IMG/VR virus record: IMGVR_UViG_3300020069_000003
Coordinates: 1 to 64,000 of that record
Strand: one strand, 5' to 3'
Length of the DNA: 64,000 nt
Source: a virus
Lineage: Duplodnaviria; Caudoviricetes
The position numbers and the translations under genes are program-made. A model generated the notes under the pieces. It saw nothing but the letters and a program-made list of their open reading frames with translations. It was not told where the DNA came from and did not search any database. This document shows, one piece after another, positions 1 through 64,000 of this stretch (position 1 is its first letter; each line of letters begins with the position of its first letter).

Positions 1-12
1 ACCATCACCACC

Positions 13-267
13 ATGAACCTCAAGCTGATGCAGAAGGCATATGAAGCAGGTGACGTTGAGTCCTTCTGCAAGCTTCAGGACCGGGTGCACGCCGTACACG
101 ACCGGCGTAAGAAGATGGTACCGGTCGAGGTGCCGACCCGGCTGGTGGTGGACCAGAACACCACGGTGCAGACCGACCAGGACCGCGAGCTGGCGGAGAT
201 GCTGGCGAACAAGGCCCAAGAGGTCGAGGACACCGTCCGCTGGCTGACCGAACAGACCCAGGGCTGA
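13..267 (+). CDS. hypothetical protein
   Basis: ATG ORF, 84 aa, GC3-rich codons. Confidence 0.7.
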   Translation: MNLKLMQKAYEAGDVESFCKLQDRVHAVHDRRKKMVPVEVPTRLVVDQNTTVQTDQDRELAEMLANKAQEVEDTVRWLTEQTQG

Positions 268-328
268 AGTTCTGTTTGCCCCGGCGGGGTACCTGCGTCC
301 CCGGCAATCGGTGCGATAGGATGACACC

Positions 329-595
329 ATGGCTGGACTTGTAGCAGACGGTGACCTCACCGACGCGATCGATCGGTATCTGCACGCTGTGGGCTGGGCT
401 GTCGCCGACCTGCCGGTGCTGGACGTGCTGGTGGTGATCCACCGGCGCGGCTACGACGAAGACGGAGCCAAGTCGCTGACGTCGACCATCGTGCCCACCG
501 ATTCGTCCGTACCGACCCTGATGGGCATGTGCAGGTCGGCCGAGATGCGCTTCGAGAAGATAGTCAGTGCGTCTTTCGTCGATCCGGAGGAGTAG
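329..595 (+). CDS. hypothetical protein
   Basis: 88 aa ORF with plausible codon usage. Confidence 0.65.
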   Translation: MAGLVADGDLTDAIDRYLHAVGWAVADLPVLDVLVVIHRRGYDEDGAKSLTSTIVPTDSSVPTLMGMCRSAEMRFEKIVSASFVDPEE

Positions 596-605
596 GGTCA
601 CCGTG

Positions 606-944
606 ATGACGCCCCTACGTCGGTACCACCCCACCAAGGAGTGGGAGGTGGTACCTCACGCAATGGTGTCGCCAGCGCCGGACGGGTCGGTAGCCTACTT
701 CCAGGACAGCCTGTCGCCGTCGGTCCGTAAGATCGTCGCCCTGTTCGACGACTCGATCGGGCGCGCGCTGTGCCGGTACCTGGTCGCCTCGATCACCGGG
801 CGCGGGTTCCAGATCACGGACGGGCCGTATCTGCAGGTCCTGGAGGAGGACGGCCTGGTACCGCACGGGTGGGTGATGCTGCGGGCGGTTGCCTGGTGCG
901 ACGAGTTCGATTTGCTGGTACCAGAGGAGGAGAACAAGCCATGA
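606..944 (+). CDS. hypothetical protein
   Basis: In frame with ORF 567..944; ATGA overlap with the next gene. Confidence 0.65.
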   Translation: MTPLRRYHPTKEWEVVPHAMVSPAPDGSVAYFQDSLSPSVRKIVALFDDSIGRALCRYLVASITGRGFQITDGPYLQVLEEDGLVPHGWVMLRAVAWCDEFDLLVPEEENKP

Positions 945-1051
945 CCGACACATACCCGGTGGGACCGCCCAGCAACCCCACGCCGCCTCCACCACCCCCG
1001 CCCCCTCCGCCGCCGCCTGGCCGGTCCTGGTGGAGCAGGTTCTGGCGGTGA
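941..1051 (+). CDS. polyproline micro-protein (36 aa)
   Basis: MTDTYPVGPPSNPTPPPPPPPPPPPPGRSWWSRFWR; GGAGGAG SD upstream; ATGA/GTGA coupling at both ends. Confidence 0.5.
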   Translation: MTDTYPVGPPSNPTPPPPPPPPPPPPGRSWWSRFWR

Positions 1052-1281
1052 CCGAGCCTGCATCCGCGCCAGCCGCCCACCTGATGACCGTTCGGGGCGC
1101 ACCGGAAGGGGGTGGTGTACTGGTCGGCCACCTGCGGTGCGAAGGCCCGGAGACGTACGTGCCGAACATGCCGGGCCAGGAGTACGCCCTGGTGATCGAC
1201 CAGATACAGGCGATCGTGCACCACGAGTGTCCGCCCGGTACCGGCGACAACGTGGGCGACGTGACGATAGGGGTGGTGTAG
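1048..1281 (+). CDS. hypothetical protein
   Basis: GTGA-coupled start, in frame with ORF 889..1281. Confidence 0.55.
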   Translation: MTEPASAPAAHLMTVRGAPEGGGVLVGHLRCEGPETYVPNMPGQEYALVIDQIQAIVHHECPPGTGDNVGDVTIGVV

Positions 1282-2027
1282 TGAGTGTCGAGAGCCGGGA
1301 ACCGGAGCCGGAGGAGCTGGTCGACCGCCTGAAGAGGGCGGTCCGCCGCCGCCCTGAGGTGTACGACCGCGAGGTGCGGCGTACGGTGAGAGAGGCCGAG
1401 TCCTTGACCCTGGCCCATCAGCGGGCGGTGTCGCAGTACCTGGCCGAGCAGGCGGGGGTGGTGTCGGGTGTGCCGGACGCTGCCTCGAGAGCGGTCGGGC
1501 ATGCCTGGCGCACCTACGACGATGTTGTGATCGAGATGATATTGAAGATCGACGATCGTCTGTTCATGGCACGCGAGCGGGTCGACGGCATGACCTGGGA
1601 GCTGAACTTCAAGCCTCGGGCCGACCGGTGGGAGGAGTTCTTGAACTTCTTCGCTCGCAAAGCGGTGGGTTCCATGTCTCAAGATCCCGAGCAGTTCGCC
1701 TACCTGCGGCGCAAGCTGTTCGTGGTCACCCCGGACGACCGGCACGACTCTCGACTGTGCCGGGCCTCCAACGACACCGGCCTGAACCAGGATCTGTGGC
1801 CGCGCTGTCTGTCGGGGGTGGTGCGAAAGGCCCTGCCCGTGAACCTGTTCTCGGTCATCGGTGACGGTGTCGGCCCTCAAGAGCTTCTGGCACAGCCGTA
1901 CCGTGACGGGCGCGCGCTGGGCAGGTGCCGCTGTCGGTGTCACCAGCATCCGCTGGCGGACGTCTGCGATCCCGAGTATCACAGCACCTACCTGGCCGAC
2001 TACGACGACCGCTTGTTCGTGGCGTAG
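1281..2027 (+). CDS. hypothetical protein, C-terminal Cys/His cluster
   Basis: GTG overlapping the upstream TAG; CRCRCHQH...C motif. Confidence 0.7.
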   Translation: MSVESREPEPEELVDRLKRAVRRRPEVYDREVRRTVREAESLTLAHQRAVSQYLAEQAGVVSGVPDAASRAVGHAWRTYDDVVIEMILKIDDRLFMARERVDGMTWELNFKPRADRWEEFLNFFARKAVGSMSQDPEQFAYLRRKLFVVTPDDRHDSRLCRASNDTGLNQDLWPRCLSGVVRKALPVNLFSVIGDGVGPQELLAQPYRDGRALGRCRCRCHQHPLADVCDPEYHSTYLADYDDRLFVA

Positions 2028-2054
2028 CGTCTGCGTCTGCGCTAAACTCGACAC

Positions 2055-2459
2055 ATGAGCTGGGAGAAGTGGGACCGAGACCACCGCCCGACGTCGGCCG
2101 ACAAGGCCGCGCGGTCGACCGGTGCGGATTGGGTCAAGCGTGAGTCGGATAATCTGACTCAACTGCACCCCGGACTCAAGCTCAACGTCAGTCGTAGTAG
2201 CGCCGGGCACGTGGTAGTGCACTCGATAGTGGTACCCAAGGACAACAGATCCGAAGGAGTAGGCAGCCACATCATGCAGCATCTTACCCGGCACGCCGAC
2301 GCCCACGGCGACACCATGGCGCTGACTCCGTCCAAGGATTTCGGCGGCACTGTATCCCGTCTGAAGATCTTCTACGGTCGACACGGGTTCAAGCCGAACA
2401 CCGGCCGAAGTCGAGATCTGTCGATCTCCGAGACGATGGTGCGGGAGCCGAAGAAGTGA
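2055..2459 (+). CDS. GNAT-like acetyltransferase with WxKWD leader
   Basis: IVVPKDNRSEGVGSHIM matches the acetyl-CoA motif A (R-x-x-G-x-G); RLKIFYGRHGF matches motif B. Confidence 0.75.
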   Translation: MSWEKWDRDHRPTSADKAARSTGADWVKRESDNLTQLHPGLKLNVSRSSAGHVVVHSIVVPKDNRSEGVGSHIMQHLTRHADAHGDTMALTPSKDFGGTVSRLKIFYGRHGFKPNTGRSRDLSISETMVREPKK

Positions 2460-2929
2460 GCGGTGCAGACGCAGACGGCGGGCAGTACACCAACGCGGTG
2501 TCGCGTGACCGCATGTCGAAGGGTTGGCCGCAGGACGTCGGCACGGCCAAGGCAGATCCATCGGCGGCCCAGGGAATCAACCAGTACCCGGGTGCCAACC
2601 CGACCACCGCCAAACAGCCTTCGGCGCTGGAGTACCAGACCTACGAGACAGTGCCGGGCCAGCAGCAGCACGTGGTGCACAAGGGGGTGCCGATCGGGTA
2701 TGTACAGAAGTACAACGACCCCGGGCACGGCCCGCTGTGGTCGGCTGTCATCGCAGACCAGGTACACGCCCGCAACCCCCACCGGGCACAGACCCAGCGC
2801 GGGTTTCTGCACGCTTCTGACGCTGTCGGGCATCTCACCGACGCCCATCGGGACGTGGCCCAGATCGAGTCCTCCGGTATCTGGCGACCCGGTCCGCCCG
2901 GTGGCGGTCCGAATCTCCCGGGTCACTGA
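2456..2929 (+). CDS. hypothetical protein
   Basis: GTGA-coupled 157 aa ORF. Confidence 0.7.
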   Translation: MSGADADGGQYTNAVSRDRMSKGWPQDVGTAKADPSAAQGINQYPGANPTTAKQPSALEYQTYETVPGQQQHVVHKGVPIGYVQKYNDPGHGPLWSAVIADQVHARNPHRAQTQRGFLHASDAVGHLTDAHRDVAQIESSGIWRPGPPGGGPNLPGH

Positions 2930-3070
2930 TGAACGCCCTATTGCGCAACTGGGACCAGGTCTGGCCCAATTTGGAGGGTAGCGCGGCGTGGTGCTGGCCA
3001 GCGCTGATCTGGCACCACCTGCTGATTAAGCGTCACATCAGCCGACTGTTTACAGAGAACGGAGGACGCC

Positions 3071-3265
3071 GTGGCGGAGAAGAAGGCAGGCGGGGGTGGT
3101 GGAGGCCGCAAGTCCCCCGGCCCGATGCACAGCAAGGCGCAGTGGAGGTTCCTGTACGCCACCAAGAAACCGTTCGCCCACAAGTGGGCCGAGCAGGTGG
3201 TGGCGGAGCGGGGTCCGAAGACCGGGTACCATAGCCTGCCCGATCGCAAGGGGGTTCATCGTTGA
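3071..3265 (+). CDS. small basic protein
   Basis: GGAGG SD plus GTG; K/R/G-rich with SKAQWRFLYATKKPFAHKWA. Confidence 0.65.
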   Translation: MAEKKAGGGGGGRKSPGPMHSKAQWRFLYATKKPFAHKWAEQVVAERGPKTGYHSLPDRKGVHR

Positions 3266-3459
3266 GTTTCTGGCGTCCGTGGCCGGACTATCCGGAACTT
3301 TCTCGATGGGACCTGTTCGTACAGATGTTGATGGACTGGTTCGGGTACCCACACCGCCACGATTGGCAACAGCAGTCCTACCCACGCCGGGGTTGGGACG
3401 GGTCGGTATTTTACCTGAGGGAGTGCTCGACGTGCCACAAGGTGAAACCGTACCGGTAA
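3262..3459 (+). CDS. hypothetical protein
   Basis: TTGA overlap; C-terminal CxxC. Confidence 0.55.
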   Translation: MSFWRPWPDYPELSRWDLFVQMLMDWFGYPHRHDWQQQSYPRRGWDGSVFYLRECSTCHKVKPYR

Positions 3460-3496
3460 ACGCCAGACCGCTATGCACAGAAAGGTCGAGTAAGAT

Positions 3497-4033
3497 ATGA
3501 GCACGCTTCCGCCTGCGGGTTCGATTGGGCTGGTTAAAGTCGAGGGTGTGGTCGGCGAGGCCATCCGGGTCGGCCAGTGGCTCGACGGCGACGGGTTCGA
3601 GGACTACGAGCACGCGTTCGTGTTATATCAGCGCGGCTCCCAGGCCGCCCTGTCGACTGTGGTCGAGGCTGAGCCGGGCGGTACCCGGTTTGCCGGTCTG
3701 GAGGAGTACCGGGGCCGGAAGGTCCTGTGGCTGCCGTGCCCGGAGCAGTACACCACTGCAGTGATGATGGCTGCGGTGACCTACGTCGGTCTGCCGTACT
3801 CGTTCACCGACTACGCCGCGATCGCCGCCCACCACCTGCACCTGCCGGTAGCCCGCCTGCTGGAGGCCGTGGTCGAGCACAGCCACCACGTGGTCTGCTC
3901 CCAGCTGGCCACGGCCTGCGCTGACAAGGCCGGTTGGCCGCTGTTCCCCCCGAGTGAGTGGCCGGGGTACGTCACCCCCGGGGCGCTGGCGAAGCTGGTG
4001 CCCGCCGGTACAGAGCCGCAGCTGATCGAGTGA
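3497..4033 (+). CDS. permuted papain-like (NlpC/P60, YiiX/YebB-like) amidase
   Basis: His in YEHAFV precedes Cys in VCSQLA; EAEPGG, YVGLPYSF and VTPGAL motifs. Confidence 0.75.
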   Translation: MSTLPPAGSIGLVKVEGVVGEAIRVGQWLDGDGFEDYEHAFVLYQRGSQAALSTVVEAEPGGTRFAGLEEYRGRKVLWLPCPEQYTTAVMMAAVTYVGLPYSFTDYAAIAAHHLHLPVARLLEAVVEHSHHVVCSQLATACADKAGWPLFPPSEWPGYVTPGALAKLVPAGTEPQLIE

Positions 4034-5733
4034 CTGTCATCGACACGCCGGTCGAGGCTGTCGAGGACTTCCCCACCCACATCATCCGGCCGTCCGAGCG
4101 TATCGGCTATCTGCGGGGCGAGACCTCCGAGACGTTCGACCCGGTATCGTACATCCGGTCCAAGGACATAGGGTGGAAGAGCCGACCGTCTCTGCTGGCC
4201 GATCCCACCTCCTCCGGTACCGAGTGGCGCAAGGCGCAGACCAAGCTCGACCCGATGCTGTTCGCGCTGCTGTACCTGCGCGACCACCTGAAGTCCGAGG
4301 CCACCCGGAACGAGATCACGTTCTGTGACGCCCACCTGGACTGGTGCCGTGAGGCCCTCGGCTGGGTGGTGCCGACGCGCCAGCCGCGCGAGGCGCGTGA
4401 CGTCTACGTTGCCCCGCGCGAGCTGGGCAAGTCAACCTGGTTCTTCCTGATCCTGCCGCTGTGGGCGGCAGCACACGGACACCGCAAGTTCATCGCGGCA
4501 TTCGCGGACGCGGGCACCCAGGCCGAGATGCACCTGCAGACTTTCAAGAACGAGCTGGAGAACAACCAGCTGCTGCAGAAGGACTTCCCGGACCTGTGCG
4601 AGCCTGCGACCCGGTACCGGGGCGCCACCCAGTCCGACACCAAGGGCCTGACGATCCGCAAGTCGGGGTTCGTGTTCGGTGCCCGGGGCGCCGACTCCAA
4701 GACCCTCGGCATGAAGGTCGGGCACCAGCGGCCCGACATGCTGATCCTGGACGACATCGAACCGGGCGAGGACCAGTACTCAGAGTTTCAGGTGCAGGGA
4801 CGTCTAACCACCATCACCGACGTCATCTTTCCGCTGTCCGAGTACGCCCGCGTGGTGATCGCGGGTACGGTGACCCTGCCGGGTTCGATCATCCACCAGC
4901 TGGTCCGATCGGTCACGGAGCCGGAGGACGACCACCCGGAGTGGATCTCCGAGCAGAATATGCGGGTACACTACTACCCGCCTATCCTGACGAACGACGA
5001 CGGTACGGAGCGCTCGATCTGGCCTGCCAAGTGGCCGATAGCCTACCTGCAGGCGATCCGCCACACCCGGTCGTTCCTGAAGAACTTCGCCAACTCGCCG
5101 ATGGGCATGGACGGCGACTACTGGACCAAGGACGACTTCAAATACGGGTCTCTGACCGGCAAGACCCGGGTGGTACTGTCGATCGACCCGGCGGGCAAGA
5201 CCAAGACCACCTCGGACTGGACGGGTCTGGCGGTGGTGGGCTGGTCCCCGCCGCTGGACAACGCCGATCCGCGCCGGAAGGCCATCGACGCCGACGACAT
5301 CCAGGCGGCTGTCCTCGGCAACCTCGGGATGTGCGAGGTGATGTACGCCCGCGCGGTGAAGCTGGTGGGCGAGAAGCTGCGTGCGGAGGTGCTGCGGGTT
5401 CTGGAGGCGTTCCCCGAGATCGGTCTGGTGCTGGTCGAGATCAACCAGGGTCAGGAGCACTGGTACGACATCCTGCACCATCTGCCGTGCAAGATCCAGC
5501 TGATCGACCAGACGGTCGACAAGCGGGTACGCGCGGCCGAGTCGCTGGCCCACTATCAGCGGGGCAGGGTGATGCACACCGCCCGCCTAGGCGCAGCCGA
5601 GGAGCAGATGGTGTCGTTCCCGCGCGGTCCGAACGACGACATGGTGGACGCGGTGGGGTCGGCAGTCACCCGGCTGCTGCGGCGCAAGAAACGTACCGGT
5701 ATCCAGGCCCAGAACGTCGGATCGTACGCCTGA
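4030..5733 (+). CDS. terL: terminase large subunit
   Basis: Walker A APRELGKST, Walker B LILDDIE, nuclease motifs SIDPA and DDMVDA; start taken at the GTGA overlap. Confidence 0.93.
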   Translation: MTVIDTPVEAVEDFPTHIIRPSERIGYLRGETSETFDPVSYIRSKDIGWKSRPSLLADPTSSGTEWRKAQTKLDPMLFALLYLRDHLKSEATRNEITFCDAHLDWCREALGWVVPTRQPREARDVYVAPRELGKSTWFFLILPLWAAAHGHRKFIAAFADAGTQAEMHLQTFKNELENNQLLQKDFPDLCEPATRYRGATQSDTKGLTIRKSGFVFGARGADSKTLGMKVGHQRPDMLILDDIEPGEDQYSEFQVQGRLTTITDVIFPLSEYARVVIAGTVTLPGSIIHQLVRSVTEPEDDHPEWISEQNMRVHYYPPILTNDDGTERSIWPAKWPIAYLQAIRHTRSFLKNFANSPMGMDGDYWTKDDFKYGSLTGKTRVVLSIDPAGKTKTTSDWTGLAVVGWSPPLDNADPRRKAIDADDIQAAVLGNLGMCEVMYARAVKLVGEKLRAEVLRVLEAFPEIGLVLVEINQGQEHWYDILHHLPCKIQLIDQTVDKRVRAAESLAHYQRGRVMHTARLGAAEEQMVSFPRGPNDDMVDAVGSAVTRLLRRKKRTGIQAQNVGSYA

Positions 5734-5734
5734 A

Positions 5735-5752
5735 CCCCCGCTGTCGCGGGGG
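5735..5752 (+). terminator. GC hairpin after terL
   Basis: CCCCCGC-TGTC-GCGGGGG between convergent genes. Confidence 0.5.
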
Positions 5753-5777
5753 CTCGGGGCGGGGGTGGTGCAGGGGG

Positions 5778-6005
5778 CTAGCTGACCCACGCGGAGACCG
5801 CCTCGACCTCTTCGGGGAGGCAGTGGACGTAGTACACCGTCGAGGTCTGTCCGTCCTCGTGGATCCGCTCGATGCGGACGCGCGCGGAGTCCCGGAGGGT
5901 TCCGCTCGCGGTGACCTCCTGACCGATCTGTCGGGTGGTACGGACGCCACCGGCGGGGGTGGTGTGCTCGATGACCTCGGTGGTGTCGGCCGTGAACTCG
6001 AACAT
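5778..6005 (-). CDS. hypothetical protein
   Basis: 75 aa, GAGG SD, part of the leftward cassette. Confidence 0.7.
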   Translation of the reverse strand: MFEFTADTTEVIEHTTPAGGVRTTRQIGQEVTASGTLRDSARVRIERIHEDGQTSTVYYVHCLPEEVEAVSAWVS

Positions 6006-6068
6006 CTCGGGTTCCTCTTTCTTCCGGCGGGGACCGGTTGTCCCCTCTACCCACAGTCAACCACGCCC

Positions 6069-6083
6069 TTGACCAAATGTCAA
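6069..6083. promoter_or_regulatory. TTGAC-N5-GTCAA operator / -35 element
   Basis: Perfect TTGAC-CAAAT-GTCAA, intergenic. Confidence 0.7.
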
Positions 6084-6128
6084 GATACGACGACGCCCGC
6101 CGGACAACCGGCGGGCGGGGGCGATGTA

Positions 6129-6323
6129 TCAGGCCACCAGCAGCCAGTCGGTGGCGGCGGTGTCCTCGTCGGTGGGCTCGTACCGGACCAGCGTCTCGGA
6201 CAGCTCGTCCCACAACTCGCGGCTTCCGTCCGGGTTCTGGCAGACCATCAGCGTCTGGGGCCAGCCCTCGCGCTGGACCGGCTCGCCGAGACCCAGGTAC
6301 TTGGCGGCGTCGTCGAAGTTCAT
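6129..6323 (-). CDS. DUF2829/Tad2-like small protein
   Basis: MNFDDAAKYLGLGEPVQREGW resembles the MxFxxALxxLKxGxxVxRxGW N-terminus of DUF2829. Confidence 0.5.
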   Translation of the reverse strand: MNFDDAAKYLGLGEPVQREGWPQTLMVCQNPDGSRELWDELSETLVRYEPTDEDTAATDWLLVA

Positions 6324-6372
6324 CTCAGTGCCTCTCGCTAGTTCTTAACCTTAACACCATTCAATCATACCC

Positions 6373-6387
6373 TTGTCTGGCTGTCAA
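6373..6387 (-). promoter_or_regulatory. operator/promoter TTGAC-AGCCA-GACAA (minus strand)
   Basis: Upstream of leftward gene 6129..6323. Confidence 0.6.
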
Positions 6388-6444
6388 TGTTGGGGCACAG
6401 TGGCGCCCCCGACCCGGTGCGGGTCGGGGGTCGCGGGCCGAAGA

Positions 6445-6924
6445 TCAGATCTCCGGGATCGTGATGTAGATCAGTCCGCCCATCGGGTGGTTTACGAGGA
6501 ACTCGGTGGTGCCGGTAGCCATCTGCTCCACGTGCGCCTGAGTCAGGGGGACCGTGTACAGTCCGTACTGGGCGTCCTCCTCCTCCACCATCTTGTCCAG
6601 CTGCTCGATCGTGACGGAGCTGTCGGCCAGATCCGCGCCGACCAGCTCGGCGATCGCACCCACGACCAGATTCCGGTCGGTGACGTAGGGGATGGCACCG
6701 GTGGAGGTCTCGTAGGACACGGCCACCTGCCAGCCCTGGGACAGCTCGGGCTTGGAGGCGACGGCCGGGGTCTCGATGATCGGCCGAGCGTCCACCTTCC
6801 CCAGCAGGTCGCGCAAGGTGTCGGCGTAGTCCGTCATGCCCGACTCGATCGCCTCGCGGATCACGGTGCCCAGCTCGCTCTTCAGAGCAGTGGCGGTTTC
6901 GGCGTCGATGATGTACTCGGTCAT
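6445..6924 (-). CDS. hypothetical protein
   Basis: ATG at 6924 with GAGA SD. Confidence 0.75.
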   Translation of the reverse strand: MTEYIIDAETATALKSELGTVIREAIESGMTDYADTLRDLLGKVDARPIIETPAVASKPELSQGWQVAVSYETSTGAIPYVTDRNLVVGAIAELVGADLADSSVTIEQLDKMVEEEDAQYGLYTVPLTQAHVEQMATGTTEFLVNHPMGGLIYITIPEI

Positions 6925-6989
6925 CTCGGTGTCTCTTTCGACCAGGGGGGCGGCCAGCCCGCCCCCTCTAGGACCAGTCAACCATAGGA

Positions 6990-7004
6990 TTGTCCCCCTG
7001 TCAA
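6990..7004 (-). promoter_or_regulatory. operator/promoter TTGAC-AGGGG-GACAA (minus strand)
   Basis: Intergenic, upstream of leftward gene. Confidence 0.6.
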
Positions 7005-7034
7005 TACTTCTGACAGGGGGACAGCCTGCGCCGG

Positions 7035-7259
7035 TCAGGCGCCTTCGTATTGGCGGTTTTCGAAGTTCTCGGTCAGGGAGGACTCGCCCGGCTCATCCTC
7101 CTCTTCCTCGGACTCGTCGATCTTGGTTTCGAGCCACAGCTCGCGGGCGATGTTCTGCGCGGATTTCTTGACGGCGTACTTGCGGGTGACGGCCTGCCAG
7201 CGCTCGGTCCCGTTCTCGCCCCGCAGCAGCGCCCAGACCTGGTACACCTTCTTAGCCAT
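7035..7259 (-). CDS. hypothetical protein with acidic tail
   Basis: ATG at 7259 with GAGGAG SD. Confidence 0.65.
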   Translation of the reverse strand: MAKKVYQVWALLRGENGTERWQAVTRKYAVKKSAQNIARELWLETKIDESEEEEDEPGESSLTENFENRQYEGA

Positions 7260-7270
7260 TGTTCCGCTCC

Positions 7271-7618
7271 TCAGCGTGCAATCTCGACGTGAACCAGGTA
7301 CCGGTCTTCGTAGATGCTGACCTCCCGGTCCCAGCGGACGCCGTCCAGCGCCAGCTCCGACAGCGCCTTCACGTCCAGCGGGATCAGCCACTGGCCGGGG
7401 ACACGGTCTGCGGTGTGGTCCGGCTTAATCAGACTGCGCCACTGGGGCTCCAGCGAGCTGTACATCGCGAAACCCAGGGCCTCCCGCACGACGGTGACGG
7501 CAACCAGCCACATCGTCACCGGCTTCAGACGCGCGCCCTCCTTGTCGACCGCGTGGATGTCGGCCAGCCAGCCGGTAGACAGGTCGCGGCCGGACACCTT
7601 CTCGTAGTCGTCACTCAT
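7271..7618 (-). CDS. hypothetical protein
   Basis: 115 aa, GAGGAG SD. Confidence 0.7.
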   Translation of the reverse strand: MSDDYEKVSGRDLSTGWLADIHAVDKEGARLKPVTMWLVAVTVVREALGFAMYSSLEPQWRSLIKPDHTADRVPGQWLIPLDVKALSELALDGVRWDREVSIYEDRYLVHVEIAR

Positions 7619-7630
7619 TTCGGTTACTCC

Positions 7631-7795
7631 TCAGTTGGAGCCGGTACGGCCCACGTTGTGGTAGGTGGCCTCGGACGAGGCAGCCGACTGGGTGTTCTGC
7701 CAGACGCTGCGCCACCCGCACTCGCAGGCGCCCCGGTGGTAGGTGCGCCCGTTGCGCTTCTCCGACTCGGTCCAGGTGTTGCTGTGCTTGGCCAT
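7631..7795 (-). CDS. small CxC-containing protein
   Basis: ATG at 7795 with GAGGAG SD; ACECGW motif. Confidence 0.6.
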   Translation of the reverse strand: MAKHSNTWTESEKRNGRTYHRGACECGWRSVWQNTQSAASSEATYHNVGRTGSN

Positions 7796-7849
7796 GTTCG
7801 ACGTCTCCTCGGGCGGGGGTGGTGTAACGGGGTCCATTCTAGCATAGTA

Positions 7850-7864
7850 TTGTCTAGTTGGCAA
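7850..7864. promoter_or_regulatory. degenerate operator TTGTC-TAGTT-GGCAA in divergent promoter region
   Basis: Flanked by inverted copies of the GGGGGTGGTGT motif (7815+, 7867-). Confidence 0.5.
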
Positions 7865-7962
7865 GCACACCACCCCCGTCTGCGTCCGCACGGGCGTGGC
7901 CGACAGCGTGCCTCGAATGGTTCAATAGACCCAACTTGCTTGAACAGACTCGGAGGTCGTTG

Positions 7963-9594
7963 GTGGCTAACCCCGTTGAGGCGACGCTGGCCGCCAGCCA
8001 AGACCTGATGGAGGGCCTGCAGACGCTGGCAAACTCTCTGCCGGACTACCACCGGGCAGAGATGTACTACGAGGCCACCAACCCGGAGTTCTTCGCCAGC
8101 ATCCGCCTGCGACGTGCTCTGGAGCGCACCGGCATCACTTTCCGGTTCAACCTGGCCAAGACCCCGGTTGACGTCATGGCCGACCGCCTGGAGATCAACG
8201 CCATCCAGGTGGCGGACGACGAACAGGCCGACCAGATCCTGCAGCGGATCTGGGAGCGGAATCTGATGGAACTGGAGTCCACCAACATCCACCGCCGGGC
8301 GGGGGAGTTCGGGGACGCATACCTGATCGTCTGGCCGTCGCCCGACCAGGACGAGGACGACCGATCGGGCACGGCGCTGGAGGAGGACCAGGCCGAGGAC
8401 GACCTGGACTACCAGCCGGTGGACATGTTCTACAACTCGCCGAAGACCACGCGGGTCGTGTACGACATTGAGAACCCGACCCGCAAGAAATACGCCATCA
8501 AGAAGTGGACGCTTCCGGCCCAGCTGGGGATGAAGTCGAAGCCCCCCACCCGGGTCAACCTGTACTACCCGGACCGGATTGAGAAGTACATCACAGTAGC
8601 CAACTCCAAAGGCAACCAGCGTCGCGACTGGATCCAGTTCCGGGACGACGACGACGAGGAGTGGCCCTGCCCCAACCCGTTCGGCGAAATACCGGTGTTC
8701 CACTTCCGCACCGGCACCCCCTATGGCGACCCGGAGCACCGGGCGGCGTACGGCCCGCAGGATGCCATCAACAAGCTGATCATCACGCACGCCGCGACGA
8801 TCGACTACTACGGCTTCCCCCAGCGGTACCTGCTCGCCAATCCGGACAAGGGATCGGACGAGCTGGCCGACTTCGACACCTCCGACGACATCAACCGATT
8901 TGAGGACACCGGCCACGACTCCACGCTGCGCGCGGGACCGGGCGAGGTGTGGTGGCTGAACGGCGTGCGGCAGGCGGGGCAGTTCGAGCCGCCGGACCCC
9001 CAGGTGTTCCTGTCGCCGCTGGAGGTCTACGTCCGGATGATGGCGCAGGTCACCAGCACCCCGCTGCACTATTTCGACCCGCAGACCTACTCCCGCCTGC
9101 CCCCGTCGGGCGAGTCGATCCGCGCGGCCGAGGTCCCGCTGCTGAAGAAGGTGCGCCGCCGACAGGTCACCTACGGGCGCGGCTGGACCGAGTCGATGCA
9201 GTTCGCGCTGAAGATCGCTACCTGGGAGGACGACTCCGGCACCGGGCGTATCTTCAACCCGAACGTGGTGGTGCGCTGGACGCCCAGCGCCACCATCGAC
9301 GACGCGGCAGGCTGGCAGATGATGAGGGTCAAGAAAGACCTGGGCGTGCCCGGCCGCCAGATCCTCCAGGAGGCGGGGTACGAGGAGGAGCAGGTCGAGG
9401 AGTGGCTGCCGTACGGCGGGGACGACCTTGACCAGCGGGTGGATCTGCTGGTCAAGGTGGCTGGTGCCGCACAGCAGCTGGCCACCGCCGCCAGTCTCGG
9501 AGCGATGGATTCCAAGCAGGTCAACTCGATCATCATGAACCTGCTGAACCTGCCTGACGAGAAATCTACCGAATACGACGAAGGGACAGCCTGA
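7963..9594 (+). CDS. portal protein (SPP1 gp6-like)
   Basis: GGAGGT SD plus GTG; position after terL; GEIPVFHFR and QDAINKLI segments typical of actinophage portals. Confidence 0.9.
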   Translation: MANPVEATLAASQDLMEGLQTLANSLPDYHRAEMYYEATNPEFFASIRLRRALERTGITFRFNLAKTPVDVMADRLEINAIQVADDEQADQILQRIWERNLMELESTNIHRRAGEFGDAYLIVWPSPDQDEDDRSGTALEEDQAEDDLDYQPVDMFYNSPKTTRVVYDIENPTRKKYAIKKWTLPAQLGMKSKPPTRVNLYYPDRIEKYITVANSKGNQRRDWIQFRDDDDEEWPCPNPFGEIPVFHFRTGTPYGDPEHRAAYGPQDAINKLIITHAATIDYYGFPQRYLLANPDKGSDELADFDTSDDINRFEDTGHDSTLRAGPGEVWWLNGVRQAGQFEPPDPQVFLSPLEVYVRMMAQVTSTPLHYFDPQTYSRLPPSGESIRAAEVPLLKKVRRRQVTYGRGWTESMQFALKIATWEDDSGTGRIFNPNVVVRWTPSATIDDAAGWQMMRVKKDLGVPGRQILQEAGYEEEQVEEWLPYGGDDLDQRVDLLVKVAGAAQQLATAASLGAMDSKQVNSIIMNLLNLPDEKSTEYDEGTA

Positions 9595-9878
9595 TGGCCT
9601 ATTCGAGCGGATACGCCAAGGGAGCGGCGAACGACGCCGATCTGCTGCACGGTTGCGGGCAGACGGGCCAGGTCACCCACGCCAGCGCCAGGGGCACCGA
9701 GACCACCTCCTCCACCAAGAAAGGCATGGACCCGGGCATGTCGGCCGCGCTAGGTCGGCCCCGGGCCAAGTCCGACATGCCGGGATCGACGCCGGAGGAC
9801 GTCAACGTGGCCCCCGGCCAGCGCACCACCAAGTCCCTGGGGTACGGCAAGACCCCGCCCCCGATGCCGCGCCGCTAG
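9594..9878 (+). CDS. small low-complexity protein
   Basis: TGATG coupling to portal. Confidence 0.6.
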   Translation: MAYSSGYAKGAANDADLLHGCGQTGQVTHASARGTETTSSTKKGMDPGMSAALGRPRAKSDMPGSTPEDVNVAPGQRTTKSLGYGKTPPPMPRR

Positions 9879-9899
9879 ACCGAGAGGACAGACCGCCTG

Positions 9900-10142
9900 A
9901 TGTCCAAGAAAAAGACACCCGCCGAGTACCGCCGTGCCGCCAAGCAGCTGGCTGCGAAGGCCCCGCAGAAGGACGACCGCGTGGTCGACCAGTCGGGGTC
10001 TAACGGCAGCGTGATCGGTACGGCGGCGGGGGTGGTGAAGGTGCAGCACGACGACGGCAAGATAGCCTTCCACGCGCTGGGAGCGGTACGCAAGGTCAAC
10101 CCGGCTCCGGCGGCGCCGGAGGTCAAGAAGAAGGTCAAGTAG
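9900..10142 (+). CDS. Lys-rich small protein with SH3/KOW-like core
   Basis: DRVVDQSGSNGSVIG...VKVQHDDG core between basic termini. Confidence 0.65.
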   Translation: MSKKKTPAEYRRAAKQLAAKAPQKDDRVVDQSGSNGSVIGTAAGVVKVQHDDGKIAFHALGAVRKVNPAPAAPEVKKKVK

Positions 10143-10153
10143 GGGTGGTGTGA

Positions 10154-11524
10154 GTGAACTGGGCCAAGTGGGATGCCGAGCACGGGCATGGCGGTACCGG
10201 CGTGTCCTCGGCCGACAAGATCGCGGCCCAGATCCGAGGTGCGCTCGGAGCGGGCAAGACCGACGAGCCCAAGGTCAGGACAGTCCGAGGTCGCAGCGGG
10301 TCCACGATCTCCCGGGCCGAGTCGGCACGGTCGGCCGTCTCCCACGTCCAGAAGAGCGACATGAAGCGCCCTGCCCCGGTCAAGGGTGAGAAGGACCAGG
10401 CGGATTCGTTCCGGACCAAGATACGGATGGCCGAGTACAACCGCAAGAAAGCCGCCGCCGTGTCGCAGGACCCGGTCGACAAGCACACCCCGCGCACCGA
10501 GGCCCGGTCCAACCCTGCATCTGACTCGTCCAAGAAAATCGCTGACCAGATACGGGGGGTCCACGGGGCGCAGCACGGGAAGGACGTCCCCGCACCAGCT
10601 AAGAAGACGGCGCGCGCGCCCAAGACCGTCAAAACCGAGGCAGAGCCGACCTTGTACAAGGACGACGAGTACGGACGTGCGTCCAAGGCAGCGGACGAGG
10701 CGACCCGGAAGGCTGAGGCCGACCCGACCGACGAGAACCACAAGGCGGCGATGGCCGCCCACAGCTACGCGGCGGGCAAGCTGGGGTCCGGCAAGGTCAG
10801 CAGCAAGAACCCGGGCGCGGTTACGTACCACAACGCCATGCGTACGTACCACTACTACGCCAACCACCCGAACCGTCCGAAGGCGGGGGTGGTGGAGGAG
10901 CACGGGGACCGGGTGGACCCGAACGCGGCTGCCGGGCAGTTTCTGGACACGAGAAGCCGGGCAGCGTCTGAGGCTGCGTACAACTCCATACCGGAGGTGC
11001 GCAAGACGGGGGTGGGTCCGGAGCACCTGGACTCTGTCAGGGCGTACACCAAAGGGTCGGACGCCACCATCAACAGCCACCTGCGCAGCGGGCCCAGTTC
11101 CGACCCCAGCGTGGCAGCGCAGGCCCAGGGGCATATCGACCGGCTGGACGAGGCTTTCGCCAAGCAGGCTCCGCTGTCCAGCGACCTGACCTCGTACCGG
11201 GGCGTGTCCCACGTGGAGCAGCTGTTCGGCAAGGTGGGGGAGAGGGTGGGTAGCGAGTTTGTCGACCACGGATTCTCCAGTACCACCACCAACCCGGAGA
11301 TCGCACGGTCGTTCGGGGCACAGCATCAGGGCGGGGCGTTGCTGCGGGTCACCACCAAGGCCGGTACGCGAGTGTTGAATCCGGCCGGTGCGGGCGGGTT
11401 CGGACGGTCCGAGCGCGAGATCATGATGCCTCGGGGGTCTTCCTACCGCGTCAAGGCAGACCGTATGGTCAGGCTGCACGACGGCACCCTACAACGTCAG
11501 ATCGACCTGGAGCACGGAGGATGA
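10154..11524 (+). CDS. ADP-ribosyltransferase 1 (VIP2-like, R-S-ExE)
   Basis: YTKGSDATINSHLR, SYRG, GFSSTT, SEREIMMPR; basic N-terminal region with WAKWDAEH leader. Confidence 0.9.
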   Translation: MNWAKWDAEHGHGGTGVSSADKIAAQIRGALGAGKTDEPKVRTVRGRSGSTISRAESARSAVSHVQKSDMKRPAPVKGEKDQADSFRTKIRMAEYNRKKAAAVSQDPVDKHTPRTEARSNPASDSSKKIADQIRGVHGAQHGKDVPAPAKKTARAPKTVKTEAEPTLYKDDEYGRASKAADEATRKAEADPTDENHKAAMAAHSYAAGKLGSGKVSSKNPGAVTYHNAMRTYHYYANHPNRPKAGVVEEHGDRVDPNAAAGQFLDTRSRAASEAAYNSIPEVRKTGVGPEHLDSVRAYTKGSDATINSHLRSGPSSDPSVAAQAQGHIDRLDEAFAKQAPLSSDLTSYRGVSHVEQLFGKVGERVGSEFVDHGFSSTTTNPEIARSFGAQHQGGALLRVTTKAGTRVLNPAGAGGFGRSEREIMMPRGSSYRVKADRMVRLHDGTLQRQIDLEHGG

Positions 11525-11664
11525 CGGACGTGGCGGATTCGAAGAAGTCCAAGCGGTTCACCTGGACACCGGGCGACCTGGTGTGGAAAGATCGTCCTAC
11601 CAGTGCCCAGAAGCTGGCTGGTCAGGCGAGCGTGCCTAAGCGGAAGCAGGAGGGGAGCAAGTGA
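11521..11664 (+). CDS. micro-protein A (47 aa, TWxPGDxxW motif)
   Basis: MTDVADSKKSKRFTWTPGDLVWKDRPTSAQKLAG...; ATGA and GTGA overlaps with ART1 and ART2; not in the ORF track. Confidence 0.75.
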   Translation: MTDVADSKKSKRFTWTPGDLVWKDRPTSAQKLAGQASVPKRKQEGSK

Positions 11665-13754
11665 GCTGGGCCAAGTGGGACGCCGAACACCGCAGCGCCG
11701 GTGTGCGCGTGGCCGACGTAGGTGGCGGTCGGTCCAAGGTGACCTCGGGCGGCAAGCACCTGGGGAACATCGAGAAGCAGGGTAACCTGTACAAGGCCGT
11801 AACCAAGGTCAACGGGAACCTGCAGTCCCACACCGCCCTTACCCACCAGGGTGCGTTGAATCACATCCGGGCGGTGCACGGACTGCCTGCGGTGTCGTCC
11901 AAGAAAGCGGCTGCTCCTCAGGTCCCGCACGTCCCCGGCATGGGCCTGGCGTCTCCGAAGAAGACGGCGGCCAAAAAGACGGCAGCCGCCGCCCCCAAGA
12001 CCGCTGCCGCAGCCCGCGACGCCATGCACGCTCCCGCACCGGCCAAGAAAACCGCCGCGCCCTTCCACGCCTGGAACGCTGAACACGGATCGGGCGGGGG
12101 TGGTGTATCGTCCGCCGACCAGATCGCCGCTTCGATCCGGGGTGCGCTCGGTCCGGGCAAGATGGACGCGCCGAAGATGACGTCCAAGACCGGCAAGTCC
12201 GGGTCGACCATCTCCCGGGCGGCCGAGTCGCGCTCGACCGCCGCGCACGTCCTGAAGAAGGACATGAAGCGTCCGGCACCGGTGAAGGGCGAGAAGGACC
12301 CGGCCGACGCCTTCCGTACCAAGATCCGCATGGCCGCCTACAACGAGAAGAAGAAGCAGGCGGTGGCGGCCGACCCGGTGAACGCGCACACCCCCCACAC
12401 CGAAGAGGCCCTGAACCCGCACGACATGTCTCCGACGGACAAGGCAGAGGCCTATATGAAGGCTCGCAAGGCTGCCAACGCCGCAGGGTCGAAGGCGATG
12501 CAGGAGAATACCGTAGCGGCCCACCAGGCGGCCTACGACGCCCACAACAAAGCGATGGGCCTGGCCACCAGCTACGGGATCAAAAAAGGCCACAGGGGCA
12601 ACATGGAGCTGCACGCCAAGCAGATCCAGAAGCTCGGCGGTACGGTCAACCCGGGCAAGGGAGCGCCCGCCGCCAAGAAAACGGCGGCGTCGTCCTCGGC
12701 CGACAAGATCGCGGCGGCGATCAAGGGCGCCCACGCCGAGCAGCACGGCAAGGTGGTACCCAGCGCCCCGGCGGTGAAGAAGGCAGCTGCGCCCAAGGCC
12801 AAGGCTCCGAAGGTGACTCACACCGTCCCGGCCCTGGTGGAGAACAAGCACGCGGAGGGCAGCACGGAGGACCTGGCGGACAAGGCGGACGCTGCTACCC
12901 ACGCCGCCAACGCCAGCCCGTCGTACGTCAATCACCAGAAGGCGTATCAGGCTCACGCGGCGGTGCTGTCGAAGCTCGGCAGCACGTCGCACTCCGGGTC
13001 CGACCAGTACAAGGCCCGCGACTACCACACCATGATGCAGGGATACCACCGGTTCGCGGCCGACCACCCGAGCAAGGTGATCCCGGCGGGAGTGAAGGAG
13101 GAGCACACGGACAAGCTGGCCGACCGGATACCCCAGGCCAGCGCACACCAGATGTTTACCTCGTTCACCGAGAGCAACTCCCGGCGGCACTCCCAGCAGC
13201 TGTACACGGCGCTTCCGAGGGCGTCCGAGGCCAAGCTGACGGCGGCCGAGAAGTCGTCGATCGGGGCGTACTCCAGCAGCGGATACGGGACGATCAACGC
13301 GCACCACCGCAACCCCGGAAAGCTGTCCGCAACCGACAAGGCGTACGCCGAGAAGCACACCGCCAACCTGGACTCGGCGTTCAGGAAGCAACCCGCTCTG
13401 GAGCACGACCTGGTGACCTACCGGGGGACCCGGGAAGCGGACAAGCTGTTCGGCAAGGTGGGGGAGAAGGTCGGGGGCGAGTTCGTCGACCACGGATACA
13501 CCAGTACCGCTACTCACGCGGCGGTCGGCGGCGGATTCGGCGGCGGCATGGCCGGTAGCAACACCAACACGCTGGTCCGCATCCTGCATCCCCAGGGGTC
13601 CAAGGTGATGAAGCTGTCCGACACCAGCAGCTTCGGCGATTCCGAGCGGGAGATCCTGACACCGCGCGGCACCCGGTTCCACATCGCCGCCGACCGGATC
13701 GTCACGCTACAGAACGGCCGGACTCAGCGGCAGGTGGACCTGATCCGCAAGTAG
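11661..13754 (+). CDS. ADP-ribosyltransferase 2 (VIP2-like, R-S-ExE)
   Basis: YSSSGYGTINAHHR, TYRG, GYTSTA, SEREILTPR; K/A-rich N-terminus, paralog of ART1. Confidence 0.9.
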   Translation: MSWAKWDAEHRSAGVRVADVGGGRSKVTSGGKHLGNIEKQGNLYKAVTKVNGNLQSHTALTHQGALNHIRAVHGLPAVSSKKAAAPQVPHVPGMGLASPKKTAAKKTAAAAPKTAAAARDAMHAPAPAKKTAAPFHAWNAEHGSGGGGVSSADQIAASIRGALGPGKMDAPKMTSKTGKSGSTISRAAESRSTAAHVLKKDMKRPAPVKGEKDPADAFRTKIRMAAYNEKKKQAVAADPVNAHTPHTEEALNPHDMSPTDKAEAYMKARKAANAAGSKAMQENTVAAHQAAYDAHNKAMGLATSYGIKKGHRGNMELHAKQIQKLGGTVNPGKGAPAAKKTAASSSADKIAAAIKGAHAEQHGKVVPSAPAVKKAAAPKAKAPKVTHTVPALVENKHAEGSTEDLADKADAATHAANASPSYVNHQKAYQAHAAVLSKLGSTSHSGSDQYKARDYHTMMQGYHRFAADHPSKVIPAGVKEEHTDKLADRIPQASAHQMFTSFTESNSRRHSQQLYTALPRASEAKLTAAEKSSIGAYSSSGYGTINAHHRNPGKLSATDKAYAEKHTANLDSAFRKQPALEHDLVTYRGTREADKLFGKVGEKVGGEFVDHGYTSTATHAAVGGGFGGGMAGSNTNTLVRILHPQGSKVMKLSDTSSFGDSEREILTPRGTRFHIAADRIVTLQNGRTQRQVDLIRK

Positions 13755-13762
13755 TTTATAGC

Positions 13763-13792
13763 GTGACACAAAGTCAATGGGTATGATACAAT
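13763..13792 (+). promoter_or_regulatory. promoter GTGACA-18-TACAAT with overlapping operator GTGAC-ACAAA-GTCAA
   Basis: AT-rich intergenic region before AAGGAGGT SD. Confidence 0.6.
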
Positions 13793-13815
13793 TTTCTTAG
13801 ATAAGGAGGTGTGTA

Positions 13816-13986
13816 GTGAAGACACCCAAGACGCCGACTGACGAACGAACCGCCGACAAGATGACTTGGAAGCCCGGGGATGTCCAGTGGGTCAAGGACC
13901 CACCGGCCCGTCCGAAGAGAACCGCTGCCCAGCGGCTGGCCGACCGGATCCGGCGCAGTGACGGAACCGACCAACAGCGCCGGTAA
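13816..13986 (+). CDS. micro-protein B (56 aa, TWxPGDxxW motif)
   Basis: MKTPKTPTDERTADKMTWKPGDVQWVKDPPARPKRTAAQRLADR...; strong AAGGAGGT SD; homologous to micro-protein A. Confidence 0.75.
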   Translation: MKTPKTPTDERTADKMTWKPGDVQWVKDPPARPKRTAAQRLADRIRRSDGTDQQRR

Positions 13987-15082
13987 CACCCCGGCCGAGC
14001 AACAGGCTGTGTCAACGGTGACGGTGGAGAACGCCGCCGCCGTCGCAGCCATGTTGGTGCTGGAGAAACATGCGGTCGAGGCCGTGTCCGGACCCCTGCG
14101 CAGGCAGCTGTCCGACACTCTCCGGCTTCTGGCCAGCAGGTATGTGCTGATGTTCGGGGGACTGGACCGTTCCACCACCCCCGCCCAGGCACAGCAGCTC
14201 GTCAGCGTATTGACTGTCGAGCTGGAGCAGATTCGACAGTACGACCCGGTACCGGCGCTGACCGCCGCCACCGACGATGCCCGACGGGCGGGGGTGGTGT
14301 ACGCCAACCGGCACCTGCCGGACCCGGTGTCGGAGGCAGAGGTACCGGTGGACAAGGCCGTACAGGACGCGGTCGAGGCTGCCCCGGCCGCGATCTCCGA
14401 CGCTGTGGACGCGGCGCAGCAGTTTGCGCAGCAGCTGCCCATCACCGGCTGGGACGACGCCGTGCGGGCGGTGGGCAAGGCCAGCCAGGCGGCCTCGAAC
14501 CTGGAGGGGCGAACCTCCTGGGTGGTCAACCGGGCCAACTCGTCCTCGATCTCCTACATCGCCGCCCAGCGCGGCGCCCTGCTGCTGTGGGTGGCGGAGC
14601 CGGACGCCTGTGTAGTCTGTCTGGCGCTGTCTGGACACACGGTCAACCCGGCCGAGGGCGAAGGATTTGACGAGACGGCCACTTTCGGAAAGCCGGGGTC
14701 GGCACCGGATATCTACCCGCCCGGTATGCCGCTGATGCGTCCGCCGCGTCACCGATATTGCCGCTGCCACCCGGAGATCTGGTACGGCCCGGCGGTACCG
14801 GCGGGCGGCCCCGAGGAGACCTCGCTGTACAACCGGCCGGGGGTCGGGGCCAACGTGGACCTGCCCGCCGCTCTGCGGCGCGAGGCCAAGCGGTCGATCC
14901 TGTACGGATGGTCGCTACCCAGCGAATCCAATATTTCACGACTCGATGCTGCGGCCCGTCTGCTGGCCAAGGGCGCAGGTCTTCCGAAGTCGGTTGAGGC
15001 CAAGTCCCGCGCGGCAGTCAACAAGGGCAAGTTCGACAACCGGGTACATCCGTCGAAGAGGCGCACTGCACACCGTCCGTAG
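13958..15082 (+). CDS. MuF-like minor capsid protein (start uncertain)
   Basis: WVAEPDACVVCLALSG and PPRHRYCRCH motifs of the SPP1 gp7/MuF family. Confidence 0.85.
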   Translation: MTEPTNSAGNTPAEQQAVSTVTVENAAAVAAMLVLEKHAVEAVSGPLRRQLSDTLRLLASRYVLMFGGLDRSTTPAQAQQLVSVLTVELEQIRQYDPVPALTAATDDARRAGVVYANRHLPDPVSEAEVPVDKAVQDAVEAAPAAISDAVDAAQQFAQQLPITGWDDAVRAVGKASQAASNLEGRTSWVVNRANSSSISYIAAQRGALLLWVAEPDACVVCLALSGHTVNPAEGEGFDETATFGKPGSAPDIYPPGMPLMRPPRHRYCRCHPEIWYGPAVPAGGPEETSLYNRPGVGANVDLPAALRREAKRSILYGWSLPSESNISRLDAAARLLAKGAGLPKSVEAKSRAAVNKGKFDNRVHPSKRRTAHRP

Positions 15083-15146
15083 CCGATGTTAAACTGGCTA
15101 CAGTTTGCAGATGCAGACAGCTGTCGCCCCCGTTGGGAGTTCGCAC

Positions 15147-15998
15147 ATGAGCCGTATCCGCCTGCTTCCCCCGCCCGGTCAACCGATCGGCCACCTCAGG
15201 GACGGACGTCCCGTCTACCCCGTGATCGGAGCAGCCTCCGACGAGTTCGAGATCGAGGCCGATGAGCCCGACGACGCGGAGGACGAGCCCGACGACGACG
15301 AGGAGGAGGACGAGGAGGAGAGTGGCCAGGACGGCAAGTGGACCCCTCCCTCGAAGACCGAGTGGCTGAAGGTCCAGAGCGCCCTGTCGAAGGCCAACGC
15401 GTCGGCCAAGGAGCGCCGTCTGGCGCTGGCCGAGAAGGAGAAGGCCATCGCGGAGCTGCAGAAGCGGGAGGCCGAGCGGGAGGCCGAGGCCGAGCGCAAG
15501 GCCCTACTGGACGGCCAGCAGCCGACACCGGCGGGCAAGGGTAAGAAGGGGGGCAGGGGTGGTGTAACGCCGCCTGCCCCGATGCTCCCGGACAGCGTGC
15601 TGACTAAGGCCCAGGTGCGGCAGCTGACCGCGCAGGCGGCGAAGGAGGCCGAGGAGCGTACAGCCGCCAAGTACCAGGACAAGGTGGTGAAGGCGGCGGC
15701 TCGTGCGGCTCTGAAGGACGCCGGTGCAGCGGGCAACGTCTCCCGGCTGGTGGCGCTGCTGAATCTGGAGGAGGTCCAGATCGACGACGACGGCGAGGTT
15801 GCCGAGGGTCTCGACGACCAGATCGAACAGCTGAAGCAGGAGCTGCCGCAGCTGTTCGCTCCGCCGGAGCCGCCCAAGCCGGTGCGCAAGCGGGCCCCGG
15901 CTCCGAAGGTCACGCCAGCCGGTCGCCAGGACATCGAGGAGCGTCCGCAGTCCTCAGCCGAGCGTATCGCCGCACTGGCACTCGGCAACCGCGTATAG
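15147..15998 (+). CDS. capsid scaffolding protein
   Basis: Acidic tract plus coiled coil, directly upstream of the capsid gene. Confidence 0.8.
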   Translation: MSRIRLLPPPGQPIGHLRDGRPVYPVIGAASDEFEIEADEPDDAEDEPDDDEEEDEEESGQDGKWTPPSKTEWLKVQSALSKANASAKERRLALAEKEKAIAELQKREAEREAEAERKALLDGQQPTPAGKGKKGGRGGVTPPAPMLPDSVLTKAQVRQLTAQAAKEAEERTAAKYQDKVVKAAARAALKDAGAAGNVSRLVALLNLEEVQIDDDGEVAEGLDDQIEQLKQELPQLFAPPEPPKPVRKRAPAPKVTPAGRQDIEERPQSSAERIAALALGNRV

Positions 15999-16001
15999 CT
16001 C

Positions 16002-16029
16002 TTGACGTCCTGACGTGGTAACATAGTCT
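16002..16029 (+). promoter_or_regulatory. putative capsid promoter TTGACG...TAGTCT
   Basis: Sigma70-like hexamers; lacks the right half of the operator palindrome. Confidence 0.5.
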
Positions 16030-16112
16030 CAGCTCGCGGGTGCGGGTGGGTACGGACCTGGATTGGTCTAAATCAACCAGCAACGACTCACCCAAACCCA
16101 GGAGACAAGCAG

Positions 16113-17159
16113 ATGTTCTCTGCTAACCGTCTGCCGGGCGGTCCTGGTATCGCCCCCAAGACGATCATCGGCTACATCGGCGACAGGCCGGTCTACGCCG
16201 TCGCGGGCGGTGCCCGAGACACGATGGAAGCGTGGATCCCCGAGGAGTTCGACTCCCAGGTGATCATGCGCGTGAACCAGATCTCCGGCGTCGAGGCGCT
16301 GGGATCTCCGGTCCCCATGAACTCCGAGACCCGGTCGGTTCCCCGGTCCGCCGGTGTCGGCGTGGCGCTGGTCGCCAAGGGCGGCACCTACTCCGAGGAC
16401 CAGTCGGTCAACGACTCGGTGATCCTGTCGGCGCAGAAGTTCGGCCAGGCGGTCCGGATCGCGGAAGAGGACATCGACGACGCGATCGCCGACGTCATCG
16501 CGACCAAGCAGAAGGACTGGGCTACCTCCTACGGCAAGATGTTCGACAACGCCTGCCTGGCGACGTCGGCCGCCGTCGGTACAGGCGTTCCGTTCGCGTC
16601 GGTGTACTACAGCCTGACCCAGACGAACTCGAACACCGGATACACCGCCAACGCCAACCTGACCCAGACCGGCAGCGCGGGCACCACCTACGCCACCCTC
16701 TCCAACTCGCTGGGCAACGTCGAGCGCGGCAACTACTTCGACATCTCGGAGATGGTCTGCCTCGCCCACCCGGCGTACCGCAACCTGCTGCGGAACATCA
16801 AGGACACGAACAACCGCCCGATCTTCCAGGAGTCGACGGCGGGCTTCCCCGGCGGCGGCATGGCCGCGTCTCCGGACACGATCTTCGGTATCCCGATCCA
16901 CTGGTCTCTCGGCGCGATGACCTCGGCGACGGCCACCCCGACCCCGACCGGCAACCCGCTGCTGATCTGGGCCAACCGCAACTACATGATCATCGGCCGC
17001 CGGTCGGGTCCGGAGTCGGTGTTCATCGACGGCCGGAACGGCCTGTCGGCGCTGACCGACGAGTCGATCCTGAAGATGTGCGCCCGGCGCGCGTTCGCGG
17101 TCGGCCACGAGGCGGCGTTCGCGGTCCACGAGGACAACTCGGGCAACATCAACCTGTGA
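16113..17159 (+). CDS. major capsid protein (HK97 fold)
   Basis: Position, 348 aa, ISEEDIDD-like segment (IAEEDIDD), KDTNNRPIF and IFGIPI motifs. Confidence 0.9.
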   Translation: MFSANRLPGGPGIAPKTIIGYIGDRPVYAVAGGARDTMEAWIPEEFDSQVIMRVNQISGVEALGSPVPMNSETRSVPRSAGVGVALVAKGGTYSEDQSVNDSVILSAQKFGQAVRIAEEDIDDAIADVIATKQKDWATSYGKMFDNACLATSAAVGTGVPFASVYYSLTQTNSNTGYTANANLTQTGSAGTTYATLSNSLGNVERGNYFDISEMVCLAHPAYRNLLRNIKDTNNRPIFQESTAGFPGGGMAASPDTIFGIPIHWSLGAMTSATATPTPTGNPLLIWANRNYMIIGRRSGPESVFIDGRNGLSALTDESILKMCARRAFAVGHEAAFAVHEDNSGNINL

Positions 17160-17196
17160 CGCGCGGCCTGACGGCCACCCGCGTCCCGCCACAGAC

Positions 17197-17255
17197 GGCG
17201 GACGGCGTCTCAGGCGGAACGCCGTCCGCCCAGCCGGTCCCTGCCGGGACCGGCT
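17197..17255 (+). terminator. tandem perfect hairpins after the capsid gene
   Basis: 12-bp stem 17197-17230 and 10-bp stem 17232-17255. Confidence 0.65.
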
Positions 17256-17282
17256 CCGGTATACCGCCGAAGGAGCGACCAG

Positions 17283-17783
17283 ATGCCCGACTACACCGGG
17301 GGACAGTTCCCGTCCCTGGACGGCAACCCGGCGGCCGAGGTGGCGCAGCGGACCGAGCCCGACACCGAGGGCAACTGGTTCCGCAAGGTGTTCACGGTGC
17401 ACAACCGGGCCCACACCGTCGGCCTGCCGGAGGATCACCAGATCCACCAGGACAACGCCGTGGGCGTACTGCAGGCGGCTCTCCAGCAGGGCCTGCATCC
17501 GAAGTCAGCCCCAGAGCTGGAGTCCGAGGAGCCGCACCCGTTCGACCCGAACCACACCAACCTGACCTACCGGGTACAGGTGGTTCCAGCGGTGGCGGAC
17601 GAGGACCCCGGCTCGACGGTCACCCCGTCCACGATGATGGGCGGCCACGACCTGATGACCGAGCCGCTGCCGGTGTACCCCGAGACGGGCTCCGGTGCGG
17701 TCTCGGAGGACCCGGAAGAGACGCCCGGCCCTGAGGACCCGGAGCCCGTGGGACAGGCGCCGGAAGAGGCCACGGAGGGCTGA
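17283..17783 (+). CDS. acidic hypothetical head-region protein
   Basis: AAGGAG SD; E/D/P-rich. Confidence 0.7.
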   Translation: MPDYTGGQFPSLDGNPAAEVAQRTEPDTEGNWFRKVFTVHNRAHTVGLPEDHQIHQDNAVGVLQAALQQGLHPKSAPELESEEPHPFDPNHTNLTYRVQVVPAVADEDPGSTVTPSTMMGGHDLMTEPLPVYPETGSGAVSEDPEETPGPEDPEPVGQAPEEATEG

Positions 17784-17789
17784 TCGCGG

Positions 17790-18419
17790 ATGTCCGCCAC
17801 CGGGTACGGCCAGACGGCGGACCTGTCCAGGGTCGCCAAGGTAGGCGACATCATGTCCGGCCCGCTGGTACTCAGCGGCAGCCCGCCGCTCCAGGTGGCG
17901 GCGGGGGCGGCTGCGGGCGACGTCTGGACCTCGGACAGCCAGGGCAACGGGTCCTGGCAGCCACCGGCGGGCAGCAACACCACCCCCTACCCGCGACAGT
18001 TCGAGGTGCGGGCAGACGGACCGGCCTCGACCCAGGTCGCCACGGTAGGTACTTGGACGCCGACCTACCTGTCGAACGCTGACACCGGCAACTTCGTCGG
18101 CTGGGTCAACATCTCCGACGGCGCCCAGAACGACAAGATCTCGTACGATCTGGCCTGCGCGGCCGGTACCTACACGGTCGAGCTTCTGCACCTGCCTTTT
18201 CAGAACCGGGGCATCTACACGATCCAGATCGACGGGGTGTCGGTCGGCACGGTCGACGGCTACGCTGCCAGCCTGACCCCGCAGCGTGCTAAGCTTACCG
18301 GCGTGGCGGTCAGCACGTCCGGGGTTCACACGGTCAGTCTGCTGATGGCGACCAAGAACGCAGCGTCCAGCAACTACGTGGGTGTGGCAGACCGGTTGAC
18401 GTTCACTCGGACTGCTTAG
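17790..18419 (+). CDS. putative head fibre/decoration protein with CBM-like beta-sandwich
   Basis: GDIMSGPL fibre-type motif; C-terminal GTYTV..IDG..G.HTV jelly-roll pattern. Confidence 0.55.
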   Translation: MSATGYGQTADLSRVAKVGDIMSGPLVLSGSPPLQVAAGAAAGDVWTSDSQGNGSWQPPAGSNTTPYPRQFEVRADGPASTQVATVGTWTPTYLSNADTGNFVGWVNISDGAQNDKISYDLACAAGTYTVELLHLPFQNRGIYTIQIDGVSVGTVDGYAASLTPQRAKLTGVAVSTSGVHTVSLLMATKNAASSNYVGVADRLTFTRTA

Positions 18420-18438
18420 GCGGGAGGGGGTGGTGTAG

Positions 18439-19287
18439 GTGACCATAAGCGTCAATCAAGGTCAGACAGCCGATCTGGTTGTGCAGTGGGACGCCTACCC
18501 GGGAGGTCCCCCTGCCGACGTTACCGGCCTGACCATAACCGTCAATCAGGTGGCCAACGGCAGCAACGTGCTAGGCCCCACGTCGGCGGGGGTGGTGCAC
18601 CAGGCTACCGGACTGTACACCTTCCAGTGGGCGGTGTCCACCAGCCAGGCGACCGGTGACTACGTGGCGATCTGGAACGCCACCTACGCCGGTTCTGCGG
18701 TCCAGACCTCCGAGATCGTAACGGTCGACGCGTACGACAACTCGGTGTTCCTGACCTGGTGCGACATCACGCTGGACGAGGATCTGATCGGCGGGCGCGG
18801 CAACGTGAACGCGGTGAATCCGGTCAACTGGGTGAACAACGTGACCGGGGTCACCCTCACCCCGCTGCAGATCCAGAACGCCCAGCAGGTACTGAACATG
18901 TTCAGCAACTACACCCCCGAGTCGTCCGGTTTCAACATGCAGCCGTCCGACCTGATGTATCTGCGCTACGGCCTGGCGTACCAGGCGGTGTGGCAGGTGG
19001 GGCAGCCGGGCCTGCTGTACCGGAACAACGCGAAGCAGCTGTCGCAGGATGGCCTGTCGACCACGATGGACGACCAGGGCACCGAGCGGTCTCTGATGCT
19101 GGCCCCGCTGGCGCTGCGGTCGCTGAAGCAGCTGTCCTGGCAGAAGTCCCGGTCGCTGCGGGTCCGTACGCCGTTCATCGACGACCAGACCCCGATCTCG
19201 TCGGACCCGGACGCCGAGGCCAACGACCTGTACGAGCGCTGGGTCGACATGTACAACTTCGGCTATCGAGGAAGCTCGACGCCGTAA
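18439..19287 (+). CDS. head-tail adaptor with N-terminal Ig-like domain
   Basis: Position; GLYTFQW...GDYVAIW Ig-like N-terminus. Confidence 0.65.
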   Translation: MTISVNQGQTADLVVQWDAYPGGPPADVTGLTITVNQVANGSNVLGPTSAGVVHQATGLYTFQWAVSTSQATGDYVAIWNATYAGSAVQTSEIVTVDAYDNSVFLTWCDITLDEDLIGGRGNVNAVNPVNWVNNVTGVTLTPLQIQNAQQVLNMFSNYTPESSGFNMQPSDLMYLRYGLAYQAVWQVGQPGLLYRNNAKQLSQDGLSTTMDDQGTERSLMLAPLALRSLKQLSWQKSRSLRVRTPFIDDQTPISSDPDAEANDLYERWVDMYNFGYRGSSTP

Positions 19288-19697
19288 TGAGCAAATCCGC
19301 CGACAGCATCGCCGCCCGCGAACAGGTGTACAAGCAGCTGTCCCGGCGGTTCCCGCCGGACGCCATCGCCTGGGTCAAGACCGTACGCTGGGACCCGGCC
19401 GCCAAGATCGACCTGGACGAGTTCGACACCTCCGATCGGTCGGACTGGGCGGCAGCATCCGAGCCTAAGCAGGTGGAGCGCGAAGTCAGCAAGTGGCAGG
19501 ACGGGACCGCCGCGCCAGCGGTCGCCATCCGGATCGGTGCCAGCCCGCAGTTGATCATCGTCGACGGACACCACCGGCTCATGGCCCGGGAGCACATGCA
19601 CAAGCGCCGCATGTTGACCTGGGTCGGGTACGTGCCGAACAACACCGGTCCGTGGATGGAGACCCACCTGTCCCAGTTTGGAGGCCCGTCAGGCTGA
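19287..19697 (+). CDS. ParB/Srx-like domain protein
   Basis: LIIVDGHHRL motif; TAATG coupling. Confidence 0.7.
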   Translation: MSKSADSIAAREQVYKQLSRRFPPDAIAWVKTVRWDPAAKIDLDEFDTSDRSDWAAASEPKQVEREVSKWQDGTAAPAVAIRIGASPQLIIVDGHHRLMAREHMHKRRMLTWVGYVPNNTGPWMETHLSQFGGPSG

Positions 19698-20026
19698 TGC
19701 AAGCCTTCCCCACCACCACAGTCAGCATCCTGCGGGGCACCCACACCACCCCCGCCGGTGACACCGTGGACTCGCTCACCCCGGTCCACACCGGCATACC
19801 CGCATCCGTCATGGAGCGCAACCGCAACGGGATCGACTCCCAGACCCAGGACCCCCGGGTGTACCGATACACCGTCTGCCGCCTCCCGGCCGGTACCGAC
19901 GTGCTCGACACGGACCTGCTGAAGGACGAGACCTCGGGCAAGATTTACTCCATCTCGGCGGTGTCTGTGCTCAACAGTCCGGTACACACGCCGGATCTGA
20001 GGCTGGACCTGCAGTACGTCAACTGA
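19697..20026 (+). CDS. head-closure/stopper protein
   Basis: Position, 109 aa, beta-rich. Confidence 0.65.
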   Translation: MQAFPTTTVSILRGTHTTPAGDTVDSLTPVHTGIPASVMERNRNGIDSQTQDPRVYRYTVCRLPAGTDVLDTDLLKDETSGKIYSISAVSVLNSPVHTPDLRLDLQYVN

Positions 20027-20089
20027 CACGGACCCGGTTCCAACTGTATACTTGGTCCAACATAAGCTTATCTTCGGAGGCGAAGCACC

Positions 20090-20314
20090 ATGGCCAACAT
20101 TCCGGACCTGGGGAGCCGCGACCCGCTGAACGCGGACCGGCCTGCGGGCAACGCCTCCAACGGCGTCTCGCCCGGCCAGACCGCGAAGCTCCTTCGCGGC
20201 CAGGGCGCGATCGGCGCGGCCCAGGAGGCGCACCACCAGCCGACCAAGGAAGCGCACCCGAACGGCCCGTTCGTCGACCGCGACGGCAGCCGCTACCGGG
20301 TCCCGAGCAAGTAG
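20090..20314 (+). CDS. small hypothetical protein
   Basis: GGAGG SD, 74 aa. Confidence 0.6.
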   Translation: MANIPDLGSRDPLNADRPAGNASNGVSPGQTAKLLRGQGAIGAAQEAHHQPTKEAHPNGPFVDRDGSRYRVPSK

Positions 20315-20417
20315 CCCGGCGCTCGTCCCACAAGCAAGCACCAGCGCCGTCCCCTGCAGCCGGGGTAGACCCGGTAGGGGGTGGTGTAACGACCCGACGT
20401 AGAGGAGGGTGTGTTCG

Positions 20418-20786
20418 GTGGCCACTGAACTGCAGATCAACGACGGCTGGTACGAGGACCACGTCCTACCCAGGGTCAACGAGGTTGTGATCCGTACCGC
20501 TGTCGCCGTGCGCGCAGATGCGCAGCAGATCTGCCCGGTGGATACCGGCGCACTCAAGGAGTCGTTGGTCGCTCTGAACGTGTCGCTGGGCGTCGCCCGC
20601 GTCTCCTCCCACCTGCCGTATTGCGCGGCGGTCGAGCTGGGCTTCCACGGCGAGGAGTACGTCAGGCCGTACATGCGCCAGGGTCACCAGGTGCGCGGCC
20701 ACATCCGGCAGGGCAACAGTCCCGAGCAGCCGTTCCTGCGTCCGGCGCTGTACCGCGTCCGCGACCTGTCCGCGATCATGGCGTGA
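20418..20786 (+). CDS. HK97 gp10-like tail-completion protein
   Basis: PVDTGALKES, VELG and PEQPFLRPAL motifs. Confidence 0.85.
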   Translation: MATELQINDGWYEDHVLPRVNEVVIRTAVAVRADAQQICPVDTGALKESLVALNVSLGVARVSSHLPYCAAVELGFHGEEYVRPYMRQGHQVRGHIRQGNSPEQPFLRPALYRVRDLSAIMA

Positions 20787-20787
20787 C

Positions 20788-21258
20788 ATGACGTACACCT
20801 ACCGCGCCAACACCGACCTGGTGACCGGGCTGTGGCTGTCCAGCCTGCCCGGTCTCAACTCCGGCATGAACGGACGCCAGGTGCCGGAGAAGGTCGAGCA
20901 GAACGCCAGCCTGGTCACCTCCGGTTTCGTAACCTGGGCGACGGTCGGCGGCAGCCCGAACATGTACGTACCCGAGCGCGAGCCGGTACTGTCGATCAAG
21001 TGCTATGGGTTCCCGGCCTTGACTGCCTCCCGCAAGCCCCAATGGGCCATAGCGAACGGTCTGGCCGAGAACATTGTCGCCGCCTGCCAGGATACCTCGA
21101 ACTTCAACGCCAAGCTGATACTGCCCAGCGGATACCCGCCCGCTCGGGTCCAGCAGGCGCACGCGCTACAGGAACCGCGTCCGCTGTACGGGGACCGTGC
21201 GTACTGGGCGGTCTACCAATTCGATCTGCAGATGTACTGGTTGGAGCTGCCATCATGA
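20788..21258 (+). CDS. tail terminator
   Basis: Position between gp10-like and major tail genes. Confidence 0.7.
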   Translation: MTYTYRANTDLVTGLWLSSLPGLNSGMNGRQVPEKVEQNASLVTSGFVTWATVGGSPNMYVPEREPVLSIKCYGFPALTASRKPQWAIANGLAENIVAACQDTSNFNAKLILPSGYPPARVQQAHALQEPRPLYGDRAYWAVYQFDLQMYWLELPS

Positions 21259-21482
21259 ACCGCAGGTACGCGATGGTGGGGGCAGTGTCGAACGAACCGC
21301 TGTCCTACGGCGGTCTGATCCTGATTCACGACGACCCGGCCGAGCTGGAGTTCCTGTTCCAGGGCGTGGCGAAGGTGGTGGAGCTGGGCGGCCAGTTCCC
21401 CGAGCACGACTGCATGTCGATCAAGCAGCACCCGGAACTGGCGTCGATGCGCTGGCCGCTGGACCGAGGGGATTTCACATGA
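21255..21482 (+). CDS. hypothetical protein
   Basis: ATGA-coupled 75 aa ORF. Confidence 0.65.
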   Translation: MNRRYAMVGAVSNEPLSYGGLILIHDDPAELEFLFQGVAKVVELGGQFPEHDCMSIKQHPELASMRWPLDRGDFT

Positions 21483-21703
21483 CCGAGCACCGGATCACCA
21501 CCACGATGCAGCCCGACCGGGTGATCGAGGTCTCCGACGAGGAGCTGCAGGACCTGCAGCGCATGAACGTGGTCGCCTCCCTGCTGGGCGACGACCCGCC
21601 GACACAGGAGGTAGCCGACGGTGGCCAGGAAGAGTCCGAAGCTGACGGCGGACAAGCGCCGGAGCCTGAAGAAATCAGATTTCGCCCTGCCGGGAAAGAG
21701 TAG
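21479..21703 (+). CDS. hypothetical acidic protein
   Basis: ATGA-coupled. Confidence 0.55.
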   Translation: MTEHRITTTMQPDRVIEVSDEELQDLQRMNVVASLLGDDPPTQEVADGGQEESEADGGQAPEPEEIRFRPAGKE

Positions 21704-21875
21704 CTCCACGCCCGGCGCGAAGGGATCGTACCCGATCGACACGCCGGGCCGGGCCCAGAACGCCCTCGGAAAGGCGAAGCGTTTCGCCAGCCCGGCGGAG
21801 CAGGCGACGGTCAAAAAGAACGTCGCCAAGAAATACCCGGGGATGAAGATCTCCGGCGGTAAGAAGAAGAAGTAA
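21621..21875 (+). CDS. Lys-rich DUF6582-like protein
   Basis: RRSLKKSDFALP...YPID...AQNAL pattern; GGAGGT SD; overlaps the previous ORF by 83 nt. Confidence 0.6.
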   Translation: MARKSPKLTADKRRSLKKSDFALPGKSSSTPGAKGSYPIDTPGRAQNALGKAKRFASPAEQATVKKNVAKKYPGMKISGGKKKK

Positions 21876-21932
21876 CCACACCACCCCCGCCCGAACCGCC
21901 TGCCGGGCCTCCACAGAAGACAGGAGTTCTCG

Positions 21933-22508
21933 GTGTCTGTCACCGTCACCAACCTGATCATGGGCCCCGGCACGATCTATCAGGGCCTGTTCGGCGCGGC
22001 TGAGCCGCCCGACTACAACGTGAACCTGACTCCGGCGACGTCCTCCTGGACCGACATGGGGGGCACGCTCAACGGCATCACCCTCTCGGTCGACCAGCAG
22101 TACACCGAGCTGATGGTCGACCAGCTGGTCGACTCGATCGGCCGCCGACTCACCAAGCGCGAGTTCCTGATCACGACCCAGCTGGCCGAGCCGACGCTGA
22201 ACAACCTGGCGGTGTCGCTGAACGGCGCCACCACCACCTCCGGTGCCACCTCGGCCGCCGGTACCTACCAGACGCTGGAGCCGCTGTACGCCACCTCGGC
22301 CACCCAGCCGACCTACATCGCGATGGTGATCGACGGGTACGCCCCGAACTCGCTGCGCCGTCGCGCGATCTTCCGCCGGATGCTGTCGACGGCCAAGGTC
22401 GACACCGCCATGGACAAGGTCAAGCAGACCGTGTTCACGGTGTCGTTCAACGGGCACTACGTCAGCTCCACCATCGCACCCATCCACGTCGTCGACCAGC
22501 TTTCCTGA
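21933..22508 (+). CDS. major tail protein
   Basis: MGGTLNGITL and TTQLAEPTLNNL typical of actinophage tail tube proteins. Confidence 0.85.
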   Translation: MSVTVTNLIMGPGTIYQGLFGAAEPPDYNVNLTPATSSWTDMGGTLNGITLSVDQQYTELMVDQLVDSIGRRLTKREFLITTQLAEPTLNNLAVSLNGATTTSGATSAAGTYQTLEPLYATSATQPTYIAMVIDGYAPNSLRRRAIFRRMLSTAKVDTAMDKVKQTVFTVSFNGHYVSSTIAPIHVVDQLS

Positions 22509-22540
22509 CCGGCGCGCCCCCACCTGAGGACACACCGCCT

Positions 22541-22981
22541 GTGGCCACCACCGTCAAAAAGACCGCCACCTCCCCGTCCAGCCGTGCCCGTACGGTCAAG
22601 GCGCCGACCGACCGCCCCCGGGCGCGTAAGAAGGCGGCTGCGGTCGAGGACATCCCGATGCCCGAGATCGACGTCCTCGACCTCGACGCGGAGGACCTGG
22701 AGGAGGGGGAGCCGGATTTTGTAGAGATCTTCCGCCTGGGCGGGAAGTCCTACTACATCGACCGGAACATCGGGGCCGGGGCGGCGCTGCGGATGCTGAA
22801 GACCATCAACACCAGCGGCGAGAACGCGGCAGTGGGGGCGATGCTGATGGAGCTGCTGGGCGAGGAGGCGTTCGACGCCCTGGCCAACCACCGGGGCATC
22901 AAGCCGCAGCACCTGGCGCAGGTGCTGCTGTCCTGTCAGAAGGCCATCCTGGGGGACGACAAGATGGGCCCAAAAGCCTGA
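22541..22981 (+). CDS. tail assembly chaperone (G)
   Basis: Position before the tape measure gene; ends in a slippery site. Confidence 0.8.
   Translation: MATTVKKTATSPSSRARTVKAPTDRPRARKKAAAVEDIPMPEIDVLDLDAEDLEEGEPDFVEIFRLGGKSYYIDRNIGAGAALRMLKTINTSGENAAVGAMLMELLGEEAFDALANHRGIKPQHLAQVLLSCQKAILGDDKMGPKA
22969..22975 (+). other. -1 programmed frameshift site C CCA AAA
   Basis: X XXY YYZ heptamer in frame; the -1 frame is open to 23379. Confidence 0.8.
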
Positions 22982-23379
22982 TCCTGCCCCGGCTGAAGTC
23001 CATGCTGTGGGTGCTGGAGATGGAGGGAGACGTAGAGTCCGACCTGTCGGTGTTCCACCGGGTAGACGACATGTACCGCATGGGATCTCGTCGGTGGGCG
23101 GTACTGGTGCCCCGGCTGTCCGCCTACGGCGGGGCGGTCCAGTACAGACTGCGTACCTGGGACCAGCAGGAGACGGAGCAGCAGGCGCCAGCTTCAACCC
23201 CGGCACCAGCGGTTCAACCCGGGCGTACCCCGGCGGGGGGTGGTGTAGAAGTGCAGATAGCGGCAGACGGTACCCCGATGCTACCGGGCCCACCGTCGCC
23301 GTGGGACGGCAAGGAGGTCGAGGCGACACCGGCAGCTCTGCGGTTCTCGGATATCGGTGACATGTTCAGCTTCGGATGA
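22975..23379 (+). CDS. tail assembly chaperone frameshift extension (T)
   Basis: -1 frame ORF containing 23002..23379. Confidence 0.75.
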   Translation, partial: SLILPRLKSMLWVLEMEGDVESDLSVFHRVDDMYRMGSRRWAVLVPRLSAYGGAVQYRLRTWDQQETEQQAPASTPAPAVQPGRTPAGGGVEVQIAADGTPMLPGPPSPWDGKEVEATPAALRFSDIGDMFSFG

Positions 23380-23396
23380 TCGGTTAGGAGACGTCG

Positions 23397-26300
23397 GTGT
23401 CGGACGACGGCATGGGTTTCGAGATAGCTCGTGCCTACATCCAGATCGCCGCCAAGGATCAGGGTCTGCGGGACCAGGTCAACGCCATGCTGGAGCAGGC
23501 GGTGGCGGGCCAGGTCATGCAGATCCAGATGGCCGCCAAAGACGACAACCTGCGCTCACAGGTGTCGTCCAAGGTAAAGGAAGCTGAAGCCGGGGAGCAG
23601 CTGGAGATCCCGCTGGTCTTCGAGAGCGAGGCGGCGACTGAGAAAGTCAAGGCCGAGATCGACGAGATCAAGGTCGAGTCTCACGTCGATCTGAACCTCG
23701 AGACCGGGGACGCCGAGGCCAAGCTGGCGGGAATCGCGGCCGAGGAAGAGGAGGTCAAGCGCAAGTCTGACGACCTCGGGAACAACGAAGGCATCGAACG
23801 CCTGCGTGCTTCGATAGACGGCCTGGCCGGGGACATCATCGGACTGAACCAGTCCACCGACGACGTCCGCAACGCCATGTCCAACATGAAGCGGTCGGTG
23901 GACGACGTCCAGTCGTCTTTCGGGTCCTCCAGGCGCGAGGCCCAAGATCTCGAGGTAGACATCGAGGTGGTGGCCGACAGGGCCGATCGCCTTGGGGAGT
24001 CTGCCTCAGGAGCCGCCTCCTCCGGCGGCGGCATGTCCTCCATGATGCTCGGCATGGCAGGTGCCGCGCTGGCGCTGGCCCCAGCGCTGGCCGCCATACC
24101 CGCCGCCATCGGCGGTTTCGCCCTGGGTCTGGGTACCGCCATGGGAGCGCTGAAGGGCGTGATGGCGGCGGTCTCGGCGGCGGGCCAAGAGGTGGGGTCG
24201 GCGGGGGCTGCGGGCAATCAGGCCGCGCAGACCGCCTTCTCGAACGCGATACAGATCCGGAACGCCGAGCAGGCGATCTCCGACGCCAAGCGCCAGTCTG
24301 CGATCGCGGCCCAGAACTCGGCCGACTCGATCACCTCCGCCGAGCAGCACATCGCCGACTCGATGTACTCGGTACAGCAGGCCGAACAGTCGCTGCAGAA
24401 CGCTGAGCAGTCGGAGACGCTGGCCCAGCAGGCACTGACTCAGGCGCGGCAGGACGCGGCCAACGCGCTGATCGACTCCCAGAACGCAGCAGCCGACGCC
24501 CACCTGTCGGTGGAGGCGGCCCAGCTGGCAGTGGCGGACGCGCAGCAGAACCTGACTGCCGTCAACGACAACAGCCTGTCGACCGACTTGCAGAAGCAGC
24601 ACGCGGCGCTGCAGCTGGCCCAGGCGCAGCAGCAGCTGATCGATGCCAAGCAGCGCGATGTCGAGGCCACGCAGAAGTCCAACCAGGCTACCCAGAACGG
24701 GGTGGACCAGGCACCGAACGTACTGTCGGCGCAGCGGGCTCTGCAGTCGGCCATCCAAGGTGTCGCGTCGGCCCAGCACGGCGTCACCCAGGCCAACCAG
24801 CAGGCGGCCGACGCACAGCATGCTCTGGCTGTCGCACAGCGCAACGCGGCCAACCAGCAGATCTCTTCGGCCGAGGCTGTACAGAAGGCGGAGCAGAACC
24901 TCACCGACACCATCAAGCAGCAGCAGCTGGCCGCTGCCGCCGCAGCTGCGTCCGGGGCGGGCGGTGCGTCCGCCTACCAGCAGGCGATGCAGAAGCTCAC
25001 GCCGGTCGGACGCGAGATCGTCGGTATCATCCTGCAGATGAAGCAGCAGCTGGACGGGGTGGCGCAGAACGCCTTTCTGCCTGGTTTTCTGAAGTTCCTG
25101 CAGGACATCCAGCCGCTGATGCCTGAGGTGAAGACCGCGATCACCGAAGCAGGCCAGGCGTTCGGCGGTTTCTTCGCCCAATTGGGCAGCCTGTTCCAGA
25201 ATAAGCAGTTCGTCCAGGATTTCTTCGAGGTCCTGCACCAGGGTGTCGGGTTCATGTCCACCGTCGGCGGCGGATTCCTGGACATGTTCGACAAGATCGT
25301 GACCGCCGCCTCACAGGCGGCTCCGATCGTCCAGGCTCTGGGGTCGGGACTGTCGGAGGTCCTATCCGGCATCGGGGACCTGTTCCAAGGTCTGGTCGAG
25401 GGTGGGTCGGGCGCAGGCGACACCATCCACATGATCCTGACTCTGATCTCGGACCTGATGGGTCCGGTCGGTAAGCTGGTGGGGGCGATATCGTCAGCGC
25501 TGGGTCCGGCACTGACTACGCTGATGCCTCCGCTGTCGCGTCTGATCAACGCTCTGGTTCAGATGCTGATGCCGGTAATCCAGGCTCTGTCGCCGTTCTT
25601 GAACCTGGTCGCCCAGATGCTGGGCGACATACTGGACGCGATCGACCCGATCCTGCCGCAGATCGGACAGCTGGCGGCTCTGTTGGTCAACCTGGCCACC
25701 CAGGTCCTGACTCCGCTGATGCCGCTGTTCCAGCAGCTGGTCAACATCATCGTAGCGTCTTTGTCCGGCAATATGTCGAACCTGACCAAGCTGGTGCAGG
25801 AGCTGACCAGCGCGATGGTTCAGATCATGCCCGCGCTGATACCGCTGATCCAGGACTTCCTGAATCTGTTCCAGGCTGTGCTTCCGCTGATCTCGCTGTT
25901 CCAGCAATTCGAGACAGCGGTGGTGTCCAAGGTCATACCGCCGATTGCTTCGATCATCACGTGGCTGCTTCAGCTGGTGGACAAGATCTTGGGCCCGGTC
26001 ACCCAGGGGTGGACCATCCTGGTCCAGGAGATGACCGGGTGGATGTCTCACATCGCCAGCGACGTGCAGAGCTGGCTGGGACACGTGGGGCAGTACTGGG
26101 ACAACATGGTCTCGTTCGTGTCCGGGCTGCCGGGTCGTATCGCCAGGGCGGCCTCGGGCATGTGGGACGGGATCTGGAGAGAGTTCAAGCAGGTGTACAA
26201 CAGCATCGCCAACGCGTGGAACAACCTGTCGTTCACGATCCCCGGCATCGACACCCACATCCCCGGTATCGGAACCATCGGCGGTATCACCGTCGGCATC

Positions 26301-26621
26301 CCGTCGTGGGCGGACATCCCCACCCTGGCGCAGGGCGCAAACATCACCCAAGGCGGTGTAGTCACCGTGGGCGACGCCGGTCCCGAGCGGCTGTATGTAC
26401 CGGCCGGGGCCAAGGTCGAGCCACTGGGATACGGGTTCACGCAGGCACAGAGTCCGCAGCCGACGGGAGGGGGTGGTGTAGTGGTGCAGAACCTGATCGT
26501 CAACATCACCAACAAGATGATGGCCGATTTCAGCAGACCGAACTCGCTCGACGCTAACGCGAAACTGTATGCTAAGCAGATTCGGGACGCGCTGATCACG
26601 GTACAGAGGGACAACCCATGA
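23397..26621 (+). CDS. tape measure protein
   Basis: 1074 aa; FEIARAYIQI start, Q/A coiled coil, amphipathic repeats, C-terminal GGxxxVGDAGPE. Confidence 0.93.
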   Translation: MSDDGMGFEIARAYIQIAAKDQGLRDQVNAMLEQAVAGQVMQIQMAAKDDNLRSQVSSKVKEAEAGEQLEIPLVFESEAATEKVKAEIDEIKVESHVDLNLETGDAEAKLAGIAAEEEEVKRKSDDLGNNEGIERLRASIDGLAGDIIGLNQSTDDVRNAMSNMKRSVDDVQSSFGSSRREAQDLEVDIEVVADRADRLGESASGAASSGGGMSSMMLGMAGAALALAPALAAIPAAIGGFALGLGTAMGALKGVMAAVSAAGQEVGSAGAAGNQAAQTAFSNAIQIRNAEQAISDAKRQSAIAAQNSADSITSAEQHIADSMYSVQQAEQSLQNAEQSETLAQQALTQARQDAANALIDSQNAAADAHLSVEAAQLAVADAQQNLTAVNDNSLSTDLQKQHAALQLAQAQQQLIDAKQRDVEATQKSNQATQNGVDQAPNVLSAQRALQSAIQGVASAQHGVTQANQQAADAQHALAVAQRNAANQQISSAEAVQKAEQNLTDTIKQQQLAAAAAAASGAGGASAYQQAMQKLTPVGREIVGIILQMKQQLDGVAQNAFLPGFLKFLQDIQPLMPEVKTAITEAGQAFGGFFAQLGSLFQNKQFVQDFFEVLHQGVGFMSTVGGGFLDMFDKIVTAASQAAPIVQALGSGLSEVLSGIGDLFQGLVEGGSGAGDTIHMILTLISDLMGPVGKLVGAISSALGPALTTLMPPLSRLINALVQMLMPVIQALSPFLNLVAQMLGDILDAIDPILPQIGQLAALLVNLATQVLTPLMPLFQQLVNIIVASLSGNMSNLTKLVQELTSAMVQIMPALIPLIQDFLNLFQAVLPLISLFQQFETAVVSKVIPPIASIITWLLQLVDKILGPVTQGWTILVQEMTGWMSHIASDVQSWLGHVGQYWDNMVSFVSGLPGRIARAASGMWDGIWREFKQVYNSIANAWNNLSFTIPGIDTHIPGIGTIGGITVGIPSWADIPTLAQGANITQGGVVTVGDAGPERLYVPAGAKVEPLGYGFTQAQSPQPTGGGGVVVQNLIVNITNKMMADFSRPNSLDANAKLYAKQIRDALITVQRDNP

Positions 26622-27874
26622 CGCAGTTCGGTGTAATCAACCTGGGGCGATTTCCGCTGGTGGAGTTCCCCACCCAGGCTGCCACCGACGCCAGCGCCGC
26701 GCCATCCTCCACCACCCCCACCGGCCGCACACTGAAGATTCAGGGGCAGGAGTCGGTCCCCTCAGCGACTGAGATCGCTACCACGTCCGCGATGCTGGAG
26801 GCCTGGCGAGCGGACATGGGGGGTCTGGTCGGCAGCTTCGTACCGGTTACGTTCACCGACAAAACGGGCCTGAACGGGTACTACACCGTGACCGACTCGA
26901 CGGCGGATCTGCAGAACTGGGAGGGGGAGCAGCAGACCCTGACCTGGGCGATCGATCTGATGCGGGTGGGCACTGACTTCGAGGTCGATGTCGAGTCTCG
27001 GCTGACCGGTACCACCCGCAACAACTCGTTCGGCCTGTCCGGCGTACGGTGGCATTCCCCGAGCATCGGACACTACTCCTACTTCAGCGCCCAAGGGAAC
27101 ACCCCGAGCGTGGTAAACCGGGTCGGGTCCGACGGTACCCACGTGGTTTATGTCGGGCTGCCCGCGTCCCTCACCACCATCCCCCGCTGGGGATGCTCGG
27201 TGTCCAACTACATGAACGGCCGAGTGAACTTCGTAGACCAGAACGGTGTCGAGCGGTCCGGTATCCTGTTCACCCCGTCCAACCCGACGAGCTGGACGTT
27301 GGCCAACGGCCTGCTGAAGGTCACTCCGGTACCGTCCGGCGCAGGTGTTCTGCGCCTACAGACCTACAACAACCCGGCGGGGTACGCTGCTGTCAAGACG
27401 TGGGACCTGCTGTTCAACGGGGCTAGTCTGGGGCAGCCCCAGGGCGTGTCGCTGCTGCGGAACGAACCCGAGATCATCGTGCTGCGCATGGTGTTCACCT
27501 ACCAGTCGGTGACCCGGGTCACCTGCGACTTGACCCTGAGGCGCGGTGCCCGGCACGTCGAGGTGTTTCTGCAGTCGCAGTCGTCCGGTCAGTTCAAGAT
27601 CGTGCGCACGACGCCGGAGGTGGGATCGTCAGCCACCGGGTACATCTTCGCCACCTCGGCGGACGCAGCAGGGGACAAGTATGTGGTAGGGTCGGCCCTG
27701 TCCTTCACTTCGGACCTGGTGAACGGGGGTATCTCCTCGTCCGCGTCTGTCGTGTACATGGACGCGATGGTGGGGGCCCAGGTGTCCACCTCGGCCGCTG
27801 GTGACCTGGCGGCCGATTTGTACAATCAGTACCTGGCCACCCCGTCCGAACTGGTGCAGGGGGTACGCCGATGA
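26618..27874 (+). CDS. minor tail protein (distal tail-like)
   Basis: Directly after the tape measure gene, ATGA-coupled. Confidence 0.75.
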   Translation: MTQFGVINLGRFPLVEFPTQAATDASAAPSSTTPTGRTLKIQGQESVPSATEIATTSAMLEAWRADMGGLVGSFVPVTFTDKTGLNGYYTVTDSTADLQNWEGEQQTLTWAIDLMRVGTDFEVDVESRLTGTTRNNSFGLSGVRWHSPSIGHYSYFSAQGNTPSVVNRVGSDGTHVVYVGLPASLTTIPRWGCSVSNYMNGRVNFVDQNGVERSGILFTPSNPTSWTLANGLLKVTPVPSGAGVLRLQTYNNPAGYAAVKTWDLLFNGASLGQPQGVSLLRNEPEIIVLRMVFTYQSVTRVTCDLTLRRGARHVEVFLQSQSSGQFKIVRTTPEVGSSATGYIFATSADAAGDKYVVGSALSFTSDLVNGGISSSASVVYMDAMVGAQVSTSAAGDLAADLYNQYLATPSELVQGVRR

Positions 27875-27889
27875 GGGGGGTGGTGTAGG

Positions 27890-30781
27890 GTGTCAGTTAC
27901 TGAGGCGATCATGTCGCCGGGGTCTTGGTCGATCACGCTGTCGGCCAACACTCCGCGCTCGATCATCGACGCACTGCAATATTTTCAGTGCGTGGTGATC
28001 TCCACCGGGCGCCACAACCCGACGATCGAGGGCAACGGCCAGTTCAATTCGGGCCGGTACGCAGGGGTGATCACCGGTCTGGATTTCCAGTCGCTGTCTC
28101 AGGGACGCGGGCCCGTAATCTCGGGCGACGGGATGGCCACCTGGCTGGGTAACGCCTCCAAGGTCGGACCGGTGATCGAGGGCAACAACACCCCCGGCGG
28201 GTCCGGCAACGGGTCACAGTTCACCAGTGCGTCCTACGCCACAGTGGTCAACACGCTGCGGCCTTCGTCCGTCGGTGCAGGCACGATCTATTCGATGCCG
28301 ACTTCGGCCACGTATACCGGCGGGTTCGTATGGAAGCTGCCGTCTGAAGCACTGACCTCGTTTGCCCAGCAGGTGACCCAGGGTCCGCTCCCTACCCAGA
28401 TCGCTGAGTGGCGGGTCAACAACAACTGCACGCTGGACTTCGGCCCGGTAGCTTCTCTGTACCGCACCACCCCCACCGTCGCGATCGTGTCCAAGAACAC
28501 CGGTCTCGATATGTCCGTGCGCGGTTTGTCCGGCGTGGCCGAGCTGATCGAGGATGTAAAGGACTACACCACGCGGGTGGTGGTGCTGGCGTCGGGCCAG
28601 GGTACCTCGACCGCGCTGGGCGCGGCCAACATTTCCGACGTCGGAGGGTCAAACCCTTACACCGACTTCTTCGGACATCCCGTGACTCTTACACGGATGG
28701 TGTCGGCGTCGTCGGTGTCCTCTCTCAACGCCACCCAGTCGGCGCAGGCTGCTCTGCTGCCCTACACCACCCCCGCCGACCAGGTACGCCTGTCCAGCGA
28801 CGAGTACGACATCAAGGGCGACCTGCAAGTAGGGGACTACGTCTGGCTGTACGACCCTGACGCCGGTTTTGTCGACACCAACAACGAGATCGTGTTCCGG
28901 GGCCAGCGGATCAACCCGACCAAGCAGCGGGTGATTCAGGCGGACTGGCCGGTCACGTCAGACATGACTGTGTCGTACCGGGACCAGTCGGGCAACTGGT
29001 ACGACCTTACCGACTACGTGATGTTCGAGGACGGGAACACCACCAACCTGACGGTAGGCGGGTTCAACAGGAACCTGATATCGACTTCGGAGCCAGTCGG
29101 TACCCGGCCCCAGCCGGACAACACCACCCCCGGCGTTCCGGTGTTCGGTGCGTTCTCCTCCACCACGTACCAGGGCACGTCAGACGGGCGCACCAAATCT
29201 CAGATACAGGTGCAGTGGTCCACCCCGACCAACACCGACGGCACCACCCTGATCGACCTGGCCCACTATGAGGTCAGGTACCGGCCGGATCTGGGTTTCT
29301 ACACCACCAACCCCACTTACTCTGCCCTGAATCTGGCCGGATACACCTACGCCACTCTGAACGCGATAGGTGGGACCTACGCCAACCTGATACCGACCAC
29401 GGTGTCCGACTGGAAGGTGACGTTTGTTGCTGGCGGTGTGAACCAGCTGCTGATCCAGGAGCTTACTCCGAACGTCCTGTACGACTTCCAGATCCGGGCG
29501 GTGGACACAGCCAACCCCCCGAACTACGGCGCCTGGTCGGCTACGTCCACCTACCAGGCACAGTCGGACACGATCGCACCTCCGACCCCGGATACGCCCA
29601 CAGTCGCCACCAACATGGCGTCAGTACAGGTCACCTGGGACTGCGGCTCGGCCAGCGGCGGTACCTTCAACCAGGCGGTCGACCTGCACCACATCGAGGT
29701 ACACGGATCATACGACCCGCTGTTCCTGCCGACGAACGCGACGAAGCTGGGCAACCTGCCCGCCAACATCGGCAACATCACCGGCCAGATACCGGTGGTC
29801 GGGTCGTTCACGATCCCGCCGAACCTGCCACCGGCGAATGCGATGTACGTCAAGATCATCGCGGTGGACGAGGCGGGAAACAAATCCAACCCCAGCGCCT
29901 CGGCCGGGTCGACCGCCACGCTGTGGTCGAACGCCTACATCACCGACCTGTCGGTGTCGAAGCTGACGGCGGGCACCGTCACCGCCTCGATCATCATGGG
30001 CGGTGTGATCGAGACCGCCGCCGCTGGTCAGCGGGTGGCGATGGATTCGACCGGAGTCCACGCCTACGACTCGTTCGGAAACATCACCTTCGACCTGAAC
30101 AGCAACTCGTCGGTGCTGACCCTGTCGTCGTCCTCCGGCGGCGAGAAGATCACGATCGACGCCTCAGCCATATACCCCATCATGAGGTTCTACGACACGG
30201 CCGGGTCGAACAACGCGTTCATCAACGCGTTCAATCTGGACAGCAACACAGCCGGTATCGGTGTCAACTCCGGTACGTACGTGGTCGGTGGGTCCACCTA
30301 CTTCAACCGCCTGATCATGGCGGGTCCGACCGGCGCTGCTCTGCAGGTGTTGGACACCACCCAGACTGCTCTGGGCGGATTCGTCCAAGTCACCAGCAAC
30401 TACGCCGCGCTGGGCATCTCCGGGGGTTCCGGGTCCAACAACGGGTCGTTGACCCTGACGTACGTAACCGGAAACACCGATACCAACTGGATCTTGAACG
30501 GATACCACAACGACAACAGCCTGACGGCTCCGGGCGCTACAGAGGCGGTCGTCGCAGGCCAGATCCGCAACATATTGGCCGGTACCACCTCGTTGACTTG
30601 GACGTACGGGCCCACCATGGTCAGCCACATGACCCCAACAGGCAACATATTCTGCTCCACCACCTCCGCTACTCCCGCGTCCATGTTCACCAACGTGGCC
30701 ACCACCGGTTTCACGTTCCAGGCAGCCGGTGCGCTGGGCGGCGGCTGGGACATATGCTTCTGGGCCCACAGGAACAGGTAA
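27890..30781 (+). CDS. tail tip/central fibre with FN3-like domains
   Basis: QVQWSTP...HYEVRYR, YDFQIRAVD, QVTWD...YVKIIAVDEAGNKS; TDLSVSKLTAGTV. Confidence 0.8.
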   Translation: MSVTEAIMSPGSWSITLSANTPRSIIDALQYFQCVVISTGRHNPTIEGNGQFNSGRYAGVITGLDFQSLSQGRGPVISGDGMATWLGNASKVGPVIEGNNTPGGSGNGSQFTSASYATVVNTLRPSSVGAGTIYSMPTSATYTGGFVWKLPSEALTSFAQQVTQGPLPTQIAEWRVNNNCTLDFGPVASLYRTTPTVAIVSKNTGLDMSVRGLSGVAELIEDVKDYTTRVVVLASGQGTSTALGAANISDVGGSNPYTDFFGHPVTLTRMVSASSVSSLNATQSAQAALLPYTTPADQVRLSSDEYDIKGDLQVGDYVWLYDPDAGFVDTNNEIVFRGQRINPTKQRVIQADWPVTSDMTVSYRDQSGNWYDLTDYVMFEDGNTTNLTVGGFNRNLISTSEPVGTRPQPDNTTPGVPVFGAFSSTTYQGTSDGRTKSQIQVQWSTPTNTDGTTLIDLAHYEVRYRPDLGFYTTNPTYSALNLAGYTYATLNAIGGTYANLIPTTVSDWKVTFVAGGVNQLLIQELTPNVLYDFQIRAVDTANPPNYGAWSATSTYQAQSDTIAPPTPDTPTVATNMASVQVTWDCGSASGGTFNQAVDLHHIEVHGSYDPLFLPTNATKLGNLPANIGNITGQIPVVGSFTIPPNLPPANAMYVKIIAVDEAGNKSNPSASAGSTATLWSNAYITDLSVSKLTAGTVTASIIMGGVIETAAAGQRVAMDSTGVHAYDSFGNITFDLNSNSSVLTLSSSSGGEKITIDASAIYPIMRFYDTAGSNNAFINAFNLDSNTAGIGVNSGTYVVGGSTYFNRLIMAGPTGAALQVLDTTQTALGGFVQVTSNYAALGISGGSGSNNGSLTLTYVTGNTDTNWILNGYHNDNSLTAPGATEAVVAGQIRNILAGTTSLTWTYGPTMVSHMTPTGNIFCSTTSATPASMFTNVATTGFTFQAAGALGGGWDICFWAHRNR

Positions 30782-30785
30782 CTCA

Positions 30786-31235
30786 ATGGACAAGATCACG
30801 CACACGATCACGGGGGTACGGGACGTCCGTGCCCCCGGATCTCCCGAACCGGTGTGGATGATCGACATGGCGTCGGACGACGGTACCGCACGAGCGGCCG
30901 GGTTCCCGCACAGCACGCTGGCCTGGCGGGCAGCTGAGTACGGTATCGACCCATCAGATTTCGACACGCTGCTGGACGTGGTGCTCCACGAGCCGCATAT
31001 GCAGCACACGGTGCACGATCCCACCTTCCTGTACAATACCGACCAGGACACCGCACGCGCGGCCCACCTGGAGCGAGTGAAGCAAGTGCGGCGGGGGGTG
31101 GTGCATCTGGACCCGGACGGGCACCTGAACCGGATTCAGGAGGCGTACGACCCCCAAGACCCGGCCGTCCATACGTTCCGGCGCCGGGTGGAGTCCATCC
31201 GACAGACCATGGCCGAGGAGGCTAGCGGTGGCTGA
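30786..31235 (+). CDS. tail-associated hypothetical protein
   Basis: AGG SD, 149 aa. Confidence 0.7.
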   Translation: MDKITHTITGVRDVRAPGSPEPVWMIDMASDDGTARAAGFPHSTLAWRAAEYGIDPSDFDTLLDVVLHEPHMQHTVHDPTFLYNTDQDTARAAHLERVKQVRRGVVHLDPDGHLNRIQEAYDPQDPAVHTFRRRVESIRQTMAEEASGG

Positions 31236-32238
31236 CACAAACACACCAAACATCCTGCTGCTGCTGCCGGACACGGGCGATACATTCAACTTCCCACTGC
31301 ATGTTGAGAACAACTTCAGCGTGATCGACGGCCTGATGGGCGCTGTCGACTGCACGTCCACCACCCGCCCCAGCAACACCTACAAGGGCCAGGTCATCTT
31401 CGAGCACGACTCGGGCCGGTACGTGCAGAACACCGGTTCGAAGGCGTCCCCGGTGTGGACCTACATGTCCCACGCGGCGGAGTCGGTGACCAACAGCACC
31501 CACCCTACCTCCGGACTGACCTCCGGCCTGATGATCTACGAGACCGACACCAAGTATCTGCAGGTGTGGAACGGGTCGGCGTGGGAGCAGAAGGCCTTCT
31601 CCAACCTGACCTGCACCTCGTCCGCCCACCCGTCGGTTCCGTTCACCGGTCTGGAGATCTACGAGACCGACACCGGGATGTCGGCGGTGTACAACGGGAG
31701 CACCTACTCCTACAGCTCCCAGCAGGCGGCGGCCACCCAGGTGCTCGGCGGCACCACCGCATCGATCACCTTCTCCAGCGTCTCGTCCAAGTACACCAAC
31801 GTCACGGTCTATTGGTCGGCTCGAGACACCAACGCGGCGCTGTCGGACAGCCTGCTTCTGCGTTTCAACGGAGACACCGGAAACAACTACGGCTATCAGT
31901 ACGTAGAGGGTCAGGGCACCACCGCGCAGGCTGCATCCGGGGCGATGTCCGCTACCAGCTCCATCACGATCGGTAAGATCACCGGTGCCTCCGCTACCGC
32001 CTCCTACTACAGCGGTGGCCGGTTCGACGTACTCGGGTGGAACAAGTCCGCTTCCGGGCGAAACGCGGTGGCGGTGGGTGTAGGATACGTGACGGGGTCC
32101 AACACCACCACCGGCCAGCTTACCGGGTCGTACGGTGGCGGCTACGTTCCGGCGGCCCAGCTGTCCAGCCTGACGCTGCTGCCCAGCGCCGGGTCGTTCG
32201 CGGCGGGGTCCCAGTTCTCCCTGTACGCCGAGATGTGA
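31228..32238 (+). CDS. minor tail/fibre protein
   Basis: Repeated GxxIYETDT..Y.G motifs; T/S/G-rich. Confidence 0.75.
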   Translation: MADTNTPNILLLLPDTGDTFNFPLHVENNFSVIDGLMGAVDCTSTTRPSNTYKGQVIFEHDSGRYVQNTGSKASPVWTYMSHAAESVTNSTHPTSGLTSGLMIYETDTKYLQVWNGSAWEQKAFSNLTCTSSAHPSVPFTGLEIYETDTGMSAVYNGSTYSYSSQQAAATQVLGGTTASITFSSVSSKYTNVTVYWSARDTNAALSDSLLLRFNGDTGNNYGYQYVEGQGTTAQAASGAMSATSSITIGKITGASATASYYSGGRFDVLGWNKSASGRNAVAVGVGYVTGSNTTTGQLTGSYGGGYVPAAQLSSLTLLPSAGSFAAGSQFSLYAEM

Positions 32239-32246
32239 GGTAGCGC

Positions 32247-32480
32247 ATGGTACGCAACGAAGACGACCGTCCGGTACACCTGGACGTCAACCTGGACACC
32301 GGGGCGGTCACCCACACCCCGGTCACAGACGCCGAATGGCTCGAGATCGAGGCCCGGGGTGCTGCAGCGGTGGCGGAGGAGATGGCGCGCCATCGGCAGG
32401 ACGAGCAGCTGCGACAGGCCGTGGCCGACCACCCGGACCCGGTCGTGCAGGCGCTGGCCAAGAGGGCGGGGGTGGTGTAG
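32247..32480 (+). CDS. small tail-fibre chaperone-like protein
   Basis: GAGGT SD; NLDTGAV..TDAE motif. Confidence 0.6.
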   Translation: MVRNEDDRPVHLDVNLDTGAVTHTPVTDAEWLEIEARGAAAVAEEMARHRQDEQLRQAVADHPDPVVQALAKRAGVV

Positions 32481-32665
32481 TGGCCGACTCCGACAACACC
32501 GAGCAGATCCCGAATCACCTGGTGATCGCGGAGCTGGAGCGGCAGCTGCACACGAAAACCTCGGAGCTGGTGCTGGCGAACGCCCGCGTCCGGGCCCGGG
32601 ACGAGAAGATCGCCGCTCTGCAGGAGTCGGTGCGCGACCTGGAGGAGAAGCTAACCCAGGTCTGA
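32480..32665 (+). CDS. small coiled-coil protein
   Basis: TAGTG coupling; heptad pattern. Confidence 0.6.
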   Translation: MADSDNTEQIPNHLVIAELERQLHTKTSELVLANARVRARDEKIAALQESVRDLEEKLTQV

Positions 32666-32670
32666 TGCAC

Positions 32671-32727
32671 ACACCACCCCCGCCGGGGATCACTCGGCTG
32701 CCCAGAGCCGACCGGCGGGGGTGGTGT
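32671..32727. terminator. 16-bp inverted repeat built from the polar motif, between convergent operons
   Basis: ACACCACCCCCGCCGG ... CCGGCGGGGGTGGTGT. Confidence 0.6.
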
Positions 32728-32741
32728 ACGGGGGTTCGGGG

Positions 32742-33095
32742 TCAGAGTCCGAGCTTGGCGACCACCTCCTCGGGGGTGGTGCTGGCGTTGCTGTGGTCAC
32801 AGACGAACAGCCCGTCCCACGACCGGCGGTTCCAGGTGCCGTCCGGGAACACCTTGTACTCGGTGCCGTCCGGGCACACCACCCGGTGGTACTCGCTGCC
32901 GGGCACCGGCGGGTGGTTCTCGGCGACCTTTCGCAGCACCTCGTTGTCGGGGCCACCGTTTCCCACCCCCAAGAAAGACACCTCGGAGACGAACGACCCG
33001 TCCCAGCAGCGTCGCACCCACGAACCGTCGGCGTACACCTCGTACTGGGTGCCGTCGGGGGCGACGATCTCGCGGGTGATGGTGTTCTCGGACAT
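32742..33095 (-). CDS. protein with internal duplication
   Basis: Two copies of PDGT.Y.V..DG.W.RR.WDG.FV. Confidence 0.75.
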   Translation of the reverse strand: MSENTITREIVAPDGTQYEVYADGSWVRRCWDGSFVSEVSFLGVGNGGPDNEVLRKVAENHPPVPGSEYHRVVCPDGTEYKVFPDGTWNRRSWDGLFVCDHSNASTTPEEVVAKLGL

Positions 33096-33144
33096 CTTGT
33101 CCTCCTGTCACGGCGGGCTGTACAGGGGACAGCCTAGCACGACC

Positions 33145-33159
33145 GTGACAGGAGGACAA
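33145..33159. promoter_or_regulatory. degenerate operator GTGAC-AGGAG-GACAA
   Basis: Intergenic. Confidence 0.4.
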
Positions 33160-33161
33160 TA

Positions 33162-33479
33162 TTAGTCCTCCAGCGACGCCAGCAGGGCCTCGTACTTGGC
33201 CTCGGCGTCCTGCCGGGCCCGGCGCTCCTGCTCCAGCGCCACCTCGAACATGGCGTTCTCGTGGACCATCATCGCGATCAGGCGGGCGTTCTTGTTCTGC
33301 ACCGCCTGCGCGAGCAGCTGCGGGTCGATCTGGATCTCGTCCCGGTCGACCGTCACGGCCCCGTTGGCGGACGCGCCCTCGCCCGGACCGGGGTCGGTGC
33401 CGTTGACGGCCTCGGCCACGGCCTGCGCGGCCAGCTCCTCAGCAGTCGGCTTGTGGTGGGCGCTCACGGGCTTGCTCAT
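33162..33479 (-). CDS. hypothetical coiled-coil protein
   Basis: ATG at 33479 overlapping the GT stop. Confidence 0.65.
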   Translation of the reverse strand: MSKPVSAHHKPTAEELAAQAVAEAVNGTDPGPGEGASANGAVTVDRDEIQIDPQLLAQAVQNKNARLIAMMVHENAMFEVALEQERRARQDAEAKYEALLASLED

Positions 33480-34336
33480 GTCAGGTCCTTCGCGATCTTG
33501 CGGTAGCGGTCCAGGATGTTGGTTGCCCGCACGGCCCGGCCCTGCGGGTAGAACGTGTAGTGCGAGACCAGGGCGTCCCCCACGATCACGTTGTCTTTGC
33601 CGATCAGCGGCGGCCGGTGCACCGTGATCCAGTGCTCCTCCTCCGGGTAGTCCAGCACCCCCGGTTCTGGCAGATCGCAGAAGTCCTGCCCGTCGATCAC
33701 GTGGCACGACACGCTGAACTGCTGCTTCGGTGCCAGCGGGAAGTTCTGGTAGAAGAACGCCTTCTCGGGCTCGCCGTCGTCCAGCCACCCCAGCAGCAGG
33801 TTGTGGATCTTGACGGCAAAACCGCCGTCTCCCCACCCGACCGGGTCCATGCAGAACGGGGACTGCACCACCCCGTACTCCAGCGGGATCTTGTCCAGCT
33901 TCTGGGCGTACCAGGAGGTGATGGCGTTGTTCCACATCAGCGCGAAGCAGGCCAGGGTGCCGGGCAGGTTGACCTTGGCGTTGCACAGATTCGACACCGC
34001 GTCCTCGTGCACGTACACGATGTCGTCGTCGAACCGGAAGAACAGCGCGTCCGGGTCGGCCATGTACCGGTAGGCGTAGCCGGTGTTGCGCTGCTTGGGC
34101 TGCAGCCGGGGCAGGTGGACCGGCCGCTCGATCAGGCGGACCCAGTCCTTGTGGCGCCGCGCCAGCCGGTAGGCATAGGCCAGGTCCGACCCTTGGCTGT
34201 CGTCGGTGTTTAGGTACAGCCAGTACTCGTCGACCAGCCCGCGCTCGTGTTCCCGCCGCAGGTAGTCGAACAGGATGCTGACGGTGGATTCACGCCCGTA
34301 GGGCGTCCACGCAACCACTTTCTTACCCGCGATCAC
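33476..34336 (-). CDS. GT-A fold glycosyltransferase
   Basis: FFRFDDDIVYV DxD motif; N-terminal TPYGR. Confidence 0.7.
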   Translation of the reverse strand: MIAGKKVVAWTPYGRESTVSILFDYLRREHERGLVDEYWLYLNTDDSQGSDLAYAYRLARRHKDWVRLIERPVHLPRLQPKQRNTGYAYRYMADPDALFFRFDDDIVYVHEDAVSNLCNAKVNLPGTLACFALMWNNAITSWYAQKLDKIPLEYGVVQSPFCMDPVGWGDGGFAVKIHNLLLGWLDDGEPEKAFFYQNFPLAPKQQFSVSCHVIDGQDFCDLPEPGVLDYPEEEHWITVHRPPLIGKDNVIVGDALVSHYTFYPQGRAVRATNILDRYRKIAKDLT

Positions 34337-35364
34337 TTGCGGCCTCCGAACAGCAGCGGCTCCCAGTAGGTGGCGGCGAGCCTCTCGACGGTGAACTTCT
34401 GGGCGACCTCGCGCGCGGCCCGGCCCATGGACTCGCGCAGTTCGGGGTTGTTGATCAGCTCCCGGACCGGGGTTTCCCAGTCGCCGCCGGGCGGAATCAG
34501 GAAGCCGGTCTCACCTTCAACCACGAACTGGCGGTAGGGGGTGGTGTCGGAGGCGACGATCGGGATGCCGAGAAACGCGGCCTCCAGCGCCTTGGTGGCT
34601 ACCTTCGCCTCGTTGTACTCGGTCCGGCGGTACGGCGCCAGCCAGATGTCGAAGTCGATGGTATCCAGGTACTTGTCGGTACCCGGCACCCAGCCGGTGA
34701 TCCGGGTGCCGGGCTGGGCGATACCGAGCTTCCGGGCGTGGTCGTACGGTACGCCGACGGTGTGCGCCCGGCCTCCCCAGTCGCCGACCGATGCCAGCAC
34801 CCGTCTGACGTCTCCGGACAGCTCCCACTGGGTGAAGGCGGACCCGGCCCAGCCCACTACCGGCCGGTGTATCGCCGCACCGACCCCGAGCTTATCCAGG
34901 CGTTCCCACGGCGCCTCGTACGCCAGGTACCGCTCAGGCAGGCCGTTCGGCACCATCACCACGTTGTTGCAGTAGATGTCGAAGATCTCGGCCAACCGCC
35001 AAGAGGCGCAGGTGGTGAAGGTGGCCGACGCGGCGTTGGCCAGCAGCCGCGCCTGCACCTGGGACTTGCTGTACTCGGTCGCCGCCGGTCCGAACTCCGG
35101 GTGCTGGTACATGTGGAAGTAGTCGTCGTCCGCGTCGAACACGGTGGTCTTCGAGTGCTCGAAGTTCCACCGGGCCCAGGAGGTGGTGGGTCCGGGCAGC
35201 GACAGCCGCTGGACCATGACCGCGTCTGCGTCCAGGTACTCGCCCTGGAACTCGATCCCCTGTCCGATGTCGTGGCCCCGGGCGCGCAGGGCCTCGGCGA
35301 CGATGACGGTGCGGTACCAGCCGCACCCGCCCTCGTCGGCCGACCACAGCCACGCCTTACCCAC
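34333..35364 (-). CDS. GT-B (GT4-like) glycosyltransferase
   Basis: GCGWYR, VFDADDDYF, MVPNGLP, KALEAAFLGIPIVASD...Y...G motifs. Confidence 0.85.
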   Translation of the reverse strand: MGKAWLWSADEGGCGWYRTVIVAEALRARGHDIGQGIEFQGEYLDADAVMVQRLSLPGPTTSWARWNFEHSKTTVFDADDDYFHMYQHPEFGPAATEYSKSQVQARLLANAASATFTTCASWRLAEIFDIYCNNVVMVPNGLPERYLAYEAPWERLDKLGVGAAIHRPVVGWAGSAFTQWELSGDVRRVLASVGDWGGRAHTVGVPYDHARKLGIAQPGTRITGWVPGTDKYLDTIDFDIWLAPYRRTEYNEAKVATKALEAAFLGIPIVASDTTPYRQFVVEGETGFLIPPGGDWETPVRELINNPELRESMGRAAREVAQKFTVERLAATYWEPLLFGGRK

Positions 35365-36340
35365 GGCGGTCGGACTGGTTCGCCGCCAGCCATGCCCGGT
35401 GGCCCGGCAGCCAGTGCTCGGCGTACCAGGCGACGGTACGCGACAGTCCGGAGTCCAGGGCCTCCAGTTCGGCCGGGTCCATGCCGATCTGCCGCATGGT
35501 CTCGTTCTTCGCGACGACGCGGGCGCCGGGGGTCTCACCCGGCCGCATCGGCACGTGCTGCAGGTTCGGCTGCGGAACACCGGTCGCCAGCGCCATCCCG
35601 CGCACCAGGTTCGCGACGTCGTTCACGGTGCGGTGCTCGGTCGGGCCGACCTCGACGATCTCCGGCAGCTCCAGGTGGTTCTCGGCGGTCCACTCCAGCG
35701 TGGACACCAGTGCCTTGGCCACGTCGCCGACGTAGACACAGTCCGAGATCTGCTCGCCGTCGCCGTAGACCTCGATCGGGGCGCCGGTGAGCGCACGGGC
35801 GATGAACGCCGGGACGATCTTGCGGACCTTGCCGGGGCCGTAGGGCCGGGCCATCAGCTGGCGCGGTCCGTAGGCGTTCACCACCCGCACCTGGTTGATC
35901 TTGGTTCCTCGATCACGGGCGTACATGTGGCCGAGGGACTCAACGCAGGTCTTGGAGGCGGAGTACGGGTTGGACATCCCGGCGTTCCCGACGCAGATGT
36001 TGACCATCGGGATGTTGTACTGGGTGGCCGCCTCCATCACGTTCATGCCGGAGATGACGTTGGTCATGACGGCTGGGCGCGGGTTGGCCACGGTCTCCTG
36101 CGTGCCGAGAACCGAGGCCAGGTGGATGATCCCGTCGACGTGGGCGGCCAGCTCGGTCACGGCGACCTCGTCCCGGCAGTCCCCCAGCATCACCGGCCAG
36201 TAGGCCAGCTGGTTGTCCGCCACGGTGTGCCGCCGGTCGCGGCGGTGGTCGAAGATCACCGGAGTGTGTCCGCGCCGGTGCAGCTCGTCCACCACGTGCC
36301 CGCCGATGAATCCGGCTCCGCCGGTCACCGCTATCTTCAC
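35357..36340 (-). CDS. NAD-dependent epimerase/dehydratase (extended SDR)
   Basis: TGGAGFIG, YSASK, NAYGPRQ, GDGEQISD. Confidence 0.92.
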   Translation of the reverse strand: MKIAVTGGAGFIGGHVVDELHRRGHTPVIFDHRRDRRHTVADNQLAYWPVMLGDCRDEVAVTELAAHVDGIIHLASVLGTQETVANPRPAVMTNVISGMNVMEAATQYNIPMVNICVGNAGMSNPYSASKTCVESLGHMYARDRGTKINQVRVVNAYGPRQLMARPYGPGKVRKIVPAFIARALTGAPIEVYGDGEQISDCVYVGDVAKALVSTLEWTAENHLELPEIVEVGPTEHRTVNDVANLVRGMALATGVPQPNLQHVPMRPGETPGARVVAKNETMRQIGMDPAELEALDSGLSRTVAWYAEHWLPGHRAWLAANQSDRRG

Positions 36341-36414
36341 TCTGTGCTCCTGTCGGGGGACGCCGATTCTGTCGCGTCGATTAGATCATGGCTCGGTAAT
36401 GGTACGATACTATC

Positions 36415-36690
36415 ATGGTTGACTTGGTGTTCGAGGACCCCCCGGAGTACTGGCCCGATGCCGACAGCGTGAGAAAGAACGCCGGTCGGGAACAGATCGT
36501 GGCGGAGCTTGTCCATCACCCTGGCCGGTGGGTGGTCGTCTCCCGCCACGTGTCCCGGCCCCGCGCCTCCCAGGTTGCCCGTAATCTACGGAGGCAGAAT
36601 CCGCCCCCGTACGAATTCCGGGCCTCTGCCAACCGTGCGGGGGAGGGGGTGGTGTATGGCCGATACTCGGCTCCTGATGCTAACATTTGA
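36415..36690 (+). CDS. hypothetical protein
   Basis: 91 aa, divergent from the glycosylation operon. Confidence 0.55.
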   Translation: MVDLVFEDPPEYWPDADSVRKNAGREQIVAELVHHPGRWVVVSRHVSRPRASQVARNLRRQNPPPYEFRASANRAGEGVVYGRYSAPDANI

Positions 36691-36756
36691 GTCAACGTAG
36701 CTGACTAAGGAGCCTTGAGTGTCCCTACTCAGTATGATGCTGGGGGTTCGGATCAG

Positions 36757-37083
36757 ATGACGACGTCCGTTGTCTTCCAGCAAGCCGGGCCCTGGGGTAT
36801 CGTGGCTCTTGTGGTGGGAGCGGTGGTGTTCGGGTACCTGGTGCCCAGACCCCTGCTGAAGGAGACCCGCCGGATCGCAGATATTTGGAAAGAGGCCTAC
36901 GAGCACGAACGGGAAGGCCGGGTTAAGGCAGAGGAGCAGCGTGACACACTACTGGTCGGGTATGCCAAGACCGCGAATCAGGTTATCAGCGCCCTTCCTG
37001 CCCCGAGCCACGGTTCCCCGCCAGCTGTTACAGGCCAACACTCCGACCCCAAGGGCGAGTCTGATGCGACTGTGGCAGTCTAG
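36757..37083 (+). CDS. holin-like membrane protein
   Basis: N-terminal TM helix GIVALVVGAVVFGYL plus charged coiled coil. Confidence 0.6.
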   Translation: MTTSVVFQQAGPWGIVALVVGAVVFGYLVPRPLLKETRRIADIWKEAYEHEREGRVKAEEQRDTLLVGYAKTANQVISALPAPSHGSPPAVTGQHSDPKGESDATVAV

Positions 37084-37369
37084 GAAGACGGCGCAGCTGA
37101 AGCGGGAGAGACGGGAGGCTGAGGCCGCCCGGCAGGAGGCTAGTATGCAGAAGGCTCGTGTCCAGGCGCAGAATTCCCGGGTCAAGGGGATGGTTGCGCA
37201 GCTGGCTCGCAACCGGGACGCCGACCAGCTGGCGGGCCGTATACAGACTGCCTTCCAGCACAAGTGGGCGGCAGACGCCAGCCGTACCGTCGGCAAAGTC
37301 AACTCTTTCGCGCAGGAGCTGACTGCGGAGGCCGACAGGAGGCGCGAGGGAGGTCCAGCACATGACTGA
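37064..37369 (+). CDS. basic coiled-coil protein of the lysis-type cluster
   Basis: Overlaps both neighbours. Confidence 0.6.
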   Translation: MRLWQSRKTAQLKRERREAEAARQEASMQKARVQAQNSRVKGMVAQLARNRDADQLAGRIQTAFQHKWAADASRTVGKVNSFAQELTAEADRRREGGPAHD

Positions 37370-37760
37370 GTCCGACAACTTGGCAACCGTGGGCAGCCAG
37401 CTGGCGCAGGAGGTGCGGGGTCTGTCCCAGCGGCTTCGCCTGTTGAAGCGTCTGACGATAGGCTTGGCGATCAGCTTCGCGATCGACCTCACCATCACCG
37501 CGATCTTGGCTACCGTGGTGAACGACCAGCGGAACACCGACCGCCGCCTGCAACAGGCACTGTCTCAGAACTACACCACCTCCCAGCAGCAGCAGCAGTT
37601 GCGGACCGAGAACCTGTGTCCGCTGTACCAGCTGCTGATCGGGCTGGCAGACGATCCGGTACGCCCTCCGAATCAGACTGCTGAGCAGCTGGCGAACACG
37701 GCGAAGGCCTCCGCCGCCCTGCACAAGCAGTACGCCCGGCTGAGGTGTTCGAGTCCCTGA
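37362..37760 (+). CDS. membrane protein (single TM, C-terminal Cys pair)
   Basis: TM LTIGLAISFAIDLTITAIL; LCP...LRC. Confidence 0.65.
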   Translation: MTESDNLATVGSQLAQEVRGLSQRLRLLKRLTIGLAISFAIDLTITAILATVVNDQRNTDRRLQQALSQNYTTSQQQQQLRTENLCPLYQLLIGLADDPVRPPNQTAEQLANTAKASAALHKQYARLRCSSP

Positions 37761-37803
37761 CCCGGTATAGCCAGGGTGTCAATCCTTGTGCTACCATACA
37801 GGT

Positions 37804-38085
37804 ATGGACAGCCCCACTGAAACACCCGTGAGCAACGCCTCATTCGGCAAAGCTATCGGCGTGCACTTCACGACGGCTTCCCGCTATCGCAATGGGGAGC
37901 GGGTGCCGTCCATCGACGTGGCACGCAAGATCGTCCAGGCGTACGACCTGGACCTGAACGAGATGACCGAGGCGATGGCCGGTGGCCGGGAGACGTTCGG
38001 CCACTACATCCGCATGCACGTCTTCGGTCCCGAACCCGCCGTCGATCTCAACGAGGACGGCACCGAGAGAAAGGCAGCCGCATGA
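37804..38085 (+). CDS. XRE-family HTH regulator
   Basis: FGKAIGVHFTTASRYRNGERVPS..ARKI. Confidence 0.85.
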   Translation: MDSPTETPVSNASFGKAIGVHFTTASRYRNGERVPSIDVARKIVQAYDLDLNEMTEAMAGGRETFGHYIRMHVFGPEPAVDLNEDGTERKAAA

Positions 38086-38399
38086 CCGTCACCCACATCG
38101 ACCTGCACGAACAGACTCGCCTCGACGTGTCCCGGCGGGCCCTGGAGGCCAGATCGGCGCTGGGTTTCGCCCGTACCCTGATGGCCAAGGCCGGGTACCT
38201 GCAGACCCGGTTCGACCAGTACCAGCACCCGGACCGCAAGACCATGGTGGAGACCGGGTACACCTACGGTGAGACCCGGCTGGTGGTCCACATCAGCCGT
38301 GGGGGGTCTTTCGAGCAACCGCCGGTCGACGTCCGTCTGGTCGGCGGCGAGTCTCAGAATCGGCTGCTGAAGGCGTTCGAGAACCTGATCCACGTCTGA
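38082..38399 (+). CDS. hypothetical protein
   Basis: ATGA-coupled. Confidence 0.7.
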   Translation: MTVTHIDLHEQTRLDVSRRALEARSALGFARTLMAKAGYLQTRFDQYQHPDRKTMVETGYTYGETRLVVHISRGGSFEQPPVDVRLVGGESQNRLLKAFENLIHV

Positions 38400-38434
38400 T
38401 CCGGGCGGGGGTGGTGTAGCGGGTTTCGCACTAC

Positions 38435-38463
38435 TTGACAACGGGTCAATAGTAGGATAGACT
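38435..38463 (+). promoter_or_regulatory. promoter TTGACA-17-TAGACT with perfect operator TTGAC-AACGG-GTCAA
   Basis: Direct reading. Confidence 0.75.
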
Positions 38464-38504
38464 GGTCCCCACAAGCCAGGAACACGAAGCTGGGGGTTCA
38501 GGAA

Positions 38505-39125
38505 ATGCCGAAGCTCGAGATCCGCAACTGCAACCCGCTGTTCGCTCTGAACAGCTCCGACGCCGAGAAGATCGCGGCCGAGACCGTGCGGCGCCACTCG
38601 CACCCGCAGCAGGCGGCCGAGGCCACCGACAAGGCCCGCAACTTCGCCTTGTCGCTGCTGGGCAGCCGCGAGCACAGCCTGTCCGAGGCGCCAATCGTGT
38701 CGGCGCTGCAGTCCGGGTCGTACGTCTCGGCCCGCGACTGCAGCCGCCTGATCGACTCGCTGAAGCCGCTGCCGTACAAGGCTCGCCCGGCGGTGTCCGC
38801 CCCCAAGACCACCAAGGTCGGCGACGGGTTCTATCTGCTGCCCGACCCGGACGGCGAGTTCTCCTCCTATGTGAAGGTGCAGGAGGCCCGCAACGGCAGC
38901 GGTCGGCTGTACGCCAAGCGCTGGGACGGCGAGCACTGGCAGTACGAGCCGGGCCTGGTCTACAAGATCACCCCCGAGATGACGCTGACCGCCGAGCAGG
39001 CGAAGGCGTGGGGCAAGCTGTACGGAAACTGCATCTACTGCAGCCGCGACCTGACCGACGACCGCAGCATCACCGCCGGTTACGGCCCCATCTGCGCCGA
39101 GAAGCGCGGACTGCCCTGGGGCTGA
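38505..39125 (+). CDS. DUF6011-like Zn-finger protein
   Basis: CIYCSRDLTDDRSITAGYGPIC. Confidence 0.8.
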   Translation: MPKLEIRNCNPLFALNSSDAEKIAAETVRRHSHPQQAAEATDKARNFALSLLGSREHSLSEAPIVSALQSGSYVSARDCSRLIDSLKPLPYKARPAVSAPKTTKVGDGFYLLPDPDGEFSSYVKVQEARNGSGRLYAKRWDGEHWQYEPGLVYKITPEMTLTAEQAKAWGKLYGNCIYCSRDLTDDRSITAGYGPICAEKRGLPWG

Positions 39126-39168
39126 GCACAGACCGCCGGGCCCGGACTGCAGACGGGCCCGGCTCCAC

Positions 39169-39303
39169 GGACCAGAAATCGGATGCGTCAAGCCCGTTCA
39201 AACCGGGCGTCCCCTCGGACGGGGTGTGGGGTTCGATTCCCCTTGATGTCGGCACAAAAAGGGCGGCGGCCCGCGCGCAGGTTCGAGTCCTGCCTGGTCC
39301 ACT
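39169..39303 (+). ncRNA. tRNA-like structured RNA with three T-loop hairpins
   Basis: GGACCAG/CTGGTCC 7-bp closing stem stacked on GCAGG-TTCGAGT-CCTGC; internal GCCCG-TTCAAAC-CGGGC and GGGG-TTCGATT-CCCC. Confidence 0.6.
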
Positions 39304-39343
39304 CGATATGCAAACAACGTATATACAAACGGAAGGCGTAGAC

Positions 39344-40117
39344 GTGAGCGACGAGAAGATGACCGACCCGGGGGACCCGTACGGCTGGATCGCGGCGGTG
39401 GAGCGCCACCCGGACCCGCAGGAGTGGTCGCACGCCGACCCCGAGGGCACGAACGGACCGAACGGAGAGCCCGCCCCGGCCACGGTCGAGAACACCCAGG
39501 GCGAGCAGGTCCCGGTGTCCAGCGGACCGTACGTGGCGGTGACCCCGTCGAACTCGCTGTCCCCCACGGACGTGTTCCACGACGCGGTGGCCACGGTGCT
39601 TCCGAACGGCACGCTGCTGGTGACGCTGCCCGGCCGTACCGTTCCGCTGAAGGGGTACGCCCCCGGCTCCTGGCTGACTTTCGAGCACGTCGGTGCCGAC
39701 TACTTCCGCAAGCCCGTCCGCTACACCCCGCCCACCCCTGCCGAGCGCAAGAACGAGATTCTGCGCGAGGACGCGCGCCGCAGGCAGGACCGGCCTACCG
39801 TCCCTTCGGAGATGCTGGACCTGCACGGTTACTCCACCGACGACGTCCTGACCCACCCGCAACGCCGCCAGCCGCCGACGCTGGAGCAGGACGCCGACGA
39901 GGACACCGCCGACGTGAAGTCGTTCGAGCAGATCGCGGATGAGAGGGCGGGGGTGGTGCAGGGCCCAAAAGCCCGTGGCGTCCGACCGGACGCGGGGTAC
40001 GACGGGCACCCGGACCGACCCGCTACCGGCGCCCCCGGCGAGACCGAGGAGAAAACCCCCGGTCGACTCCGGTCGCTGTGGCAGTCGCTGATGAGCCCGG
40101 ACTGGTCCGAGGACTGA
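39344..40117 (+). CDS. hypothetical protein (alternative start 39308)
   Basis: GGAAGG SD, GC3-rich codons. Confidence 0.7.
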   Translation: MSDEKMTDPGDPYGWIAAVERHPDPQEWSHADPEGTNGPNGEPAPATVENTQGEQVPVSSGPYVAVTPSNSLSPTDVFHDAVATVLPNGTLLVTLPGRTVPLKGYAPGSWLTFEHVGADYFRKPVRYTPPTPAERKNEILREDARRRQDRPTVPSEMLDLHGYSTDDVLTHPQRRQPPTLEQDADEDTADVKSFEQIADERAGVVQGPKARGVRPDAGYDGHPDRPATGAPGETEEKTPGRLRSLWQSLMSPDWSED

Positions 40118-40234
40118 CCGCCGCGTTCCGACCGAAGTACGGACCGACCTCCTACACCCCCACCAAGCTCTACCCCCGCACCACTGTCATACCTACCCGA
40201 TAGGATACGCACCACCGACTGAAAGGCATCAGAG

Positions 40235-40945
40235 ATGAACGCCGTCAAAGAGCACCGGCCCGTGGAGTCCTTCGAGCTGAACGGTAAGTGGTGCGCTCCG
40301 TGCGCCTGCGGCGAGAAGTTCACCGCCCCCTCCCCCAGCGGGGCGTACGTCAAGTGCCAGAAGCACGTGAAGAAGTACGAGTCGACAACCGACCAGACCC
40401 CCACCACCTCCGCCCCGGCACGCGCCAAGATCTGCGGCTGCGGCTGCGGCGAGGCGCTGGCGGTGCGGGCGGGCGGGCTGTTCCGGTCCGGCCACGACGC
40501 CCGGTTCAAGTCGATCCTGACCCAGGCGCACGCGTCCGGCGACCCGGTCCGCCACCCCATGACCGGCGAGCCGGGTGAGGCGATCGAGATCGCAAGCTGG
40601 CTGGACGAGCGTCGCGGTGGCGGCAGCTTCTGGCGCGACAAGGTGCTGGCCGGTCACCGCCCCCAGCCGGAGCGGCGGGCGCCCCGGGCGGCGGCCGTCC
40701 AGGACAGCCAGGCCCGCACCCAGGCCAGCATCGCCCGAGTGGATGCGATCATGCAGTTCCAGGCCACCCGCCGCCCCGCGTCCGGGGACGTCGGGGTGGT
40801 GAATCTCCGATCGGGTCGGTTCGGGGCCCAGGTCCTGCGCAGGCAGGGCAACGAGAACCTGCAGATCCGCCTGTTGGAGGGTTCCGCGCGTGGACAGGAG
40901 ATCGTGGTCGCGGACACCAAGTTCACGAAGTCGGGGAAGAAGTAA
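40235..40945 (+). CDS. Cys-rich protein (CGCGCG...FxxGHDAR motif)
   Basis: CACG...C and CGCGCG...GHD motifs. Confidence 0.75.
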   Translation: MNAVKEHRPVESFELNGKWCAPCACGEKFTAPSPSGAYVKCQKHVKKYESTTDQTPTTSAPARAKICGCGCGEALAVRAGGLFRSGHDARFKSILTQAHASGDPVRHPMTGEPGEAIEIASWLDERRGGGSFWRDKVLAGHRPQPERRAPRAAAVQDSQARTQASIARVDAIMQFQATRRPASGDVGVVNLRSGRFGAQVLRRQGNENLQIRLLEGSARGQEIVVADTKFTKSGKK

Positions 40946-40969
40946 CCGAGCGAGAGGCTAGGGAAACGC

Positions 40970-41851
40970 GTGGCAACAGCAGGCAAGATCACGGTGTCGT
41001 GGAGTGAAGTCGACGCCTACCGCCAGTGCCCCCACAAGCACGACCTGACGTACAAACAGCGGTGGGTGGGCAAGACCACCAGCAAGTCCCTGTCCATCGG
41101 GTCGCTGTACCACAAGGTGATGGAGGGACACTATCGGTCGCTGATGGAGCGGCCCGGAGACCTGATCTCGGCCCGGCTGGCGGCCGAGCAGTGGCTGACC
41201 GAGTGGTCGGCCGACTGGGGCGGTGAGGACAACGAGTTCGCCGAGCTGGTCTGGTGGATGTACGACGGGTACGTGCAGAAGTGGGGTTCGGACGAGGATT
41301 GGGACATCCGGGGGGTGGAGCAGAAGCTGGAGGTCCCGATTCTGACCGCCCAGGGACGTCCCAGCCGGTTCAACCTGAAGATGCAGATCGACCTGATCGT
41401 GCGCATCCGGTCGATGAAGAACAAGCTGGCGATCGTGGACCACAAGTCCGGGGCCGAGCTGCCCAAGCGCAAGAACCTGGACATGGCCGACCAGTTCGCA
41501 CTCTACATCTGGGGCATGCGCCAGCTGAAGCATCCGGTGTTCATGGGCATCTGGAACGCTGCCCGAACCAGGCGGCTCAAGACCAAGGAGTCGCCGCTGG
41601 ACGAGCGCTTCTCCCGCGAGCCGCTGGCCCGCACCGACCACGAGCTGGATGTGATCGTGCGGGAGGCCTACGACACCTTCCGCAAGGCCTACGCCGCCAA
41701 GGCGGTCGCCGAGCGGCATCCGGACGCCGACACCTGCACCTGGAAGTGCGGGTTCCTGGACGCCTGTCTACTCGGTCGCAAGACCGACGCCGGGCGCGAG
41801 CGTCAGTTCCTGCTGGACACCGGCTACATCCAAGACGACACCCGCCACTGA
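40970..41851 (+). CDS. PD-(D/E)xK exonuclease (Cas4/RecB-like)
   Basis: SWSEVDAYRQCP, GSLYH, VEQKL, QIDLIV, IVDHKSG, QFALY, CTWKCGFLDAC. Confidence 0.85.
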   Translation: MATAGKITVSWSEVDAYRQCPHKHDLTYKQRWVGKTTSKSLSIGSLYHKVMEGHYRSLMERPGDLISARLAAEQWLTEWSADWGGEDNEFAELVWWMYDGYVQKWGSDEDWDIRGVEQKLEVPILTAQGRPSRFNLKMQIDLIVRIRSMKNKLAIVDHKSGAELPKRKNLDMADQFALYIWGMRQLKHPVFMGIWNAARTRRLKTKESPLDERFSREPLARTDHELDVIVREAYDTFRKAYAAKAVAERHPDADTCTWKCGFLDACLLGRKTDAGRERQFLLDTGYIQDDTRH

Positions 41852-41860
41852 GGGGACACC

Positions 41861-42046
41861 GTGATCTACGTGCGACACAGGCACCACGTCTACGCGTGGC
41901 AGCTGCCGTTCATCGGTCTGTGGTACATCCTGGCCGGGTGCGCGTGGATCACGGTGTGGAGCGCGGTGTGGTGCTACGAGGTGTATGTCGGGGCTACCTA
42001 CCGGGCGTACAAGACCACGCGCGGCCTGTTCGGCTGGCCCAGATAG
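41861..42046 (+). CDS. small membrane protein
   Basis: GAGGGG SD; hydrophobic aromatic helix. Confidence 0.55.
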   Translation: MIYVRHRHHVYAWQLPFIGLWYILAGCAWITVWSAVWCYEVYVGATYRAYKTTRGLFGWPR

Positions 42047-42151
42047 ACAGGCTGCCCGGCGGTGTGGGACGATAGCCGGGCGGTGCAGTACCCACCGTGT
42101 TCCCAGAGGGCAGCCCGTCTGCGGGGTCCACTGTCAGGGACAGGTCGGGGT

Positions 42152-42289
42152 GGTGGCAGATGGACTGTGGAGCTGAATCCCTCCGCAGTTCTGAGTACAG
42201 GCGGCTTTCCGCCGGTGTCGGTTCTAGGTTCATCTCCCGACGCCGGTGTCTTTCCCGTCGCTAAGCCGGTTGGATTCCGGCTGCCACCC
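42152..42289 (+). ncRNA. candidate tRNA-like structured RNA
   Basis: GGTGGCA/TGCCACC stem stacked on GCCGG-TTGGATT-CCGGC; three internal hairpins; intergenic. Confidence 0.4.
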
Positions 42290-42355
42290 CGGCCGCACAA
42301 AGCAGACAGAAGAGAATAAAACAGAAACCAACATCAACCAACAAGAGAGAACAGA

Positions 42356-43294
42356 GTGGAACAACCGAACAAGTACAACCAGTCGCTGGACGACATGGCC
42401 GAGTACCTGAACATCCTGTACTACGGCGACCCCGGGTCGGGCAAGACCTCCGCCGCCGCCGCCATGGCTCATCTCGGTACGGTCTACCTGCTGGACGTCG
42501 AGTCCGGCGCCAAGAAAAAGCCGCTGCGCAAGCTGGGTATCCCGGTCCAGCGGATCCGGCCGGTGACGATCGCCTGCTACAAGGACATCGACGACTTCTA
42601 CTGGTACCTCAAGCAGGAGCTGGAGGACGGCGCCGACGTCGCGGGCGTGGTGTTCGACTCGATCACCGAGATCCACGATACCCTGATCGCCGAGCAGGTG
42701 GGCGTTCGGCACGCCAAGGCTGTGAAGAAGGTCACCGCGCGCGACGGGTCCCTGATCCAGGACGTCGACGACAACGAGTTCCTAGTCGAACTCCCCGAGC
42801 GCGGCATCGTGACTGAGCAGCTGCGCCGGATCACCCGCCGGTTCCGCGATCTGCCGTGCCACACCGCGTTCACCGCGCTGGCCAAGCGCGACGTCGACGC
42901 GAACGGGGAGGGGGTGGTGTATCTGCCCCAGCTCCCGCCGAAGTTCGGCACCCAGCTGCGCGGTTTCGTGGACGTGGTCGGATACTGCTCGAAGGCCCCG
43001 TCGATCGATGACGCGTCCGGGTACCTGGGTGTGTTCCGGGACGTGGGCAAGTACAAGGGCAAGGACCGCCTGGGCGGTCTGCCGGTGGTGATGGCGGATC
43101 CGTCGTTCCACCGGGTGAACCAGGTGATCTTCGAGGAGCTGGACCTGGGGTCCGACCCCACCCAGTCCCGGTACCTGGACCGGATCCAGGCCTCGCGCAC
43201 GCCGGACCCGGCGCCGGAGGAACCCACCGGCCCGCAGCCGGAGAAGTTCGACGAGAACCAGCCCGCCGACGACCAGGAGTCGGCTGCCGCATAG
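42356..43294 (+). CDS. AAA ATPase (AAA_24/Sak4-like)
   Basis: GDPGSGKT, LLDVESG, VFDSITE, GKDR. Confidence 0.85.
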   Translation: MEQPNKYNQSLDDMAEYLNILYYGDPGSGKTSAAAAMAHLGTVYLLDVESGAKKKPLRKLGIPVQRIRPVTIACYKDIDDFYWYLKQELEDGADVAGVVFDSITEIHDTLIAEQVGVRHAKAVKKVTARDGSLIQDVDDNEFLVELPERGIVTEQLRRITRRFRDLPCHTAFTALAKRDVDANGEGVVYLPQLPPKFGTQLRGFVDVVGYCSKAPSIDDASGYLGVFRDVGKYKGKDRLGGLPVVMADPSFHRVNQVIFEELDLGSDPTQSRYLDRIQASRTPDPAPEEPTGPQPEKFDENQPADDQESAAA

Positions 43295-43297
43295 GGA

Positions 43298-43327
43298 TTG
43301 ACTCCCTGGCAAGCTGTCAATTACTAT
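43298..43327 (+). promoter_or_regulatory. promoter TTGACT-18-TACTAT with operator TTGAC-TCCCT-GGCAA
   Basis: Direct reading. Confidence 0.65.
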
Positions 43328-43370
43328 GGGGCCAGCAGACGGAACTGGCCGCCGCGAGAGGATACACGAA

Positions 43371-43844
43371 ATGCCCAAGCTGAGCACCGCAACCGCCACC
43401 AAGGTCGAAGAGGCCGAGGACTCCTTCAAGCCGATCCCGGAGGGGATCTACAACGCCGTGCTGGACGGCGAGGTGGAGGTGAAGGACGGCACGAACGGTC
43501 CCTACTGGAAGTGGACCTTCAAGATCACCGAAGAGGGCTACGAGGGCCGCCAGCAGTGGCTGAACACGTCGCTGTCGGAGAAGGCGCTGTGGAAGCTGAA
43601 GGAGGTCTTCGAGGCCTTCGGCTACCCGGCCGACACCAACACCGACGACCTGATCGGCAAGCCGGTCAAGCTGATGATCGTTCAGAAGATCATCGACGGC
43701 GGCACCCGCAAGGGAGACACCGGCAACGACATCCGGCAGGTCCTGCCGCACAACCAGGCCACGACCGACGCCCCGGCGGCGTCCGGTGGCGCCAAGGCCA
43801 AGTCGAAGGCCAAGACCGCCGAGGAAGACGTCCCGCTGTTCTAG
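43371..43844 (+). CDS. single-stranded DNA-binding protein (DUF669-like)
   Basis: FKPIPEGIY, YWKWTFKI, DLIGKPV; acidic C-terminus EEDVPLF. Confidence 0.8.
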   Translation: MPKLSTATATKVEEAEDSFKPIPEGIYNAVLDGEVEVKDGTNGPYWKWTFKITEEGYEGRQQWLNTSLSEKALWKLKEVFEAFGYPADTNTDDLIGKPVKLMIVQKIIDGGTRKGDTGNDIRQVLPHNQATTDAPAASGGAKAKSKAKTAEEDVPLF

Positions 43845-43865
43845 ACGCGCGGGCGTAGAAACACC

Positions 43866-43904
43866 GCAGCCCCCGCCGTTCCCGTATCGGACGGCGGGGG
43901 CTGC
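43866..43904 (+). terminator. 14-bp hairpin
   Basis: GCAGCCCCCGCCGT / ACGGCGGGGGCTGC. Confidence 0.6.
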
Positions 43905-43958
43905 CCTATCTCCGATACACTCGGGCCTAGTCTCTCCAACAATTAAGCGGGTGGGCGT

Positions 43959-46421
43959 GTGCGTAACGAGCGGGTAGAGCAGCAGTGGCTGGAGCTGTTC
44001 GAGCAGGGGGTCTGGGTGTTCCCCCTGCCCGCTGGAGGAAAGAACCCTGGGGATCTGGGGGTGAAGTGGCAGAAAACCTGGGTCGAGAAGGGGCGCAACC
44101 CCTGGCCCCAGCTGGCTGCCGCGCAGTTCGACGCCGAGGGGCTGTGGATGGCCTGCGGTCAGGTGTCCAAGCGGGTGGTGCTGGACATCGACAAGCCCGA
44201 GGCCGGAGAGTACTGGCGAGACAAGATCGGGGCCAAGGTCTACGACCGGGCACTGCGGGTCACCACTGGCAAGGGCTACCACCTGCACTTCCGCATCCCG
44301 CCGGACGACGCCCGCGAGTGGCCCAGCCACTCCGATAACGAACTGGGGTACGACCTGCGGGGGGACGGGGGTGGTGTAGTGATCCCGCCGTCCGTACACG
44401 CTTCCGGACGTACGTACGAGTGGGCGGGCGGCGAGCTGCTCGACGTCCCGGAGGCCCTACGCCACCCCACCCGCGCGACTGCGTCCAACGTTAAATCACT
44501 GGACCGGGCGCGGGAGAAGCGGGAGCCGGGCAGCACGCTCACCGGCCTGCTGGCGGATCCGCCTAGCGAGGGCGGACGCAACAACTGGCTGACCAAGGTG
44601 GGCGGGCATCTGGCCAAGCTGTGGCCGGGCCCGATGCAGGACGCTTATCTGCAGCTGATGCAGTACATCGGCCAGAATCTGCCGGACCCGATGGACGACG
44701 GCGAGATGGCCAAGACCGCCGAGTCGGTGTGGGATCGGGAGAAGAACCACTCGGGTGTCCTGTCGCACGAGGCAGAGTCGGGCTGGCTGGCCGGTCGCGA
44801 CGGCAAGCTGTACACGCGTCGCAAGGGCGAGGACGGCAACATTCACGTGGTCGAGTGGGCAGACTTCGACGTCAAGGCCAGGCGGGTGGTGCAGGAGCAG
44901 GAAGAACGGGTGTTCTATGTCGACATCCACACCGCCCACACCACCTACCTCAACGAGCCCCTGCGGGCGGAGGTACTCGGCAGCATCAACCGCCTGAACG
45001 TCTGGCTGGCGGCTCACCACATCGGCATCGTGGGCCACCCGCAGGACCTGTGCAAGGTGGCGTACGGTACCCGCCTGATCCGCTACCTGCTGGCACAGAA
45101 CCCGGAGGAGGGGCGCATAGCCGATTTCTACGGGCAGCAGGAGGACGGCTCGTTCCTTACGCCGAACGGGCTGATCGAGGAGGGTGGTGTGACGCCCCAC
45201 CGGACGGTGGTACCGGCGGCCCATCTGTCCGGCTGGGTAGGGTACCACTACGGGACCTGCCCCAAGGACGAGGCGGTGGAGGTGCTGCGCGAGGTGCTGA
45301 CTTTCCAGGAGGAGACTGCCGCCTCGGTGTTCGGCGCCTGGTGGGCGATGTCGATTCTGAAGGGGCGCTACCCGGCCTCTCTGTTCCCGTTCATGCTGCT
45401 GGAGGCGGGTTCGGAGTCGGGCAAGACCACCGGGTTCTTCGCCATGATGGTGGCGCTGGCAGGCTCGCGGGACGGCGCGGGCCAGCACACCCCCGCCAGC
45501 TTCCGTGACGCCGTTGCCGCCCACCGCAACGGTATCGCGTGGCTGGACGACCTGACCGACGTGTCCGGCGGGCAGGTGGTGGACATCATCCGACAGGCTA
45601 CGTCGGAGGGCACCCGGGGCAAGAAAGGCCAGGACTCTAGGAAGACCGAGCGGGTGTCTCTGCTGTCTCCTATCCTGGTGTCGGGCGAGGGCTCGGGCAC
45701 GATGATGTCTGAGAAGGCGATGCACGACCGGGCGGTAAAGCTGACGTTCGAGTCCCCCAAGGGGCGCCGGTCGCTGCGGGATCCGGACCGCCCCCAGTGG
45801 GACGACGTGGTGGCCCTGACGGCGCGGTACGGGGGCCACACGTCCGGCCTCACAGCGGTGGCCGGTACCCTCGTGGCCCAGGTGCTGTCCGAGACCCCCC
45901 GTTTGTCTCTCCTGGCCTCTCTGCGGCCAGCGGGAGCCGGGCGGCACGCGGACAAGATGGCGATTCTTCGGATGGGTGCCCGCATCCTGGCGGCGGTGAC
46001 CGGTGACGAGGACCACGTGAAGCGGGTGGACGACTGGGTGGAGACCCAGGTGGATACCGGCGCGGCGAACCTGGCGGTGAATGTGATCATCCCGTGGGCG
46101 CTGCGCAGCGCAGGGGGTGGTGTACCGGTCTCGGCCCGGATGTGGCAGCCGGTGTACCTGGATGAGCGCTCCGGGGTTATCTGGGTGTCCATCCCCCGGC
46201 TGGCGGACGCCTGGCACAACCGGCAGAACCTGTCGGCTCGGGAGCGCCAGCTGGGGACGGAGGAGGCCATCCGTACCGAGCTGCGGGCGGTGGTGGGGGA
46301 CACCTTGGGCAAGACCAAGCACGTGGACGCCGAGGGCACGAAGAAGCGGTACGTGGCGCTCCCAGTGGAGCTGACCGGGACCGTCCTGGAACGGGCGGGT
46401 GTGGACGTAGACGAAGACTGA
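43959..46421 (+). CDS. bifunctional primase-polymerase fused to a helicase-like P-loop domain
   Basis: VLDID, TTGKGYHLHF, DLRGDGGGVVIPPSVH; PriCT-like EGGRNNWL; AGSESGKT and AWLDD. Confidence 0.88.
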   Translation: MRNERVEQQWLELFEQGVWVFPLPAGGKNPGDLGVKWQKTWVEKGRNPWPQLAAAQFDAEGLWMACGQVSKRVVLDIDKPEAGEYWRDKIGAKVYDRALRVTTGKGYHLHFRIPPDDAREWPSHSDNELGYDLRGDGGGVVIPPSVHASGRTYEWAGGELLDVPEALRHPTRATASNVKSLDRAREKREPGSTLTGLLADPPSEGGRNNWLTKVGGHLAKLWPGPMQDAYLQLMQYIGQNLPDPMDDGEMAKTAESVWDREKNHSGVLSHEAESGWLAGRDGKLYTRRKGEDGNIHVVEWADFDVKARRVVQEQEERVFYVDIHTAHTTYLNEPLRAEVLGSINRLNVWLAAHHIGIVGHPQDLCKVAYGTRLIRYLLAQNPEEGRIADFYGQQEDGSFLTPNGLIEEGGVTPHRTVVPAAHLSGWVGYHYGTCPKDEAVEVLREVLTFQEETAASVFGAWWAMSILKGRYPASLFPFMLLEAGSESGKTTGFFAMMVALAGSRDGAGQHTPASFRDAVAAHRNGIAWLDDLTDVSGGQVVDIIRQATSEGTRGKKGQDSRKTERVSLLSPILVSGEGSGTMMSEKAMHDRAVKLTFESPKGRRSLRDPDRPQWDDVVALTARYGGHTSGLTAVAGTLVAQVLSETPRLSLLASLRPAGAGRHADKMAILRMGARILAAVTGDEDHVKRVDDWVETQVDTGAANLAVNVIIPWALRSAGGGVPVSARMWQPVYLDERSGVIWVSIPRLADAWHNRQNLSARERQLGTEEAIRTELRAVVGDTLGKTKHVDAEGTKKRYVALPVELTGTVLERAGVDVDED

Positions 46422-46431
46422 TCCCGGCCCT

Positions 46432-46643
46432 GGAACAGCCGGGTGTGTTCCATGTGCCCCCTCCCTATGTTCCGTTTGCAGCGCGTTACTGTTCTGTAAC
46501 GCGCTGCAACTGTGTTTGGACACCTCATCCTACAATGGAACACACATGGAACATATATCTACTTTAAGAAGGAACATAGGTATGTTCCATGTGCTGCATA
46601 GGGTGTGACCTGCGGTGCGATACATGATGGAACGGGTGGAACA
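46432..46643. repeat. putative replication origin: GGAAC(A) iterons plus 14-bp palindrome
   Basis: About 9 GGAAC(A)/TGTTCC copies in both orientations, an AT-rich tract, and TTGCAGCGCGTTAC/GTAACGCGCTGCAA at 46476-46509. Confidence 0.6.
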
Positions 46644-46785
46644 GTCTCTCGGGGAGAAGCCTCGTGTGTGTGCGCTCTCGGATGAGTGCGTGCGTGCGAT
46701 ATCCCCGGCTTTTTGCGGGAGGTGTTCCATCCCCCCCGGAACGGCCTCCTGGGGGCCCGTTCCCTGGGTTTTATCCGGGCCGGAA

Positions 46786-46815
46786 TTGACAGCCTGGCAA
46801 CTGGTCCGGTACCGT
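46786..46815 (+). promoter_or_regulatory. Y-RNA array promoter TTGACA-18-TACCGT with operator TTGAC-AGCCT-GGCAA
   Basis: Predicted start near 46822, just before RNA1. Confidence 0.65.
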
Positions 46816-46823
46816 GGTCCCCA

Positions 46824-46902
46824 GAACGAGATGAACGGCAGTGGGTTACCCCAGTTATCGGAACCGGCTAGTACCGCCCGCAGCCAAATCCGTTTCTCGT
46901 TC
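46824..46902 (+). ncRNA. Y RNA-like 1 (short)
   Basis: GAACGAGA/TCTCGTTC terminal stem; GAGATGAACG-N6-GGTTAC motif. Confidence 0.7.
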
Positions 46903-46931
46903 GCAAGACAGCACAGACACACGTACATACG

Positions 46932-46994
46932 GTCCGAATTGACGCAGATCGGTTACCTGGCATGGAGAATCCGGCCTGCACCCGTTATTCGGAC
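46932..46994 (+). ncRNA. Y RNA-like 2 (short)
   Basis: GTCCGAAT/ATTCGGAC stem; begins GGTCCGA like canonical Y RNAs; TGACG-N6-GGTTAC. Confidence 0.7.
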
Positions 46995-47030
46995 GACCGT
47001 TTGAAGCACGACAGCCCCACCTGGTCTCCA

Positions 47031-47171
47031 GACCAGCCGAGATGAACGAGTGTCGGTTACCGTCTCAAAACCGGACAACGCGGGTTCGAATCCCGTCGCC
47101 GTCTCCGGACGGTGTAGTGTAGCGGCCTAACACGTTAAACCCGGCAGTCACCCCAGCTTTCTCGGCTGGTC
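47031..47171 (+). ncRNA. yrlA: YrlA-type Y RNA 3 (permuted tRNA module)
   Basis: 12-bp terminal stem; T-arm GCGGGTTCGAATCCCGT, then loop-closed acceptor hairpin, then D-arm GTGT..ACAC. Confidence 0.85.
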
Positions 47172-47206
47172 CCACCAGGGCACGGCCACGCACCACCCCG
47201 GATCTA

Positions 47207-47342
47207 CCGGGCGAGATGAACGCAGATCGGTTACCACTGTTAATGGAGTGTTGCAGGTTCGAGTCCTGTCGCCAGCCCCCGGGCGGCGTAGCTTAACTGG
47301 CAAAGCACTTATCCCGGTCCGCACGTCCCTTTTCTCGTCCGG
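47207..47342 (+). ncRNA. yrlA: YrlA-type Y RNA 4 (permuted tRNA module)
   Basis: 10-bp terminal stem; CTGTTAA Asn-like loop, T-arm GCAGGTTCGAGTCCTGT, acceptor hairpin, D-arm GCTT-AACTGGCA-AAGC. Confidence 0.85.
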
Positions 47343-47349
47343 CCCAGGA

Positions 47350-47413
47350 GGGCCAGTAGCTCAACACGGCAGAGCGGCGCAGGTTGCGGGTTCGAACCCC
47401 GCCTGGTCCACCA
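47350..47413 (+). tRNA. anticodon-arm-less tRNA-like RNA with Ala identity (G3:U70, A73, encoded CCA)
   Basis: GGGCCAG/CTGGTCC-ACCA, D-arm GCTC/GAGC, T-arm GCGGG-TTCGAAC-CCCGC, only 10 nt between the D and T arms. Confidence 0.7.
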
Positions 47414-47414
47414 G

Positions 47415-47447
47415 CCCGGCCCGTAACCCCCCCCCCGGCGGGCCGGG
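47415..47447 (+). terminator. 9-bp hairpin with poly-C loop
   Basis: CCCGGCCCG / CGGGCCGGG. Confidence 0.45.
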
Positions 47448-47487
47448 TGTCTTATTCGCACAACGAATTGAAGGGAGCATCACCGCC

Positions 47488-49173
47488 ATGTCTGACGCAC
47501 TGTCCAGGCACAACCCGTACGATCCGCCGCAGACCCAGCCGCTGCCGGGTCGCGAAACCGAGATGGTTCGCAACCCCGAGGGCGGCTACGTCTTCGTCAA
47601 GGACGTGTGGACCCGGCTGTCCGATTTCCTGGTGCTGGGTACCGAGGGCGGGACCTACTACGCCGACGAGCGCACCCACACCTACCAGAACATCGAGGCG
47701 GTGCGGCTCGCGCTGCTGGAGGACGGCCCCCGGGCGGTCCAGACCGCAGTGGAGTACTCCACCGGACGCCCGCCCCGCGCCCCGCGCAACCACCCGGCCC
47801 TGTACGTCGTCGCCTACGCGCTGGCGGCGGGCGACCTGGAGACCAAGCGGGCGGCGGCCAAGGCCGTGCCCAAGGTCGCCCGCACCACCGACCACCTCGC
47901 CCACCTGTTCGGCTACTGGAAGCAACTCAGCTCGAAGCCGGGCGGGCGGGGTGGTGCAGGGCGCGCCCCGGTCGGTGCGAACTCCCGGGCGACCCGCCGT
48001 GCCTGGATCAGCTGGTTCACGGACCGCACGCCGGAGCAGGTGGCGTACACCCTGCTGAAGGGACGGTCCCGCAAGACCGGGTCGGGCGAGGACTTCAGCC
48101 CCGGACACCTGCTGTCGCTGGTCCGGCCGGTGCCGTCGAACGAGGCCGAGCAGGCGCTGTACGCACTGGCCACCGGCCGCAAGACCCCGATGGAGGTGTC
48201 GGGCCACTTCGCCGCCGCGAAGGCCTTCTACGAGGCGCAGCGTGCGGACACCCCGGCCAAGGCGGTCAAGGTGATCAACGCCTACCACGTCCCGTGGGAG
48301 TTCCTGCCGGACGAGGTGCTGAAGGACGCCAGGGTGTGGCGGGCGCTGATCCCCCACCTGGGCATGACCGCCCTGATCCGCAACCTCGCCCGGATGACCA
48401 GTCTCGGGGTGTTCGAGCCGTTCGACGAGTCGGTGGGGCGGGTGGTGTACCGACTGACCGACGCGGGCGAGCTGCATCGGGGCCGAATCCACCCGTTCGA
48501 TCTGCTGCTGGCGCGTCTGGTGTACTCTTCCGGGTTCGCCCAGCCGAATCTGAAGGCACCGGCCCGTACCTGGGTGCCGGACGGACAGATAGTCGATGCG
48601 CTGGATCTGGCGTACACGCTGGCCGTCCAGGTTGCCGACAAGTCCCCCGGCCGCCTGGTCGTCGCGGTCGACTCATCCGGTTCGATGGGCCAGATGGTCC
48701 GGCACGGCGGGTCCCACCTCGGGTCGTGCTACCACCTCGGTACGGCGGTCGCGGCCACCCTGATGCGCAGCTTCGACGGCGACTGCTACCCGGTCGAGTT
48801 CGACAGCGTCTGCAGGCCGTCGAAGCTGCGGGCGGGGATGTCGCTGGGCGAGATCTACAGCCTGCGGCACGACGGCGGCGCCACCGACTGCTCCGCCCCG
48901 ATCGAGTGGGCGCTGCGGAACAACGTCGTGTGCGATGCGTTCGTGCTGATCACCGACAACGTCAGCTGGTCGGGCAACCGCCACACCTCGAAGGTCCTGG
49001 AGGACTACCGGCGCTCGATCAACCCCCAGGCGCGTGTGATCGTGTCGGCGATGGTGGCGAACGGACACTCGGTGGCCGATCCGACGGACCCGGGTGTGGT
49101 CAACGTCGGCGGTTTCGACTCCAGCCTGCCGACCCTGATCGCGGGCTACATGCGGACCGGCGGCGCGTTCTGA
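47488..49173 (+). CDS. rsr: Ro60/Rsr TROVE-domain RNA-binding protein
   Basis: MVRNPEGGYVF, FLVLGTEGGTYY, MTALIRNLARM, RIHPF; vWA MIDAS DSSGSM, GGATD, LITDN. Confidence 0.93.
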   Translation: MSDALSRHNPYDPPQTQPLPGRETEMVRNPEGGYVFVKDVWTRLSDFLVLGTEGGTYYADERTHTYQNIEAVRLALLEDGPRAVQTAVEYSTGRPPRAPRNHPALYVVAYALAAGDLETKRAAAKAVPKVARTTDHLAHLFGYWKQLSSKPGGRGGAGRAPVGANSRATRRAWISWFTDRTPEQVAYTLLKGRSRKTGSGEDFSPGHLLSLVRPVPSNEAEQALYALATGRKTPMEVSGHFAAAKAFYEAQRADTPAKAVKVINAYHVPWEFLPDEVLKDARVWRALIPHLGMTALIRNLARMTSLGVFEPFDESVGRVVYRLTDAGELHRGRIHPFDLLLARLVYSSGFAQPNLKAPARTWVPDGQIVDALDLAYTLAVQVADKSPGRLVVAVDSSGSMGQMVRHGGSHLGSCYHLGTAVAATLMRSFDGDCYPVEFDSVCRPSKLRAGMSLGEIYSLRHDGGATDCSAPIEWALRNNVVCDAFVLITDNVSWSGNRHTSKVLEDYRRSINPQARVIVSAMVANGHSVADPTDPGVVNVGGFDSSLPTLIAGYMRTGGAF

Positions 49174-49535
49174 TGACCCGCCGGGACGAGTTCGTACGCT
49201 GGGACGGGGACAAGCGGGTGTCGAACCCGCTAGACCAGTGGGAGGGCGACTGGAACGGTCTGTCAGCCCGCGACCTGACCGGCCGGGAGATCGAACCCGG
49301 TATGTGGCTGGTCAAGGCCTACCAGTCTGGTCGCTCCAGCAACCTGGAGATCCGTCAGGTGCGGGAGGTCCGTACGGTCACCTCCAAAGACTGGGACGGC
49401 AACAAGATCGTGTCCGAGCCCCGGGTGTTCCTGGACACCTCGAAGGTACCGGTGCAGTACCCCGGCCGGTGTCTGATCGTCGACTGGGATCCGGTGCTGG
49501 AGGCAGTCCGCACCCGAGCGGGCGGGGTGGTGTAA
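49173..49535 (+). CDS. hypothetical protein
   Basis: TGATG coupling to Ro60. Confidence 0.7.
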   Translation: MTRRDEFVRWDGDKRVSNPLDQWEGDWNGLSARDLTGREIEPGMWLVKAYQSGRSSNLEIRQVREVRTVTSKDWDGNKIVSEPRVFLDTSKVPVQYPGRCLIVDWDPVLEAVRTRAGGVV

Positions 49536-49712
49536 GTGACCGCGTATCAGGTGTTCAAGATCCTGATCGTGGCGCCTGCGCTGTCTCTGATCGTGCTGGC
49601 GGCGTGCATGCCCCACCTGTCCGACAGGTTCGAGAAGGTGGCGGAGTGGGTCGGCGGCGTGCTGCTGGTCGTGATGGCGGTGGCCACGGTCTGTGAGCTG
49701 ACGGTGTACTGA
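49536..49712 (+). CDS. two-TM micro-protein (58 aa)
   Basis: Translated manually: MTAYQVFKILIVAPALSLIVLAAC...VGGVLLVVMAVATVC. Confidence 0.55.
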   Translation: MTAYQVFKILIVAPALSLIVLAACMPHLSDRFEKVAEWVGGVLLVVMAVATVCELTVY

Positions 49713-50212
49713 TGCCTCTGAAGGAGAGGGTCGAGGTGTTCTGGGACGGTACCCGGGTCGGCCGGGTACCGCTGCCCCACGAGATCGAGGCGGTGGTCCT
49801 GCTGTCCGAGTCGTCGGGCGTCCGGGAGGTCTCGAAGAGGCTGGGCCTGCAGGAGCAACGGGCCCAGTACTGGATCCGGGGCGCGATGTACAAGCTGCAC
49901 GCGGCCTGCTCCTCCGAGGCCCTGTACCAGCTGTACCGGCTGCAGCTGGTGAAGACCCCGTCGAACCCGTGGCTGCAGCCGATCCTGGAGCCCGACCAGC
50001 GCGACCTGCTGTACATGCTGTGCCGGGAGGGCCTGAACTACGACCAGGTAGCCGCCCGCCTGAAGATCGGACACAACCAGGTCGGTAACCGGACCCGGTA
50101 CATGTTTGAGATCTTGGGGGCGACCCACCGGGTCCAGGCCCTGCGTCTGGCGGTAGAGCGCGGGGACGTCAGGATACGGCCGCCGAAGGACCTGTGGAAG
50201 GGGGTGGTGTAG
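49712..50212 (+). CDS. tandem LuxR-type HTH protein
   Basis: Two HTH repeats (REVSKRLGL; DQVAARLKIG...THRVQAL). Confidence 0.75.
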   Translation: MPLKERVEVFWDGTRVGRVPLPHEIEAVVLLSESSGVREVSKRLGLQEQRAQYWIRGAMYKLHAACSSEALYQLYRLQLVKTPSNPWLQPILEPDQRDLLYMLCREGLNYDQVAARLKIGHNQVGNRTRYMFEILGATHRVQALRLAVERGDVRIRPPKDLWKGVV

Positions 50213-50213
50213 G

Positions 50214-50321
50214 GTGACTGTGCACATTACGGCGGCCGGGGTTCTCCAGACCATCGGGGCGCTGGCGGTCGTGGCGGCGGTGGTCGCCGTCATCGCGGTG
50301 CTGGTGTTCTTTCACGACTGA
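50214..50321 (+). CDS. single-TM micro-protein (35 aa)
   Basis: MTVHITAAGVLQTIGALAVVAAVVAVIAVLVFFHD. Confidence 0.5.
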   Translation: MTVHITAAGVLQTIGALAVVAAVVAVIAVLVFFHD

Positions 50322-50330
50322 GGAGTCAAG

Positions 50331-50522
50331 TTGTCAGACCACATCCCGGTTACGGTGGCGTACGACCACCCGGCCAACGCGGGACAGCCGAACCCCCGCA
50401 CCCAGTACACGGTGTCGATGGACCCGGACGCCGTCGGCCAGGTGCTGATCCTGCTGGACGCACTGGACGGCGCCGACCCGGACCGGATCGACGAGGTACA
50501 GCAGCTGCTGACCCAGCTGTAG
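50331..50522 (+). CDS. hypothetical protein
   Basis: GAGGAG SD plus TTG. Confidence 0.6.
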   Translation: MSDHIPVTVAYDHPANAGQPNPRTQYTVSMDPDAVGQVLILLDALDGADPDRIDEVQQLLTQL

Positions 50523-50570
50523 CACGTACCGGCCCCAGCCTGCGGTGTCGAGCGGGCCGGGGCCTCATAC

Positions 50571-50600
50571 TTGACAAATAGACAAAGATGGGGATAGACT
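50571..50600 (+). promoter_or_regulatory. promoter TTGACA-18-TAGACT with operator TTGAC-AAATA-GACAA
   Basis: Direct reading. Confidence 0.7.
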
Positions 50601-50607
50601 GCTCCCT

Positions 50608-52578
50608 ATGACACCTACACTGACTTGGGGTCAGGCCGAGCAGGGTCTGGCCGAGCACTGGGGCAGCTTCTCCAGCCGCACCCAGCAGCGCGACTACGCG
50701 CACGCCGTTACCGAGACCCTGCACCGCAACGCCAAGAACCGGGTGCGCATGGCCCAGGCGGGCGTCGGCTGCGGCAAGTCCCTGGGCTACCTGATCCCGG
50801 CGATCGCCACCGGCGGACGCGTGGTGGTCGCGGTGTCCACCAAGGCGCTGCAGGACCAGCTGTTCCTGAAGGACCTGCCTTTGCTGAAGCAGGCGCTGTT
50901 CCCGGACCTGACCTACGCAATACTGAAGGGCCGGTCCAACTACGTCTGCCTGCGGGCGGCCGACAAGTCGGGCCACCCGGCGGGGGTGGTGCAGGGCTCG
51001 GCGGGCGAGCGCACCGACCTGGTAACCCCGGTTACCGACGAGCAGTGGCGCGAGATGACGGTAGACGCCGAAGGCTGCGTCGGCCGCAAGGCCTGCCCGT
51101 TCTCGGACAACTGCTACAGCGAGGCGGCGAAGCTGCGCGCGCTGTCGGCCCGGGTGCTGGTGGTCAACACCAGCCTGCTGACCCAGGACCTGAAGCTGCG
51201 GGCGATGACCCGGGGCAAGGCCTCCCTGTTCGGCGATTACGACTGCCTGATCGTGGACGAGGCGCACGAGATGCCCGACATCGTGGCCGGTGGCCTGTCC
51301 ATCCAGGTCACGCTGCACCGGATCTTGGACGCCACCTCGAAGCTGGCCTACCACCTGGACGCGGCCGGTGCCCCGTCCCAGGTCGAGAAGGTCAACACCG
51401 TGGCCAGCCAGTACTTCAACCAGATCTCGGACTGGTTCCGGGGCCAGCGCGACGCCCGCACCGCCGATCTGGCCGAGGACGACCGCCGGTCGGTCGGCCA
51501 GATCGTCGACGCCCTGCAGCCTCTGGTCGAGTGGGTCTCGCGTGCTCAGTGCAACTGCGAACCGATCATCGACCCGGAAACCGGCGAGGAGGACCTGGTG
51601 TGCGAGTACAACCGCCGGATGTCCTCCCTCATGACCGACCTGTGCAAGTTCGCCGCTCCGGAGTCCGAGGACTCGCCCACCGACGTGGTGTGGATGGAGA
51701 CGGTCGGACGTCGCGGTGCGGTGGCGCTGAAGTCGTCCCCGGCCGAGGTCGGCGGCTGGCTGCGCGCGGTGCTGTGGGAGGGTTTCAACACCTCCCGGGG
51801 TGAGCGCGAGCTGCCGACGGTGCTGACCTCGGCGACGCTGGCGGTCGGCGGAGACTTCACCTACCTGGCCCGCAGGCTCGGTATCCCGGCCTACGACGAC
51901 ATCGACGTCGGCACCCCGTTCGACTACGGCAAGCAGGCGATGCTGTACCTGCCCCCGATGTCCGCCCCCAGCCCGAAGAAGGGACTGGAGTGGAAGCAGT
52001 GGGCGCAGGACCAGATGTACCAGCTGGTCGAGGCGTCCGGCGGTGACGCGCTGATGCTGTTCACCAGCGTCTCGGCGATGCGGGAGGCTCACGAGAGGGT
52101 GGGCCCGCGTCTGGAGCGGCTGGGGATCGCCAGCCGGATGCAGGGCGATGGCATGGACAACCGGGCGCTGGCCGGGTGGTTCGCCAGCAATCGCCGGAAC
52201 GTCCTGTTCGCCACCCGGTCGTTCATGACCGGGGTGGACTTCCAGGGCGACACCTGCCGCCTGGTGGTGGTGGACAAGATGCCGTTCCAGCCGCCGGAGG
52301 ACCCGGTGTTCAAGACCCGGTGCAAGCTGGTGGAGCAGCGGTTCGGCGAGCGCTCCTCCTTCAGCCGGGTATCCATCCCCGACATGGGGATGGTTCTGCA
52401 GCAGGCGGGCGGGCGCCTGATTCGGTCGGTCCACGATCGGGGGGTGCTGGCGATCCTGGACCCCCGGATGCGGGCGGGATGGGCGGCCCCGATCCGGCGC
52501 AGCCTGCCGAAGATGGCCGACGCCCAGACGATCGAGCAGGTCCGGCAGTTCTACCGCCAGCTGGCGCTGGTGGACTGA
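50608..52578 (+). CDS. dinG: DinG/YoaA-family Fe-S helicase
   Basis: AGVGCGKS, LKGRSNYVC, C-x4-C-x5-C, VDEAHE, TSAT, TGVDFQG, QQAGGRLIR. Confidence 0.9.
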   Translation: MTPTLTWGQAEQGLAEHWGSFSSRTQQRDYAHAVTETLHRNAKNRVRMAQAGVGCGKSLGYLIPAIATGGRVVVAVSTKALQDQLFLKDLPLLKQALFPDLTYAILKGRSNYVCLRAADKSGHPAGVVQGSAGERTDLVTPVTDEQWREMTVDAEGCVGRKACPFSDNCYSEAAKLRALSARVLVVNTSLLTQDLKLRAMTRGKASLFGDYDCLIVDEAHEMPDIVAGGLSIQVTLHRILDATSKLAYHLDAAGAPSQVEKVNTVASQYFNQISDWFRGQRDARTADLAEDDRRSVGQIVDALQPLVEWVSRAQCNCEPIIDPETGEEDLVCEYNRRMSSLMTDLCKFAAPESEDSPTDVVWMETVGRRGAVALKSSPAEVGGWLRAVLWEGFNTSRGERELPTVLTSATLAVGGDFTYLARRLGIPAYDDIDVGTPFDYGKQAMLYLPPMSAPSPKKGLEWKQWAQDQMYQLVEASGGDALMLFTSVSAMREAHERVGPRLERLGIASRMQGDGMDNRALAGWFASNRRNVLFATRSFMTGVDFQGDTCRLVVVDKMPFQPPEDPVFKTRCKLVEQRFGERSSFSRVSIPDMGMVLQQAGGRLIRSVHDRGVLAILDPRMRAGWAAPIRRSLPKMADAQTIEQVRQFYRQLALVD

Positions 52579-52600
52579 TACGAAACGAACGGGAGGCAAC

Positions 52601-52741
52601 ATGCGCATCAAGAAATGGGTTGCGGCGGCGGCTGTACTGCTGGCGCTTCCGCTGGTCGCCGCCGGGAAGTGCGGAGACTGCCACAACAACGTCCAGGCCA
52701 ACGGGCCGGGCAAGACGTTTACCACCACACAGTGCAAGTAG
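52601..52741 (+). CDS. secreted/membrane-anchored Cys micro-protein (46 aa)
   Basis: GGGAGG SD; MRIKKWVAAAAVLLALPLVAAGKCGDC...QCK signal-peptide pattern. Confidence 0.6.
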   Translation: MRIKKWVAAAAVLLALPLVAAGKCGDCHNNVQANGPGKTFTTTQCK

Positions 52742-52750
52742 GACGTAGGC

Positions 52751-52793
52751 GGGCGGGGGTGGTGTAGGGCGCTGCTCTGCACCACCCCCGCCC
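52751..52793 (+). terminator. 17-bp hairpin built from the polar motif
   Basis: GGGCGGGGGTGGTGTAG / CTGCACCACCCCCGCCC with one G-U pair. Confidence 0.65.
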
Positions 52794-52808
52794 CGGGGGA
52801 GGGAGAAC

Positions 52809-53108
52809 ATGGGAGACACGCAGACGGGGTTCTACCACCCGGAGTACGACGAAGCTCTGAAGGACGCCCGAAACCGGCTGTTGCTGGGTCGCAGGCTAAA
52901 GGAGCTGGCCGACGCGCACAACCAGTCGGGGGACGCGCTTCTGCTGACCCGGGACTGGGACGGGGCCGACCTGCACTGGAGGGTCGGGGCCCAGTGTATG
53001 AGGGCCAGCCAGGCGATATCGTTCGCAAAACCCACCAACCGGACAGACTGGCTGCTGATTGAGGCAGCTTGGCTGGACATACGAGCAGGAAAGAAGGCGC
53101 AGAGATGA
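52809..53108 (+). CDS. hypothetical protein
   Basis: GGAGGGAG SD. Confidence 0.65.
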   Translation: MGDTQTGFYHPEYDEALKDARNRLLLGRRLKELADAHNQSGDALLLTRDWDGADLHWRVGAQCMRASQAISFAKPTNRTDWLLIEAAWLDIRAGKKAQR

Positions 53109-53398
53109 GCAGGCACACGACCGGACACACCACCAACCCGACGTACCGGGCGCGGAACGAGATTCGGGACCGGCTGCAGCGGCTGGCGGAGGAGGCCCGA
53201 GCCACCGCAACCAGCTTCTCCACGTTCGAGATGCCGGACACTGAGATGTGGAATCTGGTGGACAAGATGGCGTCGGGCATGGCCGACAGCCTGGACACCG
53301 CCAACCAGATCGACCAGGAGAACGCCGACCGCGTCCGCCAGGACGCCCGGCAGTCCAGCGCCGTCGGCTACGAGCTGCCGGACCTGGAGCAGCTGTGA
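53105..53398 (+). CDS. hypothetical protein
   Basis: ATGA-coupled. Confidence 0.65.
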   Translation: MSRHTTGHTTNPTYRARNEIRDRLQRLAEEARATATSFSTFEMPDTEMWNLVDKMASGMADSLDTANQIDQENADRVRQDARQSSAVGYELPDLEQL

Positions 53399-53616
53399 CC
53401 CCGGCCGAGCACCTGCGGCGCGGGCAGGAGCTGCTGGACCAGGCCGACGCCACGGCAGCGGCCAAGTGGGAGATCCGGTACGCTACCGCTGTCGTGGCGC
53501 AGGCTCACTTCCAGGCGGCGCAGGCGCTGGCCGAGATCGCGCACCTGGAGCGCCTGGACAACCCGCAGATCCAGGTCAACCCGAGTGAGGAGATACTTTC
53601 GTGGCCGACGAGCTGA
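53395..53616 (+). CDS. hypothetical protein
   Basis: GTGA-coupled. Confidence 0.6.
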   Translation: MTPAEHLRRGQELLDQADATAAAKWEIRYATAVVAQAHFQAAQALAEIAHLERLDNPQIQVNPSEEILSWPTS

Positions 53617-54008
53617 GGATGCGCCGGGTTTTGGCGCACATCGAGTCCAACCTGCCCCTGTGGGACCAGAACAACTGGGTCGTCGAGACCTCCTGCGGCA
53701 CCGCCTACTGCTACGCGGGCTGGACGGTGGTCCTGGAGGGCATCCCGGTGCACACCAACGTGGACGGCCTGCCGTACGTGGACCGCAGGACCCTGCCGCA
53801 GCCGTGGCTGGACCGTCTGGAGGCGCTGGACCTGGCCTACCTGGCGGACGGTGAGTACCACGTGGGGGTGTCCGACATGGCGGCCCTGATCCTCGGCCTG
53901 TACGACGACGGGCGCGAGCGCGATAAGTGGCACCTGTTCGGGGCCTGTCTGGGCCTGGACGGGCTGCGCCAGGCGATCGACTGGCTGTGTACGGGGAGAC
54001 GAGGATAG
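53601..54008 (+). CDS. conserved phage protein (WDQ..W...CGT..CYAGW motif)
   Basis: GAGGAG SD; motif recurrent in actinophages. Confidence 0.7.
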   Translation: MADELRMRRVLAHIESNLPLWDQNNWVVETSCGTAYCYAGWTVVLEGIPVHTNVDGLPYVDRRTLPQPWLDRLEALDLAYLADGEYHVGVSDMAALILGLYDDGRERDKWHLFGACLGLDGLRQAIDWLCTGRRG

Positions 54009-54011
54009 GCG

Positions 54012-54215
54012 ATGTCCGAACGGGGCAGGCGGATACGTAAGAAGCTGCGGGGCCTGGGGTCGAACATCCCGGTGGCCAGCCAGTCGGTGGAACCGGGGGA
54101 CAGCATCTGCTTCTACTGCCGACAGTCCTACAACCCCGGCCAGGAGGGGCAGCACCACTTCCCGGCCTGCGACATTTGCGGGGATCTGGGGCACGCAGGG
54201 TGCAAGCACAGCTAA
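54012..54215 (+). CDS. small Cys/His Zn-finger-like protein
   Basis: CFYC...HH..ACDIC...H..C. Confidence 0.6.
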   Translation: MSERGRRIRKKLRGLGSNIPVASQSVEPGDSICFYCRQSYNPGQEGQHHFPACDICGDLGHAGCKHS

Positions 54216-54250
54216 ACTCAACGAAAGACACGCAGAAGGGAAGTTCCGAG

Positions 54251-54655
54251 ATGAGCCGATACCCGCTGCAGGCGGTCGCACTGGACACGGACGGCGCCCC
54301 GTGGTATCCGTTCCGGGTGCCGGGGAACCCCGGCACGACGCTGTACGTTCAGAAGCCGGTATTGCCGACCGGACAGGCCGAGTGGGCGACCGTACCGCCG
54401 GAGTTCGCCGACCGGCCCCACCTGGACCTGGACGAGCTGCACCTGGCCGAGGTGTTCTACCTGGCCTCGACCGAGATCGACCTGGACACGCCCACCCCCG
54501 AGCAGGTCACGGAGGTCCTGGACCGCCAGCTGCGGGCGTGCGGGTGCGACGCCGGGCGGCTGGACAGCTGGTGCAGCGGCAGGCCGTACGAGGTCGTGCA
54601 CCACAACCGGATGAACAAGTGCCTGGCGCTGTCGCGTCGGCTGCTGGCTGCCTGA
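54251..54655 (+). CDS. hypothetical protein
   Basis: GAAGGGAAG SD. Confidence 0.65.
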   Translation: MSRYPLQAVALDTDGAPWYPFRVPGNPGTTLYVQKPVLPTGQAEWATVPPEFADRPHLDLDELHLAEVFYLASTEIDLDTPTPEQVTEVLDRQLRACGCDAGRLDSWCSGRPYEVVHHNRMNKCLALSRRLLAA

Positions 54656-54827
54656 CCGGGCGGGGTGGTGTGGGGCGCGGCCTTGCACCACCCCGCCGCA
54701 TATTGAGAGGTTTGACGTGTTGGGGATCGTGAACACAGTGTTCAACGCGGCGGTTCTGGTCACGGTGATCGTGCTGTCGGTCAAGACCAGGCGAAACATC
54801 AAGAAACGGAACAGGGAGTAATCCGAT

Positions 54828-55610
54828 ATGGAAGACAATCTGATCTACCACGACTGGGAGTTCCTGGAGGACGGGCGCAGCATCGTACCGATCAGCGTGG
54901 GGATGGTCACCGAGGCCGGTGACGAGTACTACGCGGTCAACGCCGACATGCCGTGGCTGCGAGTTTGCGGGCACCCGTGGCTGCGTAATCACGTCGTGCC
55001 CCACCTGCCGCTGGCGGGGGAGGTCGGGCCCGATCGGATGCCGGTCCTGGACCTGCTGCACCCGTCGGTCAAGACCGCCCGGCAGATCCGGCAGGAGGTG
55101 CGGGGGTTCATCCTGTCCCACCCCCGGCCGAAGCTGTGGGGCTGGTACTCGGACTTCGACCAGGTGGCGCTGGCGTGGCTGTACGGACCGATGATCAGCC
55201 TGCCGCAGGGTATGCCGATGCGTACCTCCGACGTCCAGCAGGAGATCGACCGGCTGCAGGTGCCGGACAAGGAGCTGCCGCAGCAGGACCCGGACGGACT
55301 GCACGATGCCCTGTCCGACGTCCGGCACATCCGCGTCCTGCACCGGTTCCTGCGGCAGCTGGAGCAGCAGCGTGTCCAGCAGCGCCAGAACCTGTCGTAC
55401 CAGATGGCTCGCGCAGCCGAGGCCCGTATGGACCTGCAGACCACCCGGATGCTGGCGCTGCTGGTCTCGCGCCTGGACAACCGGGTGGAGATCTCCGACG
55501 CCGACCTGGCCGCCGTGGACTCCGACCGGCTGGTCACCTACCGGCAGTCCCAGCTGGACCAGGCGTCCCCGCTCGTGATCGAATACCGTCCCAAGGAGGT
55601 GCAGACGTGA
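54828..55610 (+). CDS. DEDDh 3'-5' exonuclease (RNase AS/DUF5051-like)
   Basis: YHDWEFLEDG, ISVGMV, YYAVN, WYSDFD, LHDALSD. Confidence 0.8.
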   Translation: MEDNLIYHDWEFLEDGRSIVPISVGMVTEAGDEYYAVNADMPWLRVCGHPWLRNHVVPHLPLAGEVGPDRMPVLDLLHPSVKTARQIRQEVRGFILSHPRPKLWGWYSDFDQVALAWLYGPMISLPQGMPMRTSDVQQEIDRLQVPDKELPQQDPDGLHDALSDVRHIRVLHRFLRQLEQQRVQQRQNLSYQMARAAEARMDLQTTRMLALLVSRLDNRVEISDADLAAVDSDRLVTYRQSQLDQASPLVIEYRPKEVQT

Positions 55611-56770
55611 GCAGACGATACAGGACACTGGTCCGGGCGGTGCTGCTGGCGGCGGTGGTCACGGCGTCTGCCCCCCAGGTGCAGGCTGCCGGGCCGGTGT
55701 ACAACGCGTCCGGCGGTGTCGCCGAGGCCTACGCCCCGACCCAAGGCGCCTGGGACAACCAGACCCTGCGGCAGATCGTCGACCTGTCCAGCGGCGGTAC
55801 ACAGATCCGGGTCCGGCTGACCGACGCCTACTCCGCCCAGCCCGCGTGGATCGGGCACGTAACCGTCGGTGTCCAGGAGTCGGCGGCCCAGTCGATCGAC
55901 ACCCCCGTTACCGCCACGTTCAACGGCAGCCAGTCGGTGACGATCCCCGCCGGTGGCGACGCGGTGTCGGACCCGATCGCCCTGGCGGTGGCACCGGCCA
56001 CCCGGCTGGCGGTCAGCATCTACCTGCCGCACGGGGCCAACCTGTCGCAGGCGCCCCGGCACGATTTCGCCGACGAGACCAACTACAACTACGTCGGCGG
56101 CGACGTGTCGGGCGTCCAGGCGATGCCGGTCACCAACACGTTCACGTTCGACACCCTGATCTCCGGTGTCGACGTCCTCGGTACCGCCCCCCACACGGTC
56201 GTGGTGGCGGGGGATTCGATCTCCGACGGCCTGGGGTCGGGCGCCTCGACCGACACCCGCTGGCCGAATTACCTGGCCGAGCGCATGCCCGGCTGGTCGG
56301 TCCTGGATCAGGGCATCGGCGGCAACCAGGTCACGTCGGACCAGGGTGCCTCCGGGCTGTCGCTGCAGAACCGGCTGGCCCGGGACGTGTACGCGGTGCC
56401 GGGGGTGGTGGACCTGGTCGACGCCGACGGAATCAACGATCTGCGCAGCGGGGTCAGCGCGGACACGCTGGAACAGGCCCAGGCGGGGGTGGTGCAGCAG
56501 GCCCACCAGCACGGTATACGGGTGCTGCTGACGACCCTGACCCCGTGTGTAGGCGAGGTCAGGTGCACCCCGGCGGTGCAGGCTCAACAGACGGCCTACA
56601 ACGCCTGGGTGATGTCCAACACCGTCGCCGACGGGTCGATAGATTTCTACCGGGTGCTGGTATCGGCGAACGGGGCGATCGACCCGGCGCTGGACTCGGG
56701 CGACCACCTGCACCCGAACTCGGCCGGATACCGGGTCATGGCCAACTACGTCGACCTGAGCAAGTTCTGA
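55607..56770 (+). CDS. secreted SGNH/GDSL hydrolase
   Basis: Signal peptide; GDSISDG, GIGGN, GINDL, DHLHPN. Confidence 0.9.
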   Translation: MSRRYRTLVRAVLLAAVVTASAPQVQAAGPVYNASGGVAEAYAPTQGAWDNQTLRQIVDLSSGGTQIRVRLTDAYSAQPAWIGHVTVGVQESAAQSIDTPVTATFNGSQSVTIPAGGDAVSDPIALAVAPATRLAVSIYLPHGANLSQAPRHDFADETNYNYVGGDVSGVQAMPVTNTFTFDTLISGVDVLGTAPHTVVVAGDSISDGLGSGASTDTRWPNYLAERMPGWSVLDQGIGGNQVTSDQGASGLSLQNRLARDVYAVPGVVDLVDADGINDLRSGVSADTLEQAQAGVVQQAHQHGIRVLLTTLTPCVGEVRCTPAVQAQQTAYNAWVMSNTVADGSIDFYRVLVSANGAIDPALDSGDHLHPNSAGYRVMANYVDLSKF

Positions 56771-56782
56771 GGAGAACCGCAC

Positions 56783-57778
56783 ATGGCAGCTATGCTGGGG
56801 CCGGATATCAGCTCGTACCAGAACGGGCTGGACCTGTCCAGACTGAGGTACGCCTCGTTCGTGATCGCCAAGACCACCGAGGGCACCTACTACACCGACA
56901 AGAACTACCAGGGCTGGCGCCAGCAGGCCGCCGCGCTGCGCAAGCAGTTCCTGTGGTACCACTTCCTGTCGGGCGAGGGCTCGGCGATCCAGGCGGAGCA
57001 CACCAAGGCGAACGTCGGTGACCTGTCGCTGCCCGGCATGCTCGACGCCGAGCCCGCAGGGTCGTACAGCCCGACCCTGGCCCAGATCATCGGATACATC
57101 GACGCGGCGCACTCGGCCGGACTGAATCTTCGGCTGTGCTACCTGCCGAAGTGGTACTGGGAGCAGATGGGCAGCCCGAACCTGGGCGAGCTGCTCGCCC
57201 GAGGCGTCCATCTGGTGGCGTCCAGCTACCCCGGCGGCACCGGCGATCCCCGTACCCTGTACCCCGGCGACAGCTGGTCCGGGTTCGAGGCTTACGGCGG
57301 CGTCCCGGTCGAGATCGCCCAATACACGAACAAGGCGTCCGACGGCGGCCAGCCGCTGGACTACAACGCCTACCTAGGCACACCCGAACAGTTCCAGCAG
57401 CTGCTGTACGGCAGCGGCGCCACACCCGCAGGAGGAACCGACATGTCCTACACCATCAGCGCCAACTGGCAGAACGACTACCCGGACGCGGCGGCCGAGC
57501 TGCAGAAGCACGCCGCCCCGGGCACGGTGCTGGAGACCGACCAGGCGGCCGGTATCGCGGCGGTCCGGTCGGTGGTGATCGCCTACCGGGCCGGACAGCT
57601 GGAGGCGGGCCAGGCGAACCTGAACTCCAAGCTGGACCTGATCATCAGCACCCTGGCGAACCCGGCCGCGCTGGGCGCTGCGATCGCCAGCCACCTGCAG
57701 GCGGGGGGTGGTGCAGACGCGGCGGCCCTGACCGAGGCGATCGCCTCCCACCTGCGCGTCAACCTGAGCACCCAGTGA
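56783..57778 (+). CDS. GH25 muramidase endolysin
   Basis: GPDISSYQ, AKTTEG, WYHFL, LDAE, QYT, LDYN. Confidence 0.88.
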   Translation: MAAMLGPDISSYQNGLDLSRLRYASFVIAKTTEGTYYTDKNYQGWRQQAAALRKQFLWYHFLSGEGSAIQAEHTKANVGDLSLPGMLDAEPAGSYSPTLAQIIGYIDAAHSAGLNLRLCYLPKWYWEQMGSPNLGELLARGVHLVASSYPGGTGDPRTLYPGDSWSGFEAYGGVPVEIAQYTNKASDGGQPLDYNAYLGTPEQFQQLLYGSGATPAGGTDMSYTISANWQNDYPDAAAELQKHAAPGTVLETDQAAGIAAVRSVVIAYRAGQLEAGQANLNSKLDLIISTLANPAALGAAIASHLQAGGGADAAALTEAIASHLRVNLSTQ

Positions 57779-59064
57779 GCACACTCAAGGTCGACGACCG
57801 GGTGGTCTGGAACCGGGGACCCGGGTACGGGCTGCACCGGGGGCGGGGGGTGGTGAAGAGCTTCGAGACGTACAGCGGCGTGTACTACGTCCACGTCCGG
57901 TTCGACGACCCCGGCCTGGACGACGAGATGATACCGGCGTCCGAGCTGACCCGGGTTGAGCCTGTACCGGCGCTGTCCGAGCAGGCCGACCCGGTCCCGA
58001 ACAACCTGCCGCAGATCGCCGACCTGGTGAAGGCCGACATCGACGCGCGCCGGGCTCGGGGCATCGAGACCTACGGGCAGCCGCTGCAGCCGATGAACGG
58101 CCGGGACGCGCTGCAGGACATGTACGAGGAGCTGCTGGACGGGGCGCACTACGTCCGCCAGCGGATCGAGGAGGAGCGTGTGCACCTGGCCCGGCTGGCC
58201 GATGACGACGACGCCCCGGCCCGTATCGCCGAGATCACCAGCCTCGCCAACGGGATCGGGCGGAACGCCCCGGAGACCAGCGCGGCGCACGACCTGGCCA
58301 AGGGCACGCTGTACCTGCTGCGACTGTTCCACGCGCAGGCCCACGAGCTGCGCAAGGCGGTGCAGGCGCTGGTGCGGGCGGAGCACCCGCCAGCCGATCT
58401 GGAGGTGGCGGGGTACCAGTACCGCGTCGCCCACCCGACCGAGTCCCCGGTCTACGACCCGTACAGCTACGACCAGAACTGGATCGACCGCTGGTGCGCC
58501 AACCCGGACCGGAAGGGGGAGCTGGTCGAGGGCTACTTCCCGGAGTACCGGCCGGTGTACGGGGGCGCCTGGCGTCCGGTGGACCCGGAGAAGCCACCGG
58601 AGCCCCCTCCCGGGGGCTGCAGTGTGCCGGTGGCCACTGACACCCCGGAGGTCTCCGCGAGGCCGCCGGAGACGTCTCCGGAGCCGTGGGCCCCGATCGG
58701 TCCGGAAGACAGCCTGCCCCACCTGATCCGGCGGATCTGTGTCCGGGAGTGCCTCACCCAGATGCGGATGGCCGACAAGACAGGCATCCCCCTGTCCACC
58801 CTGGTCCAGATCCAGAACTACTATGTCCCGGTCGATCCGCATCTGATCACGTTGATCCACGACGCGTTCAACCTGCCCGACCAGGAGCTGGAGCACCTGG
58901 TCGAGCTGGCCGTGCGCAGCTGCAACAGCCCGGCGTCGTGTCCCAGCGCCAGCTGCGGGCACTCCCCCAGCCAGCACAGCCGCAATTGGGGCTGCATCCG
59001 GTGCACCTGCAAGTGGGGCAGGGTCCTGTCCAACCCTGATTTGACAGACAGTCAATCCCAGTAG
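57775..59064 (+). CDS. multidomain protein: SH3-like, all-alpha NTP-pyrophosphatase-like, HTH and Cys-rich tail
   Basis: R..RG..TYG..L...GRDALQDMYEELLDGAHY; LTQMRMADKTGIPLSTL; C..CGH...H...C..C.C. Confidence 0.6.
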   Translation: MSTLKVDDRVVWNRGPGYGLHRGRGVVKSFETYSGVYYVHVRFDDPGLDDEMIPASELTRVEPVPALSEQADPVPNNLPQIADLVKADIDARRARGIETYGQPLQPMNGRDALQDMYEELLDGAHYVRQRIEEERVHLARLADDDDAPARIAEITSLANGIGRNAPETSAAHDLAKGTLYLLRLFHAQAHELRKAVQALVRAEHPPADLEVAGYQYRVAHPTESPVYDPYSYDQNWIDRWCANPDRKGELVEGYFPEYRPVYGGAWRPVDPEKPPEPPPGGCSVPVATDTPEVSARPPETSPEPWAPIGPEDSLPHLIRRICVRECLTQMRMADKTGIPLSTLVQIQNYYVPVDPHLITLIHDAFNLPDQELEHLVELAVRSCNSPASCPSASCGHSPSQHSRNWGCIRCTCKWGRVLSNPDLTDSQSQ

Positions 59065-59070
59065 TAACCT
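59041..59070 (+). promoter_or_regulatory. promoter TTGACA-18-TAACCT with perfect operator TTGAC-AGACA-GTCAA
   Basis: Direct reading. Confidence 0.7.
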
Positions 59071-59108
59071 GGTGTAGACAGACCGGACAGACCAGGGAAG
59101 GAATCGAG

Positions 59109-59291
59109 ATGAACATCCACGGATTCATCACGAACAGCATGGAATCGGGGTGTGTGGCCCTGATCCTGGGGGTGTGGGCCGGTACCAGCCTGCTGGTGTC
59201 GGCGCGGATGCCCGCCCGGCGTACGCGGCGGACCCGGCGACCTGCCGCCACCACCACCGGCTCGATGCGGGTGCGCGGGGTCAGCCGTTGA
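59109..59291 (+). CDS. small membrane protein
   Basis: GGAAGGA SD; TM helix. Confidence 0.55.
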   Translation: MNIHGFITNSMESGCVALILGVWAGTSLLVSARMPARRTRRTRRPAATTTGSMRVRGVSR

Positions 59292-59785
59292 ACGCCCGCA
59301 AGGTACAGGTAGCGGCGGTGACCAGCTCGATGGTGACCGCCGCTACCTCCGCGTTTGCCTGGGCACTGACCCGGTGGGTCGACAGCCTGGCCCTGCGCTA
59401 CACGGTGCCGCTGGTGGTGTTCGGCACGGTCTGGGTTCTGACGGTGTCGTTCGCCGCCGGTGTCGCCTGGACGGCGGCCGAGCAGTTCGGTGTGTGGGCG
59501 GCCAAGCCCAAGCCGCCGCGCCCCCCGGGCCCGACGCCCCCGCCGCCGCAGCCGGGCGAGACACCGCGTCCGGCGCCCGGCCCGATCCAGCCCAGACCGC
59601 CCCGCCCGCCCAGGCAGGAGCTGCTGGCCGAGACCACCCTGGTCGACATGGAACCAGTCACCGAGACCCGGGAGATACCGGCGTGTGTCGACCGGATGGA
59701 AGAGCCGGTCGGGTACGTCCCGGTCTGGCGTCCCCCTGCGTCCAGTACCGCCCGCGAGCTTGTGGAAGGGAAGGCCGTTAAATGA
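59288..59785 (+). CDS. two-TM protein with Pro-rich tail
   Basis: TTGA-coupled. Confidence 0.55.
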   Translation: MNARKVQVAAVTSSMVTAATSAFAWALTRWVDSLALRYTVPLVVFGTVWVLTVSFAAGVAWTAAEQFGVWAAKPKPPRPPGPTPPPPQPGETPRPAPGPIQPRPPRPPRQELLAETTLVDMEPVTETREIPACVDRMEEPVGYVPVWRPPASSTARELVEGKAVK

Positions 59786-62193
59786 TTGAACCATCCGGCA
59801 CCCTCGTCGGCGACGTCCTGCTGCCGGAGCTGCCGCCCGGTACCTGGGTCGCCTACGACACCGAGACCAACGGGCTGCACCCGGACGGCGACCCCGGCAC
59901 CGACAGCGGCGACCCCGGCTCGCCCCCCGCGCGCGTGGCAACCGCCAGCATCGCGTACCGGGATCCGGGGGACCCCGGTCGGATATTGAAGTACGCCTGG
60001 GGGTTCGACCAGGGCCCGCACCCCAGCAAGGACGGGCGGATACGGCGCCCCCGGGAGGGGGGTGGTGTAGAGCCGCTGGACGTCGAGAAGCTGCTGGCGA
60101 ACCTCGCCAAAGCCGGATACAACAACGGCTGGCGGGACCAGATCGGCAAGAACGGCAAGCCGCTGAAGACCCGGCTGGCGGTGCCGTGGACGGTTGAGCA
60201 GTCGTACGAGGCGGTCGGGCTGGACTCGTGGCTGCGGCTGCTGGCGTGGCTGCAGCGCCGCGACCAGCTGGTGATGCACCACCGAAAGTTCGACGAGTGG
60301 ATGACCTGGGTCGGCCCCCGCAACTGGCGCATCCGCCACGAGTGGGTGCACAACCCGGCGCTGCGCCAGACCGTCCAGCAGCTGGGGGTGTACGACCCGG
60401 AGCTGATCGATCAGCTGATGGCGGATGACCCCGATCGGGACGTAGGAGGGTGGTTCGGTGCCGATCTGGATCTGACGGCCGACGGTCACGAACGACCCGT
60501 GCGGGGTATCTGGGACACCATGCTGGTGCAGGCGTTCTTCGACCCGGACCAGTCGGTCGCGCTGAAGAAGTCCGCCAAGCGGCTGTTCGGGGTGGACGCC
60601 GACGCCGACCAGAAGGCATTGCTGGCGGCGATGGGCAAGCAGGGTACCGGACTCACCAAGCGGTACGACCTGACCCCGTGGAAGATCATGGGGCCGTACG
60701 CCGCCACCGACCCCGAGCTTACCCTGCTGCTGGCGGAGAATCAGCTGCGCCGGATCTCCGAGGGCGACCACCCCGGGGACTCCCGGTTCCCGCAGCACCC
60801 GCACCTGCGCAACCCCAACCTGGTGTGGGACCAGATCGACAAGGAGTTCGAGCTGTCCCGGGTCCTGCTGAAGATGGAGAAGCGGGGGGTGGGATACGAC
60901 GTCCAGACGTCCAAGCTGGGGGCCCGGCGTCTGCAGGCCGAGATGGAGCGGGTGCGCCAGACCATCCCGTACGACCCGACCAAGCTGGACGAGATCCGCA
61001 GGTTCTATTTCGCACCGAAGTCCGAGGGCGGGCTCGGGGTCATGCCGCTGAAGCTGTCGGAGAAGACCAACGTGCCCTCGGTCGACGAGGCCCAGATGCG
61101 GCTGCTGATGCAGTCGGGGCACCCGGGCGCGGCCGAGTACGACCAGTGGTCGCACTGCAAGTCCGCCCTGGGCAAGTGGTACCGGGGATGGGCCGACCGC
61201 ACTGGTACGGACGGGCGTCTGCGCACCAGCTTCAAGCAGTGCGTGATGGCGGAGGAGCGGGCCGGTGCGAAACCCGGCGGCACGATCTCCGGCCGCCTGG
61301 CCGTCGGCCGGGTCCAGCTGCAGGCGATACCGCACAACGGCCAGCTGCCGGAGGTGGTCCGGGACATCCCGGTGCGCGACCTCATCCACGCCCGGCCGGG
61401 CCACGCCCTGTGGGAGATGGACCTGCCGCAGGGCGAGGTCCGGATAGCCACGGTGGTGGTGAACTGCCGGGCGATGTGGGACGTGATCGACTCGGGCGAG
61501 GATCTGCACGGGGCCAACGCCAAGCGTATCTTCGGCGTCACCGAGGACGACCCCCGGTTCAAGGACCTGCGGGGCGTGGCCAAGCGCATCGTGTTCGGCA
61601 CGCTGTACGGCGCGGGGGTCCGGACCCTGCGCAAGCAGATACTGGAGTTCACCGGGATCGACTACTCGGAGGACGAGACCCGGGAGGCGAAGCAGGCTTT
61701 CGAGCACACCTACCCGGAGTTCCCCCGAGTCGCCCGCCAGATCCAGCGCAAGGCCGACCGCACGCTGGGCGGCGCGGGGTACGTGAACCTGGTCGACGGG
61801 CGCAAGCGCTGGTTCGGTCCGGACGAGTTCGGCCACAAGGCCTTCAACGCGGTGATCCAGGGCGGCCTGGCCCAGTCGGGCAAGACCTGGATGATCCAGG
61901 TCGAGCGCCAGCTGCCGGGCATCCAGGTGCTGGCGATCCACGACTCGATCGTGGTGGAGGTTCCGGACAACGAGGCTGGGGCGGCGCAGGCCGCGCAGGT
62001 CGCCGCGATCGGCAAGCAGGTGTACGAGCGCGACTACGGCACCCGGGGACGCACGATGTACTTCGACATCGTCCCCGAGCGCTGGGACGAGAAGGAGCCC
62101 CCGGCGCCGACAGGCCTGGCGGACAAGGTTCGCGCCCAGCTGGCCGAGCACCGTGCCAACTCGGTAGAGGGCTTTAGGCAGCTGACCTCATGA
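59782..62193 (+). CDS. polA: family A DNA polymerase (3'-5' exonuclease plus polymerase, no 5'-3' exonuclease)
   Basis: YDTET, HHRKFD, YAATD; motif A DLPQGEVR, motif B AKRIVFGTLYG, motif C IHDSI. Confidence 0.93.
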   Translation: MIEPSGTLVGDVLLPELPPGTWVAYDTETNGLHPDGDPGTDSGDPGSPPARVATASIAYRDPGDPGRILKYAWGFDQGPHPSKDGRIRRPREGGGVEPLDVEKLLANLAKAGYNNGWRDQIGKNGKPLKTRLAVPWTVEQSYEAVGLDSWLRLLAWLQRRDQLVMHHRKFDEWMTWVGPRNWRIRHEWVHNPALRQTVQQLGVYDPELIDQLMADDPDRDVGGWFGADLDLTADGHERPVRGIWDTMLVQAFFDPDQSVALKKSAKRLFGVDADADQKALLAAMGKQGTGLTKRYDLTPWKIMGPYAATDPELTLLLAENQLRRISEGDHPGDSRFPQHPHLRNPNLVWDQIDKEFELSRVLLKMEKRGVGYDVQTSKLGARRLQAEMERVRQTIPYDPTKLDEIRRFYFAPKSEGGLGVMPLKLSEKTNVPSVDEAQMRLLMQSGHPGAAEYDQWSHCKSALGKWYRGWADRTGTDGRLRTSFKQCVMAEERAGAKPGGTISGRLAVGRVQLQAIPHNGQLPEVVRDIPVRDLIHARPGHALWEMDLPQGEVRIATVVVNCRAMWDVIDSGEDLHGANAKRIFGVTEDDPRFKDLRGVAKRIVFGTLYGAGVRTLRKQILEFTGIDYSEDETREAKQAFEHTYPEFPRVARQIQRKADRTLGGAGYVNLVDGRKRWFGPDEFGHKAFNAVIQGGLAQSGKTWMIQVERQLPGIQVLAIHDSIVVEVPDNEAGAAQAAQVAAIGKQVYERDYGTRGRTMYFDIVPERWDEKEPPAPTGLADKVRAQLAEHRANSVEGFRQLTS

Positions 62194-62465
62194 GCGCCAG
62201 GGAGCGGATGGTCGAGGTGGTTCGCCAGGCGCTGGCGCGGGAGGCCGTGTGTGAACAGACTGTGGAGTCGCTGACCGCCCACGTGGCCGAGGCCGTGGTC
62301 GGCGCGCTGGTGGCGCACGGACCGGCTGTCGACGGCGGCAGCTACCGGGCCGGGTGGCTCATCGGTTACGGCCGGGTGCACGACGTCACCGAAACCAGTA
62401 TGGAGGACGGACTGTACCACGTCTGGACCCGGGACCTCGACCCGGACAGCCCGGACTACGACTAG
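62190..62465 (+). CDS. hypothetical protein
   Basis: ATGA-coupled. Confidence 0.65.
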   Translation: MSARERMVEVVRQALAREAVCEQTVESLTAHVAEAVVGALVAHGPAVDGGSYRAGWLIGYGRVHDVTETSMEDGLYHVWTRDLDPDSPDYD

Positions 62466-62479
62466 AGAGACGAGGGACA

Positions 62480-62794
62480 ATGAAACCGCTGATCAACGAG
62501 GAAGACCCGGGGTACTACAGCGCCCAGACCGAGGCGGTCGAGGCGGTGGGGGAGTCGATCCGACGGGACGGTGACCTCAGGTCCGACCACACCGTCTCCG
62601 CCTACGCCTGGGCGGCGATGGGGGCGCTGTGCGAGACCGACCCGGATCTGCCGGAGGGCGGCTGGCTGTTCGTCCGAGGCCGGGTGTACCGGGTGACCGA
62701 GGCCGAGCAGGTCGACGACGGCGAGAACCGGGACGGCGTCCTGTGGGCCGTCGAGACCCGACCGGAGCGGGACGAGGAGGAGGACGAGCAGTGA
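62480..62794 (+). CDS. hypothetical acidic protein
   Basis: GAGGGA SD. Confidence 0.65.
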   Translation: MKPLINEEDPGYYSAQTEAVEAVGESIRRDGDLRSDHTVSAYAWAAMGALCETDPDLPEGGWLFVRGRVYRVTEAEQVDDGENRDGVLWAVETRPERDEEEDEQ

Positions 62795-63021
62795 CCACCG
62801 TCAAGACCGTGATCGAGGTGTCGGACGGCGCCGAGATGCACGTCGGTGTGAACGCCGAGGGACGGATGTACGTCCGGATCGGCGGTGAGCACGAGCAGCA
62901 GGTCGAGATCGTGTGCTCCAGCTACGACACCATCCGGATGGCGTCCGAGATCATGGACCGGACCGCCGGATACGTCTCGGAGCTGGAGCGCCAGCTGGCC
63001 CGGTGGGTGAACACCGGGTGA
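62791..63021 (+). CDS. hypothetical protein
   Basis: GTGA-coupled. Confidence 0.65.
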   Translation: MTTVKTVIEVSDGAEMHVGVNAEGRMYVRIGGEHEQQVEIVCSSYDTIRMASEIMDRTAGYVSELERQLARWVNTG

Positions 63022-63081
63022 CCCGGTTTACCTCGTCAGTCTGACTGTACACCGGTGGGGCGGGGGTGGTGTACTGGCGCG

Positions 63082-63591
63082 GTGCAGACCATCGATTGGG
63101 GTACCGACCTGTTCTGGGCGATCGACCCTGGTGAGACCAAATGCGGGGTGGCGATCTTCCAGCACGGCCGGTGTGTCCAGGCACTCGCCAGCACCCCCGA
63201 CGAGTGCCTGGACAAGCTGTGGGAGCACCTCGGGTACGACCTTGCGGGTCCTACCCGGCCACGGGGGGTCGTGCTGGAGACGTTCGCGCTGCGTGCCGAC
63301 CTGGCTGCACAGCAGACAGGTAGCGAGATGGGTACCTCCCAGATGATCGGGGCGGTCCGGTGGATGTGCCGCCACCGGGAGGCACCGCTGGTGATGCAGA
63401 CCCCCCGCCAGGCCCACAGCATCGACGAGAACCCCGGCACCGAGCCGTTCCGCAGCTGGCCGCTGCGCCGGTGGGCCAGCTACGGCCAGGGCAGGGACGC
63501 CAAGATGGCCGAGCGTCACGGGCTGTTCCGGGTGTCGACCTCGTGGGAGACCCGGGAGCAGCGAGAGGCGTGGCGTGTATCAATGTCCTGA
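63082..63591 (+). CDS. RuvC-like Holliday junction resolvase
   Basis: AIDPGETKCGVA, VVLETF, QMIGAVRW, RDA..A..H. Confidence 0.8.
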   Translation: MQTIDWGTDLFWAIDPGETKCGVAIFQHGRCVQALASTPDECLDKLWEHLGYDLAGPTRPRGVVLETFALRADLAAQQTGSEMGTSQMIGAVRWMCRHREAPLVMQTPRQAHSIDENPGTEPFRSWPLRRWASYGQGRDAKMAERHGLFRVSTSWETREQREAWRVSMS

Positions 63592-63597
63592 TAGGAC

Positions 63598-63612
63598 TTG
63601 ACTACGGGGCAA
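63598..63612 (+). promoter_or_regulatory. operator/-35 TTGAC-TACGG-GGCAA
   Basis: Upstream of purZ. Confidence 0.6.
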
Positions 63613-63680
63613 GCTGTAGGGAAAAATACTGGTACAGCCGCCTGCACGTGCAGCGGCGCGGGCATGAGAGGCAGGTAGGT

Positions 63681-64000
63681 ATGGCCAGTAACCTGTACGT
63701 GGTGGTTGGCGGACAGTACGGGTCCGAGGGCAAGGGAGCCGTTGCCGGACGCATCTGCGCGGACATGCAGGTCCGGGGGCAGGAGGTGGTGAACGTCCGG
63801 GTCGGCGGACCCAACGCCGGGCACACGGTGATCGGGAGGTGTCCGGCCGACTGCGGCGACACCCACGAAGTGGGCAAGCACCCGTGGCGGCTGCGCCAGG
63901 TGCCGGTGGCGGCGGTCACCGCAGCCGACAGCACGCTGGTGATCGCGGCCGGGTCGGAGGTCGACCCGTATGTGCTGGCCGACGAGATCGGACAGCTGAA
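63681..64000 (+). CDS. purZ: PurZ/PurZ0-type diaminopurine nucleotide synthetase (3' truncated by window end)
   Basis: Manual translation MASNLYVVVGGQYGSEGKG...RVGGPNAGHTV...IAAGSEVD: PurA fold with Ser replacing the catalytic Asp of GDEGKG. Confidence 0.82.
   Translation, partial: MASNLYVVVGGQYGSEGKGAVAGRICADMQVRGQEVVNVRVGGPNAGHTVIGRCPADCGDTHEVGKHPWRLRQVPVAAVTAADSTLVIAAGSEVDPYVLADEIGQL

Follow-up and report, generated by a model that had tools for sequence, protein, structure and literature searches.

A strand-polarised 17-nucleotide word repeated along a rhizosphere phage genome, a possible priming site for its PrimPol-helicase

The DNA analysed here, a stretch of 64,000 nucleotides from a Caudoviricetes virus (the window), raises the question of why one G-rich word should recur along a phage chromosome mostly on a single strand, and what might read it there. 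By exact count, the 12-mer GGGGGTGGTGTA occurs 20 times on the + strand and once on the − strand of the window, and its 10-mer core 37 and 12 times, exactly as an earlier note on this DNA had counted them. Over the whole phage genome (G000; 77,480 bp) the ratios are 21:2 and 42:13, and the 8-, 10- and 12-mers of the word are the commonest of their lengths. Dinucleotide shuffles of the window give a mean of 0.01 copies of the 12-mer, the same figure as the rough per-strand estimate made earlier, and a mean of 0.66 (maximum 3) of the 10-mer; chance and synonymous-codon shuffles together predict 0.01–3 copies. The assemblies in which the phage was located are Logan contigs of 2017 rhizosphere runs.

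A profile of the sites reveals that the full word is about 17 nt long, GGGCGGGG-GTGGTG-TAG. The conserved stretch takes in exactly 8 G-rich nucleotides 5′ of the first GTG(G), with background beyond, and ends 3 nt past the second GTG. Sites scoring at least 20 bits with this profile number 31 on the + strand and 8 on the − strand in G000, 23 and 1 in its relative G001, and 20 and 3 in its relative G002. The word has 30–55 copies, 76–94% of them on one strand, and 6–24% of the good sites are on the other. Density is one copy per 1.4–3.7 kb with about 80–95% in the same orientation, and the mean gap is 1.8 kb for the 10-mer and 3.7 kb for the 12-mer. In all three genomes the + copies are spaced more evenly than random, with a coefficient of variation of the gaps of 0.54–0.71 against about 0.95 (P = 0.001–0.04).

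The 20 copies of the 12-mer on the + strand of the window lie both inside genes and between them. In frame 0 of + genes it is present at 1108..1119 (read as GGG GGT GGT GTA; conserved in G002), 12096..12107 (in a gene with an ADP-ribosyltransferase domain), 23236..23247, 26469..26480 (in the gene of a 1074-aa tail protein), 44367..44378 and 46113..46124 (both in the PrimPol-helicase gene, the first within its PrimPol part, encoding an invariant GGGVV with rare codons and identical in G001) and 60058..60069 (in the PolA gene), and in frame 2 at 14290..14301 and 42910..42921 (in a Sak4-like gene). Copies at gene junctions include 18426..18437, followed by a GTG at 18439 and conserved in G002, and 27876..27887, a few nucleotides 5′ of the GTG start at 27890. 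At two gene ends, 32468..32479 (overlapped by the GTG of the next gene) and 50200..50211, the TAG of the word is the stop codon; the earlier statement that the motif supplies stop codons at junctions stands for these two copies and for no others. The intergenic copies are 20377..20388 (kept in G002, a variant in G001), 36645..36656 (where the rightward early region begins; variant GGGGGAGGTGGTGTA in G002), 38407..38418 and 63062..63073, together with members of three inverted pairs that form intergenic hairpins: 7815..7826 in a divergent region, overlapping a leftward gene at its 5′ end, with its partner at 7868–7877; 32717..32728 in a convergent region, with its partner at 32672–32681; and 52755..52766, with an inverted copy at 52780–52789.

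Lacking the TA ending, the 10-mer core is found on the + strand at 17 further places (1454..57855), starting at 1454, 1814, 3092, 5761, 5955, 10028, 10885, 18588, 31094, 32772, 34537, 39949, 50982, 56401, 56485, 57704 and 57846. On the − strand, 11 10-mers (990..52789) start at 990, 7868, 14173, 17978, 19744, 21879, 26710, 28465, 29122, 32672 and 52780, and 8 of them fall in the virion module (14–33 kb), or 9 of 12 when the sole minus-strand 12-mer of the window (28763..28774, in a tail gene) is included. That copy is probably protein-driven, because it is also found in G005, a relative without the motif.

Selection acts on the word at the level of DNA. When every protein and the codon usage of each gene are held fixed in the shuffle, a codon control that the earlier note had proposed, genes are expected to contain 0.12 copies of the 12-mer and 2.7 of the 10-mer on the + strand, whereas 11 and 31 are observed. 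The same shuffle expects 1.0 10-mers on the − strand inside genes where 8 are observed, so the minus-strand copies are enriched too. Copies in + genes are read in frame 2 (x-G-V-V) in 17 cases, in frame 0 (G-G-G-V) in 9 and in frame 1 in none, in agreement with the frames described before. The frame-0 copies rely on rare codons: GGT, which accounts for 18% of the glycine codons, and GTA, which accounts for 7.7% of those for valine. Rightward genes make up about 86% of the coding sequence. Within leftward genes the strong sites (at least 20 bits; three genomes) number 9 on the + strand and 0 on the − strand at the same density as elsewhere, and the share of + sites that lie in such genes (12%) matches the leftward share of coding sequence (13%). 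The copies at 5955, 7815, 32772 and 34537 are among those on the + strand in leftward genes, as had been pointed out, and the polarity of the word tracks the chromosome and not transcription, as the earlier note had argued. Gene junctions hold 36–48% of the copies in 12% of the DNA, a 3–4-fold enrichment, while half of the copies lie deep within genes at uniform relative positions.

Comparison with related phages reveals that, of 23 orthologous sites that were aligned, about 11 keep the exact 10-mer where background identity is about 72% and about 4% would be expected. G000, G001 and G002 carry the motif, as do seven fragments (L003, L009, L012, L015, L314, L315 and L317). It is absent from G003, G004 and G005, which share the virion genes (portal 61–79%) but not the replication module. 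The module that occurs with the word consists of PrimPol-helicase, Cas4-like exonuclease, Sak4, PolA and PurZ-like genes, and a profile search found PF09250 in G001 and G002 and in none of G003–G005. Another phage, G411, shares only this module (30–53% amino-acid identity; PrimPol 49%) and carries a related variant of the word, CGGGGGCGGTGGCG; in its genome GGCGGTGGCG occurs 14 times against 1.5 expected under a synonymous shuffle. However, no clear genome-wide in-gene word was found in G412, whose PrimPol is 48% identical and whose module is the same. These comparisons of sequences suggest that the word travels with the replication module, a phylogenetic signal that is thin because the motif-positive genomes form one clade.

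In the window the module includes, all on the + strand, a PD-(D/E)XK (Cas4-like) exonuclease (40970..41851), a Sak4-like AAA_24 annealing protein (42356..43294), a DUF669 SSB-like protein (43371..43844), a DinG/XPD-like helicase (50608..52578), a family A DNA polymerase with a 3′–5′ exonuclease domain (PolA; 59782..62193) and the start of a PurA/PurZ-like adenylosuccinate-synthetase homologue with a GSEGKG P-loop, which leaves the window (63681..64000). The proposed reader is an 820-aa fusion of PrimPol, PriCT-1 and P-loop helicase (43959..46421, likewise on the + strand) with matches to PF09250 (E 1.8e-18) and PriCT_1 (E 7e-9), a Walker A motif GSESGKTT and a C-terminal helical domain. Two proteins named earlier as candidate readers, the nuclease (40970) and the primase-helicase (43959), sit in the co-occurring module, although which of its proteins is the reader is a matter of inference: the exonuclease, an alternative reader, along with Sak4, two helicases and several uncharacterised module proteins co-occur with the motif just as closely as PrimPol does.

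The word is not chromosome-wide in the actinobacterial genomes that we sampled. At most 8 copies of the 12-mer per genome were found in 401 Actinomycetes genomes and at most 37 copies of the 11-mer, in 6.4 Mb, in 251, densities about 80-fold or more below that of the phage. A direct count over 800 kb of one chromosome gave 13:10, with no skew, no Chi-like density and balanced sub-8-mers; the listed match positions had given a false impression of replichore skew.

The best explanation of these observations is that the replication or recombination machinery of the phage recognises the word as DNA, on one of the two strands. Within this explanation the most likely reading, with a probability of a little over one in three, is that the copies are strong priming sites for the phage PrimPol-helicase on the lagging or displaced strand template, a reading which is based on the sequence and on analogy with characterized enzymes. 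The PrimPol ORF904 of plasmid pRN1 primes only at 5′-GTG-3′, starts a primer of 8 nt directly 5′ of this triplet and responds to the identity of the next base on its 3′ side (PMC2034472, PMC13469122). For the PrimPol of phage NrS-1 the preferred sites are GTGG and GTGA, with one 8-nt specific site, TTTGGTTA, in addition (PMC8718748). Our phage resembles these systems in that its PF09250 PrimPol includes a helical domain and is fused to a helicase; the invariant core of its word is GTGGTG, the 8 conserved nucleotides 5′ of the GTG correspond to the primer start region of ORF904, and the base 3′ of the GTG is conserved as well. In the proposed mechanism GTGG/GTG and its 3′ neighbours TAG would be the recognition element, and the 8 G-rich bases directly 5′ (GGGNGGGG) would template a very stable, C-rich primer of unit length. 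Forks would move rightwards, in the same direction as most of the coding sequence, and sites every 1.8–3.7 kb would set an Okazaki-type fragment length. A few copies would have acquired a second use, in the spacer of a ribosome-binding site, as a stop codon or in a hairpin stem between genes. We infer that PrimPol is the reader and that priming takes place at the word.

However, the known PrimPol sites are only 3–4 nt long (apart from the 8-nt site of NrS-1) while the phage word has 17, and descriptions of them do not include selection, even spacing or a strand-specific distribution over a whole genome, all of which the phage word has; its priming role is predicted. The phage genome has a GC content of 67% and GTG and GTGG are very common in it, so a need for all 17 nt, separating strong from weak sites, must be assumed. 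Homology with ORF904 is drawn from Pfam, since PDB sequence searches with the phage PrimPol returned no PrimPol match and its AlphaFold model is poor (mean pLDDT 57). Three further observations speak against the priming reading: G412 has its 48%-identical PrimPol without a clear word, the minus-strand copies are also enriched, and the excess at junctions may mean a function at gene boundaries instead of cheap placement.

The Chi site of E. coli is GCTGGTGG, which the G/T-rich GGTGGTG of the word resembles. A Chi-like signal for the control of recombination or of a nuclease would be read as single-stranded DNA on the 3′-ended strand by a helicase-nuclease entering at one type of end, either host AdnAB or RecBCD or the phage Cas4-like exonuclease with the DinG-like helicase or Sak4, and would protect concatemers or seed recombination-dependent replication. 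We consider this unlikely, although the parallel with Chi-rich phages such as LLS and P1, which use host RecBCD, is close: there too a G/T-rich octamer is the commonest, at about one per 2 kb and with about 87% of copies in one orientation, and the word belongs to the commonest octamer family with the density and orientation bias given above. Of the 23 Chi sites of phage LLS, which occur once per 1.86 kb, 20 have the active orientation (PMC12315714). The orientation relative to the terminase genes would be that of lambda-active Chi if packaging proceeds rightwards, and the co-occurrence with the exonuclease and Sak4 is consistent with such a role. However, Chi-rich lambdoid phages have no Rec module of their own (PMC12315714), as is the case for phages of the LLS and P1 type, whereas the present phage has one (PD-(D/E)XK exonuclease, Sak4-like and DUF669 SSB-like proteins). 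Chi is moreover an 8-mer of the host, abundant in its chromosome, while none of the sampled actinobacterial genomes has the word at a useful density or skew, and our literature search found no Chi for AdnAB. The conserved 17 nt (12–17 nt for the word at its different lengths) also exceed the 5–8 nt of known Chi sites, and the copies are spread evenly where those of LLS cluster toward an end.

An improbable alternative is that a phage enzyme interrupts one strand of the virion DNA at the word, as at the nick motifs of T5, phiKMV, tf (TACTRTGMC) and Rembedalsseter (WACTRTGAC). Such motifs are 9–19 nt long and lineage-specific, have 4–14 copies almost all on one strand and mostly in genes, and are common to relatives with little nucleotide identity (PMC11780129). 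In length, one-strand bias, in-gene placement and sharing among diverged relatives the word matches them. However, the copies of known nick motifs virtually never lie on the second strand and are concentrated near one end of the genome, whereas the word, with its 30–55 evenly spaced copies, has 6–24% of its good sites on the other strand. A scan of about 60 proteins revealed no nickase or HNH gene, and a nick role here is hypothetical.

The stoperator of phage L5 is GGTGGcTGTCAAG, and the phage word faintly resembles it. That the copies are stoperator- or operator-type sites of a phage transcription regulator, or promoter/terminator boundary elements, is very unlikely, even though an asymmetric site of 12–17 bp in 20–40 copies, its junction enrichment and the three hairpins would suit such a role. 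The stoperators of cluster A mycobacteriophages are alike in being asymmetric, about 13 bp long, phage-specific in their variants, present at 20–36 per genome and often at junctions. However, stoperators follow the direction of transcription (PMC6550527) and are read by the immunity repressor of a temperate phage, whereas the word follows the chromosome, is antisense in leftward genes (9 antisense to 0 sense strong sites in three genomes) and lies half of the time deep inside genes; no integrase or immunity repressor family was found among about 60 proteins scanned in G000. The repressor analogy of the earlier note is thus not supported, and neither of the regulators it had put forward for binding assays fits well: the one clear HTH protein, HTH_3 at 37828, occurs in motif-less relatives too, and the LuxR-like protein (49712) is unique to G000.

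A role at the level of RNA, as an extended Shine-Dalgarno-like element or as a two-tetrad G-quadruplex on transcripts or the displaced strand, is highly improbable. If G-U pairs are counted, 11 of the 12 positions of GGGGGUGGUGUA can pair with 3′-CCUCCACUAGGU-5′ at the 3′ terminus of the 16S rRNA, every copy could in principle form GG-N-GG-N-GG-N-GG, and about 7 genes (1281, 10154, 18439, 27890, 32480, 49536 and 50214/50220) start 3–9 nt after a copy. However, a start follows only about 7 of 42 + copies (about 15%), ordinary genes use GGAGG or GAGG, copies are equally dense and still on the + strand in leftward genes, where they are antisense, and a G-quadruplex leaves the conserved TGTAG tail unexplained. 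We rejected start-associated sequences of the cluster K type on the same two counts, the few starts and the persisting antisense copies. Mimicry of KOPS or of host Chi, also raised earlier, has no support, since KOPS/SRS, polar and G-rich like the word (GGGNAGGG against GGGNGGGG at its 5′ end), are replichore-skewed 8-mers of host chromosomes and the word is unskewed in the one chromosome checked (13:10 in 800 kb).

Strand-specific words that span a phage genome are already known, nick motifs and Chi among them, mostly without an assigned function. The signature of the present word is unusually clean: it is codon-controlled, independent of transcription, evenly spaced, partly conserved in position and tied to one exchangeable module, and its internal structure fits the published PrimPol rule of a GTG(G) preceded on its 5′ side by a primer template of 8 nt. 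We would extend the priming reading only tentatively, as a rather doubtful proposal, to a soil-phage clade that has a replication module of the PurZ type (2-aminoadenine) and carries a dedicated 17-nt start code on one strand. In such a code the 8-nt block of G and C, followed by the recognition element GTGGTG-TAG, would template a primer that requires no A, Z or T, and the code would fix the start of every lagging-strand fragment, with lineage variants co-evolving with the primase. If the priming reading is true, this would be the first phage to fix its lagging-strand starts by a long selected word, and the word would provide a direct specificity assay for phage PrimPol-helicases of an uncharacterised group with links to Z-type genomes.

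The 12-mer GGGGGTGGTGTA is present 20 times on the + strand and once on the - strand of the window, where 100 dinucleotide-preserving shuffles give a mean of 0.01, and its 10-mer core GGGGGTGGTG is present 37 times on + and 12 times on - (shuffle mean 0.66, maximum 3). Both pairs of figures agree exactly with the hand counts of the earlier note. Over the whole 77,480-bp genome (G000) the + to - ratio is 21:2 for the 12-mer and 42:13 for the core, and sub-strings of this word rank as the commonest 8-, 10- and 12-mers of the phage. Genes (113 in total) were called by our own codon log-likelihood script instead of a standard gene finder and, as a codon control, synonymous codons were shuffled inside each gene. 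Inside genes the 12-mer is observed 11 times against 0.12 expected from this shuffle, while the 10-mer is observed 31 times against 2.7 on + and 8 times against 1.0 on -, so the enrichment asserted in the earlier note survives a codon-preserving control. In + genes the word is read in frame 2 (x-G-V-V) 17 times, in frame 0 (G-G-G-V) nine times and never in frame 1, and the frame-0 copies are written with GGT, which accounts for 18% of Gly codons, and GTA, which accounts for 7.7% of Val codons. The excess over the codon shuffle and the codon choice in frame 0 therefore show that selection on the word acts at the nucleic-acid level, inside the limits set by the proteins. In the PrimPol gene, the copy at 44367-44378 specifies the primase's invariant GGGVV, kept in eight homologues, through the rare codons GGT GGT GTA, and here protein motif and DNA word are superimposed.

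Alignment of all 134 plus-strand GGGTGGTG sites of the phage and its two word-bearing relatives G001 and G002 reveals that the full site is 17 nt long, with the consensus GGGCGGGGGTGGTGTAG. Exactly the 8 bases that precede the first GTG show G-rich conservation, the fifth one upstream being free to vary; after the second GTG the three bases T, A and G are conserved, and farther out the composition is that of the background. A search of six genomes with the 17-nt profile (threshold ≥20 bits) yields 31 + and 8 - sites in G000, 23 and 1 in G001, and 20 and 3 in G002; in three relatives with the same virion genes it yields none on either strand (G003 and G004) and a single + site (G005).

Leftward genes make up about 13% of the coding DNA and hold 12% of the strong sites, a share equal to that of leftward coding. 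Within these genes, nine strong sites of the three word-bearing genomes lie on +, antisense to the gene, and none on -. This bears out the proposal that polarity follows the chromosome rather than transcription, and a signal on sense transcripts is therefore ruled out. The stoperators of cluster A mycobacteriophages differ in this respect, as their orientation follows transcription (PMC6550527). Spacing of the + sites is more even than random in all three genomes (gap coefficient of variation 0.54-0.71 against about 0.95, P 0.001-0.04). Where orthologous DNA can be aligned (about 72% identity), the exact 10-mer is kept in about 11 of 23 site comparisons against about 4% expected, and the remaining sites have turned over. 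The word is enriched 3-4-fold at junctions and in intergenic DNA, with 36-48% of copies in the 12% of sequence that is non-coding, while relative positions of the in-gene copies within their genes are uniform. In a few cases a copy also acts as a spacer for ribosome binding, supplies a stop codon or forms the stem of a hairpin. A promoter reading was rejected, as a TANNNT -10-like hexamer accompanies just 3 of 21 copies and the spacing to start codons is unsuitable.

Minus-strand copies are concentrated in the virion module (9 of 13 in G000, at 14-33 kb; 9 of 11 in G002; 3 of 4 in G001). Three of them, in a tail gene, are probably protein-driven because they are also found in the motif-less G005. 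At three intergenic places + and - copies form inverted pairs, at 7815/7868 (hairpin 7815-7877), 32672/32717 (32672-32728) and 52755/52780 (52755-52789). The paired copies are 15-43 nt apart and form strong, GC-rich hairpins between convergent, divergent or tandem genes, which may be terminators built from the word.

The phage is uncultured and comes from rhizosphere metagenomes. Its contig, most of which is covered by the window, has 66.7% GC and ends that overlap by exactly 123 bp (1-123 = 77358-77480), and the assembly therefore closes to a circle. Megablast against GenBank phages gave no match, and portals of Streptomyces phages and other actinophages reach no more than 40% identity to its own. 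TerL, portal, capsid and tail genes were identified, together with lysis-type enzymes (GH25 and GDSL) and, between portal and head genes, two large proteins with a C-terminal ADP-ribosyltransferase domain (PF03496; 10154-11524 and 11661-13754). An operon for a glycosyltransferase and an NAD-dependent epimerase/dehydratase (33476-36340, - strand) is 63-84% identical in G001, G002 and G005, and a Ro60/TROVE and vWA protein (47488-49173) is present in all five full-length relatives, the motif-less ones included. A scan of approximately 60 proteins brought up no integrase, immunity repressor, HNH nuclease or methyltransferase family. The replication and recombination block encodes a DUF6011 protein, a PD-(D/E)XK exonuclease, a Sak4-like AAA_24 protein, a DUF669 SSB-like protein, a fusion of PrimPol, PriCT-1 and helicase (43959-46421), a DinG/XPD-like helicase, PolA, a PurA homologue with GSEGKG (PurZ-like) and a dUTPase-like protein. 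The primase belongs to PF09250; PDB sequence searches with it gave no match, and an AlphaFold model of residues 1-400 is poor (pLDDT 56.8).

This replication block is what the word-bearing genomes have in common and the word-less ones are without. Among relatives found through the portal, the word occurs with the same polarity in G001, G002 and the fragments L003, L009, L012 and L015, and is absent from G003, G004, G005, L006-L008, L010, L011, L013 and L014. The portal of motif-less G005 is 79% identical to that of G000, as near as the portals of word-bearing genomes. PF09250 is present in G001 and G002 and was not found in G003-G005; in place of the block, G003 carries an integrase, another PolA and an SNF2-type helicase. 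A search with the PrimPol-helicase returned three further fragments bearing the word (5:1, 6:0 and 6:0) and two phages, G411 and G412, that have only the replication block in common with G000, at 30-53% amino-acid identity. G411 carries a related word, CGGGGGCGGTGGCG, in which GTGG likewise comes after an equally long G-rich block; GGGGGCGGTG is found there 10:4 where a Markov model predicts 0.14, and GGCGGTGGCG has 14 in-gene copies against 1.5 after synonymous shuffle. In G412 (L325-L329) no clear equivalent was found, its words GGGGGGTAACGG (8:4) and the AT-rich GTGATTTAAT and TGGTTTAATTG being purely intergenic. The pattern of presence and absence, together with the G411 variant, therefore indicates that the word moves together with the replication module and comes in at least one variant, in a sample of few independent lineages with G412 as a counter-example. 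A 14-mer scan of IMG/VR gave multiple matches solely in relatives known beforehand.

Polar motifs in two motif-less relatives were rejected as equivalents. That of G003 is a tandem array of about 20 GGTGACGCTCGCGCTGCCCGAGGC-like 24-bp units at both ends of the contig (L024:1-270 and the end of L027), which mimicked a polar motif in k-mer counts. That of G004 (L028-L031) is the intergenic word GTGACTATCTGTCAA (6:1; 17117, 17151, 29486, 38207, 41157, 41649 and 59219), which has the look of a word belonging to operators or promoters.

Among the matches listed for the 14-mer in 185,579 species genomes there are just scattered single matches. The 12-mer reaches at most 8 copies per genome in 401 Actinomycetes genomes and the 11-mer at most 37 (about 6 per Mb) in 251, both near the reversed-word control, against about 470 per Mb for the 11-mer in the phage. 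These samples include the unpublished genomes G016, G024, G033, G039, G041 and G052, with at most 5 copies each, and the claim is independent of them. An equal density and polarity in a host chromosome, a possibility raised in the earlier note, was thus not found in the sampled genomes, which makes host mimicry less likely as far as these genomes go. In one Actinokineospora chromosome a 2-Mb stretch gave an apparent replichore skew of 53:4, which was rejected: direct counting gives 13:10 in 800 kb, with sub-words balanced. The skew is an artefact of the match-position listing, which omits many minus-strand matches past the first part of a genome and is unfit for strand skew. In the same 800 kb (L274-L313), one strand has 37-38 copies of TTGGGTTGGG-type 10-mers and the other has none, which probably reflects one tandem array.

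A reading at the DNA level, one direction round the chromosome, even spacing of 2-4 kb, lineage specificity and linkage to the module are together best fitted by replication-coupled use of one strand. We suggest, with a probability of roughly 0.37, that copies of the word on the lagging or displaced strand serve the PrimPol-helicase as strong priming sites. Of the PF09250 primases already characterised, the pRN1 protein ORF904 primes only at 5'-GTG-3', its 8-nt primer beginning immediately 5' of GTG and its priming depending also on the base that follows GTG (PMC2034472, PMC13469122); for the PrimPol of phage NrS-1 the preferred sequences are GTGG and GTGA, alongside a specific site of 8 nt (PMC8718748). 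The word itself consists of an 8-nt G-rich block followed by GTGG-TG and then TAG. With the + strand as template, primers would be extended leftwards and forks would move rightwards, the direction of about 86% of the coding sequence. The assignment to PrimPol is our interpretation: the word co-occurs just as well with the other proteins of the module, and a bare GTG is very frequent in the genome.

Chi-like control of a helicase-nuclease seems unlikely, though worth weighing. The Chi-rich phage LLS offers a close parallel, but phages of this kind are without Rec modules (PMC12315714); moreover, Chi is a short sequence that the host carries in abundance, and in LLS the sites are concentrated toward one end. 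A nick-associated motif is distinctly improbable, since good formal similarity to known nick motifs (PMC11780129) is offset by the finding of no nickase among the approximately 60 proteins scanned. We give little credence to sites for a regulator, against which the antisense orientation in leftward genes speaks. The same orientation speaks against a Shine-Dalgarno-like or G-quadruplex function in RNA, the least probable reading.

Strand-specific words across phage genomes are a known kind of thing. We found no paper describing this word as a phage signal; a match in a P. acnes phage is a single predicted promoter. What appears to be new is the combination: a word of 17 nt that is evenly spaced, is linked to a PrimPol/PurZ module and is built in two parts fitting the rules of primases.

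What the first reader, a model, noticed from the sequence alone, without database searches (positions are those of the whole stretch)
2055..13754. Shared WxKWDxxH leader on three different effector enzymes: candidate capsid-packaging signal
Seen: the GNAT protein starts MSWEKWDRDHRPTSADKAA, ART1 starts MNWAKWDAEHGHGGTGVSSADKIAA, and ART2 starts MSWAKWDAEHRS with an internal copy HAWNAEHGSGGGGVSSADQIAA. The enzymatic domains are unrelated (acetyltransferase versus ADP-ribosyltransferase) and the genes are 8 kb apart, yet the first residues are conserved. Known: T4 internal proteins and the ART Alt use a short N-terminal capsid-targeting sequence and are injected with the DNA. Inference: a modular address-plus-effector system that loads protein-modifying enzymes into the head for host takeover or anti-defence.
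Basis: partly seen in the sequence, partly recalled or inferred. Interest (0 to 1): 0.87.

Follow-up and report, generated by a model that had tools for sequence, protein, structure and literature searches.

The report
Shared address tag on phage effectors
An uncultured soil phage of actinobacteria starts two ADP-ribosyltransferase toxins and one small acetyltransferase with the same short tryptophan-rich helix. Comparison with relatives suggests the helix is a docking tag that loads ready-made enzymes into the phage head for injection, but loading itself has not been shown.

Summary
W-x-K-W-D-x-x-H occurs exactly three times in the six-frame translation of the complete 77.5-kb phage genome (0.0008 expected), each time at residue 3 of a gene: a mini-GNAT (2055-2459) and two ART paralogs (10154-11524, 11661-13754). 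The ARTs lie between the portal and a MuF-like protein.

An exhaustive profile search of 1.84 billion proteins finds the tag in only about 20 clusters, all from this clade of soil phages. Most are ART paralogs. Others carry an HExxH domain, unknown domains, a small non-enzymatic domain, or the GNAT.

Three natural experiments support an address role:
- The GNAT gene is a precise 396-bp indel, absent from a relative of about 96% DNA identity.
- In two relatives the same GNAT has no start codon and hangs in the -1 frame off a tag-bearing protein, behind a conserved slippery heptamer and hairpin.
- In an unrelated protein the tag module is repeated three times behind a capsid-maturation-protease domain.

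The tag is a helix-loop-helix on a basic, disordered tether. No prohead protease was found, so T4-style clipping is unlikely. Packaging, partner and cleavage are untested.

The scan has noted analogous shared leaders in other phages. This is a new variant of a known kind.

The parts
2055..2459 (+). Leader-GNAT gene (134 aa). Leader helix is residues 3-9, the SADK helix residues 14-19, and the mini-GNAT core residues about 38-134.
   Evidence: Translation. Pfam GNAT families, best 26.1 bits. AlphaFold pLDDT 85.8 with H3-9 and H14-19. All top fold matches are GNATs. Orthologs P0004-6 at 74-80% identity keep the leader.
2061..2456 (+). 396-bp indel that carries the whole GNAT gene. It is flanked by a 5-bp direct repeat TGAGC (2056-2060 and 2457-2461) and is absent from the closest relative, L001.
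   Evidence: blastn of the window against L001, and the junction sequences. The insert reuses the resident gene's ATGAGC start. The resident gene (2456-2929) now starts at GTGAGC, overlapping the GNAT stop.
10154..11524 (+). ART1 (456 aa). Leader helix residues 3-10, Gly loop, SADKIAAQIRGA helix residues 19-30, a low-confidence basic tether to about residue 170, a helical region, then the ART domain (residues 290-435).
   Evidence: AlphaFold secondary structure and pLDDT. pI 9.8. R-S-[EQ]xE residues conserved in alignment A8.
11661..13754 (+). ART2 (697 aa). Order: leader, about 120-aa inserted small domain (KHLGNIE...HIRAVHG), second degenerate leader copy, carrier repeats, ART domain (residues 524-693).
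12063..12131 (+). Internal second copy of the leader-plus-SADK module inside ART2 (FHAWNAEHG...SSADQIAA).
   Evidence: In homologs P0011 and P0015 the internal copy is a complete WSQWDAEH or WSKWDEQH.
7858..9594 (+). Portal protein.
   Evidence: phrog_104 at E 8e-66; PF05133.
13880..15082 (+). MuF-like minor head protein. The true start is probably near 13964, because the called start overlaps a micro-ORF.
   Evidence: 5 of 10 orthologs hit PF04233 weakly (best E 0.0014). C..C and H.. CRC motifs are invariant. Cultured Streptomyces phage homologs are annotated as MuF-like minor capsid protein. The window's own protein does not reach Pfam significance.
15105..15998 (+). Scaffolding protein.
   Evidence: PF06810 at 63.8 bits; phrog_194.
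16113..17159 (+). Major capsid protein (HK97 fold family).
   Evidence: PF05065 at 60.3 bits; phrog_10.
3958..5733 (+). Terminase large subunit, 1.5 kb downstream of the GNAT gene on the same strand.
   Evidence: phrog_38 at E 3e-58.

Best explanation
The roughly 30-residue N-terminal module is a short amphipathic helix with W, W, D and H on one face (i, i+3, i+4, i+7), then a Gly-rich loop, then the SADK[IL]AA helix. I read it as a docking tag that recruits cargo proteins into the assembling procapsid of a protease-less, SPP1-like head built from portal, MuF-like protein, scaffold and HK97-fold capsid protein.

The cargo enzymes are R-S-ExE ADP-ribosyltransferases, a mini-GNAT acetyltransferase and, in relatives, an HExxH peptidase-like domain and others. 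They ride on a basic, largely disordered tether, sit with the DNA, and are ejected into the actinobacterial host to modify host proteins early in infection.

The clade attaches an effector to the tag in three interchangeable ways:
- in-frame fusion to the carrier;
- -1 programmed frameshifting at the carrier's last codons;
- direct fusion of the bare tag to the enzyme, as in the window's GNAT.

Shown here: the motif, its distribution, the gene context, the indel, the frameshift signals and the predicted structure. Inferred: incorporation into heads, the docking partner, absence of cleavage, ejection, and host targets.
For: 1. The motif is far beyond chance and always at residue 3 of a gene. 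Upstream DNA is not conserved, and the x positions vary while W, W and D are invariant in 12 diverse N-termini.

2. Context. The ARTs lie between the portal and the MuF-like/scaffold/capsid genes. Relatives carry 0-2 tag-bearing genes at exactly this variable slot.

3. In eight ART homologs of 37-56% identity, the tag is the only conserved element outside the catalytic region: 12 invariant residues in the first 32, followed by a hypervariable, indel-rich middle.

4. Standalone leader-GNAT orthologs of 74-80% identity keep W3, E4, K5, W6, D7, H10, R11, P12, S14, A15 and D16 invariant.

5. The GNAT gene is a precise 396-bp cassette, absent from a relative of 95-97% DNA identity.

6. In L006 and L002 the same GNAT (58% and 51% identity) starts at its SADK motif, in the -1 frame, with no start codon.
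   - It lies directly behind C_CCA_AAA or G_GGA_AAA, a 6-nt spacer and a conserved GCCCGG-N6-CCGGGC hairpin.
   - GC3 is 0.83-0.88 in the -1 frame from the slip site on.
   - L008 has the same cassette with a different GNAT-like extension.

7. The distal 280 aa of L002's -1 extension are 51% identical (E 4e-81) to the in-frame C-terminus of the tag-bearing protein P0034. The same effector is therefore linked to the tag in either way.

8. More distant GNAT homologs are never bare. They sit inside giant DarB-like/PLxRFG proteins of N4-like and other phages, or carry other N-terminal extensions. Iyer et al. 2017 (PMC5512222) describe this GNAT family as a neighbour of ART in head-delivered polyvalent proteins.

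9. An exhaustive HMM search finds the module three times (KTWAKWDEEHGGTGH..SQAERIA and two more) in P0045. Its first 175 residues are homologous to annotated capsid maturation proteases, which are procapsid-internal proteins.

10. All bearers are strongly basic (pI 9.5-10.2, net charge +15 to +44), like known internal head proteins.

11. AlphaFold predicts helix 3-10, a loop and helix 19-30 on a low-confidence tether.

12. Precedent: 10 residues (T4 IPIII) or fewer than 30 residues (P1 DarB) suffice to load foreign proteins into heads (PMC9026906; PMC9024508).
Against: - There are no virion proteomics, no cultured close relative (best portal identity to an isolated phage is 40%), and no partner identified.
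- About two thirds of tag bearers are ART paralogs, and most non-ART bearers share the same carrier region. Much of the 'sharing' is therefore common descent of one polymorphic family.
- The window's leader-GNAT could have arisen by a single deletion between the two 15-16-nt SADKLA-coding repeats of an L002/L006-like gene. That would carry the leader along whether or not it has a function.
- The module also occurs internally (ART2-type proteins, P0045), so an N-terminal position is not strictly required.
- The GNAT gene lies 5.4 kb upstream of the portal gene, outside the portal-MuF slot.
- The window's own MuF-like protein does not reach Pfam significance.
Confidence: 0.5

Rival explanations
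1. The motif is simply the conserved N-terminus of one polymorphic effector family. Its job is not head targeting. It could be DNA or nucleoid binding inside or outside the capsid, binding of a host target after delivery, or folding and stability. On this reading the GNAT acquired it passively, through a deletion between SADK-coding repeats.
For: - Most bearers are homologous well beyond the leader.
- 15-16-nt identical SADKLA-coding repeats exist at both ends of L002/L006-type genes and would give exactly the leader-SADK-GNAT layout on deletion.
- Internal copies exist.
Against: - The leader is as conserved as the catalytic core in standalone GNATs of 74-80% identity.
- It is the only conserved non-catalytic block among diverged ARTs.
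- Minimal proteins keep the tag and drop the carrier (P0028, P0031, P0043).
- The module recurs in a maturation-protease protein.
Confidence: 0.22
2. The leader is a docking site for a phage-encoded inhibitor or chaperone that keeps the toxic enzymes silent in the producing cell. One candidate is the conserved micro-proteins encoded after each ART.
For: Micro-ORFs with a shared [KR](F/M)TW.PGD.VW motif follow ART1 (11521-11664), ART2 (13816-13986) and the L005 839-aa ART. Their start and stop codons overlap the neighbouring genes. MuF-type toxins often have downstream immunity genes (PMC5576092).
Against: - The leader-GNAT has no such micro-ORF next to it.
- Tag-only small proteins without an enzyme exist (P0031, P0043).
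- The tag module also sits in a protease protein that needs no immunity.
Confidence: 0.1
3. The leader is a T4-type capsid targeting sequence proper: a propeptide that targets cargo to a scaffold core and is then cut off by a prohead protease.
For: Same position and length as the T4 IPIII CTS. T4 Alt, also an ART, loses a 7-residue N-terminal propeptide (PMC9026906). P0045 links the module to a protease domain in another lineage.
Against: - No match to Peptidase_S78, ClpP (S14), S49 or S77 in the complete genome.
- The head module is of the SPP1 type, with a MuF-like protein and a separate scaffold.
- There is no L/I-x-E-type motif after the leader.
- Internal copies are tolerated.
Confidence: 0.08
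4. The conservation acts on nucleic acid: a translation-initiation or regulatory RNA element at the 5' ends of the three genes.
For: The first 30 nt are similar in the three genes.
Against: - Similarity starts at the start codon, not before it.
- W, K and D have one or two codons in a 66% GC genome, so DNA similarity follows from the peptide.
- Across relatives the invariant positions are amino acids (W, W, D), while the intervening codons change the residue.
- The module is conserved internally in proteins.
Confidence: 0.02

Closest known systems
Capsid targeting sequence (CTS) of phage T4 internal proteins IPI-III and Alt (Mullaney & Black 1996; reviewed in PMC9026906)
   Same: A tag of about 10 residues at the extreme N-terminus, shared by otherwise different, basic, non-essential head-internal proteins that include an ADP-ribosyltransferase. 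The proteins differ between related phages.
   Different: - No sequence similarity.
- No prohead protease and no Glu-type cleavage motif here, so probably no clipping.
- The head is SPP1-like (MuF plus scaffold) rather than a T4 core.
- The module continues into a second helix (SADK) and can be internal.
- Loading is not demonstrated.
N-terminal packaging signal of phage P1 DarB (PMC9024508)
   Same: An N-terminal signal of more than 9 and fewer than 30 residues on an anti-defence virion protein. The window's GNAT domain is homologous to a domain inside proteins annotated as DarB-like in N4-like phages.
   Different: A different sequence and a different phage type (myovirus with protease). DarB loading depends on other Dar proteins. 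No experiment exists here.
MuF polymorphic toxins of temperate phages (Jamet et al. 2017, PMC5576092) and MuF-ART fusions (PMC9503650)
   Same: Encoded just after the portal gene. A conserved N-terminal trafficking part with interchangeable C-terminal toxins (ART, metallopeptidase, nuclease), and small downstream ORFs.
   Different: The N-terminal part is not a MuF domain (hhalign probability 0.2% against the clade's MuF-like protein). A separate MuF-like gene follows the cargo genes.
Polyvalent proteins of phages and conjugative elements (Iyer et al. 2017, PMC5512222)
   Same: The same effector repertoire, with GNAT next to ART plus peptidase and ParB-like domains. Virion delivery is inferred from head-gene context.
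   Different: Here the effectors are split into separate small proteins that each carry the tag, or are joined by ribosomal frameshifting instead of one giant ORF.
Programmed -1 frameshifts of phage structural genes (lambda G/GT tail chaperone, T7 10A/10B capsid; own knowledge)
   Same: An X_XXY_YYZ heptamer a few codons before the 0-frame stop, followed by a spacer and a GC-rich hairpin. It yields a minor C-terminally extended product at fixed ratio.
   Different: Here the extension is an enzyme (GNAT, or GNAT plus an HExxH domain) appended to a putative ejected head protein. Seen only in relatives (L002, L006, L008), not in the window.
Encapsulin cargo-loading peptides (own knowledge)
   Same: A short conserved terminal peptide on diverse enzymes that docks to the interior of an HK97-fold shell.
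   Different: A different sequence, usually C-terminal. No evidence here that the capsid protein is the receptor.

Membership tests
T4-type capsid targeting sequence | A short N-terminal peptide shared by otherwise different head-internal proteins of one phage. | tested here: met
   Three genes in the window and 1-2 per relative. Head-internal location is inferred from context only.
T4-type capsid targeting sequence | Removal by the prohead protease at a conserved site after targeting. | tested here: not met
   No S78, S14, S49 or S77 protease match in the complete genome. No conserved Glu-type site follows the leader. Actual processing is not testable here.
T4-type capsid targeting sequence | Sufficiency: the tag alone loads a foreign protein into heads. 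| not testable with these tools
   Needs a cultured phage or an assembly system. The nearest natural proxy is the leader-GNAT with only 13 residues before the GNAT module.
MuF polymorphic toxin | N-terminal MuF-superfamily domain. | tested here: not met
   No Pfam MuF hit in ART1 or ART2. Profile-profile comparison of carriers against the clade's MuF-like protein gives probability 0.2%.
MuF polymorphic toxin | Gene next to the portal gene, with a variable C-terminal toxin domain. | tested here: met
Polyvalent protein (Iyer 2017) | Two or more conflict-related effector domains in one polypeptide, encoded with virion genes. | tested here: inconclusive
   Not met in the window, where each protein has one enzyme. 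Met in L002 only if the -1 frameshift product is made (carrier, GNAT and HExxH domain). The ParB-like and peptidase reading of P0036 rests on motifs seen by eye and atlas scores below 0.8.
GNAT acetyltransferase superfamily (the 134-aa protein) | GNAT fold with the R/Q-x-x-G-x-G/A acetyl-CoA loop. | tested here: met
   R65, G68 and G70 are invariant in 9 homologs. PF13508 scores 26.1 bits, just under the 27-bit cut-off. In the Foldseek PDB search (best E 2e-3) every listed match but one is a GNAT acetyltransferase, most at probability 0.93-1.00. The mini-GNAT AcrVA5 matches at TM 0.69 by target length. Activity is untested.
ADP-ribosyltransferase exoenzyme family (PF03496) | Profile match above the curated cut-off and the R / S-T-S / [EQ]-x-E catalytic residues. 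| tested here: met
   58.4 and 61.5 bits against 23.4. R349, S376, T377 and E422 are invariant in alignment A8.
Programmed -1 ribosomal frameshift (in relatives L002, L006, L008) | X_XXY_YYZ heptamer in the 0 frame, a spacer, a downstream stable structure, a nearby 0-frame stop, and a long -1 ORF lacking its own start. | tested here: met
   C_CCA_AAA or G_GGA_AAA, 6 nt, and GCCCGG-N6-CCGGGC in all three loci. The 0-frame stop comes 2-6 codons later. The -1 ORFs are 131, 421 and 195 codons. There is no ATG/GTG/TTG for 26 and 36 codons in L006 and L002, whereas L008 has an ATG at codon 20. The frameshifted protein itself has not been observed.

The most novel reading that the evidence does not exclude
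The W-x-x-W-D-x-x-H / SADK helix-loop-helix is a portable, uncleaved procapsid-docking module of protease-less actinophage heads. Thirty residues or fewer would be enough to load any enzyme. Another lineage uses the same module to bring a maturation protease into the shell. These phages also set the dose of additional effectors by -1 frameshifting at a conserved cassette on the tagged carrier. This would be a second, mechanistically distinct capsid-address system beside T4's, and the first case of recoding used to append injected enzymes.
Probability: 0.3. Interest if true: 0.75.

Novelty: new variant of a known kind. Interest (0 to 1): 0.6.

Why it matters
If the tag is an address, the injected protein arsenal of this clade of soil actinophages can be read straight from sequence. 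It would also show that short capsid-address peptides are not confined to T4-like and jumbo phages with prohead proteases; they would also operate in small SPP1-type heads, without clipping.

The three interchangeable linkages of one acetyltransferase (own tag, frameshift extension, in-frame fusion) show how polyvalent and polymorphic phage effectors are assembled and taken apart in evolution.

A tag of 30 residues or fewer would be a practical handle for loading proteins into phages of Streptomyces-like hosts. The frameshift cassette gives a simple, testable recoding signal in head genes.

Tried and rejected
- **Complex prediction** (portal 45-525 + MuF-like 30-400 + 45-aa leader alignment): verdict 'no answer' (score 0.00, controls not run). 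This is neither for nor against binding.
The genomic contexts of the standalone leader-GNAT orthologs P0004-6 and of P0036 and P0045 could not be seen.
- **Collection scans that found nothing:** leader-GNAT alignment in IMG/VR and JGI metagenomes; P0036 in GTDB genomes; P0045 in IMG/VR and metagenomes. The leader alignment was too variable for a genome scan.
- **Searches of the phage collection:** megablast of the region and tblastn of ART2 gave no match.
- **Strict leader DNA pattern in IMG/VR:** 17 loci, but only those of this clade sit at real ORF starts; the rest are chance.
- **Frameshift-cassette pattern in IMG/VR:** 52 loci, but only the three loci already known have a -1 ORF; the rest look like terminator hairpins or in-frame sequence.
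- **Unnamed C-terminal domains:** Pfam gave nothing for P0017, P0019, P0021, P0026, P0032, P0034 and P0036. PDB sequence searches of P0036, P0045 and the MuF-like profile gave nothing useful.
- **Carrier as a hidden MuF:** rejected.
- **Internal SWARWNFEH** in the glycosyltransferase at 34333-35580 (- strand): taken as chance.
- **Cultured Streptomyces phages** Gibson and KimJongPhill have the same head gene order but no leader.


Full report
**What the window is.** The window is the first 64 kb of a complete 77,480-bp virus record with direct terminal repeats and 66% GC. The left end holds a classical head module on the + strand:
- terminase large subunit, 3958-5733;
- portal, 7858-9594;
- two small ORFs;
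- ART1, 10154-11524;
- ART2, 11661-13754;
- a 400-aa protein, 13880-15082;
- scaffold, 15105-15998;
- HK97-family capsid protein, 16113-17159.

The 400-aa protein is MuF-like. Five of ten orthologs hit PF04233 weakly, the Cys/His motif ending in CRC is invariant, and homologs in cultured Streptomyces phages are annotated as MuF-like minor capsid protein. The window's own copy does not reach Pfam significance.

The nearest isolated phages infect Streptomyces, Arthrobacter, Gordonia and Microbacterium, but their portal identity is only 32-40%. Fifteen uncultured soil relatives (L001-L015) were fetched through the portal.

**The observation.** The three N-termini are as reported. W.KWD..H occurs three times in the six-frame translation of the whole genome, against 0.0008 expected. 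Each copy is at residue 3 of a real ORF. Similarity begins at the start codon; the upstream DNA is unrelated.

ART1 and ART2 are confident PF03496 ADP-ribosyltransferases with the R / S-T / [EQ]xE residues.

The 134-aa protein is a mini-GNAT:
- it scores just under Pfam's cut-off;
- it has an invariant R-x-x-G-x-G loop;
- its AlphaFold model has pLDDT 85.8;
- that model's fold matches are GNATs, including the 96-residue anti-CRISPR acetyltransferase AcrVA5.

ART1 and ART2 are paralogs that share modules well beyond the leader. The truly independent pair is therefore GNAT against the ART family.

**Anatomy of the tag.** In 12 diverse N-termini only M1, W3, W6 and D7 are invariant, and H10 is nearly so. 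The spacing i, i+3, i+4, i+7 puts W, W, D and H on one face of a helix.

AlphaFold predicts helix 3-9/10, a Gly-rich loop and a second helix over SADK[IL]AAxI[RK]G in both the GNAT and ART1. In ART1 this is followed by about 140 residues of low confidence before the folded helical and ART domains.

All bearers are strongly basic and Ala-rich, with pI 9.5-10.2.

In eight ART homologs of 37-56% identity, this module is the only conserved block outside the catalytic region. The middle is hypervariable and full of indels. P0028 (359 aa) keeps the tag and drops most of the carrier.

**Distribution.** The strict DNA pattern finds real gene starts only in this clade in IMG/VR.

A word-indexed profile search of 5.8 billion proteins gave 30 proteins:
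- 18 with an ART domain;
- 2 leader-GNATs;
- 10 without a Pfam domain.

An exhaustive HMM search of 1.84 billion cluster representatives gave only 22 proteins. In nearly all of them the match lies at residues 1-45. The family is therefore narrow.

The non-ART bearers include:
- P0034, whose C-terminus has an HExxH motif;
- P0036 (977 aa), with a DGHHR motif and an HExxH motif seen by eye; atlas leads to ddrB-ParB and peptidase clusters score below 0.8;
- P0017 (= L002), P0026 (= L006) and P0019 (= L008), which have an unknown C-terminal domain;
- P0031 (119 aa) and P0043 (91 aa), which consist of the tag plus the small domain that ART2 carries as an insert.

**Three natural experiments.**

*(a) A precise indel.* The closest relative, L001 (95-97% DNA identity), lacks the GNAT gene exactly. 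Window 2061-2456 is a 396-bp indel flanked by TGAGC. The insert uses the resident gene's ATGAGC as its own Met-Ser start and hands the resident gene a new GTGAGC start that overlaps the GNAT stop.

*(b) Frameshift linkage in relatives.* In L006 and L002 the same GNAT (58% and 51% identity) lies directly after the tag-bearing post-portal gene, in the -1 frame.
- Homology begins at the SADK motif, and no ATG/GTG/TTG occurs for 26 and 36 codons.
- The carrier's last codons contain C_CCA_AAA or G_GGA_AAA, then 6 nt, then a conserved GCCCGG-N6-CCGGGC hairpin, with the 0-frame stop in the spacer or the loop.
- GC3 in the -1 frame is 0.83-0.88 from the slip site on.
- L008 has the same cassette with a different, GNAT-like extension, though there an ATG at codon 20 could also serve as a start.
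- L002's extension continues into a 280-aa HExxH domain that is 51% identical (E 4e-81) to the in-frame C-terminus of the tag-bearing P0034.

The same effectors are therefore tied to the tag by fusion, by frameshifting, or, for the GNAT in the window and its orthologs P0004-6 (74-80% identity, leader residues invariant), by the bare tag.

*(c) A protease protein with the module.* P0045 (1172 aa) has an N-terminal domain homologous to annotated capsid or head maturation proteases of Streptomyces, Alicyclobacillus and Thermoanaerobacterium phages. Behind it come three internal copies of the full module (KTWAKWDEEHGGTGH...SQAERIA and two more). Maturation proteases work inside the procapsid, so this is an independent link between the module and the capsid interior.

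**Further context.**
- The GNAT core matches positions 2694-2797 of a 3925-position PHROG profile.
- It matches domains inside proteins annotated as DarB-like antirestriction or PLxRFG proteins in N4-like and other phages.
- Iyer et al. 2017 describe this GNAT family as a neighbour of ART in polyvalent proteins, with solo versions in Actinobacteria.
- Iyer et al. 2022 infer head packaging for ARTs encoded among head genes or fused to MuF.
- More distant standalone GNAT homologs carry other 70-110-residue N-terminal extensions; none is bare.

**Mechanism proposed.** The tag docks cargo to a procapsid component. Cargo stays with the DNA on its basic tether and is ejected.

No Peptidase_S78, ClpP, S49 or S77 match exists in the complete genome, and the head is of the SPP1 type. 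T4-style clipping is therefore unlikely. The nearer analogy is SPP1 gp7, a DNA-binding minor protein targeted to the procapsid through the portal (PMC5576092).

The carriers are not MuF homologs. Which head protein receives the tag is unknown.

**Cautions.**
- Most bearers are one family, so common descent explains much of the sharing.
- The leader-GNAT layout could arise by one deletion between the 15-16-nt identical SADKLA-coding repeats present at both ends of L002/L006-type genes.
- ART2-type proteins keep a second, partly degenerate internal copy. Its first W is lost in most proteins but retained in P0011 and P0015, while W-[DN]-x-E-H is always kept.
- P0045 has only internal copies. The module is therefore a binding module rather than a strictly N-terminal signal.
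- No experiment or proteome exists for any member.

**Comparison with known systems.**
- *Works like:* the T4 CTS (10 residues suffice) and the P1 DarB N-terminal signal (under 30 residues suffice).
- *Member of neither:* the sequences are unrelated, and the protease step was tested and not met.
- *MuF polymorphic toxins:* it resembles them in locus and in C-terminal variability, but lacks the MuF domain.
- *Polyvalent proteins:* it shares their effector repertoire, but splits it into tagged units or joins it by recoding.

Earlier notes of this scan report analogous shared leaders in other, mostly large protease-bearing phages, so the general idea is recurrent. The features specific to this case are:
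- a protease-less small head;
- a Trp-rich helix-loop-helix tag;
- reuse of the module in a protease protein;
- the frameshift cassette.

**Verdict.** This is a new variant of a known kind, with interest 0.6.

Noticed in passing
window 15105-15998 and 16113-17159; same genes in L002-L013: The scaffold and the major capsid protein share a second N-terminal peptide of about 28 residues, [RN]L...P...[IL][IL]G[YHF]...G.P[IV][YF].[IVL].G[GA], in all 9-10 relatives. The capsid protein of the cultured phage KimJongPhill starts right after this extension. It may be another shared assembly peptide in the same head module.
   Followed up: partly
window 11521-11664 and 13816-13986; L005 about 16030-16207: Conserved micro-ORFs follow each ART and share the motif [KR](F/M)TW.PGD.VW..(R/K)PTSAQ.LAG. 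The first has an ATGA overlap with the ART1 stop and a GTGA overlap with the ART2 start. The second overlaps the called start of the MuF-like gene, whose true start is probably near 13964. They may be immunity or chaperone partners of the ARTs.
   Followed up: partly
L006:10177-10569, L002:14034-15296, L008:13965-14549: A conserved -1 frameshift cassette (heptamer, 6 nt, then a GCCCGG-N6-CCGGGC hairpin) sits at the end of the tag-bearing post-portal gene in three relatives. It appends a GNAT, a GNAT plus an HExxH domain, or a GNAT-like domain.
   Followed up: yes
L011:12094-14004: The MuF-like ortholog of this relative is 636 aa and hits the intein splicing domain PF14890 (E 7.5e-06). This would be an intein inside a minor head protein.
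   Followed up: no
protein P0045 (metagenome; no locus available): A 1172-aa protein with an N-terminal domain homologous to annotated capsid maturation proteases. It is followed by three internal copies of the WAKWD..EH / SA[DE][KR]IA module and a long helical C-terminal part. Its genomic context could not be fetched.
   Followed up: partly
window 3497-4033: The 178-aa ORF just before the large terminase hits phrog_1128 (enoyl-CoA hydratase/carnitine racemase-like, E 6.5e-12) but no Pfam family. By position it may be the small terminase.
   Followed up: no
window 34333-35580 (- strand): A group-1 glycosyltransferase contains an internal SWARWNFEH at about residue 134. I judged this a chance resemblance to the leader.
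   Followed up: partly
window 10130-10153 and gene junctions in relatives: The G-rich word GGGGTGGTGT(A/G) lies directly before the ART1 start codon and recurs at gene junctions in relatives, for example after the L003 119-aa gene and at the end of the L002 GNAT segment. Other notes of this scan deal with this genome-wide motif.
   Followed up: no

Follow-up and report, generated by a model that had tools for sequence, protein, structure and literature searches.

The head-gene block of an uncultured soil phage contains two ADP-ribosyltransferase (ART) genes, each followed by a tiny gene, and the products of these tiny genes form a family not described before, whose members lie nearly always directly behind ARTs. 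Structure prediction places the micro-protein on the ART domain, over its catalytic residues. The micro-protein may be a cognate inhibitor that occludes the ART active site, possibly serving as a packaging chaperone as well, a reading to which we assign a probability of roughly 0.55. All four ORFs (ART1, mic1, ART2, and mic2) are present where a first-pass annotation of the window, i.e., the 64-kb stretch of DNA analyzed here, had located them (Table 1).

Table 1. Coordinates of the ART/micro-ORF units and of the genes that flank them in the window.
Feature	Position	Strand	Content or evidence	Status
Portal protein	7858..9594	+	PF05133 E 1.5e-12; PHROG 104 E 8e-66	context
Conserved 80-aa ORF, portal–ART1 interval	9900..10142	+	orthologues in relatives	context
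ART1, 456 aa	10154..11524	+	WAKWD-type N-terminal leader; C-terminal R-S-ExE ADP-ribosyltransferase domain	
ART1 leader/N-domain block, copied within ART2	10169..10516	+	69% identity to ART2 residues 138–253	
mic1, 47 aa	11521..11664	+	TWxPGDxxW at 11563–11586; SAQKLA at 11599–11619	
ART2, 697 aa	11661..13754	+	leader, duplicated block (12072–12419), helical region, C-terminal R-S-ExE ART domain	
Sigma-70-like promoter	13763..13792	+	GTGACA, 18 nt, TACAAT, extended TG	
mic2, 56 aa	13816..13986	+	TWxPGDxxW at 13867–13890; SAQRLA helix motif at 13921–13941	
MuF-like minor head protein	13958..15082	+	position between portal and scaffold; orthologue starts	context

The two ART/micro-ORF pairs had been placed between portal and MuF, and this is where they lie. 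The MuF-like gene is a separate gene downstream of them, located after the portal and before the scaffold as expected of the MuF/SPP1 gp7 type. Translation probably begins with the GTG at 13958, a position equivalent to the starts of its orthologues in three relatives (L004, L007, and L010), and the gene overlaps the 3′ end of mic2 by 29 nt. The window copy has no Pfam match at E ≤ 0.1; the L010 orthologue matches PF06152 (E 0.002) and PF04233 (E 0.067), both weakly and under the cut-off. The 80-aa ORF ahead of ART1 has no match in Pfam or PHROG, and its orthologues share 86–99% identity in L006 and L007 and 37% in the ART-less L013. The complete, terminally repeated phage genome of 77,480 bp contains no match to the integrase or serine recombinase families PF00589 and PF07508, and the phage appears to be non-temperate, although lysogeny by some other route is possible. 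Database searches found no cultured relative, and a search of 185,579 species genomes did not find the ART clade. Given a complete genome with no integrase and a clade not found in species genomes, classical lysogen immunity would not apply here.

Both enzymes are of the R-S-ExE type, as had been proposed. They match PF03496 (ADPrib_exo_Tox; C3/VIP2/ExoS/Alt-type) above its gathering cut-off of 23.4 bits, ART1 at residues 290–435 (E 7.7e-16, 58.4 bits) and ART2 at residues 524–693 (E 8.8e-17, 61.5 bits), and they also match PHROG 802, “Alt-like RNA polymerase ADP-ribosyltransferase”, with E values of 1.8e-11 and about 3.1e-14, respectively. The alignment shows that the YRG catalytic Arg, the STT/STA motif, and the ERE (ExE) motif are kept in both. 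R119, S146, and E193/E195, numbered as in the ART2 domain, do not vary among 8/8 aligned ARTs, an alignment that took in only ARTs having a micro-ORF; when further ARTs are included, QxE occurs in L034, and L008a lacks the first Glu of ExE. By sequence, the closest solved relative of ART2 is the ART domain of ExoS (E 0.0011). Neither ART protein has a MuF-type match in Pfam or PHROG.

The pattern TWxPGDxxW...AQ(K/R)LA, reported earlier for the two micro-ORFs, is present in both, and mic1 and mic2 are homologous members of one family (BLASTP E 1e-6). A profile search of 1.84 billion representative proteins yielded 19 clusters of 41–59 aa at E < 1e-3 (best E 3e-18), one of whose representatives, P0006, has exactly the sequence of mic1. 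No known domain was found in the micro-proteins in Pfam, PHROGs, NCBIfam, PDB, or Atlas. They are short, basic, and disordered for the most part, and mic2 modeled alone with AF2 forms only a helix at residues 37–50. Their design is two-part, with a TWxPGDxxW N-half followed by a conserved SAQKLA-type C-terminal helix. Micro-ORFs were called as genes independently in many metagenomes. For mic2, orthologues are present in L004, L007, L015, and L008, and its dN/dS values against the two closest of them (L004 and L007) are 0.26 and 0.38, which fits a translated gene under purifying selection.

The expression signals agree in most points with the first-pass annotation. The translational coupling of mic1 is borne out by its start, which overlaps the ART1 stop (ATGA, 11521–11524), and by its stop, which overlaps the ART2 start (GTGA, 11661–11664). 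For mic2, which had been credited with its own promoter/operator and a strong SD, a sigma-70-like promoter site and the SD are present, but the operator is not supported. The promoter site shows 10/12 sigma-70 matches and occupies the region’s only AT-rich gap, and the SD (AAGGAGG) lies 6 nt ahead of the GTG start; the −35, the −10, and the SD are kept in position in four diverged relatives (L004, L007, L015, and L008). The sole repeat near mic2 is a 9-nt inverted pair (13701–13709/13759–13767), and it lends an operator no support, its left arm lying inside coding sequence and the pair being kept in the closest relatives only.

The proposed co-occurrence of TWxPGDxxW ORFs with ARTs is also found elsewhere. 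In a linkage search that did not use ART as a query, upstream DNA was readable for seven micro-proteins (P0002, P0012, P0014, P0018, P0020, P0021, and P0025), and in all seven cases the gene immediately upstream encodes an ART, the two genes often overlapping by 1 or 4 nt. Six of the seven upstream genes match PF03496, and the remaining one, cut so that the C-terminus of an ART is left, matches ART2 at 76%. The linkage extends to an otherwise different, unrelated phage, in which P0025 follows a 978-aa Portal_Mu–ART fusion. Usually, the micro-ORF also abuts or overlaps the MuF-like gene. It is absent from L013, where the portal, the 80-aa ORF, and MuF have no gene between them, and from L019, whose cargo is non-ART only. 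In L010 and L041, a micro-ORF in which the two tryptophans are lost, but the C-terminal helix motif is kept, is found behind an HExxH-peptidase cargo, the HExxH domains of the two being homologous (51% identity, E 5e-81). L041 has both micro types, each behind its own effector. From these sequences, the N-half of the micro-protein appears to track the effector type. One relative’s ART, L008a, is the only one in the set to lack its own micro-ORF. Since it is also the only ART missing the first Glu of ExE, with an insertion at that place, this exception is consistent with inhibition as the function of the micro-protein.

The complex prediction suggested as a check likewise models binding. For the ART2 domain with mic2, the median ipSAE was 0.77, compared with 0.01 for the best of three controls, and in calibration this mark was reached by 58/80 solved complexes and 2/110 mismatched pairs. 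The model was built from self-made shallow alignments; its runs share at least 66% of contacts, with a partner pLDDT of 61 or more. As a PDB search gave no solved relative of the micro-protein, the model is unlikely to have been copied from a known complex. The predicted interface sets mic2 residues 15–30 against N77, R81, R119–G120, F139–H142, S146–A148, E193, and E195, and these ART residues are invariant catalytic positions. The TWxPGDxxW segment is modeled on the catalytic Arg, the STS motif, and the ExE glutamates, and the SAQKLA-type C-terminal helix falls outside the interface.

According to this model, the micro-protein would be a small, largely disordered, cognate partner of the preceding ART. 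Its TWxPGDxxW segment would fold on the ART domain, adding a strand beside the strand that enters the STS motif, and its tryptophans would enter the NAD+ cleft, so that the catalytic Arg, the STS serine, and the ExE glutamates would be covered. We infer inhibition, packaging, and release from this: with its active-site residues covered by the plug, the ART would be held inactive during virion assembly in the producing cell. The ARTs would be Alt-like cargo, made with the head genes and loaded into the capsid via their N-terminal leader domains, and would reach the next host, where the plug may be missing or lost. The C-terminal amphipathic helix would not be part of the plug and may have a role in common with the cargo leaders, e.g., head docking or release timing.

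Several known systems resemble this arrangement in part. Among MuF polymorphic toxins, which are almost exclusive to temperate phages, 14% are ARTs, and small ORFs lie behind 89% of the toxin genes (Jamet et al. 2017, PMC5576092). As in those toxins, the effector gene lies in the portal–MuF part of the head genes, immediately ahead of a very small ORF without a known domain, and its product presumably enters the host together with the DNA. Yet the ARTs here are separate genes upstream of the MuF-like gene and have their own repeated N-terminal leader, no integrase is seen in the 77-kb genome, and a single conserved two-part family of 41–59 aa takes the place of varied ORFs under 150 aa. Their earlier description as MuF-linked toxins in that sense does not fit. 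In a Bacteroides stercoris prophage (Bxa-Bsi-BAH), the small non-enzymatic protein Bsi, encoded adjacently, binds and blocks the ART Bxa (Alexei et al. 2024, PMC11699363) and is modeled in the ART active site, like the micro-protein. No sequence relation between Bsi and the micro-protein family was found. Neutralization by Bsi is experimental, whereas that by the micro-protein is predicted, and no ADP-ribosylhydrolase partner is seen here among the window genes from portal to capsid.

Head packaging of ARTs is established for T4 and has been proposed to be widespread (PMC9503650). T4 Alt resembles the ARTs of this phage in that PHROG 802 covers more than the catalytic core of both, the genes are late/head-associated, and an N-terminal region presumably guides packaging; however, this region has no sequence relation to that of Alt, and packaging of the present ARTs is presumed. 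A further likeness, in predicted active-site occlusion and adjacent genes, is to interbacterial ART pairs such as Tre1–Tri1, whose genes are adjacent and co-expressed and whose immunity protein occludes an R-S-E-type active site. Immunity proteins of this type are folded, about 100 aa or more in length, and in some cases hydrolases, and they shield sister cells from the delivered toxin, whereas here a ~50-aa peptide is predicted to fold upon binding in an apparently lytic phage. The micro-ORFs vary the known theme of a phage head toxin with a small immunity gene: the ARTs are unfused to MuF, no integrase is seen, and a similar motif occurs in cis elsewhere.

Some observations speak against inhibition. 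To our knowledge, T4 Alt works without an inhibitor partner; the distances among ARTs and among micro-proteins show no overall co-variation (Mantel r −0.02); the phage appears non-temperate; the similar motif that forms an N-terminal leader within the ARTs of other phages could mean targeting; and the conserved C-terminal helix is not accounted for. The helix would have a function if the micro-protein were a packaging chaperone or adaptor, whose N-half grips the ART domain and whose helix is an address tag attaching both proteins to MuF, portal, or scaffold for procapsid loading, inhibition being incidental. Indeed, nothing in the family is better conserved across both micro types than the helix, and it aligns with the second motif in the leaders of ART, peptidase, and leader-only cargo proteins (hhalign E 0.0036; HMM E 1.5e-5 to 0.005 with an 11-sequence set). 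Within the window, the helix/leader pattern is limited to the four ART and micro-ORF genes, and the usual contact of the micro-ORF with a MuF-like gene also fits such a role, as does the micro-protein behind the portal–ART fusion, which has two N-motifs and no helix. Yet the ARTs themselves already own one to three leader copies, the likeness between helix and leader is short, weak, and partly post hoc, and the predicted contacts fall exactly on catalytic residues instead of a neutral surface; we regard this explanation as possible, if rather unlikely. A chaperone role and an inhibitor role are compatible, as in secretion chaperones.

The motifs in cis raise another alternative. ARTs of low-GC phages (L062, L064, L070, L078, and L085) carry a similar motif at their extreme N-terminus in one to three copies, and it also occurs at the N-terminus of an ART–topoisomerase IB protein (L069) and of larger proteins right behind ARTs (L051, L067, and L068). 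The micro family aligns with these leaders (hhalign E 8.6e-5, probability 60%), as would be the case if the micro-ORFs were free-standing peptides of a general capsid-targeting or maturation leader, i.e., packaged proteins or processing decoys that lie near ARTs only through cargo clustering and do not bind them. However, these loci were gathered with an ART query, and nearness to ARTs is thus built in. The phage’s own WAKWD-type leader, also found on GNAT and peptidase cargo, has a sequence different from the micro-protein motif, the cargo of L019 bears leaders without a micro-ORF, and a loss of the tryptophans precisely where the effector is non-ART would not be expected. Moreover, when a cis-type ART is modeled with AF2, the motif stands out as a confident strand flanked by disordered linkers (pLDDT about 75 versus below 50), as docking on the domain would give. 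A general leader is quite improbable. That the micro-ORFs are conserved but unrelated to ARTs, either encoding a small structural or regulatory head protein held by synteny or not being translated, we judge very improbable. Such an origin would suit short, basic, mostly disordered products with no known domain, and transcription of mic2 from its own promoter along with the head genes. It is opposed by purifying selection, by the strong SD or start–stop coupling, by the independent gene calls, by strict ART adjacency across unrelated phage backbones, and by the lack of micro-ORFs in relatives that share the head module but have no ART.

The micro-protein and the leaders of head-packaged ARTs might also be two forms of one detachable pro-peptide module, in which a first motif (W-x3-D-x-E/Q-H/W type) plugs the active site and the next short helix addresses the capsid, either in cis, repeated one to three times at the N-terminus, or in trans as a coupled micro-ORF. 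We consider this unlikely at present. If true, it would be a general phage means of silencing injected enzymes during assembly, with activation by maturation or ejection, and it would work in lytic phages too, where lysogen immunity is not needed.

Enzymes that phages carry in their heads serve to reprogram the next host. Control of head-loaded phage enzymes in the producing cell, where they are present in thousands of copies, is largely unstudied beyond temperate toxin–immunity pairs. If the inhibitor reading is true, this ~50-residue family would rank with the smallest protein inhibitors put forward for Alt/C3-type ARTs, and the plug segment is small enough for direct assay as a ~20-residue synthetic peptide. 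The order of ART and then micro-ORF lets annotators call genes that are usually missed. The variable plug with its constant helix, the peptidase variant, and the cis leaders point to modular loading and control of head-delivered effectors, a system that could be used, with phages that infect laboratory bacteria, to study or engineer protein delivery.

Finally, the diverged duplicated block noted between the two ARTs (about 10190–10500 versus 12090–12430) is real: ART1 residues 6–121 (nt 10169–10516) and ART2 residues 138–253 (nt 12072–12419) are 69% identical, and the C-terminal halves of the proteins share 37% identity (E 4e-54). The first-pass annotation had taken this as a duplicated ART unit, which holds insofar as the units are paralogous, but not in the sense of a recent tandem copy. 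The ART domains are only ~41% identical, and their nearest relatives differ, namely the L040 ART for ART1 (60%) and the L007 ART for ART2 (71%). Judged from these identities, the two ART/micro-ORF units are old, diverged cassettes rather than the product of a recent tandem duplication.

The two ADP-ribosyltransferase (ART) genes of the head-gene block, ART1 and ART2, are each followed by a micro-ORF, mic1 and mic2, respectively. Both ARTs pass the PF03496 threshold and match the Alt-like PHROG 802, and in the alignment both retain the catalytic Arg, the STS motif, and the ExE motif. Their nearest solved sequence relative is the ART domain of ExoS. The two ARTs are paralogous (E 4e-54), with a common N-terminal block of 116 residues (69% identity), located where the first-pass annotation had placed a diverged duplicated block. 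The framing of the two ART units as a tandem duplication needs correction. Between the portal gene and ART1, the 94-aa ORF has a 91–95-aa counterpart in the related loci L007, L015, L019, L034, L037, and L040, and the 80-aa ORF has orthologues in L006, L007, and also L013, a locus with no ART.

Features of the ART region in the window and peptidase-like cargo genes of related loci
Feature	Coordinates	Strand	Remarks
GNAT-like gene	2055–2459	+	134 aa; upstream of terminase
Portal	7858–9594	+	PF05133, PHROG 104
Small conserved ORF between portal and ART1	9594–9878	+	94 aa
Small conserved ORF between portal and ART1	9900–10142	+	80 aa
ART1	10154–11524	+	
mic1	11521–11664	+	
ART2	11661–13754	+	
AT-rich gap between ART2 and mic2			61 nt
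mic2	13816–13986	+	
MuF-like gene	conserved start at 13958	+	GTG start
Scaffold, next major capsid protein		+	after MuF-like gene
HExxH (zinc-peptidase-like) cargo	L041:2786–4534; L010:8169–9326		domain without a Pfam family

The two micro-ORFs proved to be real and homologous to each other, as had been claimed. For mic1, start–stop overlaps with both neighboring genes bear out the translational coupling. An own promoter/operator and a strong SD had been ascribed to mic2; the SD is present, as is a sigma-70-like site with 10/12 matches, whose hexamers are preserved in four diverged relatives. The operator was rejected: the only inverted repeat found, a perfect 9-nt repeat (13701–13709/13759–13767) connecting the terminal part of ART2 with the −35 region upstream of mic2, has one arm in coding sequence and is poorly conserved: it recurs in L004, in weaker form in L007, and not at all in L015 or L008. 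Orthologues of mic2 occur in every close relative having an ART, and the dN/dS values against the two closest are 0.26 and 0.38. The possibility that mic2 represents the N-terminal part of the MuF-like protein, split off by a frameshift, was rejected because family members are also located ahead of other genes: an ART in the case of mic1, a leader-only gene in L015, and a peptidase cargo gene in L040. The leader-only gene (L015:6620–6979, 119 aa) is translationally coupled to the preceding micro-ORF, and the MuF-like gene comes after it. Elsewhere in the window, a weak third match to mic2 (34769–34918, plus strand; E 0.008, 40% identity) lies inside a longer ORF and is probably due to chance.

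A profile built from seven copies of the micro-protein was run against 1.84 billion cluster representatives. Since the search made no use of the ART, linkage to ARTs can be judged fairly from the genes around its hits. It gave 23 matches at E<1e-3, 19 of which are proteins of 41–59 aa with both motifs of the family, i.e., TWxPGDxxW and the C-terminal SAQKLA-type helix. The four long matches (P0011, P0016, P0022, and P0024) are repetitive, unrelated sequences and were discarded. No named family for the micro-proteins exists in Pfam, PHROGs, NCBIfam, PDB, or Atlas (the best Atlas score with mic2, 0.77, is under the useful range), and no published description was found in the literature searched. 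Upstream DNA was readable for seven micro-proteins: P0002, P0012 (three contigs), P0014, P0018, P0020, P0021, and P0025. For all seven, an ART lies directly upstream of the micro-protein gene, often with an overlap of 1 or 4 nt, which confirms the suggested co-occurrence with ART domains; six of the upstream genes match PF03496, and the remaining one is an incomplete ART C-terminus (76% to ART2). P0025 belongs to an otherwise unrelated phage (L043) with a different terminase and gene order, where this 52-aa ORF (L043:6001–6159) follows a 978-aa Portal_Mu–ART fusion (L043:3052–5988). It carries the first motif in two copies and lacks the C-terminal helix.

Relatives that share the portal, MuF-like, and scaffold genes yet have no ART (L013 and L019) also lack the micro-ORF: in L013 the 80-aa ORF directly adjoins the MuF-like gene, and the cargo of L019 is exclusively non-ART. 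ART and micro-ORF numbers are not always equal, as L008 contains two adjacent ARTs but a single micro-ORF. Its upstream ART (L008:4481–5977) is the sole ART of the set that no micro-ORF follows and also the sole one in which the first Glu of ExE has been lost, with a 3-residue insertion there. Comparison of ART-domain and micro-protein phylogenies gave a Mantel r of −0.02 (p 0.5), the micro-proteins being too short to argue either way. When IMG/VR DNA was scanned for the motif as an exact heptapeptide, six matches were returned, one of them cut by the locus end; the other five are chance matches in large unrelated proteins without a nearby ART, and thus the 7-mer alone is not specific.

Modeled alone, mic2 is disordered except for a helix at residues 37–50. 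The complex of mic2 with the ART2 catalytic domain was predicted from own alignments of 12 and 19 rows, and the runs scored 0.77, 0.84, and 0.77, compared with 0.01 for the best of three controls; in calibration, this mark is reached by 58 of 80 solved complexes and by 2 of 110 mismatched pairs. Contact agreement between runs was at least 66%, and the partner pLDDT was at least 61. In this prediction, a check of the kind proposed earlier (AlphaFold complex), the interface consists of mic2 residues 15–30, i.e., the TWxPGDxxW segment, placed on the catalytic residues. The predicted mic2 strand pairs with domain residues 139–142 and touches N77, R81, R119–G120, S146–A148, E193, and E195; all ART-side contacts are invariant catalytic or NAD-site positions. 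The C-terminal helix lies outside the interface. These predictions support binding of mic2 to ART2 at the active site and carry no information on affinity.

Cargo proteins of L010 and L041 have the same N-terminal leader, but at their C-terminal end a homologous HExxH domain (E 5e-81) takes the place of the ART. The micro-ORF behind them aligns with the family, with both first-motif tryptophans replaced and the C-terminal helix motif retained, and L041 contains both kinds of micro-ORF, each behind its own effector. Therefore, the N-terminal half varies with the effector and the C-terminal half is constant; judged from sequence, this is how polymorphic effector cassettes that include a cognate partner are organized. 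The leader is not confined to ARTs, since the GNAT-like gene also starts with it (a WxKWD-type and a short SADK-type motif); no micro-ORF of the family lies behind this gene. GNAT homologues are found in the portal–MuF gap of L019 and fused to the peptidase cargo in L010. The C-terminal helix of the micro-protein weakly resembles the second motif of the phage's own cargo leaders, and the combined pattern occurs in only four genes within the window, a lead only, as the pattern was derived after seeing both.

A related motif is also found in cis. Among 46 IMG/VR loci collected for their related ARTs, a set ART-biased by design, the micro-protein profile matches the extreme N-termini of ARTs of low-GC phages, with one to three copies in tandem, as well as the N-termini of larger proteins right after the ART and some very small acidic ORFs. 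Profile–profile comparison of the micro-protein family with these cis leaders gave an E value of 8.6e-5 and a probability of 60%. In an AF2 model of one such ART, the N-terminal motif forms a strand in a confidence island (~75) between linkers below 50, as would be expected from docking onto the ART domain. In L069 (3518–5317; also in L071), a single 600-aa protein unites this N-terminal motif with an ART domain and a type IB topoisomerase (PF01028, E 6e-26); by its domain composition it looks like a polyvalent head-delivered protein.

The best reading, with a probability of about 0.55, is that the micro-protein may be a cognate plug silencing the ART in the producing cell, while the role of the constant helix would be a shared one, e.g., docking at the head or controlling release. 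The proposal of a cognate inhibitor is partly supported: ART linkage and predicted active-site binding hold, and the inhibitor role is putative. Its main rival, a packaging chaperone or adaptor, is possible and compatible with inhibition. A general targeting leader with no ART binding would account for the cis forms but fails to explain the loss of tryptophans behind the peptidase and the lack of a micro-ORF in L019; this view is doubtful. Selection, coupling, and strict gene order across different phage backbones make a bystander or untranslated ORF decidedly unlikely.

If the micro-proteins are inhibitors as in the plug reading, their job would be self-protection during lytic assembly, which could mean no premature modification of machinery that the phage still needs, or no NAD+ loss. 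The literature documents ARTs in head modules as well as ART fusions to MuF or portal (PMC9503650, PMC5576092), and 89% of MuF toxin genes have a small ORF behind them (PMC5576092). Bsi is a small protein that binds and neutralizes a prophage ART and has been modeled in the ART active site (PMC11699363). The present cassette is of the same kind, with five differences. The ARTs are encoded separately, ahead of the MuF-like gene, and carry a repeated leader domain (the MuF-toxin framing of the first-pass annotation needs correction); the phage looks lytic; the partner belongs to one conserved family of ~50 aa built from two parts; a Trp-less variant pairs with peptidase cargo; and the related motif is also present in cis.

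The window covers the first 64 kb of a contig that is a complete viral genome of 77,480 bp with direct terminal repeats; the G+C content of the window is ~66%. The genome has neither an integrase nor a serine recombinase, and a search of bacterial and archaeal genomes with the closer ART alignment found no prophage copies, its sole match being unrelated, in a metagenome-assembled Elusimicrobia genome; a classical immunity reading is thereby weakened. Among the cultured phages of INPHARED, no relevant match emerged from megablast with the region or from tblastn with ART2, mic2, the cluster representative P0008, and the L037 ART. Window positions 9500–16500 are present as contigs in rhizosphere metatranscriptome libraries from 2018 (runs X1–X4), in which RNA and carried-over DNA are indistinguishable, so that transcription, start site, and translation cannot be inferred from them. 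In one run, the whole 77-kb genome is a single contig, which may be carried-over DNA or mark the source sample. Given its presence in these libraries, the habitat of the phage is probably plant rhizosphere soil.
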